Assembly (NCBI RefSeq): GCF_021869535.1 | Contig: NW_026262712.1 | Location: 72,230,001 to 72,294,000, forward strand | Direction: 5' to 3' | Origin: Mytilus californianus | Lineage: Eukaryota | Length of the DNA stretch: 64,000 nucleotides | Part shown: positions 1-64,000 of the stretch, piece by piece | How the letters are laid out: each line of letters opens with the position of its first letter | Position numbering within the stretch: the first letter of the stretch is position 1 | The notes under the pieces: model-generated | The model's input: only the letters and a program-made list of their open reading frames with translations | Told to the model about the DNA's origin: nothing | The model's database searches: none | Position numbers and translations under genes: made by a program

Positions 1-29
1 GTTAATTGGTGTTCAGTTGTATAAGCATT

Positions 30-270
30 AGCACATCTCATTTCCATGGAGAATATTTGGCCCCGCCCCCTCAGTCATGGTCTATTTACTTTGAAACTTT
101 TGAGTAGTTTACATGTATTAGTTTGTGATTAGATCAGTTTAAGATCAACTGCTAATGTTAAGTCATTGATATTTGGTATGCAAATTTATTGGCATTTGCA
201 AGTATCGTTTCCATGGAGATTATATAGCCCCACCCCTGATCATGGTTCATTGACTTTGAAACTTTTACAT
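30..270. repeat. Two tandem core units of about 167 bp
   Basis: ttccatggaga..cccc..catggt..actttgaaactt occurs at about 41 and about 208. Confidence 0.6.
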
Positions 271-1425
271 ACTTGGTTTCTTTCTTGGATTTTGCACATA
301 TTTGGTGTGTTCTGGGATTTTGCGTATTGATAAACTGTACAACAATACGAATGAAGATGTTTGTATAAGGTCATTTATGCAATTGGTGGGGAAACAAATT
401 GTTGTCGTTAATTACGTTTTAATCAGGGTGTTTTAGTGAAGTGTTACAGAAGAAGGAATATGATACCAAAGAGGCAATAAACACTATGATTGAACAAAAC
501 ATACAGTACCATTGCATTAAAGAAAACAATGAAAAGACAAGACCACAAAACACTACACAGATCACATAACTTTGAGCAATAACCCCCCTCCCCCAAAAGA
601 AAATTCGAAGTAGCTCCCGTGGTGTTGTTGATACGAGAATAGTATATTTTAGGGCGACGTTCAATAAAAAAGTCCACAAATGGTGAATTAGGATGGCATG
701 ACTACTACAACGGAACAAATTTTAGGAAATATAACAGAACTATTTCAAAACTTCGAAAGGAGTTTTTGTGAACTTTTCAAATTCAATGATACATACATAC
801 GGAGCCCGGGAAGGGACATGCTATATATTTTTTTTAATCCGTTCCCACGGATTACTTATCCGTTATAACGAATTGCTAATCAATTCCCACGGACTACTTA
901 TCCGTTATAATGGTTTTTTTATCCATTTCCATGGATGACTAGTCCGTTATAATCTAACGATGATAAGATATAATTTCAAAATATACATGTGAGATATTTA
1001 AATTCTCTCACAATTTAAATTTAGTAAAATTGGTTTAAGGTCAAATATAGTTAATATAATTAGCGTAAACTATCATACCCAAACTTGTATAAAGCGGAAA
1101 TTTCAAATTAAAAATTGACAATTATTTTTGACGTAAATAACACTTTAGATGGTGATGTGTCAATTGTATGCAACCTCTATTGATACATTTATGAATGTTT
1201 TATATTAAACACAGGAGAACGAAATTAAAGCCATTTTTGTTGGTAGATTTACCTTGAAAAAATATACTTTTCCGAAAGAAATAAAATATGAACAATTACA
1301 CATTAACTGTTTCATTAAAATTTCATGTTTGTTTAGATTTTGTTTAATTATAGTATCCTTAGCAGAAACCCCAACTATACCTCCATATGTGATGTGAATA
1401 TATAGGCTTTCAGCTTTTGTCATTT

Positions 1426-1528
1426 ATGTTCAAAATGTGTTCAACGTCTATCTTGATTGTTTTTCTCATCACAGTTAATTCGGTGTCGTTAGCAGATATC
1501 ATTTCAAATGTCAGCTCATCAGCTAGTG
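1426..1528 (+). CDS. Exon 1: signal peptide MFKMCSTSILIVFLITVNSVSLA-DIISNVSSSAS
   Basis: ATG followed by a hydrophobic core and small residues. Donor G|gtaaga at 1529 is phase 1, matching exon 2. Confidence 0.7.
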
Positions 1529-1879
1529 GTAAGACAACCATGCATGCATCTAATTGTTATTGATACTATTGATATTCCGTTGAAGAAACATTTGGTTTTA
1601 ACGGATACATTCAGTAGTGGAAAAGAAAGGGTGTTGATCTTCAAGGCGATGACAATTAGATTCGTATTAATTCATATCAGATATGTTGATATATCTTTTG
1701 TTGTATTTTTTTTACATTTTTAGTACATTTAATAAGTGAAATTATTAAAGATATATAAAAAATATCGATGTAAAATAAATATCGTTTTCAGCGTTGTTTA
1801 CTTAAATTACTTAAATTGTGAAGCGGATAAATGTTTTTCTTTTAAAAAAAACTCATGTTATTTTGTTAAAAAAAACTGT

Positions 1880-2045
1880 CTTTGTTGACAACATATTTGT
1901 TACGTTTAGATGGTGTGTTTTTTAACAATCAATCGGCATTCATATGGGGAACCTAATAGGCTCCTCTTCTTGCCGACAAGAGATTCTCATTAAGAACGAA
2001 AGGAATCTAGCATTAATCTTAACTTCACTTCTTATTTCAACGACT
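1880..2045 (+). mobile_element. Decayed Naiad RT fragment
   Basis: DNIFVTF...QSIGIHMGT..PLLAD remnants. Confidence 0.55.
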
Positions 2046-2351
2046 TTTGATATTACCAACAAGTTTTAATGCAGCTATTTAGAACAGACATAAGTTGTCA
2101 AACAATATATTATAAAAGGGGTCCTAAAAAAATCAAATGCAGGGCACCAAACACTGCATGACGGGGAAATCATATTTAAGGGACGATACACTGCATGACG
2201 AGGAAATCAAATGCAAAAAAACATACACTGCTTGTCGATGAAATCAAATTCAATAAACCATACACTGTATGACGAGGAACTCAAATTTAAGGGATAGTAC
2301 ACTGTATAACGACAACATCAAACAATATGAAATAAGAAATTACATTTTCAG

Positions 2352-2483
2352 ATACAGATTGTTCCGCAAACAACAAGTTCAAATGTAAAAAAACTGGAAG
2401 ATGTATAGCAATTAATTGGAGATGTGATGGTGACGACAGTGACTGTGGTTATGGTGATCAGTCTGACGAACAAAATTGCACTG
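2352..2483 (+). CDS. Exon 2: LDLa repeat 1 ([41 protein letters not shown])
   Basis: Six Cys, the WxCDG and DxSDE motifs, ttttcag acceptor and gtatgt donor, phase 1/1. Confidence 0.93.
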
Positions 2484-2574
2484 GTATGTAAACAAAAAAG
2501 ATTAAATGTCAAGAAGGATGTAGCATTTACTTCTCTCATTATAATGGGTTCTTTCTACATTTAACACCTAGTTA

Positions 2575-2765
2575 CTACTGAAATCACTAGCCAGTGCAGG
2601 TGCACTCGACTCCAATCTTAATTGACTAGGATTGTCAGTTTTCCTATCGAAGGTCGATGGTTTTCTCCGGTCACTCCGGCTATCTCCACCAATAAAAACT
2701 GGCCGCCACGAAATCGCCCAAAAGCGGTGCTTAAAAGTGGCGTTAAAACACCAAAAATTCAAAAA
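2575..2765 (+). mobile_element. V-domain-like SINE
   Basis: GGTTTTCTCCGGTCACTCCGGCTATCTCCACCAATAAAAACTGGCCGCCACG core. Confidence 0.6.
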
Positions 2766-3768
2766 TCAAAAGCATTTAACACCTATTTTGTCTATCAAAT
2801 TAAAGGACTGCTCCAGTAATTTCAAAATTACATTATAAGCACTACTTTATTTTTGACGTATTATGATTGTTAGCAAACTTTGGCAGAACAACAACTGTCA
2901 ACAGGAATTCTAACGACAAAAAGGATGTGAGACCATGAACATAATCAGCAAACTTGCGATGATTTATAATTTGATTTGTTTCATCCAAATCGATTTACAA
3001 GATTTAAACATCGGTAAACTGCTGTTGCCTTAATTTGTATGTATTCACATTTTTATACCCATTTTTATAACGTTAAATTTCTGTTAACTTAAAGTAAAAT
3101 CTCTGTTTTAAATTGAAGTTTTGCATTAATTTACCCATCATACATGTATCTAAATATTGTTATTCAATTTTTACATATCATTGAAAAGGGTTTAAATTAG
3201 TACTTACATAGACGTATAAGTCTAGCTTACAACAGTATGTTGGAGATGGCTTACAAATTGATAGCTCACCTTCATTGATATGAATCTAACATGTTTCTAT
3301 AAGAAAAAAACCTGACGATGAATAAATGAACATGGCGATAACTTCTTTTCACATTTATCCATCTTTTCTTTCCCTTTTTGTACTTATCATAAGTTTCTCT
3401 ATCAGAAAATCGGCATACCAGAAACAGTTTATAGAGTGATCAATTGGTGAAACAATTCGGCTCATTGCAATGGAATGCCAGTAGGTTTCTGCATATTAAT
3501 TTTATACCCACCCAGATCAATGATCGATTTTCATGAACAGAATATTTATATTAGTGTATAAAAAATACCAGACTTTGATTTTAAAACCTAAAAAGGAAAT
3601 TTGATGATTCATTTGTACTGAATATTAGTACATCATGTCAATCAACAGTTCTTTTATTTTTAAAATGTCTAAAACAGATTTCAATCAAATTTGGCGACAA
3701 CCGATACCAATACAAGTTTTCAAATCTGGATAAAAATGTTTGTTATAAATACGTTTGATTGGTTTTAG

Positions 3769-3885
3769 GGAAGACCTGTCCTTCTGGTGAATTCAAGTGC
3801 AAATCTGGCCAGTGTATTCTTATAAAATGGAAATGTGACGGAGAAAAAGACTGTTATGACGGCACGGATGAACTAGAGTGCAATG
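3769..3885 (+). CDS. Exon 3: LDLa repeat 2 ([36 protein letters not shown])
   Basis: Canonical LDLa pattern, AG/GT boundaries, 117 nt, phase 1/1. Confidence 0.95.
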
Positions 3886-4353
3886 GTAATTTCCGAATCA
3901 TGGACAGACTGCGATTATAGAATAGAAATTCAAGAAATATACTAATGGCATTGTTAAATATTGAACTTTGATAATGATTCTTTATCAGGTGGCAATGTAA
4001 ATTCCTCATGTAGTATTTTTGTTTCAAATAGTTACATGTCGCACTTACCTTAATATGTGTAAATTAAAAGGACAAACTTTAACAATAGGTATTTTAAATA
4101 ATGCAAGTAACTGTCTAAAAGCACAGAAGGTAACAGAGAAATAAAGGTAACAGTGAAATAAAAACCGATAATTTCACATTTGAAATAAACGTGGTTATTT
4201 CATTCCTCTGACGTCATACAACAAAAGCCGTTGTCATGACATCGGAGCAAAACAAATTGTGAATGGTTAGAAAAAGATATAGTTCCTTACATTTTCTTCT
4301 TTAATTTCAGAAAAAAAGCCATTTGCAAATGTAATAAAAGAATAACTCATCAA

Positions 4354-4484
4354 AGAATTCAAATATCGAAAAATATTCAACTCGTGACAGAACAACACTG
4401 ATGATTATATCATGCGCTTCGCGCATTCGTCAAATAATGTGTTGTTCGGTCACTCGTTGAATATTTTTTCTCTATTTGAATTCT
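4354..4484. repeat. Palindromic hairpin MITE-like element
   Basis: agaattcaaata..aatattcaac..gaacaacac has a mirror arm; centre atgcgcttcgcgcat. Confidence 0.7.
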
Positions 4485-5401
4485 TCGATTATTTATTCTA
4501 TAAATACTTGAAGTAAGGGTAACACAAGTATACACAGAAATATGCTATTTCTATATATATCGTTATAAATGCTTTTCGAAGTCTAATTTATTCTCGTTCT
4601 GGAGTCATATTGAAATGCAAAATGACCGTGCTCTTTAATTAATGCCGAAATTCAAACAAATTACTTATGCTTGGTAGTCCTTTCCAAACAAACAAACGAA
4701 CAAGAAATAATTCTAACTTTTGTTTTCGTTTTAAGAATGTTAAACGTGTAAAAAAGTGTTATCTTGTGCCATATACGAATGAATAATTTTAAGTGATGAC
4801 ACAATATTAAGTAGTTACTGTTTTTCTGGTGACCTTTTTGCTTTGGTAAAAGTGGTATCTTTGTTTTTTTGTTTTTTTATAGCTAATATTTGCCTCTTGA
4901 TATCCTTATTTTAGATTATAACCAGAAACATATTTTGTTTAAAGCTCTGGAATTAATGATTGATTGGTGTTTCAAGACACCGCCTCAGCACAAACAGGCT
5001 ATATCACAAGGGGACTTTATGCGTTTTGTGGGAAAATATAAATCGTCTTGTCCCACCACCTGACTTTCTTATCTTATTTCTGTCCAGCCATATGCCCACT
5101 TAACATAACTACATTTAAGTGGAAGTTCACTATTTTAACAACAACTTTGATGATGAACTTTAATGTATTTCATTCACGATAAACACATTCAAGTAGATTC
5201 AAATAGTTAGAAATAAAATTCATCACAACAGACTTGAAACTAAAATTTAAATTATGTCTCTTTATATGAATTTGTTAAAGATGACATTCAACCAATTCAA
5301 TATCATAAAACTATCCTCCAGAATTTTCAATTTTCAGCGCTGTCTAAGTTTTAAAATTTATTTTAACTATTTATATCCAGATTGAACATATACAAAAAAA
5401 A

Positions 5402-5478
5402 ACGCCAATAGCCAAATCATTTACTAGTAACATGCCAATAGTCAAATCATTTACTAGTAACATGCCAATAGTCAATCA
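5402..5478. repeat. 30-bp tandem repeat x2.5
   Basis: atgccaatagtcaaatcatttactagtaac. Confidence 0.8.
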
Positions 5479-5734
5479 ATGTGTGACAGATGACATTCCG
5501 TTAATTCAACTAGTGCTAACACTTTGAATACCTGGGCACCTCTACCATATAATTTTAATGCAAAATAATGGACATGTAAATAGCCTGGTCACAAAATAAA
5601 CCAATATGCATCTTTTAGCAAAACTTTTATTTATGCAAATGTTTTGGCAATATATATTTATAAACAGTAATATTAAAAGTACTATATACTGTCAATGTAG
5701 GCCTACTAATACAAGTTATGCTTGGGGCTAATTC

Positions 5735-6150
5735 TGTTTAAATGTCTTTTTAATCGAGTTAAGTATTTCAATTGATATTTTATAGTATGTCTATTTTTGT
5801 TGTAATGTTACACTATTGTCTCGATTTAGAGAGAAGGTTGGCGCCTGTTAGAACGTTTTAATTCGTTGATTTTTATGCACCTGTCCTAAGTCAGGAGCCT
5901 GTTGTTTAGTGGTAGTCGTTTGTTGGTGTGGTTCATAAGTGTTTTTCGTTTCTCGTTTTAATATAGATTAGACCGTTGGTTTCCTGTTTGAATTATTTTA
6001 CACTGGCCCTTTATCGCATGCTGTTCGCTGTGAGCCAAGGCTGCGTGTTGAAGGCCGTACTAAAAACCTATCATTGTTAACTTTTTATACATTGTGACTT
6101 GGAAGGAGAATTGTCTTATTGGAACTCATACCATATCTTCTTATTTATAT
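5735..6150 (+). repeat. Solo Naiad 3'/pLTR-like module (diverged)
   Basis: CCTGTCCTAAGTCAGG core and the GAGAGTTGTCTCATTGG..ATACCACATCTTC tail, as at 11145-11592. Confidence 0.75.
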
Positions 6151-6484
6151 TTATATAGAATTATTTGCAAAAACATCGAGTACTTCGAGTGTAGTTAGTG
6201 GTATCTGTCATGCAGTTAATGATATGCATACAACTTAGTATATTATCCAGTGAAATTTGATGATTATCAACTATTATTTATTAAAACAATTCATCTATAT
6301 TTAAGAAACTCCATGCTATCTTACTTAGCCAATTTCTTTCACATCTGTATTTGAATATTCTTTAAATTGCCAAAACTATGGTCAGTTTACGTTTTAGATT
6401 TCTTCTAAATAATGTTTCGTCTATATATACTTCAAAGCTGTCATTAGATTGAAATATAAAATACTCGATAACAAGGCATTTAAT

Positions 6485-6932
6485 TGTTCAGTGTATGTTT
6501 ACTGGTGTTAATATGTCCTTTGATTGAGTTAAGCCATTTCAGTTGATATTTTATAGTGTGTATTTATATGTTGTGATGTTACACTATTGTTTCAGATAAG
6601 GGTGAAGGTTTGGTACCATTAAAACGTTTAAACCCTCTGCAATTGTTTGCACCTGTCCTAAGTCAGGAATCTGATGTACAGTAGTTGTCGTTTGTTGATG
6701 TGGTTCAGAAGTGTTTCTCGTTTCTCGTTTTTTATATAGATTAGACCGTTGGTTTTCCCGTTTGAATGGTTTTACATTAGTAATTTTTGGAGCCCTTTAT
6801 AGCTTGCTGTTCGGAGTGAGCCAAGGCTCCCTGTTGAAGACCGCACTTTGACCTATAATGGTTTACTTTTATAAATTTTGACTTGGATGGAGAGTTGTCT
6901 CATTAGCACTCATACCACATCTTCTTATATCT
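6485..6932 (+). repeat. Solo Naiad 3'/pLTR-like module, near-identical to 11145-11592
   Basis: Direct visual alignment over about 450 bp shows few differences. Confidence 0.85.
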
Positions 6933-7457
6933 ATATACTTTTAGCTAACATATGTTTTCATGAAGTGTTATATGGAGATAAGACAGTCCAATCAATATTA
7001 GGAATATATGTCAAATTATCTTACATGAAAATTATCATACCATATTGTAATTTCACATTTATTTTACTGAAAATAACATGTTTTAATTCAAACTGATGTT
7101 CAAACTGAATTTTTAGAGGAAAAATAGTATGAAAACTTAGTTTGAATCTTTAGCAATAATAATTCAAATAACTCTCTACAAAATTGAAAGAATTTAAGAA
7201 ACTTGTTTATAACAGCCATGAAGTTGAATGAAATTAAAATTGTAAGTTGTAAGATTTTTGACCAGTTGAATAGTTTTATTTGATGAAATACATTGTAATT
7301 AGGTCAGAATTTTGAATTTTGAATGAACTGCAAATGGCGGAGCAAGCAAGTCAGGGTTTTAAATTTCTCTCAGAAAATAAAAAAAGCATTAGGTTAGAAT
7401 GTCCATTTTATTGAGAAAATACATATTGTTAAAATCATGCTTGTAATTATATACCAG

Positions 7458-7574
7458 ATAATCCAACATGAGCTAAAGATGAAATAAGATGTTCTAACGG
7501 CAAATGTTTGACATCAAAATGGTTATGCGATGGTGAAGATGATTGTGGTGATAGAAGCGATGAACATAACTGTA
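7458..7574 (+). CDS. Exon 4: LDLa repeat 3 with TGA at Cys1 ([37 protein letters not shown])
   Basis: LDLa motif intact apart from TGA 7469-7471. Acceptor ccag, donor gtaagt. Confidence 0.9.
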
Positions 7575-7719
7575 GTAAGTATATGTATGTATGTAAACTT
7601 AGTAGATGACCTTACATTTTGTAGCTGTTCTTTATAACCAGATTCAAAGTGTCAACGTCTGTTCAAAAACCTTTAGGAATTCACCATATCAGAACTAAAT
7701 TATACTTCATTCCATTATC

Positions 7720-8225
7720 TAAACTTTATTTACTATTTCAAGAGGCCCAAAATACTTCCGTTATTGATTCTAATTCTGTTTTGTATAGATTTGTTGCAAT
7801 AATCATGGAAATTGCTAACCATAGACTATTGAAGCCCGTATTAACTACATCCAAAAATGAGGAAAAACGTAATATGTTAAGGTAGAATTCGCCAATAAAG
7901 GTTTAGATGCTATTAATATTAGCAATATTTCCACCAGAAATCTGTACAAAAAACTATAATAGTGGAATTAACTATTTTTGGAGAGTAAAAAATTCTTTGG
8001 ATGTTTTCGATAAATTACGTGCTTTTGATGGTCTTTTTGATTCTGTTGACAGTTTTGATTTTCTACTCTTTACACTACATTTCCACACAATCTTATCAAA
8101 CAAAAATTTGACTATTTAATTAAATGGTCGTTTGGTAAATCTGAATGCAAATATATTTGCTGCAACTCATTTAAAGCCTTCTTCTCTAATGAGAAAGGTA
8201 AATATGCTAGAAAATAATAGCAGAC
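7720..8225 (+). mobile_element. Rearranged Naiad (Penelope-like) fragments
   Basis: EIANHRLLKPV...KR linker fragment is fused to an RT fragment (GINYFWRVKNSLDV...DSVDSFDF). Confidence 0.75.
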
Positions 8226-8269
8226 ATCCAGTATTATGCAAACTGGGTCAAATACCAATAAGTAAATTA

Positions 8270-11200
8270 TATGCTATTTTTCTGGAGTGTGATCAAATTT
8301 CTTTTTTTTTGCCCAATGTATGAATACACCCGTATTATTACAGCCTTTTGTCATCATAGGCTATTTCCTAGTATCGATAAACCTGAAAATCATAAACGGC
8401 ATTTTCTTAAATTAAAATATATAAATAGAGGTATTGATTTTATTAACTTATCTAGTATATTCAATGACTCTACCATTCAAAGCCAAATACCTCCATATTT
8501 TGATAATATAGAACCACCTATTATTTCGTATTCTTATAAAAAAAAACCAGCAGAAGTTTCATTTTTAATTATACGTCAGTTACATCAGACGTCAATATAG
8601 AAAATAATGTTCCTTCCACTTGAGACAGTGAAACATCTAGTTTTAGATATGTTCCTTATGGTCATGTCCTTACAGGATACCTCAACATCGTCGAAGACCG
8701 TGAGGTCATAACTTTTCTTAAGAAAGGACCGAAATATCGTCCTCCATCTAAAATAGATTGGAAACAGTGTCGTCAGGTCATTAAAGACGCTCTGTCTGTC
8801 TACTGTAAAAATTGTTGTAAACGTGAAAAATCTGATAAAAAATCTCTAGACAGTTATTTGAATAAAATTATGAATACTGTTAATATTCGTATATCTCATT
8901 TTGAAAACAATTCTGAAATTAGTAATAGGGTCCATGATATTCCCATTTCTAAAATAAAAAATAAACTCCTAGTACTCGCAAAGCGGTTAGTGTTCGTACC
9001 GGCAGACAAAGCAGCAAACAATGTAGTGGTGGTGTGACGCATATACTATACGGAAGTTCTCCAAAACGAAATTACAAATTCATCTACATTCTGGTCCGTA
9101 CGCTCCACAGAGAGTCAAATTGTTAACAAGCATATCATTGCCACTATCCAGCTTAAAGCCTCTTCCGAACATTTGAAAGTTCCTACATTGTACTGGTTAC
9201 CTAAATTACACAAAAAAACATTTAAACTTCGTTTCATCTCCGCAACTAGTAAGTGTTCTACTACCAATCTATCAGTGCTTCTAACTACCTCCCTTACTAC
9301 TATCAAAGAACTTGTTATCAACTTTTGTAATAAAGCATATGAAAATATTGGTGTTAATTATTTTTGGAGTGTTAAAAATTCTTTACAGGTTTTAGATAAA
9401 ATACATGCTTTTGATGGTCCTTTTAATTCTGTTGACAGTTATGATTTTTCTACTCTCTATACTACACTTCCACACAATCTTATCAAGAAAAAGTTTTCAT
9501 ATTTAATTAAATGGTCTTTTGAAAAATCTCATTACAAATTTATTTGCTGTAACTCGTTTAAAGCCTTTTTCTGTAACGCAAAAGGAAAGTATGCTAGATA
9601 CACTTACTGGAAATGTGAAGATATGATTGACTCTTTAAATTTTCTACTGCACAACATATATGTACGTTTCGGCGATAAAGTGTATCGACAAGTAGTAGGT
9701 ATTCCTATGGGCACTAACTGCTTTTTTGATAGCAGATTTATTCCTGTATTGCTATGAATCTCAGTTTATTACCAAACTCAGTAAAGACACGTCATTGTTA
9801 CATTTGGTTGATACATTCAACAATTCCTTCCGTTATCTAGATGATATTGTTTCGTTAAATTATCCAGAGTTCTCTAAATATACTACCGAAATTTACCCAA
9901 AAAGAACTTATTTTAACTAAATCTAACATAAACAGCAGTAGTTGTCCTTTTCAAGATTTGGACATTTCAATCTCTAAAGGAAAACTCCATACTAAAATTT
10001 ACGACAAAAGAGACGACTTTTCATTCCCTATTGTTAATTTTCCATTTTTAGACGGCGATGTTCCTTTGGCTCCATCATACGGTGTTTATATATCCCAACT
10101 CGATCGTTATGCCCGTTTGTGTAGTGATGTCATAGATTTTAACGAACGTAATCAATGCATCACTGGTAAATTATTAGGTCAGGGATTTCGTTACCATAAA
10201 TTACGTAAAACTTTTACTAAATTCTTTCATAGATACAAAGACTTGATTAGTAATTTCGGCTGTACCTGTAGACAACTGATTAAAAATGGTATTTCACATC
10301 CTAAATTTTACGGTAATATTGTACTTAAAGCGCAGAAATCACTATGTGATCCGTGTAAACTCATCGAACCTTTAAACAAACTTATTAGTAAAGGTTATCT
10401 TACCAATGTTGTAATCAGATCTTTGAATATAGTTTACATTGGCACTAATATCGATTTTGTCATCAGCAAATTAAAACATAACTAAATTTGTATTATTTTC
10501 AAACGGGATGTATAAAGACACACCCACGTTTATTTTGATCTATAAAGAGATTAACTCCTAATTAACTAGCCTACTGCCTGTCGATACATTTATTTTTAGC
10601 ATTGCACAAGTCATGTCTTCTTTGACTGTCCATGACGTTAAAATACTAAATCCCTGGGATGTGTTTTAGTTGATTGTAGTCTCAGATTCATGATTTTTTA
10701 ATATTAATAGTTTTTGGCTTTTAACTAGCTGTCAGTAACTGCGAGTACTCTCAAATCGTACTTTCTTGTTTATGACCTGTTGATACTAATTATAATGCTT
10801 TTTTGTTATATAATGTTATTCATGGTTATATCTGGTCTATATACCAGCTTTGATAAGTGTTTGGTATTACTATAAATTTTCACTTCTTCGTACTATGAAC
10901 ATCAAAAATTATTTATTTTGTAAAAATATTTCCTTTCTCTATTTGAACTGTACACGTATACATAACAACAAAATTATTTTTTTTACCTGTGTTTAAAGTG
11001 ATTGCAAATGGCTGATATTTTTGTTCAAGTATATTGTTTTTCTTAAATTGTTTAACATTTCACAGCGGTATAACAGGTTACTTTAATTATTCTTCCCTTA
11101 GTTTATTTCTTTTGTATTTGCATTGTATCATATATCAAATTATTTGTTCAGTGTATGTTCACTGGTGTTAATATGTCTTTTGATTGAGTTAAGCCATTTC

Positions 11201-11592
11201 AATTGATATTTTATAGTGTGTTTTTCTATGTTGCGATGTTACACTATTGTTTCAGATAAGGATGAAGGTTTGGTACCATTAAAACGTTTAAACCCGCTGC
11301 AACTGTTTGCACCTGTCCTAAGTCAGGAATCTGATGTTCAGTAGTTGTCGTTTGTTGATGTGGTTCATAAGTATTTCTCGTTTCTCGTTTTTTATAAAGA
11401 TAAGACCGTTGGTTTTCCCGTTTGAATGGTTTTACACTGGTAATTTTTGGGGCCCTTTTTAGCTTGCTGTTCGGTGTGAGCCAAGGCTCCCTGTTGAAGA
11501 CCGTACTTTGACCTATACTGGTTTACTTTTATAAATTTTGACTTGGATGGAGAGTTGTCTCATTGGCACTCATACCACATCTTCTTATATCT
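8270..11592 (+). mobile_element. Naiad Penelope-like retroelement copy 1: 5'-truncated, Sec-type (2 in-frame TGA plus SECIS), with 3' pLTR-like module
   Basis: Linker GHVLTG..KGPKYRP, then RT motifs LYWLPKLHK, DFSTLYT, GIPMG, RYLDD and DKRDDFSFPIVNFP. The ORF ends at 10485 with no C-terminal GIY-YIG. Frameshifts lie at about 8540, 9720 and 9900. Confidence 0.9.
10609..10695 (+). promoter_or_regulatory. SECIS element (form II) of Naiad copy 1
   Basis: AUGAC 10632-10636, a 10-bp helix II (GUUAAAAUAC/GUGUUUUAGU), unpaired AAA 10648-10650, mini-stem UCC-cug-GGA, UGAU 10671-10674, and a lower helix GACU/AGUC plus UCAUG/CAUGA. Confidence 0.85.
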
Positions 11593-13190
11593 ATAGATAT
11601 ACTTACCGGAGGTGTGATGAGATGATTGAAGCTGTTAATTTTCTCCTTGATAATATTTATGTACGTTTCGGCAGCAAAGTTTATCGACAGTTGTAGGTAT
11701 TTCTATAGGCACTGTTTGCGCCCCTTTAATAGCAGACTTGTTGTTGTACTGTTATGAATCACAGTTTATGACCAAAATCAGTTAAGACCCGTCTAAATTG
11801 CATTTAATTGATAAATTCAACAATACTTACCGTTATCTTGATGATATTTTTTCGTTAAATATTCAAGAATTTTCTCAATATACTGCCGAAATTTACCCAA
11901 AGGAACTTACTTTAAATAAATCAAATTTAAACGGTAACAACTGTCCTTTCCTAGATTTAGATATTTCGGTTTTACACGGGAAACTCCACACTAAAATTTA
12001 CGACAAAAGGGACGATTTTTCGTTCCCTATTGTTAATTTTCCCTTTTTGGATGGTGATGTTCCTTTGGCACCATCTTACGGTGTTTATATTTCACAACTC
12101 GTTCGCTATGCCCATGTCTATTGTGACGTTTTCGATTTTAACGAACGTAATCTATGTATTACCGGTAAATTATTAAGCCAGGGATTTTGTTACCACAAAT
12201 TACTTAAAACCTTTACTAAATTCTTCCACAAATAAAAAGATTTGGTTTTGAAGTTTGGTTGTAAATGTAGAAAACTTATTTCAAACGGGATTGCACATCC
12301 TCATTTTTACGGCAATATTGTTTACCGTGCCCGGAAATTTAGAAACGATCCTGGTAAACACCGATCCTTTAAATAAACTTATTCTAAAAGGTTACCAATT
12401 CAACACTGCAATTAGATCATTAAATATTGTTTTTATTGGTACTAATATTGATTTTGTTATCAGTAAATTAAAAGCAAACTAAATATTATTGTTATATACA
12501 TATACACATTCATGGATCTACAATCTGTCGATACCTGTATCTTGGCATTGCACAAGGTCATGTTTTTCGCTGACTGTTTATGACGTCTTTACACTAAATC
12601 CATTGGATGTTGGATATGTACGGATTGATAATTTAGTCTTAGATGCATGATTTTTTTATTAGTTGTTAGTGGCTTTGAACTAGATGTCAGTAACTGCGAG
12701 TACTCTCAGATCTGTACTTAGTGTCTTTTTGTTGTTTGGATGTACAAGTACCCGGCCACGTCCACTTGTTTTTGTAGTATTTGTATTTTTATCCATCTGA
12801 TGAGTTAAGCCTCTTTCAACTGATTTTTATAGTTCGTTCTTATGTTGTACTGTTATACCACTGTCCTAGGTTAGGGGGATGGTTGGGATCCCGCTAACAT
12901 GTTTAACCCCGCCACATTCTGTATGTATGTGCTGTCCCAAGTCAGGAGCCTGTAATTCAGTGGTTGTCGTTTGTTTATGTGTTACATATTTGTACATAAA
13001 TTAGGTCGTTAGTTTTCTCGTTTGAATTGTTTTACATTGTCATTTCGGGACCTTTTATAGCTGACTGTGCGGTATGGGCTTTGCTCATTGTTGAGGCCGT
13101 ACGGTGACCTTTAGTTGTTAATGTCTGTGTCATTTGGTCTCTTGCGGAGAGTTGTTTCATTGGCAATCATACCACATCTTCTTTTTTATA
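11593..13190 (+). mobile_element. Naiad copy 2 (3' RT half, SECIS, 3' module), head-to-tail after copy 1
   Basis: ORFs 11798-12235 and 12255-12482 are homologous to the copy 1 C-terminus (…VISKLKAN*). Confidence 0.9.
12557..12650 (+). promoter_or_regulatory. SECIS-like element of Naiad copy 2
   Basis: AUGAC 12580, AAA 12596-12598, UCC-auu-GGA and UGAU 12626. Helix II GUCUUUACA/UGUACGGAU has one mismatch. Confidence 0.7.
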
Positions 13191-14905
13191 TCTACCTGAT
13201 TTCTTCAAAAATAAAGCTACGCCTGTAATTTCTTAGACTTACACCAAGTCTATTGAATCCAAGAATTTCAACCTCAAGAGGGTTTAGAGACCTTTAACCT
13301 CAAAGATGTGAAATCCAAACCTCCGGATTGCTCATGTGCATCGTCACAATAAAATTATAGTCCAGCTGGTCATGTTACTAATGGCGACCTTGGCATTGTT
13401 ACCAATGAACAACTAAGAGAGTTGTTAGTCAAGGGACCAAAATATAGAAGTCCCCAGCCCATCAACTGGAAAAAGAACTTCAGGTTACAGATGGATGCAG
13501 TTGACGAATATGTTAGAAAATGGGTAAAGCGCGAACTAGACGAACCAGAACTGGATACTTTGTCTGAATGGATCAAAGCTGTTCGATCATGCATTCAGAA
13601 GCGCATTCAGAATCTACGATGACTATGAGCTCAAGGGTTCTTCACCCTTTCAATAATTAGAGGTTGTTGATGCTTTATCCTCTTTGCATGACAAATATGT
13701 CATTGTTCCTGCAGATAAAGCCTCAAATAATATTGTCTTCAAATATATGTAAAAGCTATTGTTTGCAATGTCTCACAACAGAGCTTGGAATAAACAGCAC
13801 AACTGGTAATCATACATATTCTTTAACATCATTTACAAAGGATGAAATTTTACAAAATCACAAATCTGTCCTTCTTTCTTTTGGTATCAACATCAAAGAA
13901 AACGAAGACAATTTACCGTCATTATACTGGATACCAAAACTAAACATATTTCTAAAGTACTGACTACTATTCTTTCTACAGTAAAAGATGGCCTTCAAAA
14001 ATATAGTGATGAGATATATTCTACCAGTGGTGTTAGTAGATATAAGAAGATGTGGTATTATAGGCCATTATAGGTCAAAGTACGGTCTTCAAAACGGAGC
14101 CTTGGCTCACACCGAACAGCAAGCTATAAAGGGCCCCAAAAATTACTAGTGTAAAACCATTCAAACGGAAAACCCAACGGTCTAATCTATATAAAAAACG
14201 AGAAACGAGAAACACTTAAGTGGTGTTAACTAGATGACGATTTTCAAAAATTCTAAGGATCTACTGCTCAATCTTAGATCAAAATCTCTTTAATTTTGCA
14301 GCAACATTAAGATTTTTGATTTTTCTACGCTTTACACTACTATGCCTCATGCTCAATTGAAAGATCAACTTCACCATCTCATTAAACAGAGCTTTTTCTA
14401 TAAAAATGGGAATCGTAGATACAAATATCTTTTTTTTGGTTATAATAATTCTTATTTAGTGAAAAACCACACTGAACTTCCAGAACATATACTGAAAGAG
14501 GACGAAAGATACCAGAGGGACAGTCAAACTCATAGATCATGAAGATGATATCAAAATGCTGGACTTTTTGATCGACAGTATATTTGTTGAGTTTGGAGGA
14601 TTGATTTTCAACAGACAGTCGGTATTCAAATGGGATCTAATTGTGCACCCCTACTGGCCGATTTGTTTTTGTACTCGTATGAAGCAGAATTCATTCAGAA
14701 CCTTCTAAAAGACAGAAAAAAAAAAGCACCTTGTGTAATTCTTTAATTTTACTTTCAGATATATATTGAGGGTGTCCTATCACTGAATAACTCATATTTC
14801 AGCCAATTCTTTCTCTCATATATCCCAGTGAACTTGAAACTAAGAATACCACTGATACTAGAAGGACTGCTTCATACCTTGATCTTTTACTTAATATTGA
14901 CACAG
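13191..14905 (+). mobile_element. Naiad copy 3 (Cys-encoding subfamily; decayed linker plus RT)
   Basis: PPDCSC (CxC at 13329-13337), GHV.NGDL..KGPKYR, ADKASNNIV..C, LYWIPKL, APLLADLFLY and SYLDL. Confidence 0.88.
14036..14218 (-). mobile_element. Inverted pLTR/3'-module fragment nested in copy 3, with a 10-bp direct repeat
   Basis: Reverse complement of the 11370-11590 module, flanked by agtggtgtta at 14026-14035 and 14219-14228. Confidence 0.75.
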
Positions 14906-15554
14906 ATACCAGCCCAGTACCTGATACCTTTGATAGCCAGTGGCCTCGTGTGTTTTATGCAATTTACACTGTTTAAAATGTAATCATTTGCAGTGGAACT
15001 CATGAGTTGCCTTTGCATTCGGTATTTTATTTTATCATGACTAGACTTCTACGGCCAAACTGAAATTTAAAGGATTTAAGAAAAAAAAGTTGATCGAATC
15101 TTATGATATTGGAATTTAATGCAATATATCAGTAGCAATACTTTGATATTTCAGAGTATGAGAGAAGTGTTTTTGAATAGAAAATCAATGTTAGTACCGA
15201 TTAAACAATATATATAAAGAACCTTCAAGAATAACGTTTTTCGCATGTTATTTCTTGCATAAATCAGTCTGATGTTTTCTCGTTTGAATTGTTTTTCATT
15301 TCGTCATGCCGGTCCCTATGATCGCAAACTAAACCATGTGGGATTTGCTCATGGGTTGAGACCTTACATAGCTCTAAAGTTGTTTAGATCCTTGTCTATT
15401 TTGAAAACATTGATGAACAGCTTTTAATGTTTGACTGTTAAACAATCACAAGGTACTCACATTATCAGTTTGTTCATGTTTCATGTAAAGCATGTAATAT
15501 AAATTTGCAAACCACATCATCTAAAGTGGGACTGTAATTAAATTGTATGTACAA

Positions 15555-15665
15555 ACACATGTGGTGGTGACCAGTTTCAGTGCGATAATAATCAATGTAT
15601 AGCAAAAGCTTCAAAATGTGATGGTCTCCAAGACTGTGCAGATAGTTCAGATGAGTCAAATTGTA
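15555..15665 (+). CDS. Exon 5: LDLa repeat 4 (TCGGDQFQCDNNQCIAKASKCDGLQDCADSSDESNC); acceptor mutated
   Basis: Clear LDLa with gtaagt donor. Upstream reads tgtacaa|AC, with no AG between an in-frame TAA at 15539 and the domain start. Confidence 0.85.
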
Positions 15666-16039
15666 GTAAGTGTTAATGTTGAATGTTCTCACCAAAAGAA
15701 ATAAAAACAATACAAGAAAGATATACCTTTATTTTTATCTTTTCGTACTTAAAATAGTATCATTGCTTCTGCTTAATCCTTCAAAAGAAATAACTACAAG
15801 AATGAGTTGCCTGTATTCATTCAAAACGTATCCGCACAACGCATATGGTTATTTGCAATTTTGACAAATGCTTTTAAAAAAACATTATCATGATTTTACA
15901 GATATAATACAACAATACTTTTAGAACTGATGATTTTCCAAACTATTTGTTATTGAAGAAATGTAGAGAGATCAATGAAAAAGTAAAATTGTCAGTTTTG
16001 ATTATACTTTTTATTCGTATATAAAAACCTTTTTGATAT

Positions 16040-16131
16040 TGCACGAGCGGGGTTCGAACTCACAACCTCATTGTTGACTAGCTAGTGATTACAATGTAGA
16101 ACTACTTTGACCACTTGGCCACCGAGGCCCC
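16040..16131 (-). mobile_element. tRNA-derived SINE head
   Basis: Pol III A box TGGCCAAGTGG and B box GTTCGAACC, with no complete cloverleaf or acceptor stem. Confidence 0.65.
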
Positions 16132-16959
16132 CAAACCAATTATAGAACCTTACCAATCATGATTACGTTGGAGTGTGCGGCATCTAATAATGTATGCACT
16201 TTCAAATTTACACAACGATCTTATCAACCACACTTCTTCTGAAAATACAAAATAATATCCAAATTATATGATGTTTCTTGCTTTGTGTGTTACAATATGA
16301 ACAACTTATGTTGCAAAATTGAAAGTGATTTGTATTCGTTATTTCAGTAAGAGTATGTACAATTAAAAATCAAAATGATAAACAGTTGGACAGCGGATAC
16401 CTGGTTAACAATAAGACTCAAAACCAACTGTCATTCTCGAATTTACTTAATTTAAGGAAAATCGTTATTAAAAAAAAACATGTGTTCAAAAACCAAGTCT
16501 CTTAAAAACCTATCAAAATTAATATTGCAAACGGAACAAAATATGCACATGATGCAACGGTTTGCTTATTTCATGTGTAATGAGCAATAACTTTCCTAAG
16601 CAGCATTGGAAGGAGAAATAAAAATCCAAATTACATGCTCTATATTTCATAGGATTTCTTAGTATTCATTTGATTTAGCGAATATAATATGCTATTAAGT
16701 TAAAATACTAAATACAACAAATATTCTTGAATCGATTGAATAGATACAAGAAATTAGGAGATCGCATTTACTCGGATAATGCCTGTACCAAGTCAGGAAT
16801 ATTACAGTTGTTTTCTATATGTTCCGTTGGATAATATAAAATAACGTTTGATTTTGTCAGGTTTTATTGACTTCCCTCTTTGAGGATTTACCCTGGAGTT
16901 TAACTTTTTTGTTAAAACTGTTTTCCTGAACATAGTATTTAGATGACCAGCTAATGGAT

Positions 16960-17170
16960 TATGCATTGTCTAACTCAATCGGTATTCTGCTACACGGACT
17001 ATTTAAAACGTCACCAGTGTCTGAGCAGAAGGTTGATAACCCGGGTTATGTCAAAGAACGTCTCGTCCTTTTTCTAAAAAAGTTGGAAAATACCAAGACC
17101 TTGTTGATAAATATTCGGTATCAACTTCACGAATAATACATGTAGGTATTGAAGTATAGATTCTAGAAAC
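16960..17170 (+). mobile_element. Naiad RT C-terminal fragment
   Basis: GYVKERLVLFLKK...YQDLVDKYSVS; the reverse complement of 40790-40990. Confidence 0.6.
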
Positions 17171-18198
17171 TGAATTTGTTTATCATCTGAATTATGTTTG
17201 ATAGTGTTCTTAAATTTCCTTTGAATAATATCAAAAAATACTGTTTAGTCCATTTTTTTGTAAAATCCTTTTGGCTTTAGGCGTACATCGGTATTCATAC
17301 ATCCCCGTGTTTGAATTATTGTGCACTAGGCATTTTTTGTATTCTTGTCTTTCATGTTTGCTTATGTGCTTTGTCTATTATAATATTTTGTTTTTCTTTG
17401 TTGACATGGGGAGGGTTGAGATCTCAAAAAACATGTTTAACCCCGCCGCATTTTTGCGCCTGTCCCAAGTCAGGAGCTTCTGGCCTTTGTTAGTCTGGTA
17501 TCATTTTTAAGTTTAGTTTCCTGTGTATAATTTGGAGTTTAGTATGACGTCCATTATCACTGAACTAGTATACATATTTGTTTAGGGGCCAGCTGAAGGA
17601 CGCCTCCGGGTGCGGGATTTTCTCGCTGCATTGAAGACCCACTGGTGGCCTTCGGCTGTTGTCTGCTCTATGGTCGGGTTGTTGTCTCTTTGACACAATC
17701 CCCATTTCCATTCACAATTATATAGTTGTTTTTTTTTACTGATAAAGGTTATAATACAATGTTGACTACTGTACCCTAATTTTTACCTGTATTGTCTATA
17801 TAAAAAAGAAGATGTGCTATGATTGCCAATGGGACAACTCTCCACAAGAGACCAAATGAAACAGAAATTAACAACTATAGGTCACCGTACGGCCCTCAAC
17901 AATGAGCAAAGCCCTTACCGCATAGTCAGCTATAAAAGGCCCCAAAATGACAAATGCCTGTTTGTTTTGTTCACATTTTGTTGTCAATATCATGTATTTT
18001 ATGAGACTGCCATACAAGTGAGATGTTTCAGCCCCCATTTTCTACATAAAAAATGCCTGTGCATAGTCAGGAATATGACAGTTTATTTCAAATCGTTGAT
18101 GCGTTTAAGCTTTCGATTTTACCATTTGATAAGGGACTTAACATTCGGATTTTTCCACGGAGTTTGGTATTTCTTGTATTTTATTTTTTTAATTATAG

Positions 18199-18330
18199 CT
18201 GAAAGTATTAGACATTGTCCAGAGAATCGATTTGATTGTTTTAAAAATGGTTCAAAATGTATTAATTCTAACAAATTATGCGACGGATCAAATGACTGCG
18301 AAGGCTCTGAAGATGAGGCATTGGATGTTT
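18199..18330 (+). CDS. Exon 6: LDLa repeat 5 (HCPENRFDCFKNGSKCINSNKLCDGSNDCEGSEDEALDVC)
   Basis: LDLa motif, ttatag acceptor and gtaatt donor at 18331. An alternative in-frame donor lies at 18337. Confidence 0.9.
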
Positions 18331-20139
18331 GTAATTGTAAATATCATAGTAATAACGGTGAATAAGAATACATTAAACATATTCACAAAAACTGTCAAGT
18401 CATGCAACTTGAGGTAGTTTATTAAACAAATAAGAACAATAGTCAATCTGTGCTACATTATTATAGAAAACCTTATATCTTTTTTGATTAAAGTAAATTA
18501 TGAGTCTCTCATCATCTTTGGATGTTAAAAAACAGAACACAACTGGTATAGATTTTTAATCAATGAGCAAATTTAGGTATGAAATCAATTAATTTGTAAA
18601 AGAGAGGCTAACAATACTAAAGGAATATTCAAACTCATGTCGAAAAACGAACTGATAATACCTAGCCACCGATGAAAAACAACAAAAAGTAAAATAACAG
18701 TAAAGACACAACACGGAAAACCAAAGACCTAACAACATGATCTCCGATTCTCCAGAAGGGTAAACCAATCCTACTTAATTGTACATGTGGCATTTGTCAA
18801 GACTTATTACTTGTATAAACAAAATGATAGGATTTTATCTCATTCTAATTAATGGTGTAACCATAACAGATTTTTTTCATTATCTAAATAAAAACTTAGT
18901 CTCAAAAGGAGAGAATTTAAAAGGTAGGTATTTCTTTTTTGTTTTATACCATGAAAAAAAAAATGAATGGCGACCACAAATTGTCTTCGTTATTTCTTAA
19001 AGTGTTTTATATGATCTATCAAGATTTCATTATTTAATTTTCTTTCTATTCACATTATAATGTTTTTCCTCGAGAAACCTGTACACACTGTATCAATTTT
19101 TCACAGCCTTTTGCGTAAAAGTATAATCTCAATGATCTTTGATTTTTGTTATAATTTCGAAAGTATCACGACATAAACTTAACTTTGGCCAATTTTTAAT
19201 AAACTCGTCAATAACACATTCTGTAATATTCTTTTCAAACCCTTACACTTCCTTTTAATTCCTCAAAAGGAAATTGAAGAAAAAATTCATAAAAAAGAAG
19301 CGAAAGATACCAAATGACAGTTAAACTCGTTATTCTAATATAAAATGACAATGACATGACAACAAACTGAAAACGATCAAAAGACAAACAACAGTATACA
19401 AAACAGAACAAATAAAACTAAAGGCTTAGCAACACGAAACAACCAAAACACTAGCGTTGTCTCAGGCGATCCTGAAGGGTATGCAGTTCCTTCTCTACAT
19501 GTGACACCCGTCGTGTTGGTCATGTAAGTACAAGTCAGTACCAAATCATTGACTAATTGGTTGTTGATAAGCTCTCAAATCGGACAAATATTCTGGTCAA
19601 CAGACACAACATCTCCAATGAACTCACATCTAACCTCGAATGTGCATTCTGACGAAGTATGAATGTTTTGTCAATATCAAATTCAGAATAAACAGATGTT
19701 TTGTCAAAAAATCAAAGTGTAAGTTGAAAAGGCTAGTTCGGTATTATCAAGTATTTGCCTCATAATCAGTCAGTTTACCTAGCTCATAAATTAGTAAAAT
19801 AAAGTATTTTAGTTGAATAGCATATTTTAGTTAAATAACAGGACATTTCTGATCTTCTAACCTGGTCATGAGAGGGAAAATTAAATACTCATATAGTTTA
19901 TGATTTGTAGTTAAGGTACTACTGAACATTACACTACTTATTATTTTGTACAGACCCCATTACTAAGTAGCTAATTTGTTTTGATTGAAAATATGTATTC
20001 TTGAAACATTATGTTTTTGTTCAGTAAGTTTTAATGATATTAATATAGTAAGATAAAAAAGTTATATTATTCAAACACGTATAAACATTGAGCTGACCTC
20101 GCTGGCGAGGTTTTTAAGAAGCCTTAATACTGTAGCACT

Positions 20140-20280
20140 AGCCTGTCATCATGCTCGACTCCAATCGTAATTGAATATGATTTTCAGTTTTCCTGCCAGA
20201 GTTTGGTGGTTCTCTCCGGGCACCCCATTTCCTCAATCAATAAAAAATGACCGCCTCGAAATAGCCAATAGTGTTGACAG
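20140..20280 (+). mobile_element. Second, more decayed V-domain-like SINE
   Basis: GGTTCTCTCCGGGCACCCC..TCCTC..CAATAAAAAATGACCGCC. Confidence 0.55.
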
Positions 20281-20820
20281 CTTCCCTTGTGAAGATGGAT
20301 GCATAAAGGTCTTTGGGCGCAACTAACTTTTGATGTGATATATTTTTTTAAATGAAATAAACATACAAACCAATAAACTTTTCTGCACTTAAATTGGCTG
20401 CAAATTGGTTAGTTTTAATTCGATATGGATATGATGATGTAAGGTTAAAGCACTGTAATTGCGGTTATACGTTTGTATCTACCTATTAATTAAATGTCTG
20501 CATAATATCAGAAAGATTGAGAGATCAGGGGGCTCTCACCATTGCCCTGTGCCCTTTGTCTTAAAATTTTAAGGGAAGCAATAAAATTGTAAGGTTTCTG
20601 TATCTGTGATCTATTTCATTGTTTTTACTTTTGATGTGTAAATAGAACAACATGCACCATTCAAGTCGAATTTTTTTATTGTCCATCGAGATATAACTTA
20701 GTTTTATCGTGCAAATATCACTTACAACCATTGTTGACTTTGTATATTGTTAGTTCATAGTTGGTAGGAATATGTTGTATGAACACCTCGATCTTTGAAA
20801 CATAAAAGCAATTATTGTAG

Positions 20821-20946
20821 GTACAGCTCATCCATGTATGATAAATAATGGGGATTGTGATCATATCTGAAATGAAAATGGGCCAACAAAGGATTTGTGT
20901 TCATGCAGAAAAGGATACAAACTGGAGGGGACGACTAGATGTGTTA
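20821..20946 (+). CDS. Exon 7: EGF-like A with TGA at Cys3 (PCMINNGDCDHI*NENGPTKDLCSCRKGYKLEGTTRC)
   Basis: LDLR-type CxxNNGxCxHxC pattern with TGA 20868-20870, AG/GT boundaries, phase 1/1. Confidence 0.9.
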
Positions 20947-20954
20947 GTAAGTTC

Positions 20955-21377
20955 ATGAATAAAGGCAACAGTAGTATACCGCTGTTCGAAATTCATAAAT
21001 CGATTGAGAAAAAAACAAATCCGGGTTACAAACTAAAACTGAGGGAAACACATCAAATATAAGAGGAGAACTACGACACAACAGAAACACAACATTAAAA
21101 TGTACACACAGAAACGAACTATAATATAACAATGGCCATTTTCCTGACTTGGTACAGGACATTTTAATAAAGAAAAAATGGTGGGTTGAACCTAGTTTTG
21201 TGGCTAGCCAAACCTCCCGCTTTTATGGCAATGTTAAATATAACATTAAAAAGACAACATTACATGAGAGGACTACAATACAAATAAATGGGGGAACATA
21301 TAGGACAGAGACACATACGAATAATAGCTAACAAAAGGTACCAGGTTTAAAATTTAATACGCAAGACGCGCGTTTCA
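20955..21377 (-). mobile_element. Copy of the 60290-60706 composite repeat inserted just after the exon 7 donor
   Basis: Near-identical spurious ORFs (MVQDIL..KKWWVEPSFVA) occur in both copies. Confidence 0.8.
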
Positions 21378-21840
21378 TGACCACTTCTTTCATCGAAAAA
21401 ATACATATGCAGCTATTAAATTAATTTGAGTCTTCAACGGTTACTTTGATCTTAACATAATCTAAACAGTCTGAACAATAAATCATTCAGTCAATATTCT
21501 CACTTATACAGTGCGTTTGATTCAGTATTAATCAAACAAGTCGATTGCAGTCGACGTGACTGCTTAGTGTCTTTTCAGACAATTCAGTATAGTGTTTTGA
21601 TGTGTACAGGAAAATCAAATATTAAACAGCCTAAGCATTGACTGAACAAATCTTAATTTCACCAAAAACAATTATCTGCTAAATTAAATGTATTTTGTCA
21701 CTAAAATCAGTTTGGAATAGCTTGCATGCTATAGCTATATATCAACTTTTGTTTAAATTTTGTGTAACAGTCCTTTGTAATTTTTTCAGAATAATAAGAA
21801 AACATTCGGATCATTGTTTTTTTTTATCATATCTTTCCAG

Positions 21841-21987
21841 ATATTGACGAATGCACAGTGAGCAGTGCTCCCATTTGTTCACAGTTATGTTATGATACAC
21901 AGGGAACTTATGAATGTGAATGTATTGAAGGCTATAATAAGACCTTCGTAGCCGATATAGCAGGCCCAACAAAATGTAAAGTAAATG
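21841..21987 (+). CDS. Exon 8: Ca-binding EGF (IDECTVSSAPICSQLCYDTQGTYECECIEGY...KC)
   Basis: DxDEC motif, six Cys, ttccag acceptor and gtaaga donor. Confidence 0.93.
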
Positions 21988-23174
21988 GTAAGAGTCAACA
22001 GGGAACAAAAAATAATCTCTTTTTACCCAAGGTTTTGAGGTTTTGAGGTCAAAACGATTGAGGCAAATCACTGAGGGTCTAAATAGAATACCTCTTATAC
22101 TTTGTCATTAGGAATTTCAACCGGACTTTACAATACATTATTATACGAACTAGAAATTTCAGACAAAATATTTCGCTTAAATCACATTGATGCGTGAACA
22201 ATGGTTAGTAGGTGGAAGGAATCCACGGGAACTTACAATCAACAAGTGGCTGAACTGACCCATCGGAAGTATTTTTGGAATACTTATATTAACGACCAAC
22301 GGTAAGGAAAGTAAAAATTAAAAAGCCAAACTTTTGGGGAAAAAAACAGCACCAAACGTTAAGATCAGAATAAACTAACAAAGCTAGTTGTAATAGCATA
22401 TAGCAACAAAAAGAAGGCTTGCTTTTGTTTAGGGAATACAACAAATTAGGATGATGTTGGAAAAGTATTTTCCTTTTAATATTTTATTCTATCTCGTAAT
22501 CTTCACCGCGTGTATCGGTAATATAGAAGATAGTAAGTGCTAGTCAAAAAAGTACTAACATCAATATCGAATTCAAAGATAAAATTCAAATAGGCAAAGT
22601 CAATAAAACCTGAATAAATCGAACACTCCACTAAATCAACCACAAAACGAATCGAAAACAGCTATCAAACTCCTATCGTGGAACAAGCATTTTCCACAGA
22701 AAATGATGAGTCCTGGTTTTATAGTTAGCTAAACCTCCCACTTGTATGAAAGTTTTTTTTTTCAACTTCGTTATTTTTTACAAAATTGAATGAACAACCC
22801 CAAACAGACACAATTTGTTAACGTGTAACGGTATAAACATACATCACAGACATACAACATAACAGGCTTAAAATTTAAATAAACTTACAAATTAATATGA
22901 CATAGACACCTCAAACAGTTAAGTAACTAATTGCAATGTCAGATTTTCGTGAGGTAGCTTAAACCTTAGTTTAAAAATGATATATAAAAAATATACAAAG
23001 GAACAAATTTGGTTTTTATTAGGGCTGCACAGTACACAATTTAGTGATAAGTTTTCGACAGTTATACACTGTCTGCCAATGACTAATGATTTTCTCGTGA
23101 TAATCTTTTCGGTCCAAATTTGTTTAGATAAACCATGTTCAAATGAAATATGATTATGAATATGTATCTTATAG

Positions 23175-23343
23175 GTCCAAGGCCGTGGTTATTACTCGCA
23201 AACAAAAACGATATTAGAAAGTTTGAAGTAGATACTTGGTTTGAAGAAACGTTGTTGGGTGGACTATCCAGAACTGTTTCTGTTGATTTTTACAAAGATC
23301 AATATGTATATTGGTCAGATTTGTCAATACAACAAATAGCTAG
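23175..23343 (+). CDS. Exon 9: YWTD propeller start (PWLLLANKNDIRK...YVYWSD)
   Basis: LDLR class B pattern, phase 1/2. Confidence 0.9.
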
Positions 23344-24601
23344 GTATTTATTGATGATCAGTTTCTTTTGATAATGTAATGACGTTTCAAGATTAACTTT
23401 TTATAAATTCTAAAAAAAATTGTTTGAATGAATTATTTAACAATTGTACAAACGATGAGGGTAAATGTATTTGGATTTAAAAAAAAAGAAAGTGAACAGT
23501 TCTTTTAAATGTATACTTGCGTTACTAGAGAATAATCTTCAAATGGTTGATGTTTTTTATCATTGCGAACTCCATCAAGCACCCATGTGAAAATTATATG
23601 TTTATTTTAAAGCTTAGACATATTTTGTTTTTTTTATAATAGGTATGGAAGAAGTTTAAAGATATAGATCCTCTACGCTATATCTACATAATTAAAGGCT
23701 GTTGAATAGCAAATCATAGTAAAAAAATATCTGCAGTCGATTAATATACAATTATTGACATTTGATTAGGTTGATACTATAATTTATCAACCTCAGAGAT
23801 ATGATATTCACCGAGGCCAACGACTATTAGACTATTTTTTTATATTAAGACAAGTGTATTGTAATTTAGAAAGACACTTCTTTTTTGTTAGATTTCTATC
23901 TCCTTAAAGTATAATATGATTGTTATTAAAAAAGTAGCAGGCGATAAGAACAATTCTAAATCAAAACTCTATTAAACGCTGTTAATTTCTGTGTCATCTG
24001 GTCTCTTGTGAATAGTTATCTCATTGGCAGTAGTACCACATCTTTTATATATATATATATTGATGAAAAACATAACAAAACCGAAAGCATATGCATTATA
24101 CATCACAAAATTCTAAATGGAATTGAAATTGAAAAAACAACATGTACAAATGGCATCTTAATATATGTGAGAAGCTTTAAATGGTCATTATAATCAACGA
24201 AGTTGAAAGACAACTTAATTGTTTTGTTAGTAAGCATGGTGTATCTCAAATTTCGGGAGACACTACTTTATTGTTAATTTAATCTGACAGACTCTTGAAT
24301 TGTAGGAAAACAATTACAGATATTTATAGATTATCGTTGGTCATTTCAACGAGATTGATTTTCTCGCTTGAGCCGGCACGGCGAGATAAGAAAAGCAATC
24401 GAGTTGATTTGACCAATGATAATCTGTTTATCGCTATATTACCTATGACGACGTTGTTAATTTCATTGACAACGGGCATGTGCACCCTTAGTTTCTAGCG
24501 ATCATTTTTCATATCACTCTGTTGTGCTGAGAAAGGAAATTATCAATCAGTCAAAAAAAAAGGAAATATCGTAAAATAACGATAAATTCAAATATTTGCA
24601 G

Positions 24602-24826
24602 ATCTGAAATAAAGAATGGTATTATGAGCAAGAAACAAGTAATTGTAAATGAGGATATAGACACACCTGAGGGTATTGCTATAGATTGGATCCATGACCA
24701 TTTGTACTGGACAGACACTGGACTAAACATTATTCAAGTATCCAATCTCGAAGGCGGTAAAAAAGCAACAATAATTGATAATGATCTAGATGAACCAAGA
24801 GGAATCGCTCTAGACCCAATACATGG
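24602..24826 (+). CDS. Exon 10: YWTD repeats (PEGIAIDWIHDHLYWTD...EPRGIALDP)
   Basis: Canonical YWTD motifs, phase 2/2. Confidence 0.95.
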
Positions 24827-25080
24827 GTACGTTGTAAATATGTACCTCTTTGAGTAAGAATAAAAATAACATGTTTCAATTCAAAAAGGTTCCAATCAGC
24901 TATATATGATAGTTCAATTTCAGTTGAAGATGACTGTCATTCACCTGGATTTTGTATCAGAAAATTGTTCTCCAGTAGTTTTTTTAAATGGTTAAATTCT
25001 TTGTTCCCTTTAGTATAGATGAAAACTTTTACTTCTAAAGATTTATTTGATTTCAAGTTTTAATAAATCTATAATCACAG

Positions 25081-25196
25081 ATACTTTTACATGACGGACT
25101 GGGGTAAAAACCCAAAGATCGAAAGAATTGGTATGGATGGATCAGACAGAAACATAATTACAAAGGATGTTGGATGGCCTAACGCTATAACTATTG
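25081..25196 (+). CDS. Exon 11: YWTD repeat ([23 protein letters not shown]...WPNAITI)
   Basis: TDWG...PKIER motif, cacag acceptor and gtgagt donor, phase 2/1. Confidence 0.93.
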
Positions 25197-26669
25197 GTGA
25201 GTAAATATTATGTTTATACCTGCTAGACAATAGCAGTTATAGAGCTTCTGATAAGGTTTGCACAAAAATGGTGACAACTTTGTTATAAAACTATGATAGT
25301 GTTAGCAACATTATTCAATCATCAACGCATTTCCAACTTTGTTTCAGCCGGACAAATATTTCTTTGGATAAAAAAAAAAAACATTTATTGCTTTGTATCG
25401 AAAACAAAAATCTACATAAAAAATAACAAAACAGATTTCGTTTTAGTGTTTATAGCCAGGTGTGATAATTCGTTTGTCAATAAATATGTTGGATTTGTTT
25501 TCGTATTAATGTTGGTTAAAATATTTTGTGATCAATTTAAATCAAACTAAAGACTTTCAAAAATAACCGTAAATTACAGAGAGGTGGAGGAGACAGTTGC
25601 CTCCTGCAACTTTCGGATTAAAAAATATTAATCAAAACAAATTTCTTAAGTCGGACAATATAATAAATATGTATTTTGTGCGCAGTAGCATCAAATACAC
25701 AATCAGAAAGAAGTTTCATAGAGACAAAAATATAAGAGTTCGTTTATACATCTTATATTTCTTCTTATGACTCTATTATTAAAAAAAACTTATATAAATT
25801 TTTCATTAAGCCAATATTTACGCTTAGTTTTGAACGAGAAAATTCACACGGGTACTTGGTTTTGTATGCATATGATGACACTATTATTGATTAATTAGCT
25901 TTACAACAAAAGTAACAGAGCTTTTGACATTGGTTCTGAATGAACAAATCATTAAGTAATGCTTATTGCCATGTGAATTTGTAAAGAAAAGAGCAACTTG
26001 ACGTCTATAATTTACGGAAAAGGTTTAAAGTCATTTCAAAAAGAATTTTCGTATTTTTTGCTAAACTTTGCACATTGGTATAAAGTAGGTTTTTTTTTAA
26101 ATTTCTACCTTTCAAGTCTCTCAGATTAGTTTCTTTTTGTTTTTTTTATAATACGATTTCTAATTGTTTTTGGTGTTCAGACTATAACGCACACTTAAAT
26201 TGTTACAAGACATAATTGAATAAAATATGTGACATTGTTATTTTGTTATATTAATCAAAATTGATTAGAAGTCTTCGAAATCAATACACACTATTTGATA
26301 CTATCTTAAGAGTAATTTGTAGTTCATCAAATATACCATCATGTTCTAAATAAATTGAACAATTTCCCCGACCAAAAGCATATATGTGCCTATGTGTAGG
26401 TGTGTTGGGTGTGGGGTGTTAACATGTTTTGTGAGTACCCAATCTGATTTATATATAGACCGCGTATTAATTAGGTCTTATCTACGGCTATGAAATTAAA
26501 CACTGCATGCAATATTGAAATAGTAACTTGTTTTGTCAATAAGTATCAAAATACATTTCAGTTTTTTCAAATATAGTTTTACTTTTAAATTGAGGCTCAT
26601 CAAAAGTTTTTTTACAACAGAAAATTTATTCGCGTATATTTATAAGAGAAAAGAATTTAGAAAAATATC

Positions 26670-26965
26670 ACATGTTGAGTTTGGTGGACTGATATTTCGA
26701 AGTTGGTAGGTATTCCAATGGATACTTTCTAAGTTTTCACATATCCCGGTAAACTTCTGATCAAGGAATTTACCGAAACAAGAAAGTCTGTTTCATATCT
26801 TGATCTTTTCCTCGATCTTAACAAAGATGACAACATCGACCTAAAATCAATATCAAACGTGATCATTCCAACTTTCACATATCCCAGTGAAATTATAGCT
26901 TCTGACCAAGGAATATACCGAAACTAGAAAGTATGTTTCATATCTTGATCTTTGCCTTGTTCTTT
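26670..26965 (+). mobile_element. Decayed Naiad RT fragment with an internal duplication of about 120 bp
   Basis: EFGGLIF..VGIPM and SYLDL motifs; catatccc...tcatatcttgatct occurs twice. Confidence 0.55.
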
Positions 26966-28052
26966 ATACAGACAATCATGTAAAATCACACAAAACTATT
27001 ACCAATGTTATTTCAAATGATCGGGCGGAGCTTACTTTTTAATTTGCATAAGGACAGTCTATTTGAAGTTGTGTGTGTAAAGAATGACTGCCGTTATAAT
27101 TATTATTTATTTTTAATCACTTATCATTGTCACAAAACGAATTTACAAAAGCATCATTGTATGATATGGGACGAATAGAATAATTTAAAATCAAACGTGG
27201 TTATATGTGTTAAATTTTTTTAGAATATAGCAAAGTGCTCTCGACCAATGAAATTGTAGAATTTGGTGTCTCTTAATTGTGAAGAATGAATGTAAATCAT
27301 ATTCTTAGTAAGGGATTATCCTATTGTGCAGACCTACTTACAATTCATAACGAAGAGTTTTTATAAATGAGTTACAACTGCCCTGAAGCACATTTACTAG
27401 ATTGAAAGGATTTATCACAGTGATTGGATTTGACTAAAAGTTGCATTGTGAAACAAATAAAAAATTAAAATAAGTTAAAGTTTACTGCTGCAGTAAAATT
27501 TGTGCCCATAATGTTATGAAAATAAATAACTTCAATCAATTTACCTAAAAAATAAACAATAGAGAATAATTATTTCCAATATTCCGAAAAAAAAAACCAA
27601 CAGAAATTTGATTTAAGTTTAAAACTTTTAAAGGCATTTTATTAGAACATTTCCCAGACATAATAAAATAGTTTTAAAAAGCCGGACTGAAGTATCGGCT
27701 GAGGAATAAAATTTGTTGTAACTGAAATTTATTTATTGATTGAAACTGTAATTAAAAAAGGATAATTCCTCACTCAAATATAATAAGATTTACATTCATA
27801 CACACAGTCAAGAAACATATACTTTGTACTGCTGTGTCACCTTACATCTTGTCTATAACACATTATTTTTAATATTTCCCAAATTAAAAGAAAGTCCTTA
27901 CATCACTAAAACTAGCCCATAAATGAAATACTGCAAAATGAAGTCATGCATCAATTATAAACATTTAGTTTACACCAACAATGAAACAAATTCTTGAATA
28001 CAACCAATCGAGAGATCATTTGCGCCTTGAGCACTTTACAATATTCTAAGTT

Positions 28053-28141
28053 TGTAAGAGAATGATAATCCCTTACTTCATGATGAGTACTCGCTATCGC
28101 TCGTACTTAACCATGAAGAAAGGGATTATCATTCTCTTACA
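28053..28141. repeat. Palindromic hairpin element
   Basis: tgtaagagaatgataatccctt / aagggattatcattctcttaca. Confidence 0.8.
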
Positions 28142-29455
28142 TATACGAAGTATCGGCTATTGTATCAATCCGATTAAACAAATAACTAATTGTGAGATAA
28201 ATATTAATATTTGTTACATTTAATATACATAAAGAAAAATCTTTAATGAACATTGTTATTGTTGATCAATAAAGGAAATCAATAAAATCAAAGCACCATT
28301 TGCGTGTTATCAAACTGCCCACCAACCTAACAAAAAAAAAATCATTCGGAATAAAAGGAAGAAAAAAAGTATATCAAAACGTTATAGATTACGACATGTG
28401 CATATGTTGCAACTGCCCAATTTCCAAACTGTGGCAATTTTTTTAATTGGATCAATGACCATTACTGGACACTTCATTGATTAGTTTATCCCTAAACACA
28501 CATCTTTAGATGGACTGGTCTATGATATGCAAACCGGTTAAACCCGCCCAGTCAAGTGAAATATATAAAGTAATACCTATTGTGATGAGGAAGAACGACT
28601 TAAATCGACACTACATATATTTTACGGTCACCGTCACTAAATGGTTGACCGATACCATATGTTTGAGTTTTAACTTACTTACGACATGTTTTAGTAATCT
28701 TAAATCTGTTGAGACAAGAAAAGATGTCAAATCTGTAATATAACCGATTGTGTTCTTTTCCCCGATTATGACATTTTGACTGAGCGTGGTTTCGCATTGC
28801 GGGTGAAGCATATAAAATTAAGAAAATGTGCTATGATTTCCAATGAGACAACTATCAAACAGAGACCAAATGACCTCAATAAAAGAAACTATAGTTCACC
28901 GTCCGGTTTTAAAAAAACCCATATCGTATATATAGACTAGTAAGCTATAAAACTAAATAACATGCTTCAAATTTCATACCAGGACATACATAAGTGGTCG
29001 GGTTAAAACATGTCTAATACTCCAGAAATAGTGCATACAGTTGTTTATATAATACATATATAAGGTGTTTTACAATATATCAAAACGAGACCCTTAACGG
29101 TTGCAAGAGCAAGAGTTTTTTTCATATTTTATCAGATAACATTCTTTTTTTGTAAATAATATGTTTTACATTTTAAGAAAAATAAAACAGAAATCTCAAT
29201 AAAAGTTACAGGGTAATAGAAAAACTAAACGTTTTTGCACGATTCATTTATAATGGTGTACAAAACAAAAACCAGAACTTAATTTCAAATATTGTTCTAT
29301 ACATTTTGTTAAAATACATAGTCTTCACATTCGGTTTTTAAATTTATATGCGTACAATTGTATTGGTTTTTCATACCGATGACTTTATTCAAATCATGTA
29401 TTCCTGGATGTCACTTTATATGACTCTTAAACTTCTTCCGATAACTATGTTACAG

Positions 29456-29737
29456 ATTACATTGACAGTAGAATTTTCTGGATTGATGCTAAACTACATA
29501 CCATCATGTCTGCTGATTTAGATGGTTCTCAAACACGTACCGTACTACATAATACTCAACAGATAAATCATTCATTTTCTATGACTGTTTTCGAGGACAA
29601 TATCTTTTGGACAGACAGGTCAGGAGGCGACATTCGTACGGCTAATAAACATACTGGAAAACACTTCAAACGAAAAGTTATAGGTCTAAATTCACCAACG
29701 GGTATCAAAGTGTATCATGAATCTATACAAAGATCTG
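29456..29737 (+). CDS. Exon 12: YWTD repeats (RIFWIDAKLHTI...FEDNIFWTD...PTGIKVYH)
   Basis: Class B motifs, tacag acceptor and gtaagc donor, phase 1/1. Confidence 0.95.
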
Positions 29738-29944
29738 GTAAGCAAATTAGTTTCATGATGCAAGTAAAGTCTAAACGATTCCTTGTAAAATGTATCTTAC
29801 AAATTATCCTTAACAAGCACCTGCTGATATGGATGAAAAATGAAAGACAATTGTCACATTTTCCATTTTACTGAAAAAATACAAACAACATAACTGTTTA
29901 CATATATGAAAATCGACTTAAGGTCAAGGAATACTAGTAGTAAA

Positions 29945-31045
29945 TGGGCTATGTCGCAGATTTTGCTAAAATTTTGTATACAACCTTGGCTCGTTGAACT
30001 ACAACTAAAATGGAAAAATAATGCATTTATCCCCTTTATTATCTAAAATAAGTATAGATTTATTTCTTTCAATGTGGCTGAATATTTGTATAGAAAGCAC
30101 ATAAAATCGGCGAAAACCCATCTTAAATTTGTCTTAAAATTAGCAAATCTCTTATTTCTACTCCATAGAGTTTTCTTCAAAAGCTATATATTGTTGACAC
30201 ATACATTTCTGTTTTAATGATATAACATAATCATAGGGTCACCGACTTCGTTTGTTGTCTAATACTCAATTTGTTTTTTTAGTGATTAGGATTATAACGC
30301 AGTGTTGACTGCTGTATATTTGACATTTTTGCCTGTTGTGTCTGTTTGTTTTGTTCGCACATCGTTGTCAATATAATGGAATTTGATGCGACTGTCATAC
30401 ATGTGAGAGGTTTAGCTAGCTATAAAACCAGATTCATCCACCATTTTCTACATAAGAAAATGCCTGTACCAAGTCAGGAATGTGACAGTTGTTATCCATT
30501 CGTTTGATGTGTTTGAGCTTTTGGTTTTGTCATTTGATTGGGGACTTTCCGTTTTGAATTTGCCTCGGAGTTCAGTATTTTTGTGATTTTACTTTTTTTG
30601 TAACCTTGTTGGTACTGAAAAACGTCAAAAATCAACGTTTTACGTCCTGCAACGCGATGATGTTACGATTATTTTGACGTTTTGTGGGATTTTTTTTTTA
30701 CAAATAACACATCTTTGAATGATGTATACCGTAAAAACGAAGTCGGTGACCCTATCTTTATTTTGCATCATTAAAACGGAAATTTATGTATTTTCAACAT
30801 ATAGTTTTTTTTAAGAAAAATCTATTGAGTAGAAATCAGAGATTTTATGATTTTAAGACAAATTTAAGAAGGTTTTTCGCCGATTTTATGTATTTTCTAT
30901 ACACGTGTTCATCTATTTTGAAAGAATTCAATCAGTAATATTTCAAATGATAAATGAGATACATGCATAATGTTTTCGATTTTCAGTTGTTGTTCATCGA
31001 GCCAGAATTCTTTGCAAAATTTTACTGAAAACTGTCACTTGACCA
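29945..31045. mobile_element. Foldback element with inverted arms of about 310 bp, interrupted by a CCTGTACCAAGTCAGG-type repeat (30270-30600)
   Basis: atagggtcaccgacttcgttt / aaacgaagtcggtgaccctat, with inverted similarity extending outward. Confidence 0.7.
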
Positions 31046-31099
31046 TAATTGGTATAATATACGGACAAAAGGACGCAATGATATAATTTATACGTTTAC

Positions 31100-31665
31100 A
31101 GGTTAATAGAATAAACTCATCATAGATACCAGGATTGAAATTTTGTATCTGCGCCAGACGCGCATTTCGTCTACAAAAGATTCATCGGTGACGTTCGAAA
31201 AAAAAAAGTTTAAAAGGCCAAATAAAGTACGAATATGAAAAGCATTGAGGACCAAAAATTCTTTAAAGTTTTGCCAAACACAGCTAAGGTAAATTATTCC
31301 TGAGGTAGAAAAGCCATAGTCTTTGAAACATTCAAAGTTTTGTAAACAGTAAATTTATAATTATGACCATATCAATGATAGTTCATGTCAACACAAAATT
31401 GCTGACTACTGGGCTGGTGATACCCTCGGGGAATAAAAACTCCACCAGCAGTGGCATCGACCAAGTGGTTGGAAATCAACTCATCAATGATACCAGGTTT
31501 AAAAATTTTGTATTTGCGCCAGACGCGCGTTTTGTCTACAAAAGACTAATCAGTGACGCTCGAATGAAAAAAGGTTAAAAAAAGGTAAAATTAAGTAGGA
31601 AGTTGAAGAGCATTGAGGACTAACAATTCCTAACAGTTTTGCCAAATACAGCTAAGGTAATCTAT
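31100..31665 (-). ncRNA. Retrozyme-like tandem repeat (unit about 365 bp, 1.5 copies) with two type I hammerhead motifs
   Basis: Minus strand reads gcgtca-CYGATKA-gtc ttttgta gac-RAAA-cgcgcg-TC-tggcg at about 31145-31195 and 31510-31562. Both cores carry substitutions. Confidence 0.75.
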
Positions 31666-32364
31666 TTAAATCACTGAAAATACTGGACACCACTTAACCA
31701 CATCAACCTCTTACACCCGACTCCTTCGAAAACACGGGCATACAAACAAAAACAAAAAGCAACGATCAATAAATGTTCTAGATAACCAGACAATTTCTTA
31801 CTAGATGTTAATCCAGAAACGTGCGCACAAATTTCCCTTTTACCTTTCTAGACCATTTTTCGTAAAAATTATACCCACAATAGAATCATGCACCGTGCAA
31901 GTATCAAATAATTTATCACTCACTCGAAGAAGGTTGCAAAAAATTGCACATTATTTGAAAAGCAGGGATTCAATGCGTTCGCTACTAAAGGAAGCAAGCT
32001 AAGGAAGCTTTATTTGATTTATTCGTTTTAGATATTTGGATACGCACGCTAAAAAAAACAGAAAGATCATAATTAGGATTCATAACTGGTTACATAGTTG
32101 TCCTTTTCATCAAAATGCTTGAATCAGATTGTATTATGAAGGTAAAGTACAACATGGCGAGTGTGATTTTTCAAGATTTCTTTATTTAGAAATATTTTAA
32201 TTTTATTTTTGTACACCAGCTCTTAATCAACATCAATCTATAGGCCCTTGCGTTCAATGTAGGTTGCCTAAACTATGCACTATATTGATGTTGAAGATGC
32301 AAATCCCTTTTAGGTTTTGAATTTCAATGATTAAATTTGAAACTGTGAAATTTTTCAATTAAAG

Positions 32365-32520
32365 GACACAATGTATGTAATGATACTGAGGTAGGCTGTG
32401 AATACTTGTGTTTACCGAAACCTCGAGTAAAATCAGACGATCCAATTATACCTTCGTATACATGTGTTTGTCCAGATAACAAGAAGATATCACACAACGG
32501 TCACACGTGTATTCCTAAAG
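32365..32520 (+). CDS. Exon 13: EGF-like C (VCNDTEVGCEYLCLPKP...SYTCVCPDN...HTC)
   Basis: Post-propeller EGF pattern CxxLCLP...YTCxCP with gtaaga donor. Confidence 0.92.
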
Positions 32521-32972
32521 GTAAGAATATTTTGATATTGTTACTTTTTTAAAAAATGCAGTTTTCTCAATAATACAGTTTGCACTTGTTATATAGTATA
32601 TTTATTTATATGGATTAATTGTTTGAAATACGATTGAAATGTTTGGCGTTCAAAAAAGACCAAGTAGCAAACGACGAAAAACAATACAATTAACAAAAGA
32701 AAATGACGAATAGACAATTAACAGTAGCAAATTAGAAAAACTTAAGATCGAGCAATAATTAATACCAACCCCATCGACCCCGAATTCGAGGTTAACTTAC
32801 AATCCCCCGCGAAACATGTATATTTGTTTGTTTATATCTTCATTCTTTGTGTCCGATGAAATTGCAATACTGAAGTATATCAGCCAAATTATTTCATTAT
32901 GTTTTTAAAATCCATGCCCTAATGTTAGTTGATCCGTTTGAATAAAGAATCATGTATATCTGTAAGTTTCAG

Positions 32973-33116
32973 ATATGAATACAGATTATCCGCCAACTGT
33001 AATGAGGACAATGACAACACCAGAGAGAACTGTAACCGGTGACATAAACATAGTAACTACACAATCATCGGCTGAATCCCAACCAACATCCATGAAGACA
33101 CTTAGATCTGATGAAA
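32973..33116 (+). CDS. Exon 14: Thr/Ser/Pro-rich linker resembling the LDLR O-linked sugar region
   Basis: Open 144-nt frame after a tttcag acceptor, phase 1/1. The donor (gtagaa) is weak. Confidence 0.65.
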
Positions 33117-34160
33117 GTAGAATATTATTATAATATAAAGTTATTTTTTTTGTGTTAAAAGAACAAAAGGGGGAATTTTAGTTTATGTAAATGAACTCGA
33201 GAGAACAATCACACATCATATACGAATCGATGTCAACATAATTTCTTATGGTTGATTGCACAAAAATCTAGACAAGTTATGAATAAATCTATTGCTATAT
33301 CCAAGGATCTTCCATCAACACTGTATTCTTCAAAATTAAACAACGTTCAGACTTATTTTTATACGAAAATCAAGAAGTATTATAAATCTATCAATATAAA
33401 ATGTATATCGTTATTCTTCAATAATCAGTGGGATTTCTGTATTTATAATCTGTGTTGTACGATAAATGAGATATCTGATAATCTTGATAAGATATCTTAT
33501 AAGATATCTTATAAACTTTAGAATATAAAGGATATAAACTCTTTTAATAAAACAGAATTGCAAAAACTTCCAAAATATTCATATCTTTGAGGTCTCGGCA
33601 TTTTATATAAGTGTGAGTATGGACCTTACCAAAAATATCCTTTGCTTTAAATTGTCTTGTACAAAGATGACGATTTAAGGAAAATTTTTCTTTTGTTTAT
33701 GCCATCTCTCATGCCTATCTTTCTTAAATACAATGGTGAAAATTGACATATTTGGCCAAATATATCTGTTTCGTTTTATTTAGGACATCACAAGTTCTCT
33801 TCTAAAGTGCTCAGATTATGTCTTGCTATGCAAAAATCAATTAATCAATGAAACTAACATCAGTTTAAACGGCTTGATATTGCAATTACAGGGACCGAAT
33901 TAGTTTTCTTAGCATTCTGCCTTCCATTCTTGAACAAATACATGTTTGTTTTCTGTTACCAACATCATAGTTTCATAATTATAATAACCATTACAACTAA
34001 ATATATATCCTTAAATACTGACTCTTGAATTCACATGCCTTAATTAATCTCGCAAACGTGGAACCGCTGAAATTACTTTTTCATTTTAAATTCGATAAAG
34101 TTTACGTTTCAATCACGACTATCTGGTAACAATCATATTTATATATATATATATATTTAG

Positions 34161-34280
34161 AACTCACGATCAAATCAACATGCGAAAATACATATGAGTG
34201 CAGTGGGAAACTTTTATGCATAGATGGTATTTGTCAGTGTTATGAACAGTTTGTTTGGAATAGAACTAATTGCGTCAAAA
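34161..34280 (+). CDS. Exon 15: EB-like Cys-rich repeat (CENTYECSGKLLCIDGICQCYEQFVWNRTNC)
   Basis: C-x5-C-x5-C-x4-CxC-x5-W-x4-C spacing, AG/GT boundaries, phase 1/1. Confidence 0.85.
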
Positions 34281-35203
34281 GTAAGATTTATTTTATACAC
34301 TAGTGAAATAGATAATGGGACCAGCAACAATATACTATTTTCCATATATATATGTTTTTTTTTATAATAGAATGTGATTGTTATTGGTTGTTTTATGTCA
34401 TCTCATACAAGTAATGTTTTGTTATTTGGAATGTTCAGTCTACTTCAAGTAATAATATTAAGAAAATGTCTTGTGTTTTTTTTTATATATGTGTATTTGT
34501 AAGCAAGAAAACACAGCAAGCCAATATTTCAAACAACTTTTGAACATTTTCATCTTGTACAAATGCGTGAATTTCCACCACACAGAAGTCTTTGACATTT
34601 GCGCATCTTGTCGCATGGTTCACATGAGCCAATCTCCATATAGGGGGAAAAGCTACTTGAAACATAAATGAGAAAATAAGTAAGAAAGTGAATAGCTGCC
34701 TTAGTGTTGTTTTGTTCTTATCCATTTTTCTCCAAACAAGTAAAACGTATTGCTAACAGAAAAGTTACCCTGATGAAAAGGAAGAGAAACAATATTCTCG
34801 CTAGGATATAGCATATTGCCTTTATACTGGGATGAATCTATCATTTTGGATGTTCCTAACCATTAAAAAAATCGGTATGTTACTTGTCATCCGTCAATCC
34901 TTGTTGCCAGATTATTGAACAGTTTATCCTATGTACAACTATGAAACTTTGTTTTTAAACTAAAATAATTTCCCAGATAGCAAGAATATGAAATAAGCTC
35001 GACCCTTAAACCGCACATGATCCCTTCCCTTTATCACGACCCCAGAACCATAAATCATGGATCCACGTCTGATAAAAAGAAGTCATTCTCAATTTAATAT
35101 GGTAGTTTTATTGTTGATTGTTCCACATATGTAGTCAGTTTTGCTAATTCTGATTTCTTTCAAGTTTTGCCTATCAAAGCTTCAGTATTTATATTTCATC
35201 CAG

Positions 35204-35323
35204 AGAAAGAAATGAGCAAAGTTTGTACAGATTCAGTAGAATGTCAAGACAATTTAGACTGTATAAATAGCAGATGCAGTTGCAAACGCTCAACATATTG
35301 GAATGGTATAAGCTGTGCCCGAA
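35204..35323 (+). CDS. Exon 16: second EB-like repeat (CTDSVECQDNLDCINSRCSCKRSTYWNGISC)
   Basis: Same Cys/Trp spacing and same 120-nt length as exon 15. Confidence 0.88.
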
Positions 35324-35743
35324 GTATGTTTTCATTGGTACTTTTATTAATAGTTTTTTTTGAAATAGTTATTTATATAAAAAAGAGTCTGAGTGAACTT
35401 ATGTATTTGATGTATGGTGAATATCTTATGCAAAGCTGGAGACGGTTACCCTGTCAAATCACACAGTCTCGCTCTATTTAGAGTTCGTGTGTTTTCCCGC
35501 TGGTATTTCCTTTGGTTTGTATATTTTTTGAAAACGAATAACTGGCGCTATAACGGAATAACGAGTTTTAAGTATCGGTTAACATATGTTGCTACTTATT
35601 TGAACAAGTTTAGAATTGGAGCAATTTAAAATGTTCAACACAATTATCACACACGCATATACATACATTTATAACTTTTAAAACATTTTTGTTTAATACC
35701 CAGCCATTTTGTACTTACAATATATCTATGAAACTTTTTGTAG

Positions 35744-35871
35744 AATTCCCTTCTGAATGTGAGGATATCTCTAGTGATAAGGATGGTGTATATTTGGTCT
35801 ATCCTAAAGGCAAAATGACGTATCGTAAAATATTAGTTTACTGCATCACGAGCGGAAACAAGAAATGGACA
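35744..35871 (+). CDS. Exon 17: FReD start (PSECEDISSDKDGVYLVYP...VYCITSGNKKWT)
   Basis: Matches the fibrinogen-C P.DC...SGVY.I...VYCDM...GWT pattern, phase 1/0. Confidence 0.9.
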
Positions 35872-36428
35872 GTAAGTATGAAAATAAAACAAATAACCTT
35901 ATTCAATATCATGAATATGGCAGCATGTTTTCAGAAAATAGGATTTGTTTTCTTTCGAACAATGTTTTATATGTCCGTACACTTTCATGAAATTCGTACA
36001 TTGTAATTGAGTTAAAAAAAATGTTTGCAATCAAAAACTATTAATCAAGTCACAGAACATTGAAGCTTTATCTTAAAACATTCAGAATCTATAAAGATAA
36101 AAGTTGAAAAATGAAAAATCACAAATGATTATTTTGTTCAATATCAACGATGTAGCAAAGTTTAGTATCCTTAAAGGACCTAAAACATTGTAGGCTGTGT
36201 TTTTTTTTGTTATTCTTTCCCTCAAATTAAAAATAGATTAAAAAATAATAATCGAAATACTAACACCCTCAATAATTTAAAAAGTGGACAGGTTGATGAG
36301 ACCTTATAAATAAAACTTTTAACCGTTTCCAATTAGGGTTACACTCATTTTTGTTTTTTTTGTGTGTTTTTTGGTATGTTTAATTTGAGCACACATATAT
36401 TTACCTTTTATTTTTTCTTTGCATACAG

Positions 36429-36525
36429 GTAATACAGAAGAGAACTGATGAATCTGTGGACTTTTACAGAACATGGTCGGAATATTCAAACGGATTTGGA
36501 AGAGTTGATAGAGACCATTGGCTAG
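36429..36525 (+). CDS. Exon 18: FReD (VIQKRTDESVDFYRTWSEYSNGFGRVDRDHWLG)
   Basis: Classic VIQRR.DGS.DF.R.W.EY..GFG....WLG motif. Confidence 0.93.
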
Positions 36526-37379
36526 GTCATTACTTTTTCATTAAGAGTTTAAAAAATACGGCAACGTAAACTTCTTCGAGTGAAGATATATATACTATGG
36601 TGTCATGATGACGTGGGCTAGGCCTGATTTAGCTCATGGTAAGATTAATCATGTGCAACCAACAGTTTTACCCGAAAAGACATGTCTTCCAAATCAAAAG
36701 GAGAAGGACTAATTTGGCCATAACATGAAATGTATTTCAAACTGACTCTAATTTCAAGAATCAAATGTTGAATATAAAAGCTAAATGAAACAAATACTGT
36801 TCTAGTTTACAATACAATACACCCTTTAATGCGCTACACAGACACAAAGAATAAATAGAAATCTTCGCGAAATCGGGACTTTTTTGTCTTGCATTTGATT
36901 AAAAATAGCATAGTGCACATCAGTTGCCCAAAAGTTATTTACACCTTTAGTTGTTTATTGTACTTATCAATCCACTGACAACCCCCCCAACCCCCCCCCC
37001 CCCCCCCCAAAAAAAATAAATATTTGACCGCCGCTTGTGACTTATTTTTATTTAAGCCGAAATGTTCCAGCAATCAGCCTATTTTGCTAAAAATCTTTAA
37101 ATTCTCCAAATGACGTCATAGTCAATTTCTGTAACCAAGGCTTGCTTTATATTCATATTTTAGAATGTCTTCCTTCTCAAATTAATAAAAAATTATCGGA
37201 TTGGTTATGACTGTTGTTCATATCTAGATATAAGAAGATCCTTATTTTTGCAGCTTCTGCATATCAACCTTAATTCCAAAAAGTAAAATCACAAAAATCA
37301 AAAATACTGAACTCCAAGCGTGAAAAACCCCTTGGAAAATTAACATAAAATTGTATAGATGCAAAAATATAATAAACAA

Positions 37380-38232
37380 GTCTAAGTTGAAAACAACGTT
37401 CAAGCCTACATTAGAAAAATACGTGTGCATGTAAAACAAATTTCTTGGTAGAGGGGTCTAAATACAGCACACACAACATTTTCTAAAAGACAAAAAAAGT
37501 GAAAAAGTATATTTTCACAACACGCATTTGACTAAAAGGTCAAACAAATAATGTTCTTAAACCCTGCTGACTGCTATGGCGATTGCCAAATAAACGTATC
37601 ACTAGATGTAACAAAATGGATCTCAATTATGAATTAAATACCAAAAAGAAAACAATAAACTTGCAGAAAAGATGGTATACCGCAAACATGAGGTGCACAA
37701 ATTTGTACACCATATCCGGATTTCGACAATCAATGTCTCTTCAGTTATGTTAGGAATCGAAACGGTATTTAGAAGACCATAATATTTACCTCAATTTAGG
37801 ATAGACTCTTGACTTTTGAAGGGTCGAAATAGAATAAACAGATCATATGAACTAAAAGGAAAATATAATAACAAGTCTTATTTGAAAACAACTTTCAAAC
37901 CAATGATTTCATTGGATAAAAACCGCAAATTTATATTTGTGCATGCAAAACAAATTTCTTGATAGAGGAGTCTAAATACAGCACACACAACATTTTCTAA
38001 AAGACAAAAAAAAAGTGAAAAAGTATATTTTAACAAAACGCATTTGACTAACAGGTCGAACAACTGATGTTCTTAAACCCTGCTGACGACCATGGCGATA
38101 GCCAAATAAACGTATCACCAGATGTAACAAAATGGATCTTAATTATGAATTTAATACCAAACAGAAAACAATAAATTTGCGGAAAAGATGGTGTACTGCA
38201 AACATGACGTGCACAAATTTGTACACCATATC
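37380..38232. repeat. Two tandem copies of a repeat of about 340 bp; third copy at 54126-54452 abuts (TA)n
   Basis: gcatgcaaaacaaatttcttggtagaggggtctaaatacagc… is shared by all three. Confidence 0.8.
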
Positions 38233-38392
38233 ATATTTACCTATATGTGGTTGTGATTATCAGAATAAATATAAATATTATTTGATAAATTAATATTTTT
38301 GTTAGCTCTTTTTCGAATGCAAGGGACTGAAAAGTTCATATAAGTATTTCACATAGTGGTGTACTAATTTTCCTTTTTTCAAATTATTTCAG

Positions 38393-38557
38393 GAAACGAG
38401 AATATTTACCGTTTATCCCAAGATGGCACACATGAACTAAGCATTGTCTTAGTAGATTGGGAAGGAAATCTAATGGAAGCTAATTATTCTCAATTTTCAG
38501 TAAATAGTGAAGAAGACAACTACTCACTCAGTGTGTCAGGATACTCGGGAAACGCAG
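38393..38557 (+). CDS. Exon 19: FReD (NENIYRLSQDGTHELSIVLVDWEG...ANYSQFSVNSEEDNYSLSVSGYSGNAG)
   Basis: Fibrinogen-C motifs, phase 1/1. Confidence 0.93.
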
Positions 38558-38894
38558 GTTTGGGGTCTTTAAAAAAATAAATTGCCAGTATTAATAATAG
38601 GCCAGCAAGAATCATTTTACTTTACAATTGAACAAGTGAGTGTATCACACCTGAAATCCATAATGTTAAGAATGTTAGAAATTTCTCCAGTTTAAATATA
38701 TCAAGTATTAGTGTTATAGTCCCATAAACGGCATTACAAGGGGTGTAGGTGAAATACTGTTTAAATTGTATTACGACCAACACCTCATTCACAGATATGA
38801 ATCTTTAGGGAACTATTATAAAGTTTGTGGTATCTGGCCATGTTCAATTAACTTTTGTGTACATGAAAGGTAACATTCATCAAAAAAGCCAGAT

Positions 38895-39185
38895 CATTTA
38901 ATTTCACATTCAAATATATTGATGATGTTATTTCCATTAACAATCCAATCTTTTCTGATTGGGTTCCGTTAAAATATACTTCAGAATCAGAAATTAAAGA
39001 AACAACAGACACGGCTTCATCTGGCTCATTGTTAGACTTATACCTTGTTATGACATAAACGGTCATCTAAGTACCAAAATCTATGACAAACGAGATGATT
39101 TTAATTTTGAAATTATCAATTTGCCCAACCTTAGTAGCATTATACTTTTTTCAACTGCATATGACAAACATTTCCCAACTCATAT
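38895..39185 (+). mobile_element. Naiad RT fragment
   Basis: FNFTFKYIDDVISINNP...KIYDKRDDFNFEIIN. Confidence 0.8.
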
Positions 39186-39204
39186 ATAATATCTTGGGAT
39201 GAAT

Positions 39205-39870
39205 TAGATAATATTACACCACCAGAGCAGCTGTAAGCCTCATATTATCGCCTGATACAAAAGATAATATTATACCATCAGAGCAGCTGTTCTAGCCTCA
39301 TATTATCGGCTGATAAAGGATAGTGGTGAACCATCAGAGCAGCTATAAGCACATATCGTGCCGGATAAAAAAGATAAAATTACACCATCAGGGCAACTAT
39401 AAGCTTATATAATCGTCTGATAAATAAATAATATTGCACTATCAGAACTGATATGGGCTCATACCATCATGTGATACATAGATTAAATTGCCTTATCAGA
39501 GTAACTTTAACCCTATGTCATCACCTGATATATAATATTGACCTATTAGAGTATATTGGTCCATATCATCGGCTGATAAATATATAATAATTGCATATGC
39601 AGCGTAGCTGATAGACCACATCTTCGCCTGATCAATCGATATTTTTGCACTATCAGACTTTTGTGAGTCCATATCATCTTATTATAATTATGATAAATAG
39701 ATCATATTGCACTATAATTCCAGCTATTATCCAATATCAATAGAGTATAATTGCACTTTCAGGGCAACTTTCAGCCATCCTCAAAAAATAGATGAGGTTG
39801 CACTATCTTCCGATTAATATATAATATTGCACTATCAGAGCAGCCATGAGCCCATAAATTTTACCTGGTG
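39205..39870 (-). repeat. Degenerate 45-50-bp tandem array, inverted relative to 42430-42800
   Basis: Units attgcactatcagagcag..g.ccata.cat..cctgata. Confidence 0.75.
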
Positions 39871-40029
39871 ATTAGATAAGTTTTAGGGGTACAGCAGTCA
39901 TCATTGCGTTATAACCTTAATAACTACAAAAACAAACAAATATATCAACATAGAAAACCAGAAAGGCACATAGACGAAGCACATAAGCAACAAGTAAAAC
40001 TGCGAGCTACTGTTCACTGATGATATCCC

Positions 40030-40607
40030 CGCCGAAATATTTCGGTAAACAGGAAGTTGTTGAGTGATGAATCTGAAAATGCATCACACGGTATAGCTGA
40101 CTTATATAAACCCTGAAACCAAATTTCAGAAATCCTTGTATTGTAGTTCCTGAGAAAAAAACTGTGTGACGAAAATTTTCAACTTGGCTATCATGTGTAA
40201 AATGATACAAGTGTTCGGTAAACAGGAAGTTGTTGAGTGATGAATCTGAAAACGCATCACACGGTAAAGCTGACTTATATAAACCCTGAAACCAAATTTC
40301 AGAAATCCTTGTCAAGTAGTTCCGGAGAAAAATGCGACAAAACTTTTCAACTTGGCTATCATGTGTAAAATGATACAAGTGTTCGGTAAACAGGAAGTTG
40401 TTGAGTGATGAATCTGAAAACGCATCACACGGTATAGCTGACTTATATAAACCTTGAAACAAAATTTCAGAAATCCTTGTATTGTAGTTCCTGAGAAAAA
40501 TGCGACGATAATATTAATGGGACGGATGGACTAACGGATGGACAGACGGATGGATGGACAGAGAGGTAAAACAGTATACCCCCACTTTTTTTAAAGCGGG
40601 GGTATAC
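40030..40607 (+). mobile_element. HINE/pearl-like non-autonomous element: 3 core repeats of about 170 bp, an ACGG microsatellite and a 3' palindrome
   Basis: Units at 40044, 40217 and 40385, then (GGAC/GGAT)n and tatacccc…gggggtata. Confidence 0.75.
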
Positions 40608-40769
40608 AAACGAAAGACAAGAGTACAAAAATTTACCATAGCACAATAACACAATGACGAGATGTATAAGTTCCGATCCACGTCAAATGGATATATAACA
40701 AAAAGACTAAATAGTAAAAGTAATAAGTTACAAAGACAAATAAAAGAACACTATAATACGTTATTAATA

Positions 40770-41290
40770 TGATAAACAACGTCAGTACCTAGAATCTATA
40801 CTTCAAGACCATCGTGTATTTTTGTGAAGTGGATACGGAGTATTTATCAACAAGGTATTGGTAACTTCCGATAAACGTTTTTAGAAAAAGGACGAGACGT
40901 ATTTCGACCTACCCCTGGTTCATCAAATTTCTACTCAGACACTGTTGACGTTTTATAAAGTCTGAGTAGCAGCTGCAAACTCTTGAATACCGAATAAGTT
41001 GGGAAATGTATATCCCATATGCAGGTGAACTTTGTATATTACTACTAAGGTGGGGGAAATTAATAATTTAAAAATTTAAATCGTCTCGTCTCGTTTGTCA
41101 TAGATTCTGGTACTGAGATGACCGTGTATGTCAAAATCGAGGTATGAGTCTAAATATAAGCCAGAGGAAGCCGTGTCTGTTGTTTCTTTAATTTTGGCAG
41201 GATATATTAATGGAACCCCATCAGAAAATTTGGATTGTTAATGGAAAGAACATCATCAATATATCTGAATGTGAAATTAAATGATCTGTC
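40770..41290 (-). mobile_element. Naiad RT 3' fragment, same subfamily as 38895-39185 but opposite strand
   Basis: SFNFTFRYIDDVLSINNP and AYGIYISQLIRYSRVCS. Confidence 0.8.
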
Positions 41291-42429
41291 TGAAGGAACT
41301 CCGAGTCCTATCAAAATAAGAAGAAGTCGGCAAGAAGAGACGCACAGTTCGTTCTCATAGGAATGACGACAATTTGCTGACAAAAAGTCTACCTTCATAT
41401 TCAACAAATATGTTGTCAATAAGAAACTCCAGCATACTGCTCACTTGTTCCTCTGTGTAGCACGTTTTACCTTTTTGTTCACTATTAACAAAATATGCCG
41501 TATAGTATCCTAATGTAATAAATTTATAGCGTATGCTACCATTTTAATGTTGAAAAGCATTGTGTATTATTTCTTTTAGATAATTTTTCAATTTCATATG
41601 GGGAATGGTGGTACCAGGGTTGAAAAATCAAACGTTTTGATATAACTAATTTCAGAAAAAGATCAAGATCTAAATTATCCAGAATTAAGTTCTTTAGATG
41701 TGTTTAGAATCCACATATGGTTAATACCACTATGCGAGTAAACAGTTTCACAATATTGGCTAAGCCTTACAGATACTTTGATAGTGTAATATTATCTATT
41801 CATAAAAGGAAGTATGGGCTAACAGCTACACTGTGAGTTATTATCTATATATAAGTGGATGGTATTGGCGAACAGTTGCTCTGGTAGTGCAATATATAAT
41901 ACTAAATAAGATGACTGCTTTGTGGTCGCTTTTCCGTCTTCCTTATGAAATCAATAAATCTGGCTCTCTGCCATAAAGGAAGTATGCAAATTGTAGTTTT
42001 TTATCCTCTCAATAATTGTTCAATTTGGGTTAGTTTGGGCAAAAATTCGGTAACGAAACCAATTGTTGGTGTCCTTTCCGTGATTACCATCGATTTCAGA
42101 TCGTATTCACTTTCAAATTTCCTACTTTGTTTCAAGTCACAAATATTCTTTCTGAATACATTGAAAGCAAAAAATATATTAACCAATTGAGTATGGCTGT
42201 TGAGTAATTTGTAAAATTTAAAAAATTTCAACAATCCTAACCTTTTTTGTATTCCTTATAATTAAATCATAAAATCTGGCATTTAGACTGGCATAAAAGT
42301 CCAGATTTTGATCTCTTTTCAGGCCAAATTTCATTTTCGACTGTCATTTCCTAAACTTTCTTAAATGTGTTTAAATATGAGAATGGTCTTCTTATGAATT
42401 TTATGTTTGATTCTCACATTGGTCTACTT

Positions 42430-42800
42430 TTCAGATGATGGTGTGGGCTAACATCTGCTCTGATATTGCAATATCTATTTATCAGGGAAATGAGCTAACA
42501 TCTGCTCTGATAGTGCAATATCTATTTATCAGGGAAATGAGCTAACATCTGCTCTGATATTGCAATATCTATTTATCAGGGAAATTATCTAACATCTGCT
42601 CTGATAGTGCAATATCTATTTCTCAGGGAAATGAGCTAACATCTACTCTGATAGTGCAAGATTATTAATATATCAGGGGATGGTATGGGCTTAAAGCTGC
42701 TCTGATATTTTAACATAACATATTCATAAGCAAATGTTATGGGCTAACAGCTGCTTCTATAATTTAATCTTATCTATTGATCAGGTGATGGTATGGACTA
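42430..42800 (+). repeat. 47-bp tandem array running into the exon 20 splice acceptor
   Basis: Unit starts at 42484, 42531, 42578, 42625, 42675, 42728 and 42783. More degenerate units lie at 41740-41910. Confidence 0.85.
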
Positions 42801-43026
42801 CCACAACTCCAAATCATTTTATACTAAAGACCGGGACAACAGGAATGGGTGTGCTGTCAACAGACATGGTGGTTGATGGTATGACAACTGTTACCAAGCA
42901 AACCTAAATGGAAGGTATAATGGGACAATAAATGAATCTGGAAAATATACAGGACTAGTATGGTTTGAATGGAAAAGTGACTATTCCTTAAAGGCAACGC
43001 TGATGATGATCAGAAGGAAAGAGTAA
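42785..43026 (+). CDS. Exon 20: FReD C-terminus with TGA at the GGWWY Trp (DGMDYHNSKSFYTKDRDN..CA..HGG*WYDNCYQANLNG...SLKATLMMIRRKE*)
   Basis: TGA 42874-42876. The conserved motifs continue past it to TAA 43024. Confidence 0.92.
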
Positions 43027-43083
43027 ATACTGATACTCGTATTAAAACTTGCGTGAAAGAAACCAACTTATATCAATTTACTT

Positions 43084-43089
43084 AATAAA
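43084..43089 (+). terminator. Candidate polyadenylation signal AATAAA of the LDLR-FReD gene
   Basis: AATAAA lies 58 nt after the TAA. Confidence 0.5.
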
Positions 43090-44147
43090 TGATTTTGTAT
43101 ATTTTAATGCTTAGAAACAATATTATCATTCTATAAAACTGCTACCAATTAGCTTCCCGTGTAATTTGATGATTGATATTTGAAAACACTGTTGTAGACC
43201 ATTTTGCTAATTTTAAAGTTACAGCTGGCCACACATCATCACACCTATTTGTGTTGGAGTTCATCAACTTTAATTTGTTAAGTGTAAAGACCAATTCACC
43301 AGAATCTAAATCAAACAATAGACAGCATTAACATATCTTCCAATATTTTACTGATTTAACAATACCACAGCTGCGTGTGTGTACTTTGAAGTATCCGTTT
43401 TAAAAAGATCACGTCATATTTTAAACATGTTCAAAAGTTAGAAGACTCAAAAACTACAAATTGGGAAAAATTAGAGGTATTTATTCTGAAAAATAAGTAT
43501 AAAGGACATGTGTAACCAAAACCAATCTCTTTTGTAGTTCTGCTTACAGATTTTCCTACCATTTTTTTTAATCAGTTATTCTACTTTATTACGGATGTTT
43601 TTTTTCTGCAAAATTTTACCCAAAACATTCTTATTTAAATTGTATTTTGCTGCAATGTGAGTAAAATTTGAATATTTACTATTTTTATTTAATCTACAAG
43701 TCCATTTTGTAAGGCCATGGGGCACTCTTACCCCTTTCATAAGTTGAAATTCTGATATTCAACAGGCAATCAGAAATCATGTAGTCCAATAAAAAAACAG
43801 ACAAACCAATGTCCAAAAATATTAATCAGGAAAAGACGATTACAACAATAACAAAATTACACAGATATCTTAAGATTGAGCAACATATATTATACAACTA
43901 TCGGTCATCCCACTGTCTGTATCTCTCTGCTCAGCTCCTAATAAGATTGCATATCATGGCTTTGTGATGTCAAATACATTAACCAGGCATTAAATACTGT
44001 TACCTAGACATGTCATAATAAATTAACCATGTTGATAAGTTTGATCCCAAATTATCAAATATCAAATAACTACATGTTTACTGGTGAGACAAAGAAAACA
44101 ATTGTTTCTTTCATGCAAAATACACAAAAACATACCAATAAATCGAT

Positions 44148-44395
44148 TACTGTGGATTCATTTATTTTCGTGGGTATCAATTTTCGTGAATTGAGGAAAA
44201 CTTGCATTTTCCTGGATATTTGATATCGAGGAAAACTTGCATTTTCCTGGATATTTGATATCGTGGTTTTGCCATACCTTGGATACAAAGCCTAATGAAA
44301 ATTTGTAATTCGTTGACCATTTGAATTCGTGGTTTACCAGTATCAACAAAAGCCAGGAAAACTAGTATCCAATGAATAATAATGAATCCACAGTA
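44148..44395. mobile_element. MITE with TACTGTGGATTCAT terminal inverted repeats and an internal 35-bp tandem duplication
   Basis: tactgtggattcattt … aataatgaatccacagta. Confidence 0.75.
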
Positions 44396-45269
44396 AATGG
44401 CACATACCTCGGGTTATCTCATGTAATCAGGAAGTAATAAACCATGATTAAAGGCCGTACTTTAACCTATAATGGTCTACATAAGAAAATGCCTGTACCA
44501 AGTCAGGAATATGACAGTTGTTATCCATTCGTTTGATGCGTTAGAACTTTTGATTTTGCCATTTGATTGGGGACTTTCCTTTTTGAATTTTCCTCGGAGT
44601 TCAGTATTTTTGTGATTTTACTTTTTACTTTCTTTTTACAAATTGTGAATTAGGTGGAGAGTTATCTCATTGGCACTCATGACAAATCTTCTTATATCTA
44701 TTTATGGAAGAGACCCAAATTTCTAGATTTAAATTTCAATGATACTCAAGTTTTATCCAATAAATGTTAGAACTATAAATTCAGACCTTGGTTTAAATTC
44801 TCTATCAATAGTTATAAAGACTTTGAAATGCTACTTTTATTGTATTTCATCATTATATCATATAGCTTTTAATGTAATAAACATATCAAGTATAAGTTGT
44901 ATAATATTTGAATACTGAATAAAATAAATACTAAATAATGAAAGACAAGATTGGTCAACTGTAAGATTTTTTCCCCAAGAAAACAAATAAAACAATATAG
45001 TTTCAGCCATAGAGAATTATTACTATTTTTGGTTAATTTTGTCTTAAAAGCAGATTCTTTAATGTTTATGGACGGACTTTTTAACACAAAATAAGATTAT
45101 AAAAGTTTATGTAAATATATGCAATTACTTAAACAAAACTAGAAGAGTAACTCTATCACAGTCTAAAATGGACGGAATAATTAAATCACAAAATAAAGGA
45201 CGGAAGAATAAAATCACAAAATAATCAATTTCTATAAATTTGACATAAATCAGTTTAAAGTCAATTGAA

Positions 45270-45929
45270 TCACAGCATGGGTGTCTTAGTATCAGGATAA
45301 AGACTATAGGGAACTTGGTCATCAGTTGATGATTCATTTTGTTCCGTCACTCGGTATGGAGACTTTGGTCTCTGCCCTGATGCTGGTCTTTCTGAAGTTG
45401 TCATCTCCAGATCTATGTTTTGACCAGAGGATTCTGCAGTCTTGTGTGATGTGAACTCAGGTGTCCAGTTCTTTAAATCATTTGATTTTGGTCTTTTTGG
45501 CTTAAACTTTGGTGGACGGTTAGAGCCTTTCAATGGATCTGGCATGGCAAATGCTGTTGCAGGTGAAGGAATTACCCAGTTTTCAGGATAATCCTCTGGG
45601 GCATCCTTTATCCACTTTCTCTTCTCTTTGCCTTCTTTGTTGGACTTTTCAGGATTAACATTTTTTTTGAGTTGAGATGGCTTCATGTTTTTCTCTTGTG
45701 AATCTGGTGTAAGTCCCTTTTTGAGAACAGGAGCAGTTGTTAAACCTTCAACTGTTTCAGATTCAGTTGGTTCCAGAGATTTGGGCTCAAATACTGGTTT
45801 AGCATTTGGTTGTAGTGACTCTGGACTGACTGATGAGTTGTTAAAAAGAGGAAACTCTGACACAAATGGCCGTCTCCATCCTTTCTGGGGCTCAGGTTTG
45901 CCATCTTTTTCTGGGAATAAAATAAAGCC
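45270..45929 (-). CDS. Last exon: Pro/Lys/Ser-rich cytoplasmic tail, about 219 aa
   Basis: Long ORF with a ctctctttcag acceptor, phase 0, ending at TGA. Confidence 0.8.
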   Translation of the reverse strand, partial: GFILFPEKDGKPEPQKGWRRPFVSEFPLFNNSSVSPESLQPNAKPVFEPKSLEPTESETVEGLTTAPVLKKGLTPDSQEKNMKPSQLKKNVNPEKSNKEGKEKRKWIKDAPEDYPENWVIPSPATAFAMPDPLKGSNRPPKFKPKRPKSNDLKNWTPEFTSHKTAESSGQNIDLEMTTSERPASGQRPKSPYRVTEQNESSTDDQVPYSLYPDTKTPML

Positions 45930-46646
45930 CTGAAAGAGAGAACTTTCTGGTATCAGTATCAGTAAAAGGAGAACAAGATGATCTTTTATATACAAACAAC
46001 ATTACCTTACTAAAAATGGTGGGCTATTTTTGGTAAATCAAACTAGTGTACAGATTTAGTAAAAATTTTATTCCCAGGGATCAACAAATGAATGATTCCT
46101 TCAGTTGGTGTAGTTATGATCCAGTCTTCAATTGTAATATCATCAAAAATATCATCTCACCAATTATTTACAATACGCAACACCATGGGTGCCACTGGTG
46201 AAGCAAGAACTGCTTACCATTATAGAGCACCTGATTTCAACCAAAGTTCCATGTGAACTTCCTGTTGCTCAATATTTCATTGTAGTGTCTTTGAAATTTT
46301 TCTTTAGGACTTTGTTCGTCTTTTTAAAAATCTGGCTCATCATATTGGTCAAGTACAAAGCAGGGTTAATACTCATATTACATTTACATGTTCTTGTTCT
46401 GACTGCATTTAATTTAATTTTGGATTTTAAACAGCCATCCATCATCATCATCATCATCAACATGATACAAATATGAATAAATTTCAAAATACTCCCTATC
46501 AGTTTTCCTTATCTACTTATGTATAAACTGTATACCCCAGATATTGACCTCAACATTTTATTTTGATTTTCTATTTACTGTTGTGTAACTATTTAACTGA
46601 TTTCAACCTAATATTATTCTTTACCAATTCCTATCTATTAAGTTAC

Positions 46647-46696
46647 CTTGTCAACAGATGATTCATTGGCATCGCTGTCAAAAGGTCCTGTTTTAC
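46647..46696 (-). CDS. Micro-exon (GKTGPFDSDANESSVDK)
   Basis: ctttttatag acceptor and gtaact donor. Phase 1/0 links 47623 to 45929. Confidence 0.55.
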
Positions 46697-47622
46697 CTAT
46701 AAAAAGACACAAACAAATAATTTTAATTTTTAACGTTTCTTCATTTGGCTAAGATAATTCTATTACAGCATAAATACAAATCAAAATAACATGATACAGT
46801 TCAGCTTATCTGATTCACTTATTTTCCCCAAAAAATATAGTGAGAGGCAAAGAAGCAAGTTTCAAGAAATAATAAATTGGATTTAATTTTTAGGTCCTTT
46901 CTGGTCAAATACATCCTCAACTGTTTCAGTTCTTGGATTTCAAATATTTGGAAATGAGAATTCCTGCTGAAGGTAAATCCAGAAAAGCGCTTCAAACCAA
47001 TGAAAATTATAAAGCAGTCTTTTCATTTTGAAATAAATGAAAAAAACAGATACTTATCAGAAGCATGTGCAATGTTTCAATAACAATTATTATATATGAT
47101 TTCATTTTAGAAATATTAGAATTATAATGTACATCATTGTTTACCTGTTACAGATGTAAGAATTTAATTTTTCAGGATTGAATCAGTAAAAAAAATAGAA
47201 CTTTCTTTCAGACATTCACTTTTGGGCTGACTTTTTTTTCAATAAGAACAACTAAACTTGCTGAGCACATGTGCAATCATTTAAATCTCCAACATAGGTT
47301 GAATGGAACATTTCCTGGATATGGTTCTAAATGATGTCAAGTCAAGAATTTGTTTTTGAGAAAATTGAACCTTACTGGCTTCTTTAAAGGAATGTTTATC
47401 CAATATTTTGTTCTTGCAGTTGTTGAAGCCAAGAAAAGATACTTTTATTATTTCAACATATATTGTCACAATCAAAGCTGATGTGAATGACCATCTGATA
47501 GACATTTGTATGTTAAGAAGATTATCATATCATGTATTTCTCTACTTTTTAAAAACCCTGTCCGATATGACTACTGCTGGCAATAAACAACAAATATCAA
47601 TACAATCTTTGGAAATAATTAC

Positions 47623-47753
47623 CATCAGTAAAACCTAGGCTTCCAAAACTGATATCTCCCATACTAGCTTCAGAGGATTCAGATCTCAGTGATGTCAGGG
47701 AATCATTGAAATTTCTCTTTAGAATGTGCTTCTCTATCCATCTTAAATGCCCG
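47623..47753 (-). CDS. Exon: cytoplasmic segment (GHLRWIEKHILKRNFNDSLTSLRSESSEASMGDISFGSLGFTD)
   Basis: Phase 2/1 fits the flanking exons, with AG/GT boundaries. Confidence 0.65.
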
Positions 47754-48090
47754 CTAAAACATAATACATAAAATGTATTTACTGTATTAAAAAAGAAAAG
47801 CTTTAATATTTTTGCATTCAAAATATTGTATTACATTATAATTTGTTTACATCAAAATACATGTATAGGTATCCCTAGGGCCTGAGACCTTAAATTTCAA
47901 TTTTTTTTTTTAATTCTCTCTATTCAAAACAAACATCTCCAGTAGCTTTTTCAAAATCATAACAATATACAGATGTTCAAAGATGCAATTATATGAATGT
48001 TTGATTCAAAACCTTTTATTCATCAGAAAAACAATCTAATCAGGGTTTCAAGCTGATCATGAACCTGTAAAGGATAAAAAGATCAAATAC

Positions 48091-48408
48091 CTCTTTTTGA
48101 CTTTACGTCTGTACAGAGCTGCCAGTATTATGAACAGGAACAACAATCCCCCCACCACACCAACAGCCACTATCCATGGTTTAAAGTCACATTAGGATTA
48201 TCCTGTGGACATGCACTTTTGTATCTGTTGACCTGGTTGTAACATACATGGGCCTCTGTACAGGGAGAGGACACACACTCATCTATGTCAGTTTCACAAT
48301 GTATTCCTGTGTACCCTGGTTTACATATACATCTGTAATACTTGTCAAAGTCCTCAGCTCTGTTTGGATGCTGACAGGGATATAGAGGGAATGAACTGTC
48401 ATTCTTAT
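48091..48408 (-). CDS. Exon: EGF, Ca-binding EGF and TM (CDFKPWIVAVGVVGGLLFLFIILAALYRRKVKK), frameshifted
   Basis: CICKPGYTGIHCETDIDECVSSPC lies in one frame and the TM with its basic stop-transfer residues in another. The exon is 318 nt where 319 would restore the frame. Confidence 0.85.
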
Positions 48409-49163
48409 CTAAAAAAGAAAAAAGTATATACATAATGCCAATGTAATCTTTATTCTGAGTTTCTTTGGACATTTACATGGATATAATGGGTAAAAAGTGC
48501 AAATCTTTCAGGGTTCTTATTTTTATATTTCCTGAACAATAATAAAGTATGAAGAACCACATATATGTCAATAAACAGGGTGTTGTTATAAGAGCCTAAA
48601 GTCCACCCTGTTATAATGCCACAAGAAAATATCTACTGGTTTAGTATTTGTTAAGGTCTCAGAACTAGTTATCTTTGCAAACTGCATGACTTTTCTATTT
48701 ACGCTAAACATTCAAAGTCTGTCTTACTAGTTAAATTCATTTTTTTTACCAGTTAATATAAAGCTAGAATCAGCAGTTTTAAATCCTGATTGGACTTTTT
48801 GTAAAGAACTGTATTTAAGACTTAGCAATATTTGCAATGAATGAAATAAGAAATACTGATAAATTTCATCCATCTGGTAAACAAATCTTTTTGCACAATC
48901 ATTGTCCACAAAATGATAGCAAACTAACAAAGTAATCTCCCTGTTCTTGATAATATACAGACATAATATAAACACATATGTCCAGGTAACAAAAACGAAT
49001 TTCCAATACATTTTTGCGTTTTCAGATTAGATATAAATTTCCTCCGATTTTGGCATTGTGTAAAATTAAGGTATAGCATTACTTAAAATAGCCACCCACT
49101 ATTATTGATAAATTGTTGCTTGCATCACATCCAGTGGTATCCATCATCTATAAATATCATTAC

Positions 49164-49386
49164 CTTCACAAATTCCTTCATTATTGCAAAGTGACTCCAT
49201 AATGATAAATCTCATGGTAACAACATTTGATGTAGCATTATGGGTATCGTTGATATATATTTTGAGTTCGTCATAACCAGAAAACAACATAGCTTGGTCA
49301 TAACTGAGGCTGTAATAAATCCATGACATATTCTTCCCAGCATAAGGTAATGTATGGCTAAAGTTACCACAAGGTAGGCTGTTCAC
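49164..49386 (-). CDS. Exon: extracellular segment ending in EGF start (…MESLCNNEGICE)
   Basis: tttcag acceptor and gtaatg donor, phase 0/1. Confidence 0.8.
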
Positions 49387-49986
49387 CTGAAAGATATATA
49401 TAAGAATACCTGTTAATTTTATTTCAAAAGTCAATAATTTTCTTGTAAAAGGTCTGTTCTTTCCAGGTTGTTACACTACATATTTTAAAAATCTGAATAT
49501 CACATTGTTACTGAGAAAGTACATATTTCAGTTTGTTTTCTTCTTTTAAAACAAGCCTAACAGTCTGTTGCAATATATTACGTGTCAAATAACTTTCCAA
49601 CTTAACCTCACATTATCAATACAAAGTTAAGAGCTGATATTTACAAACTCTTAAGTATAAAATAGCTTTTCACTCCCTGTAATATATAGCCTAGCTTGTA
49701 TTTTCAGAATTGTTGAACATTTTAAAGGAAGTTATGAAAATTGTTCCTGTAAACTTTCTTTCAAAATTAAACACTTCTTTCAGGAACTGGTTAAAATTCA
49801 AATAACAGGCACTCAGGAGATAGTGACATAAAGTATTTTAATACCAATGGATCACATAATAATAATATGAAAAATAGTGGCACAATAACTAATGAGCCAC
49901 CTTCAGTCACAATTGATGTAGGCAATCAATTATATGACCAGGTTCTCCTCACTTTAATTTACTTATGTTTGTTTATATATTCTAAC

Positions 49987-50181
49987 CTGTGGACTTTCTG
50001 TACATGGCTGTACATCAAAAGGTAAGGTAGATTTCTCAGTCAGAGTGTGGTTACCATGTGATGGCTCATTGACTTCTATATGGAGACTATCACTTCTATC
50101 AATATCATAGGCACCAATCAGTGCTGTAAACTGCTCCGACCAATTCTCTTTGTTGAATGTATTCATCTGTTCCAGATATAT
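49987..50181 (-). CDS. Exon: extracellular segment (IYLEQMNTFNKENWSEQFTALIGAYDIDRSD...CTESPQ)
   Basis: 195 nt, phase 0/0, with a cadherin-like AYDID motif. Confidence 0.75.
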
Positions 50182-51328
50182 CTAAAAGTAATACAACAAT
50201 TTACTTTTAAAACACATGTCATTTCAAGAAATAAATAATCTACAATATAACGTCATCATTTACCGCAAAATTCCCTTCATTAAAACAATGAAATTTCATA
50301 GATTTAATAAATATTTTTCAGTGTGGAAAATAAAGATATTCCTTTCAAGGAATTAAAAACCATATATGACTACTAATATATGTTTCGAAATGCACATAAG
50401 TAGATGTAACTAGCTATATAGGTGTCGCTCATTTTAGTCAATGTGCATATACCATAAAGGACACTTTCCAACATTAAGACAAGAATAGAATTCATGACAA
50501 AAATCTCTGTTTTGTTGATCTTGTATTGTTGATCTTGTATTGCTGATCATTTAGTCTGTTTAGTTTATCTCTATCTTCTTCAGTTTTTGCCTACAATTTA
50601 ACACAAAAAAGGGGTAAACAAAATCCTCATTTACTATAAAAAGTGACAGTCTACTAACTATATCAGCAAAATTTGACTTGTTAGTAGTTCTTGACTTGCT
50701 GATAATTTTTGTGAATTAAGTGTCTCTTTATCTTTTATAATTTTCTTCATATAAGGCAAAATGCAAAACAAAAATCTACAGATGATTTCAACCATGCAGA
50801 CTTATTTGTAGAACTTGTCTGCTGATAATTTTTGCATTTAAAGTTTTTCTCTATCTACTATAGTTTTCAAAGGTATGGTCTATTTTAAGCCATAGCGCCC
50901 ATTTTGGTTGGCAGGAGTGGTCATCAGGCACATTTTTTAAACTACATTGTAGATACCCCAATAATGGTTTCGGCCAAGTTTGGTGAAATTTGGTCCTGCA
51001 GTGTCAGAGATGATTTTAGTAAAAATTATCAGAAGACTGCAATGGATGAAGGAGGCCAAGTGATGAGAAAAGCTCACTAAATTGAGCTTAAAAGTATGTA
51101 TTGAAGGTTGAAGAAGTCAATTTAAGCCACATTCAGAAAACCAAATTACACAACTTATTTTCTGAATAGGAACTGAGACATATAAATCAATCTTCTTCCC
51201 TCTTTCTTATTCTAAAGGTATATACTTATTAGTTAAATTCATTACCAGAGATGTTCAAGTACATTTTATTTACCATAAACATTGCATTTAAGACTTTAAC
51301 ATGTTTATCAAGTTTAATTCAAAATTAC

Positions 51329-51536
51329 CAGAATGGGTTCAGTAGGATCTGAATGCATGACAGACCAACCAAACTGTGTAACAAACATCACTGGAGGGTT
51401 GTTAACATCTATAACATTGATGGTCACTGTGACTGGTGTGTCAGCTGGTGGAATGTCTGGATCTGATTGGTTCTCCTGTAGTATGATAGGGATAGATTCC
51501 ACTCCATAACAATCTTTACAAGGTGTATACAGCAGG
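51329..51536 (-). CDS. Exon: cadherin-like end (PVTVTINVIDVNNPP)
   Basis: VxVxDxNxxP motif, tttcatag acceptor and gtaatt donor, phase 2/0. Confidence 0.8.
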
Positions 51537-51704
51537 CTATGAAAAAAAAACAAACATGTAGTTATGTTGAATTCCTTATGCAAAATTAAAATATTTAAAG
51601 CTAATAAAATTGCACTAAGGCAGTACTTATAAACAAGTGCATCAAATCAGTTTGCTCAGTGTGAGCATAAAACATAACATTGTATACTTATTGATTGGGT
51701 ATGA

Positions 51705-51806
51705 GTGGAATAGTAAATTTATTGTCCCCCGAGTTGCAACTATTGTCCTGAGGCATAGCCGAGGGCAATAGTTGTATATGAGGGGACAATAAACTTACTA
51801 TTCCAC
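51705..51806. repeat. Palindromic hairpin element
   Basis: gtggaatagtaa.tttattgtcccc / ggggacaataaacttactattccac. Confidence 0.8.
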
Positions 51807-52548
51807 GAATATTCAGTCAGTAAGTGTTTTATTATATCAAAAAAGACAACAGACAATACATGGCAGTGATAAATCAACTATCCCAATATATAAATCAAAA
51901 ACCCAACCATAACGTTTACTTCGTAAATATTCTGAAATGCTAAGGTTACGTCTTGCACTGACGTCCACCTTAGATACAATAGGTAATAAGCGACGTCGGT
52001 ACTCCCGCGGTATTTTCAAAATCATCCAATCCCGTAGCTGCATTGGAAATTCCGCGAAATATAATGACATTTGCGATCAAATAGTTTCTTCCAGGTCCAA
52101 TAGTTGGAAACTATTGACCCGTCCACTAGTTCAACGCTTGCAATTTGAAAAAATAGTCAAAATATTGTGTACTTATTTTATATAGAAAATGATAACCGAG
52201 GTATAATAAAGAATTCTAGATCACCTCTAGATTTTCAGTTCTGCAGCTTACAGTGAACCTTGAAATCTGAGTCAAACCCTAATTTGGGCCAAAATTAAAA
52301 TTAATTTTGTTTCCCTTTACTCGACCGACCCTCTAAAAATCCGCCGACTGAAATAATTTTTTTCAAAAATCACGTTGTTGTTTTTTTTTCTTCGTTTCGC
52401 TCAAAAGTTAGTTTTTTAATTTCATTTCCTTGAATGATCCGTATTTTCAACATTCCGCGAAATCATTGTCGCCCGTGTGTTTGCAGCAAAGGGTAAACAA
52501 CGTATGCAAGGATACTGAAATTGGAATGGAATAATGTTTTAAATAAAA

Positions 52549-52653
52549 GCATCCGAGCAATCGTAACTTCTCTGCCATTCTAGCTACGCATCCAAAAACA
52601 ATATTGTATGCGTAGCGAGAATGGCCGAGTAGTTACGATTGCGCATCCGAGCA
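52549..52653. repeat. Hairpin of about 85 bp flanked by the 11-bp direct repeat gcatccgagca
   Basis: Arms gcaatcgtaact..gccattct.gctacgcat / atgcgtagc.agaatggc..agttacgattgc. Confidence 0.75.
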
Positions 52654-52659
52654 CACCCA

Positions 52660-53800
52660 TGAGCTTAAATGTTAGGCCCGGCGTTTCTGCCGTGTTTGGG
52701 GTAAATCCCTGATTTCGCCTTCATTAGTGGTCGACTCAATAAGTTGTATATTGGCGTGCTATTTATGCTATTTTGTTTCATATGTTTCATTTCGTATGTT
52801 ATATTGGACCATACACCAGTTGTCTTTGGATAAAATAGTAGTTGATTTTTTTCGAGCTCAGTATCATATTGTGTTGTGCTAGGTCGAGCTGACTATACCA
52901 GCTAATTCTTTGATAACAGTTCTTGTAGGTTTTTATGTCTTTTATAAGCTATAATGGGCTGATGATTAAATATGGTCACACGTTCAGGGTTTTGTGAAAT
53001 AAGATGTCAGTGTTTCGTTATTATAGTTTTAGTTTCTGTATAGATGGGTTGAATTTTGTTAACATTACTAACGGTTGCTCTCGTTTCGCTGGTCGACGTG
53101 TTAGCAAGTTTTCCCTTTCTGTATTTTGTGTTTGATAAAAAAAATCGTTGATTTCAGATATTTGATATCGTTGTTTGAGCTTCTAACTGTTTTTTTTTAA
53201 GATCAGTTTTGCTGCTTGTGTTTCTGAGATACCTCAGTACTTCACCCTTGATAAATCCTTTCAATGAAAACACTTTTTGGGTGTGAGCTGTGTCTGTGCA
53301 GATATTGATATGTTTCAGTTGGTTTGATGTCTTGTATCATACTATGCCTTCGTTAAAGAATCTTTCTCCTTTGTATAATTATGACAGTGTCTAAGAATAT
53401 TGTTCATTACAGGAAAATTTGTAGATGAACTTCAACTATCATTTTGTTTCATTGTGTTGAAACGTTGAAAAATGTGTTCAAGAATTAACAAACATTGTAA
53501 GGTCTGCTAACTCAGCGAATGCTGATCCGCACATAGGCACGCCCAAGGTTTCATAGTAAAGTTTGTTGTTAAAAATAAATTCATAGTTTTCTAGAATAAG
53601 CCTTAATAGGCGTAGTCATACTCGCTTGAATTACGGTTTGTGGCTTCTAGTATTTCCTTAAATGAAAAAGTGTACATATTTTTGGCATCGCATGTTACTA
53701 GGTAGCAATCTTGTTGGGGTTTTATATTTTCAATTGAATTAATAAAACTATAAGAAAAATATAGAACCGTGTCTCAATTTATATGTGGTCTACTCTAAGT
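52660..53800 (-). mobile_element. Decayed Penelope-like element of another clade (Neptune/Poseidon-type RT thumb)
   Basis: KPTETYQYLHRHSSHPKSVF, GFIKGEVLRYLRN and PIIAYKRHKNLQELL. A possible hammerhead relic (CTAATGA…GAAACG) lies at 52676-52735. Confidence 0.7.
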
Positions 53801-54093
53801 CACAAAGACATTGATATTTACAAACATTTTCTTGTCTGAAATTGTAAGGTCTTCTAGTCATGCATAATACGTTATACAGTATGTTGTTTTAGTATCAATA
53901 AAGTTGAATTTGTTGTTTTTCTGTGTTTTCCTGTGTGTTAGATATATTTCAGGGATTTTCTCTAAAAAAAAAATAGCCTACCTACCTACCCACTTCCAAA
54001 ATGGTGGGTAGGGTAAGGGGAAACAAAGATATTTTTAATTGCGGCCTTGGTATATATTTTAGAAATTTCACATCATAATGAAAATATGTACTA

Positions 54094-54125
<32 letters not shown>

Positions 54126-54789
54126 CAAGTCTAAATTGAAAACAACGTTCAAACCTATGATTGTGGTGGATAAAAACCGCAATTTTTAAACTTGTGCATG
54201 CAAAACAAATTTCTTGGTAGAGGGGTCTAAATACAGCGCAAACAACATTTTTCAAAAGACCAAATGAGTGAAAAAGTATATTTTAACAAAACGCATTTGA
54301 CTAACAGGTCGAACAACAGATGTTCTTAAACCCTGCTGACTGCCATTGGCGATTGCCAAATAAACGGATCACAAGATGTTACAAAATGGATCTTTTAAAA
54401 TTATTAATTTAATACCAAACAGAAAACAATAAACTTGCGGAAAAGATGGTATCATCTTAGTGTCTTTGATCAAAGGGAACTCAAAACAGTTTTTGAAAGA
54501 TTTTATTGGCTCCTTACACAATAACTGCTTTAAAAGATTTTTGAGGAAGTGACTATTGTTTCTTAGTGTGGATTTAGACAGCTGGTGATGCATGCATAAC
54601 AGAAAATGCTTTCTTTATTGACACCCCAGTCTTCCTCATTTTGAAGTTCAATTTGGTTTTGTTCTCATGATTTTTCAAACTGATTTGAACCTCTGCAAAT
54701 ACAGTTGCCTAATTTTAGACTAAGATGAACATTTTTTCATTTTTATTTTATCTAGATGTACAATTCCTTGGGCCATATTTTAAAACATC

Positions 54790-55090
54790 AAATCCAAAGA
54801 GAACAAGAATGTGTCCATAGTACACGGATGCCCCATCCGCACTATCATTTTCTATGTTCAGTGGACCGTGAAAATGGAGTAAATCTCTAATTTAGCATTA
54901 AAATTAGAAAGATCATATCATAGGAAACATGTGTACTAAGTTTCAAGTTGATTGGACTTCAACTTCATCAAAAACTACCTCGGCCAAAAACTTTAATCTG
55001 AAGGGGGACAGACGAACGAACAGACGGACGAACGGACAGATGAAGGGACGCACAGACCAGAAAACATAATGCCCATAAATGTGGCATAAA
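54790..55090 (+). mobile_element. HINE/pearl-like element (single core, ACGG microsatellite, terminal hairpin)
   Basis: gacagacgaacgaacagacggacg followed by atgcccataaatgtggcat. Confidence 0.65.
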
Positions 55091-56150
55091 TAAAAATAAC
55101 AACTTATTCAGCAACACACAATACTTTGAACAATTTTGATAACAAAATAATATAATAAAAGGCAGCACTATGAGCCACATCACTTTTTCAAAGAATAAAG
55201 TTCCATAACTCCTCATTGTAACATCAGAAAAGGAAATGTCTGGTAAGGGCTAATTTTGGCCTTAAATTCAAAGAACATCTAGAGATAGATTTTTGACATT
55301 TTTTAAACACTTTTTTTTTTAAATGTTGAAAATTTTAAACTGATTTGGTTATTTAAGACGCTCAAATTCAAGCTTAAATATTAAAAATCTATCAACTTTG
55401 CCATTGATCGTCACTTTTCGTTTAAATCTTCTAAAATGGAAGTGGCCTCATATGTATTAATTCTCAAAATTCATATATTTAATTTTTTTTTTTAATTTTT
55501 ATTATTTTCAAGAATTACAACAAATACAACACATCAAACATACATACAGTAATATTAGCAATACATTTGAATATATATTTATTTATGACAATAAACATTG
55601 TTGAAAATTCATTTTATACATATTTATATGAAAAGAGAACAAAAATACGGAAGAAAAGATAATTTTAGTTAAATGTTTATGTACCACTGTGTGGCACATG
55701 AGAATTGTAAAGTATTTTATGAAAAAGGAAGAGGTTAAAAATATCCTGTAAGATTTTCAGTACATAATAAATTATGCTATACAATAATATATTATGTTAG
55801 TTTTGACAATAAGTTTCTTGATGTACTTACAAATGTATATATATTAATCCTGGAAGCTATTTATGAAATAATTGATGCATTAAGCCATAGATATGATGGA
55901 AATTTTGCCAGACTTTTATTTTATTTCTATTCTATACATTTTTCCAACCTCAAATTCATTCTTCTTTTCTTTTAATATGCAATAGAATAGGAATAAGGGT
56001 TCTGTTGGTTTTTTTTCCAATTTCAAATTAAAGATAGGGTGTAGTGATATTGCTATATCATCTGATCAATCTGTTCACATTATTGAGACTCTGCCTATCT
56101 TATCCTGATTGACAATAGTAACAGTTACACTGTATTACACCTAATCTTAC

Positions 56151-56390
56151 CATCTCCTTTCACATCCTTCTCTTCATTATGGATGACTCCATGTGGCATG
56201 AATGGCTGGACTTTCTTCCCTCCCTGTGTAGTACCAACAGCCCATTCATATGCCATAACACCATGTAGGTGGCTCTCAAACCCTGTATACTGTACACTGA
56301 CTGTGGACATGTCAGACTGGAAGTCAAGGTCGTCACCAATATCTGACATTATTGGAATTTCTGTTCTGTCTGCCCCATCAATCACTATGC
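56151..56390 (-). CDS. Exon: Ig/FN3-like repeat (GDDLDFQSDMSTVSVQYTGFESHLHGVMAYEWAVGTTQGG)
   Basis: 240-nt open exon with AG/GT boundaries. The motif resembles repeats of large uncharacterised lophotrochozoan surface proteins (recognised from memory). Linkage to the downstream exons is uncertain because of a phase mismatch. Confidence 0.8.
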
Positions 56391-56934
56391 CTTTATAATA
56401 AATATAGTACCAGATATTGCGAAATGTTTGTGTGTCTAATTTCTTTAAATTTATGCCTATGATATACATTAACCATAAAATAAACCTGGCATAAACATTT
56501 TGTTTTTTATTCAAATGAACTGTACAAGGCCATGAAATGCACTGTATATGCACAAATAATGGGTTCTCAACTAAAATTTCAAATTCTGCTGTACAGTTTT
56601 TTTCATACATTCCGTGAAATAACTAGGAAATAGCATATTTCAATGAATAGATGCTAATTTTGAAAAATTTGTCAAAGTTTTTCTCAATTTTTTAATTGCT
56701 TTCATATTTTGTATAAGGTAGCATCTTTTTATAGTACGTATGCTGTCTGTTTGAATTTATATGCTTCCATCATTAAAATTTGATGTAGATGCTGTTGTTA
56801 AAATAATAATGTACTGGAGCATCTTACTTTTACTGGGATGCTAGTTTTGCATATTTTTTTTTAATATTTTTTCTTTTTTTTTGGATGCTGGATTTCCTAT
56901 AAATAAACCAGTAAAAGTCTGAAATGGTCTATAT

Positions 56935-57205
56935 CTGTACTCGACTGTGCTAATTTTTACTCGACCAGTCTAAATTAGTCAGAATTTAATTAATATTACT
57001 CGACCCAGTCTTAACCATACTCGACTGTACTGATTTGTACTTAACCCTTATCTTTGCTATTGAAAATAGTCTGAACTATTACTCGACCAGTCTGAAACAG
57101 TCTTAACCCATTCTCGACCTGTACTCGACCAATACTTGACCAGCTCGCGACCTATTTTATCAGTCTGAACAATACTCGACCAGTCTGAACCATACTCGAC
57201 CAAAT
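56935..57205. repeat. Irregular minisatellite built on the core ACTCGACC(AGTCT)
   Basis: About 10 occurrences with variable spacing. Confidence 0.7.
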
Positions 57206-57282
57206 AACCTCTACTTTTTACAATTTTAATTGTTAAAATAACTTTCTTTTTAACTGACATGACAACAGCCACAATAAAATAA

Positions 57283-57313
<31 letters not shown>

Positions 57314-57807
57314 ACAGATTTTTATATCCTTACATGATTCTCAGATTTATCAAATCGAGATAGTTAAAATTATCAATTTAAAGTTGTTAAATAAAAATAT
57401 TTGTTTTACCTGAAAACCACACCTATACTGAGGGTAATAAAATCTTATTATGATGCTTTTTGTTAGGCGTGTGATTTTTTTTAAACATTTTTCTAAATTC
57501 CTAAATAAAAACTACATAGGTTTCATGTCGACATACAATAGTTATATAACTATCTTTTTAATGTAACAACAGCCAACAAAATCACTGACAATGTTTAACC
57601 TTAATATATCAGAAATATATCTATTATTATAATTTGGGATATATATATATATTTTAAAAAAGGGATGAAAAATTAAAGAAATTAATAAAATTTTTATTCT
57701 AATTAGGGGTAAACTATAAAGTAATACATCCTTCTTTGGGCACACTGATTAAAAAGATCACACTTGGTCAGAGAGTAATAAATTTTAATTAACATCCATT
57801 GAAAAAT

Positions 57808-57950
57808 ACGGTAAACGGACAGAAAGTCACAGGACAAAAAGTCACAGGACATAAAGTCACAAATTGGATAGGACAAAAAGTCACAGGACAAAAAGTCACA
57901 AATAATTTGTTGACAATTGTTTGTTGACAATTGTTTGAATATATAAGAGA
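57808..57950 (+). repeat. GGACAAAAAGTCACA x5 plus TTGTTTGTTGACAA x2, subterminal-type repeats
   Basis: Seen directly in the sequence. Confidence 0.7.
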
Positions 57951-58094
57951 AAGATCTTCAAATAATTTCTTTTTTTACATTTATTAATTTTTATGTTTAG
58001 GAAATTGTTCATAAGCTTTGATAAATGAAAAATTATTAAATCTTAATCATGCAAATTGTCGAACAAAATCGATTTGCCTATCAATGTTTGGCGA

Positions 58095-58505
58095 GGCACT
58101 AGTGGGAAATTCGAGAGGAACATCGGCCACCGTTTGCTGTGCGGACGACTTACCAGCCTACGTGAGTGACAGACCTAAAACTTTCGTGGTCAACACGGCC
58201 GACAACTGTAACCAGGGAAGAACTCATTGGATGTCCTTCCATTTTCCTATATCAGGATCACCTTTGTTTTTTAATCAATAGAAGGAGCACCAGAGACATA
58301 CCAGCAACATTTAAGAAATGTTCTCATCGTAAACGGACCCCAGTACCGTTTTTATCGCTGTCCAATTCGACCCGACTTTTTGGAAACATGTGGACTATAT
58401 ATACTGCTCCTATTACGTGAAAATGAGATGTCAGAGTATCAAGATGGCAGTTGTACTGATTGACCTATTAACGGATGACCTCGATGCCAACGACGGAAAA
58501 CTCAC
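58095..58505 (+). mobile_element. Polinton/Maverick adenain-like cysteine protease relic
   Basis: ADDLP…FVVNT.D…THWMSF…FFN…G.PE…ETCGL.CSYY…R…NDGKL across frameshifts. Confidence 0.75.
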
Positions 58506-59440
58506 ATCTTCGCTAGCCAAGGGTTACGATCATCTCCCTTTCTATCCACCCTTGGCAGATTAAGCAAAAAAATTTTGATGACAATGTTGCGCCACCTATC
58601 GGTTGATTAAAGTCACACCCATTCCGAATACACAATTCTTGACCCATGGTAGCACTTGAACCCTCTTCAGTGTGGAGGTTAAAACATTCTAACATTTGTG
58701 CAAGAAAAATACACAGGAACTACTATTTGTTGATTCAGAACATTTAAATTGTCATTAAATATCGTCGTATGTTTAGGAGGGGGAGGTAAAGACTTATTGC
58801 ACAATCAGCACATGGCAATTGTTTGACCAGCACTTTCTACATTTACACGTGATCATGTTATAGGTGCTTTTGATTAGATTCAGCCAGTTAATTACGGCTG
58901 AGGGTGGAGAGGAGGGGAGTGGATCGTAACCCTTGGCTAGCGAAGATGTAAAACTCATTGCGTTATTTTCATTCTGATATTTTGATACACAATCGAACAG
59001 CTTTGGTGTAATATTGACCATAATAAAACTCATGCTCATTTCATGTTTTTTTACCTTTCCAAGTATTCCGTTTGTATAAACAACAAAAAAGTCACTGTGA
59101 TAGATTCAGACAAATATTCTCATTGATCAGGTGAAATATGTGTCGGGAGTGTCAACTACTGGGCTTTTACCAATCGAAATTAAGATCAAAGAATGAATTA
59201 ACATCGGATAAAGAGACATGCAAAATATTTTTCTTCACTTTTGTTTTTTTTCTTTCCGCTAACAGCGAGTAAAAAAGATGTTTTGTGGTTTTATAATGAC
59301 AAAATTTAGATTGAAATGAGGTTTTATATTAGTATGTTTAATTCAGAAATATACAGGTCATGATATTGAAATATAAATATTGACTGTCATGTTGAATTAC
59401 ACGTTTGTGGGTTTGTTATATATAGATATAGGGGAAGATC

Positions 59441-59561
59441 ATGCTGCTGCTGTTGTTGCTGCTATTGCTGCTATTGTTGCTATTGCTGCTGCTGCTGTTG
59501 CTGCTGTTGCTGCTGTTGCTGCTGTTGCTGTTGCTGATGTTGCTGTTGCTGATGTTGCTGC
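59441..59561. repeat. (GCT/GTT)n trinucleotide microsatellite
   Basis: Seen directly in the sequence. Confidence 0.95.
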
Positions 59562-60084
59562 AAACGTTTGTTTTTAATATGTCTTCCAAGAGCATGGGTA
59601 TACAATCTCCTCTCATTGGTTGGGTTTTCCGCTAAGGATCCTATATTTAACAAACAAACAAAACAAAACAAACCACCCAGTTTTATAAAACAGTAAGTGT
59701 GTAAAAACTTTCCAAAGGAATTTTGTGAACTTATCAACTTCAATGATACATACCAATGAAAGTGTTGCTTAACAACTCGTTGGCGTCGTTATGGTTAGCA
59801 GAATTTAATATTTCAAAAATCTTTATGTATTGTTAAAGGGACCACATGAAAGGACCATACAAAAGGTAGCTTATTTTTGGGAAATATTTTTACAAATTCA
59901 AATGTGACGTCACTTTGTGTTTTTTTTTTTAGAATTTCAAATGTGACGTCACTTTGTGCGTTGAGGCTTTGTCTAACTCGGCTGTGTATTTTTTTATGTG
60001 TTGGATTAAGTTGTTTTATGTAATGTATCCGTTTTTATTCTGTAGTTAGTCCTCACTTTGGTTTTATCATATATATCTATTATA

Positions 60085-60706
60085 TAGTCATTTTATAAAA
60101 TTTCCTGTTTGCAAAATTATAAATTATTCTAAATAATAAGGATGTTCTTGTCCCAGGCAGAAAACCCTGTCCGTGTTAGGCGCAACTTTTTGGAAGTTTT
60201 GGTCCTCGGTGCCCTTCAGCTTTGTACTTGTTTCGGCTTTCAAACTTTTTTCATCTGAGCGTCGCTGGTTGGTCTTGTGTGGACGAGACGCACGTCTGGT
60301 GTATTGAATTTTAAGCCTAGTACCTTTTCTTAGCTATTATTCGTGTGTTTCTTTGTCCTATATGTTCTCCCATTATTTGTATTGCGGTCCTGTCATGTGA
60401 TGTTGTCGTTTTGGTGTTGTGTTTGACGTTGCCATAAAAGCGGGAGGTTTGGCATGCCACAAAACTGGGTTCAACCCACCATTTTTTTCTTAAAATGTCC
60501 TGTACCAAGTCAGGAAAATGGCCATTGTTATATTATAGTTCGTTTCTGTGTGTCTTACATTTTAATGTTGTGTTTTTGTTGTGTCGTTGTTCTCCTTTTA
60601 TATTTGGTGCGTTTCCTTCAGTTTTAGTTTGTAACCCGGATTTGTTTTTATCTCTATCGATTTATGAGTTTTCGAACAGCGGTATACTACTGTTGCCTTT
60701 ATTTAT
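60085..60706 (+). mobile_element. Composite repeat: retrozyme-like unit with a degenerate hammerhead (about 60258-60305) plus a 400-bp module
   Basis: Reverse complement of 31200-31360 and of 20955-21377. Confidence 0.7.
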
Positions 60707-61569
60707 TCATTTTTATAATGGAAAAGATGACCAATTAAATCAGTTGATCTCAATAAATATACAGTGTTGTGACAGAATTTAATATTGAAAGTAAAAGTAG
60801 CCAGTTAAGAAAATTAGGGGCACCTGATAGCTTGATAATATCTTTGTATTTTTTGATAAATGTAGCATTTTCTGTAATCTGTTAATCCAATTAAACCGAA
60901 TGTTAAAGATATTGATATTATTGTTTTTTCCTATTTCATTTTGTACCAAAATACCACAATATCTTTTAATTTTATCTATGAAATCTAAATTGACAAAGAT
61001 TTGCACATAAAATAATATCCAAATTATGAAAATAAATAAAAACACAATTTGTTTTCTTTAAAATGACAAGGAGCTTAATCCTACATATATTTATTTAACA
61101 GCCAGTTTTATTCATAAAATCAACATTTAATATCAAATTTCTAAGTCTACATTTCAAATGTTAAAACGACTTATTTGGTTAACCATTAGATAGATTAACG
61201 ACCATATTTTTTTTAACTTTCAATTATTATGAATCAACAGGATATTCAGACATATGCCCTCTTAATATATTTGAATTAAGAATTAGAATTAAACATTTAC
61301 TGCAAAACAACACAGATATAAATAAATGTTCTAATGACTATGTATGTCATTTGTCAGTTATATAAGTATAATTATAATCTTACTTGCACTAACGGGTTGT
61401 CGGTGTATTCCTATTAAACGTTGTCACATTGCTATAGACATCACTAAATTAAACATATATAATATGAATTATTTCAATTGAATTTCATTTTATCCTATAC
61501 AAATTTGCTACTATCTTCTGTTTTCTTAAACACATTCGCTAATACAATAGTTAAAGGTATAAAAACTCC

Positions 61570-62470
61570 TCTGTTAACAAAACTGATTCTGGTATTAAAC
61601 CTTTTCCTAAACTCTCTCATAGATACAAATATTTGGTTTGTTTGTATGGTGGTACTTGTAGAAAACCTATTTCAATCGGTATAGCATAGCACATCATATT
61701 TTTTTTACCGAGATGTTGTTTACGGAGCCCGGAAATTTAGATAGGTTTCGGGTAAAATCATCAGTTTTTCAAATGAGTTTATTCTAAAAGGTTACCAATT
61801 CAACACTGTAATTGGATTTTTTGATATATTTTTTATTGGTACGAATTTTGTTTGTGTAATCAGGAAATTATCACTAATGCTATTGTTTTATACATATTCA
61901 TATGCACATTCACGGTTCTTCAATATATCCATACCTGTATTGTGGCATTGCACAAGGCCATGTTTTTCTTTAACTGTTAATGACGTCTTTACAGTAAATC
62001 CTTTGGATGTTAGATATATACTGTTTGATACTCCGTCTAAGACACATGATATTTATTTGATGTAATATAAACCCCTGTCACTTCCGGTCTTTATTTTTGA
62101 TACATGTTTTTCTGCTTCGTTTCGATCTGGTGGGTTTATCCCTTTTCAATTGATTTATATAGTTTGTTGTACTTTGACAGCACTGTCCAAACGTAATGAA
62201 AGGTGGAAGGGGCGACCGTTAACATGTTTAACCCCGCAAAATTCTTTATGAGCCGGTCCACAGTCAGGAGTCTGGAATTCAGTGGTTGCTGTTTGTTGCT
62301 GTTAATCATATTTGATTACTTTTCTCGTTTGAATTGTTATATATTTGTCATTTCGGATTTTGCTCAATGTTGAAAGCCGTACAATGACTTTTAGTTGATA
62401 ACTTCTATGTGACTATATCATTTGGTTTCTGGTAGAGAGTTGTCTCATTTGCAATTGTACTACATCTTCC
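61570..62470 (+). mobile_element. Naiad 3' end (copy 2 subfamily) with a degenerate SECIS at about 61958-62045
   Basis: Homologous to 12200-13190, with ATGAC 61980, AAA and TCC-ttt-GGA. Confidence 0.75.
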
Positions 62471-62525
62471 AATTCATAGACAAGTGGAAAGTTTTGTGAT
62501 ATTGTTAGATCAATAAATTTCTTAC

Positions 62526-62618
62526 CCGGAAATAATCTCTTAACTCTATCGCCATGTTTAACAACAGCGGCAAATAAAGTCTCTGAGAGTAGGATTATAC
62601 AGATAGTCACAGCTACCA
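62526..62618 (-). CDS. Possible exon encoding a hydrophobic, signal-like peptide (VAVTICIILLSETLFAAVVKHG...)
   Basis: gattttcag acceptor and G|gtaag donor, 93 nt, phase 1/1. The parent gene is unknown. Confidence 0.3.
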
Positions 62619-64000
62619 CTGAAAATCACGATTTATCTTGGTAAATAGTGTATAATATATTTATATTGTCAAAATAATATTCGTCACTAATGACAGTAAA
62701 TTTCCATATTATCCAACTGTTACTGTCAAAGTTAGGAATGTCAAACAATTTTGCCATTGGGTTCGAATTATTCATCATTTAAAATGGATATGATCCTTTG
62801 CAACATTTCAATTGGGCATAATAATCTAAATATATAAATGCATATACTCCCATGATCCCATCATATCTACTTACCGATAGTTTTAATTGTTCCTTTTGAA
62901 TTTCAAGTAACGATAACAAACTGGACCATCCATTCTCTCGATTGTATACCACAATTGCGTTAGTGTCCATAAAATCAACACTTTATTGCTGGGCATTTGA
63001 TATGCTTCACGAAAATATTTGTTCTCGGAATCTAAATAGGGCTTTAAAGTTACATACATGTAGTAAGGTTGTTTGAAGAAGATGTGGATAATAAAATATT
63101 CTTTGAGTACAGTAAATTTCCATCTTTTTATGCAATAGTAATTTTGTTACCTCTTTACTGCTTGCAATCGTAGTTCTCATTCCAAACATTAAGAGAAATC
63201 GAAAGAATTATTCTTAACTTGTTTGAGAAAAGGGAATGTCTAAATGAAATCGAAATAGGACGTTAATCAAACAGCAATCAATCAGAAAGAAAGATATAAT
63301 GTTTCAGTAAGGGACAACACGTGCTTTATAAAAGACAATCAGACTAAAACTAAACATTTAGAAACTGAATTCATTTAGATGTAGGATTTTTTTTTTATTG
63401 ACAACACATTTTCATTTCTTTAAAGGAATATTTAAGTGCAGTCTTTCTGTGGGGGTTAACTAACTATCTTAACTAATACGATATTCCTGTAATGACATTT
63501 CATTTCATCGAGGGTTGCATTATATGTATTAATTGGAGAATTTTGGTAGATACTGGTAGAATTTTCTGTGACAGTATTGGTTAATATTGTAATGTTTGCT
63601 TTTGATTTGTCTTTTCATATTCTAGGGAAAAGAGATTTGCCTTGTAATTTGTTTTATAAACCCTATGTTTGTCCCTTCATCGATTTTTAGGAGGAAGAGG
63701 ATTGAGATCTTTGTTGTAACGCTCATACAAATATTTTTTTATTTTCCGACAACATACACATATTGTATATGTATACACCTCTTTAACTAAAATCAAACCA
63801 TTAGTGAAAGTAGTAAGGATATAATAAGGTTGGCCGGTCAATACATATAGCAATCAACGGAGTGCCGTTTTCCTTGTAAATAACGAACTATTTGTTATAG
63901 TGTTTATGCCTCAAGGAATTGAAGCTCCATTTTTTCTATTTTCTTTTTTAAATTTACCATTTTGATTTCGTCATGTGTTGCCATATGTTCATAATGGTCG

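Follow-up and report, generated by a model that had tools for sequence, protein, structure and literature searches.

Does the Mytilus californianus locus examined here encode what its sequence suggests, a soluble LDL receptor (LDLR) ectodomain that ends in a fibrinogen-related domain (FReD) instead of a transmembrane (TM) segment and NPxY tail? The window, a stretch of 64,000 nt of contig NW_026262712.1, had been read from sequence alone as holding one such gene in a single 20-exon frame. The locus is most probably the M. californianus orthologue of a chimeric gene of the Mytilus lineage, of which the copy present here is a transcribed pseudogene or null allele.

All 20 exon-like pieces were found on the + strand, at or near the positions predicted by the sequence-only reading (Table 1). 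The module order is signal peptide, LDLa repeats, EGF, calcium-binding EGF, YWTD propeller, EGF, Thr-rich linker, two EB modules and FReD. Pfam supports five LDLa repeats, cEGF, EGF_CA, Ldl_recept_b repeats, an FXa_inhibition-type EGF, two EB modules and Fibrinogen_C, the last of which is spread over four exons. Pfam searches gave no match for the linker exon or FReD exon 1. The concatenated exon model is 2961 nt long and in frame, with AG/GT borders at all exons except LDLa4.

Table 1. Features of the LDLR-EB-FReD locus (positions in the window)
Feature	Position	Strand	Evidence or remark
Exon 1: start codon and signal peptide	1426..1528	+	Donor GT, phase 1
LDLa exon 1	2352..2483	+	Pfam Ldl_recept_a E=8.6e-9; like repeat 1 of canonical VLDLR-like paralogue
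LDLa exon 2	3769..3885	+	Pfam E=1.8e-14; 117 nt, AG/GT borders
LDLa exon 3, damaged	7458..7574	+	Pfam match begins at profile position 5
LDLa exon 4, acceptor lost	15549..15665	+	Pfam E=6.6e-12
LDLa exon 5, borders uncertain	18199..18330	+	Pfam E=2.7e-6; like repeat 8 of P0232
EGF-A exon with premature stop	20821..20946	+	tblastn against orthologue
Calcium-binding EGF (EGF-B) exon	21841..21987	+	Pfam EGF_CA E=1e-6; 78% identity to P0151
YWTD beta-propeller, four exons	23175-23343, 24602-24826, 25081-25196, 29456-29737	+	Pfam Ldl_recept_b
EGF-C exon	32365..32520	+	Pfam FXa_inhibition E=1e-5; RNA contigs X1, X2, X4
Thr/Ser-rich linker exon, stalk remnant	32967..33116	+	Between EGF-C and EB1 in X2, X4 contigs
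EB module exon 1	34161..34280	+	Pfam EB E=9.7e-7
EB module exon 2	35204..35323	+	Pfam EB E=5e-5
FReD exons 1-3	35744-35871, 36429-36525, 38393-38557	+	Pfam Fibrinogen_C on second and third
Last FReD exon with premature stop	42785..43026	+	Pfam matches flank the stop

The first 27 residues of exon 1 are those of the M. galloprovincialis orthologue P0151 with one change (residue 27), and P0151 has a hydrophobic segment. LDLa exon 1 is found in the M. edulis locus L001 (82% amino acid identity) and is omitted from the P0151 model, while LDLa exon 2 shares 78% identity with the first LDLa of P0151. LDLa exon 5 is shared with M. coruscus (96.9% nucleotide identity in L002) and was not found in L001 or L003 (the M. 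edulis and M. galloprovincialis loci). The ancestral stop in the last FReD exon is TAA at 43024-43026.

RNA contigs free of introns, from two samples or more, join the LDLR half to the EB/FReD half, all with GT..AG introns. Single contigs span both halves in X2 (1605 nt) and X4 (911 nt), and X1 has two contigs; the raw RNA reads have their first mate on the minus strand. The contigs show the joints 32520>32967, 34280>35204, 35323>35744 and 35871>36429. The second and third of these occur in three contig sets, and 35323>35744, a junction for which the sequence-only reading had asked for RNA support, also occurs in one raw read of X8. The joint 33116>34161, another such junction, is deduced from six unaligned letters, in single contigs of X2 and of X4, that agree with an exon starting at 34161; the joint is missing from the alignment's joint table because it lies beside a repeat that the alignment skipped (34126-34166), and contigs over EB1 align only from 34167. 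Joint 38557>42785 is implied by the RefSeq protein P0154. The loose end of the X2 contig corresponds to the end of the last propeller exon, and the loose end after 36526 to the start of the exon at 38393. In the linker exon the X4 contig is one A short, at 33046, and contigs from other individuals diverge from the window by 1-3%. Together with the Pfam matches, the RNA contigs bear out the proposal that an LDLR-type ectodomain is spliced to EB and FReD modules that replace the TM/NPxY tail. As had also been claimed, a search of the + strand downstream of the linker gave no TM or NPxY exon, and in the full-length orthologues P0151 and P0152 a signal peptide is present but neither a TM segment nor NPxY is.

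The 20 pieces stand, but the frame that they form is broken. With ancestral-type borders it contains three in-frame TGA codons (7469-7471, 20868-20870 and 42874-42876), contrary to the statement that there was no intervening stop; the last is inside the final exon of the sequence-only reading itself. The first TGA is at Cys1 of LDLa3 (T-stop-A versus T-C in P0152 and P0232; tblastn, codon reading). The second is at a conserved Cys of EGF-A (CDHI-stop-NENG versus CDHICNENG; tblastn), a position that is TGT in M. edulis and M. galloprovincialis. The third is at the first, conserved Trp of the FReD GGWWY motif, which is TGG in M. edulis, M. coruscus, M. galloprovincialis and transcript L004, such that the FReD in the window ends at approximately profile position 170 of 221. 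At the LDLa4 acceptor, AT replaces AG (TAT for TAG at 15546-15548), where M. edulis and M. galloprovincialis have CTAG/GT. The window also has private substitutions where the sequence is otherwise invariant (W>R in FWTDW, C>Y in EB1).

The longest remaining ORF of the window copy is P0154, a RefSeq protein of 542 aa named 'low-density lipoprotein receptor-like [Mytilus californianus]'. P0154 and the window exons agree without a mismatch between the first ATG past the 20868 TGA (from LY2 on in the propeller) and the 42874 TGA, and the C-terminus of P0154 is ...RHGG. It lacks the signal peptide, all LDLa repeats, EGF-A/B and the last 50 FReD residues. The gene is still transcribed and correctly spliced, yet it is disabled by its three nonsense codons and the destruction of the acceptor at 15548. 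Because the longest ORF left is without a signal peptide and its FReD is truncated, this copy is probably a transcribed pseudogene or null allele. The secreted adaptor envisaged by the sequence-only reading is impossible for this copy, with two nonsense codons in constitutive exons and a RefSeq product without key modules.

It is unlikely that the gene is functional in M. californianus, usually producing the full secreted LDLR-EB-FReD protein, and that the stops are private or rare alleles of the sequenced individual or assembly errors. A spliced transcript was found in three samples, and high heterozygosity and presence/absence variation are well-known features of Mytilus genomes. The FReD stop is recent, since the 49 codons past the 42874 TGA are open and the 48 compared match M. 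coruscus residue for residue. TGA-bearing 31-mers of the last FReD exon (2 words sampled) are confined to run X18, probably the source sample, and are absent from X19, X20, X5, X6 and the RNA runs; however, with two words and a local SNP density of 1-3% this absence is uninformative, and their presence in contigs of the probable source run argues against assembly error. Also against a functional gene, one haplotype bears four separate lesions, the X4 transcript has its 1-nt deletion in the linker exon, and the sister species M. coruscus is damaged too, by lesions of its own: a 1.7-kb deletion without Ns in which EGF-A and the beginning of EGF-B are lost, and, in FReD exon 3, a 1-nt deletion that could be an error because that assembly is older. 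The lesions were read from one haplotype of one individual, and as the words with the 42876 TGA are confined to the probable source sample, intact alleles may exist in M. californianus. Exon skipping offers another, improbable, way to a useful product, namely a secreted receptor of reduced length whose FReD is truncated at the C-terminus. Each of the damaged exons LDLa3, LDLa4 and EGF-A has a length divisible by 3 and is symmetric (phase 1-1), so that skipping them would preserve the frame; the LDLa exon subsets differ among orthologues of other species, and a stop in a last exon normally does not trigger nonsense-mediated decay. However, EGF-A is constitutive in P0001, P0151 and P0152, and the RNA-guided RefSeq model picks the ORF after the EGF-A stop, which would not be the longest if a transcript with exon 1 skipped EGF-A. 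A protein cut off at GG-stop would also be without the second Cys of the P-domain disulfide and without the final 50 residues of the fold, a segment alignable to the end of MFAP4.

There is very little probability that the locus consists of two genes, one LDLR-like and one FReD, whose joined RNA is read-through or an assembly chimera. Logan contigs can merge neighbouring genes, and the joint at 33116 was deduced from six letters beside the skipped repeat, but two independent samples each give a single contig with precise exon joins and a continuous frame. The fused ORF is also known, as an annotation or a transcript, from M. edulis, M. galloprovincialis, M. trossulus and SRR13891809, and in addition to the missing TM and NPxY exons, a search of the window gave no signal-peptide or coiled-coil exon of the type found in P0303 (described below). 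Recoding of the TGA codons, for example as selenocysteine, is hardly credible. Two of the three stand at Cys codons, but a single change makes a Cys codon a stop only as TGA, so this pattern needs no special explanation. Furthermore, the third stands at Trp, the orthologues have TGT and TGG, and a search of the whole window gave no match at gathering score for any Rfam family, SECIS among them.

Fused orthologues with LDLa, LY, EB and Fibrinogen_C are found in M. edulis (P0001), M. galloprovincialis (P0151), M. trossulus (P0152) and M. coruscus (P0155), and in transcript P0153/L004. Intact forms, which the sequence-only reading had proposed to look for in other mussels, are annotated in M. galloprovincialis (928 aa), M. 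edulis and M. trossulus. The combination, which the sequence-only reading did not recognise from any named gene, is already in databases: NCBI annotates it in five Mytilus species as LDLR-like, VLDLR-like or LRP8-like. A literature search found no paper discussing the Mytilus LDLR-FReD fusion, and searches found no complete LDLR ectodomain combined with a FReD outside Mytilus. The fusion loci are colinear with each other. A neighbouring gene in M. edulis has a faint Toxin_TOLIP match together with Fibrinogen_C. Between clades, dN/dS is 0.33-0.39 in the LDLR half and the FReD half alike, indicating purifying selection on the chimera after fusion. The californianus-coruscus value is 0.81; relaxed constraint is not established (private changes are 25:9, non-synonymous to synonymous, versus 62:45 elsewhere, Fisher p=0.11).

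The likely parents, judged from sequence comparison, are a canonical VLDLR-like gene and a nearby coiled-coil-EB-FReD gene. The former is represented by P0232 of M. edulis, with a TM segment from approximately residue 860 and FDNPVY. The fusion shares the ectodomain plan of the core LDL-receptor family (VLDLR, LDLR and LRP8) and its order through the Ser/Thr-rich stretch, with 57% identity to P0232 across the EGF-propeller region, and the window LDLa exons resemble individual P0232 repeats (1 and 8 among them) with their order kept. Unlike P0232, the fusion has fewer LDLa repeats, in a species-dependent set, no TM segment or FDNPVY/NPxY tail, and a C-terminus of EB modules and FReD; nothing in the window corresponds to the remaining stalk, TM segment and tail of the canonical paralogue. 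The second parent resembles M. galloprovincialis P0303 ('MFAP4-like', coiled-coil-EB-FReD), which lies on the same chromosome as the fusion, approximately 240 kb off. Its tail is 91% identical to that of P0151, and its EB and FReD modules are 84-93% identical to the fusion tails (51-55% for P0157/P0158). Unlike the fusion, these stand-alone EB-FReD proteins have their own signal peptide and no LDLR-type domains, and the window has no equivalent of the N-terminal coiled-coil-like segment of P0303. A duplicated VLDLR-type receptor gene may have retained its LDLa repeats, EGF-A, EGF-B, YWTD propeller and EGF-C together with the first part of the Ser/Thr stalk, with the EB and FReD exons past the stalk remnant copied from the neighbouring lectin gene. 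These comparisons fit the exon-shuffling origin that had been proposed, or segmental duplication.

The P0151 FReD aligns end to end with MFAP4 (7zmk; E=1.2e-44), ficolin-2, FIBCD1, tachylectin-5A and angiopoietin-like proteins. It shares the DRD calcium-site motif and the Cys...GGWWY..C bracket with these structurally solved FReD lectins of vertebrates and arthropods but has no preceding collagen-like or coiled-coil oligomerisation region, and after the second Cys in the alignment it has Tyr where MFAP4 has His. Like the mosaic FReD proteins of molluscs (such as gastropod FREPs with IgSF domains), in which the FReD cassette is often preceded by EB or EGF-like modules, the fusion has that cassette at the C-terminus behind unrelated N-terminal domains; in the fusion, however, the N-terminal partner is a complete LDLR ectodomain. 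Soluble forms of the LDLR family are shed or alternatively spliced ectodomains without an anchor, which could serve as decoy or carrier. Here, solubility is instead set by gene structure and a second recognition domain replaces the anchor.

The product of the intact orthologues is predicted to be secreted and anchor-free, with calcium-dependent LDLa repeats at one end and an MFAP4/ficolin-like FReD at the other. It is likely, by inference, to act as a humoral bridging or decoy molecule, through which a glycan or acetyl-group target would be coupled with a ligand of LDLR type, for example a lipoprotein or a vitellogenin-like particle.

AT-rich at about 32% G+C and free of N runs, the window is bivalve-like in appearance. 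Twenty exon-like open pieces lie on the plus strand between 1426 and 43026, with Pfam families in the order given by the sequence-only reading. That reading proposed a signal peptide followed by LDLa, EGF, YWTD, EGF, linker, EB and FReD modules, and this order is correct, as judged from the Pfam matches and from a concatenated exon model of 2961 nt that is in frame when the splice sites are set as in the orthologues. AG/GT flanks are present on all exons of the model except one.

Domain features of the window gene
Feature	Position	Strand	Basis
Ldl_recept_a, five modules	2336-2488, 3759-3917, 7472-7606, 15542-15673, 18186-18362	+	Pfam
cEGF, then EGF_CA	after LDLa	+	Pfam
YWTD exon	23.1 kb	+	no Pfam match; placed via P0151 alignment
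Ldl_recept_b repeats	exons at 24.5, 25.1 and 29.4 kb	+	Pfam
EGF, FXa_inhibition type	after propeller	+	Pfam
Thr-rich piece	between EGF-C and EB	+	no Pfam match
EB modules (two), then Fibrinogen_C over four exons	3' part	+	Pfam

As in the core LDLR family, there is a cluster of LDLa modules (five in the window, with two of the five exons damaged, and four in P0151, the M. galloprovincialis orthologue). EGF-A, EGF-B, the YWTD propeller and EGF-C follow in the correct order (Pfam matches cEGF, EGF_CA, Ldl_recept_b and FXa_inhibition), with a TGA in the window EGF-A.

A phmmer search of a library of 1.84 billion proteins with the third FReD exon gave P0001 as the top match (94% identity). This 801-aa protein is annotated at NCBI as 'very low-density lipoprotein receptor-like [Mytilus edulis]' and has LDLa, LY, EGF and EB modules and a complete Fibrinogen_C domain (positions 4-219 of 221; E-value: 8.5e-52). 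Further proteins came from a word search that used the 300 C-terminal residues of P0001. The same architecture is found in P0151 (928 aa, 'LDL receptor-like isoform X1'), P0152 (M. trossulus, 974 aa, three EB modules), P0155 (M. coruscus, an ab initio model with retained introns) and P0153/L004 (a 2002-nt intron-less transcript contig from SRR13891809); the same search also returned P0154 (M. californianus, 542 aa). The loci of M. edulis (L001), M. coruscus (L002) and M. galloprovincialis (L003) are colinear with the window. Intact fused orthologues, as sought in other mussels, are annotated in M. edulis, M. galloprovincialis and M. trossulus. P0188 ('VLDLR [Mytilus edulis]', 82% identity) was considered as a closer, FReD-less paralogue, but proved to be an earlier ab initio prediction for the fusion locus itself, joined to an upstream transposase and ending after the linker. 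The three EB modules of P0152, against two elsewhere, indicate that the EB exon was duplicated in M. trossulus. A second copy of the Thr-rich linker exon, with an in-frame stop inside it, is present at L001 24187-24333 and L003 25660-25806. The stop-bearing copy is the one most similar to the window exon, and the annotated proteins use the downstream copy (L001 24804-24902). The linker of M. edulis and M. galloprovincialis is an exon duplication in which one copy has decayed.

Four same-species sequencing runs were aligned to 32300-38300. Three were available as contigs and are RNA-derived, because introns are missing from these contigs. In run X2, a single 1605-nt contig contains the end of the last YWTD exon, 32364-32517, 32964-33116, 34167-34280, 35204-35323, 35744-35871 and 36429-36526, and runs on into the start of the 38393 exon. 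Run X4 has the same exon series in a single 911-nt contig beginning at 32416, and run X1 has the same exons across two contigs, with the break between the linker and EB1. The joints 32520>32967, 34280>35204, 35323>35744 and 35871>36429 all have GT..AG ends. Three junctions had been proposed for checking. That at 35323-35744 was found both in the contigs and in one raw read of run X8, an RNA run with few reads here and the first mate on the minus strand. That at 33116-34161 is absent from the joint table, which skipped a repeat at 34126-34166, but exactly six letters lie between the flanking aligned blocks in the X2 and X4 contigs, which fits an exon start at 34161. The 38557>42785 junction follows from the RefSeq protein P0154 rather than from reads. 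RNA depth over the region is about 4-7, which is low. At least two samples contain a single RNA in which the LDLR half is spliced to the EB/FReD half.

The gene was also said to lack a transmembrane segment and an NPxY tail, and this holds. P0151 and P0152 have no hydrophobic segment beyond the signal peptide, and no NPxY motif was found in P0151, P0152, P0001 or P0154. From 3' of the linker, past the FReD, to 64 kb, the window contains only repeat-derived or chance hydrophobic ORFs and no exon for an LDLR-like tail. An anchor could in principle arise by read-through past the EB2 donor, as 35324-35478 encodes a hydrophobic stretch followed by KK; every RNA contig, however, splices at 35323, and this ORF is probably a chance occurrence in an AT-rich intron. 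Because the transmembrane segment and NPxY motif were tested for and are absent, the gene does not count as a core LDLR-family receptor and behaves like a fusion of LDLR-type and FReD-type proteins.

Candidate parents for both halves are present in Mytilus. Among non-fused proteins, the LDLR half is closest to P0232 (57% identity), a canonical M. edulis VLDLR-like protein with eight LDLa repeats, a long Ser/Thr stalk, a transmembrane segment from about residue 860 and NPVY at residue 899 (FDNPVY). The five LDLa exons of the window resemble individual P0232 repeats in the same order, and the subset retained varies by species. The tail is closest to P0303 ('MFAP4-like', 344 aa), which is composed of a signal peptide, a coiled-coil-like segment, a single EB module and a FReD. 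In M. galloprovincialis its gene shares a chromosome with the fusion gene, at a distance of about 240 kb. The EB-FReD part of P0303 has 84-93% identity to the fusion tails; no counterpart of its N-terminal 94 residues was found in the window. P0157 and P0158 are more distant Mytilus EB-repeat-FReD proteins. The exons concerned in the fusion are all phase 1-1, which fits the earlier suggestion of phase-1 exon shuffling, with the order of events and the mechanism inferred. A VLDLR-type duplicate would have lost its anchor and tail exons, and the neighbouring lectin gene would have supplied EB-FReD exons to it.

The claim that no stop intervenes in the frame is wrong for the window copy, which has in-frame TGA codons at 7469, 20868 and 42874. 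The first (7469-7471) stands where the third LDLa module would have its first Cys and the second (20868-20870), in the EGF-A exon, replaces the Cys of CDHIC, as read from the codons and the orthologue alignment. In the last exon the frame reads NRHGG, TGA (42874-42876) and WYDNC, such that the stop stands in place of the first Trp of GGWWY. Pfam matches Fibrinogen_C on either side of it. In all other available orthologous DNA the EGF-A site is TGT and the FReD site is TGG. The acceptor AG of the fourth LDLa exon (15549-15665) is lost: the exon follows TAT, against TAG in M. edulis and M. galloprovincialis. Relative to the orthologues compared, the disabling changes are therefore three TGA codons (Cys or Trp in the orthologues) and one lost acceptor (AG in the orthologues). 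In the X4 transcript, one A of an AAA run is missing at 33046 in the linker exon; depth there is low and a contig error is possible. If real, this loss shifts the frame between the LDLR and FReD halves in the X4 individual.

An assembly error would account for the FReD stop without any damage to the gene. Two sampled 31-mers that cross this TGA are present in the contigs of X18, the probable assembly source, and in no other run, which argues against such an error and has little bearing on other individuals; with two words only, this k-mer genotyping is uninformative for runs other than X18. No M. californianus transcript-derived protein fragments that cross the site were found in the database searched, which returned P0303 instead. 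Recoding of the TGA codons as selenocysteine would leave the frame open. A search of the window with Rfam found no family at threshold, SECIS included, and a single change can turn a Cys codon into a stop only as TGA; there is accordingly no case for recoding. The window copy most likely yields no functional protein.

P0154, the RefSeq protein of this locus, is identical to the window exons. It starts with MSKKQ in the second YWTD exon, at the first ATG 3' of the EGF-A TGA, and ends with RHGG at the FReD TGA; it thus lacks the signal peptide, LDLa, EGF-A and EGF-B and has an incomplete FReD. RefSeq represents the locus as one gene, modelled as a remnant ORF between two premature stops. This 542-aa 'LDL receptor-like' entry is the remnant ORF of a disrupted gene and should not be taken for a receptor.

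Codon alignments were made for 11 shared exons (from the four YWTD exons through the last FReD exon, without the linker) from the window, L001, L002, L003 and the SRR13891809 transcript. Between the californianus/coruscus pair and the edulis/galloprovincialis pair, dN/dS (Nei-Gojobori) is 0.33-0.39 overall and about 0.3-0.4 per half; purifying selection therefore acted on both halves after the fusion. Between M. californianus and M. coruscus dN/dS is 0.81 (LDLR half 1.07, EB+FReD half 0.55). Changes private to these two species number 25 non-synonymous to 9 synonymous, versus 62 to 45 on the other branches, a difference that is not significant (Fisher p=0.11). Those private to the window include W>R in FWTDW and C>Y in EB1. 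In M. coruscus, a clean 1.7-kb deletion without Ns (corresponding to window 20188-21886) takes out EGF-A together with the first 44 nt of EGF-B, and the third FReD exon has a 1-nt deletion, which may stem from an error in that older assembly. An A-run in the third YWTD exon is longer by one A in the SRR13891809 contig, possibly a contig error. Overall, the M. edulis species complex seems to have an intact gene and the two Pacific species a damaged one, with the M. californianus evidence coming from one haplotype.

Several other elements were observed in and around the gene. Retroelement insertions that contain long ORFs (e.g. 9038-9754, 9859-10482 and 11786-12232) are found in intron sequence at approximately 8200-14900. 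Pfam gave no match to three ORFs of this stretch at E<=0.01, and Rfam gave no SECIS at gathering score. The stretch 3752-15476, which holds these insertions, has no counterpart in the M. edulis locus. The intron between FReD exons 2 and 3 contains two tandem copies (37419-38232) that are 87-88% alike with a spacing of 514-516 nt. Summed depth over this unit reaches thousands in RNA-derived contigs, and raw RNA reads contain joints that go back 511-514 nt; the unit appears to belong to an abundant, transcribed family of tandem or satellite-like repeats with longer arrays elsewhere. Tandem Repeats Finder missed this repeat because its period exceeds 500, and another repeat search detected it. 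Downstream, a neighbour gene with EGF-type exons lies on the minus strand at 48170-56610 (weak EGF_CA and teneurin-EGF matches at 48170-48472); its M. galloprovincialis equivalent encodes a 7616-aa protein with faint fn3 matches. The upstream neighbour in M. edulis (L001 1-504, minus strand) also encodes a FReD protein, 428 aa long, with a faint match to the three-finger family Toxin_TOLIP and Fibrinogen_C.

Protein features were analyzed in database orthologues in place of the spliced protein of the window. The FReD of P0151 is closest to those of MFAP4, ANGPTL2, tenascin-R and ficolin-2, and its alignment to MFAP4 shows the calcium-site motif and the P-domain disulfide (C...GGWWY..C). The window has no complete Fibrinogen_C domain (approximately 220 residues), as the TGA falls between profile positions 169 and 174. 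The stop takes the place of the first Trp codon of GGWWY, and the second Cys lies 3' of it. The window copy is not an intact FReD protein. The LDLa repeats of P0151 keep the acidic DxSDE calcium cage, and three of the four also keep the Trp.

The proposal of a secreted adaptor can be made for the intact orthologues, but not for the window copy with its TGA codons and lost acceptor. The intact protein would be secreted and anchor-less. Its N-terminal LDLa repeats would bind basic patches of LDLR-type ligands and its FReD, with calcium-site motif and disulfide bracket kept, is predicted to recognise either a glycan or an acetylated target; a spacer would be formed by the propeller, the EGF modules, the stalk remnant and the EB modules. 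From these features, the protein would be an opsonin-like bridging adaptor or a soluble decoy. The fusion protein lacks the oligomerisation segment that precedes the FReD in P0303, and its avidity may be limited.

The sequence-only reading did not recognise this combination from any named gene. The architecture is in fact already in public annotation under automated LDLR-like names, but no paper on an LDLR-FReD fusion was found; one paper has both Pfam names, for different transcripts. Within the searches made and their sensitivity limits, the architecture is restricted to Mytilus. In the ESM Atlas (clusters of at least 50 members), only ordinary LDLR-type clusters were found and none with both families, which is weak evidence of rarity. 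LDLR-type and FReD modules are both well known and FReD cassettes are commonly shuffled in molluscs; the principle is therefore not a new one. The point of interest is the pairing, in which a whole LDLR ectodomain has had its anchor swapped for a lectin domain.

Tentatively, and with slightly less than even confidence, the gene may be described as a Mytilus-specific secreted VLDLR-ectodomain-EB-FReD chimera, a humoral adaptor or decoy that would couple the recognition of glycans to ligands of lipoprotein or vitellogenin type. Purifying selection would have maintained it in the M. edulis complex, and it would now be undergoing independent loss in M. californianus and M. coruscus, the two sister species of the Pacific. 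It offers a case of gene birth and decay in which both candidate parents are still identifiable, purifying selection between clades is seen in both halves and independent disabling lesions are found in two sister species. Should the intact orthologues prove to be secreted and bifunctional, they would be candidates for connecting the handling of lipid particles to pattern recognition in the haemolymph of bivalves.
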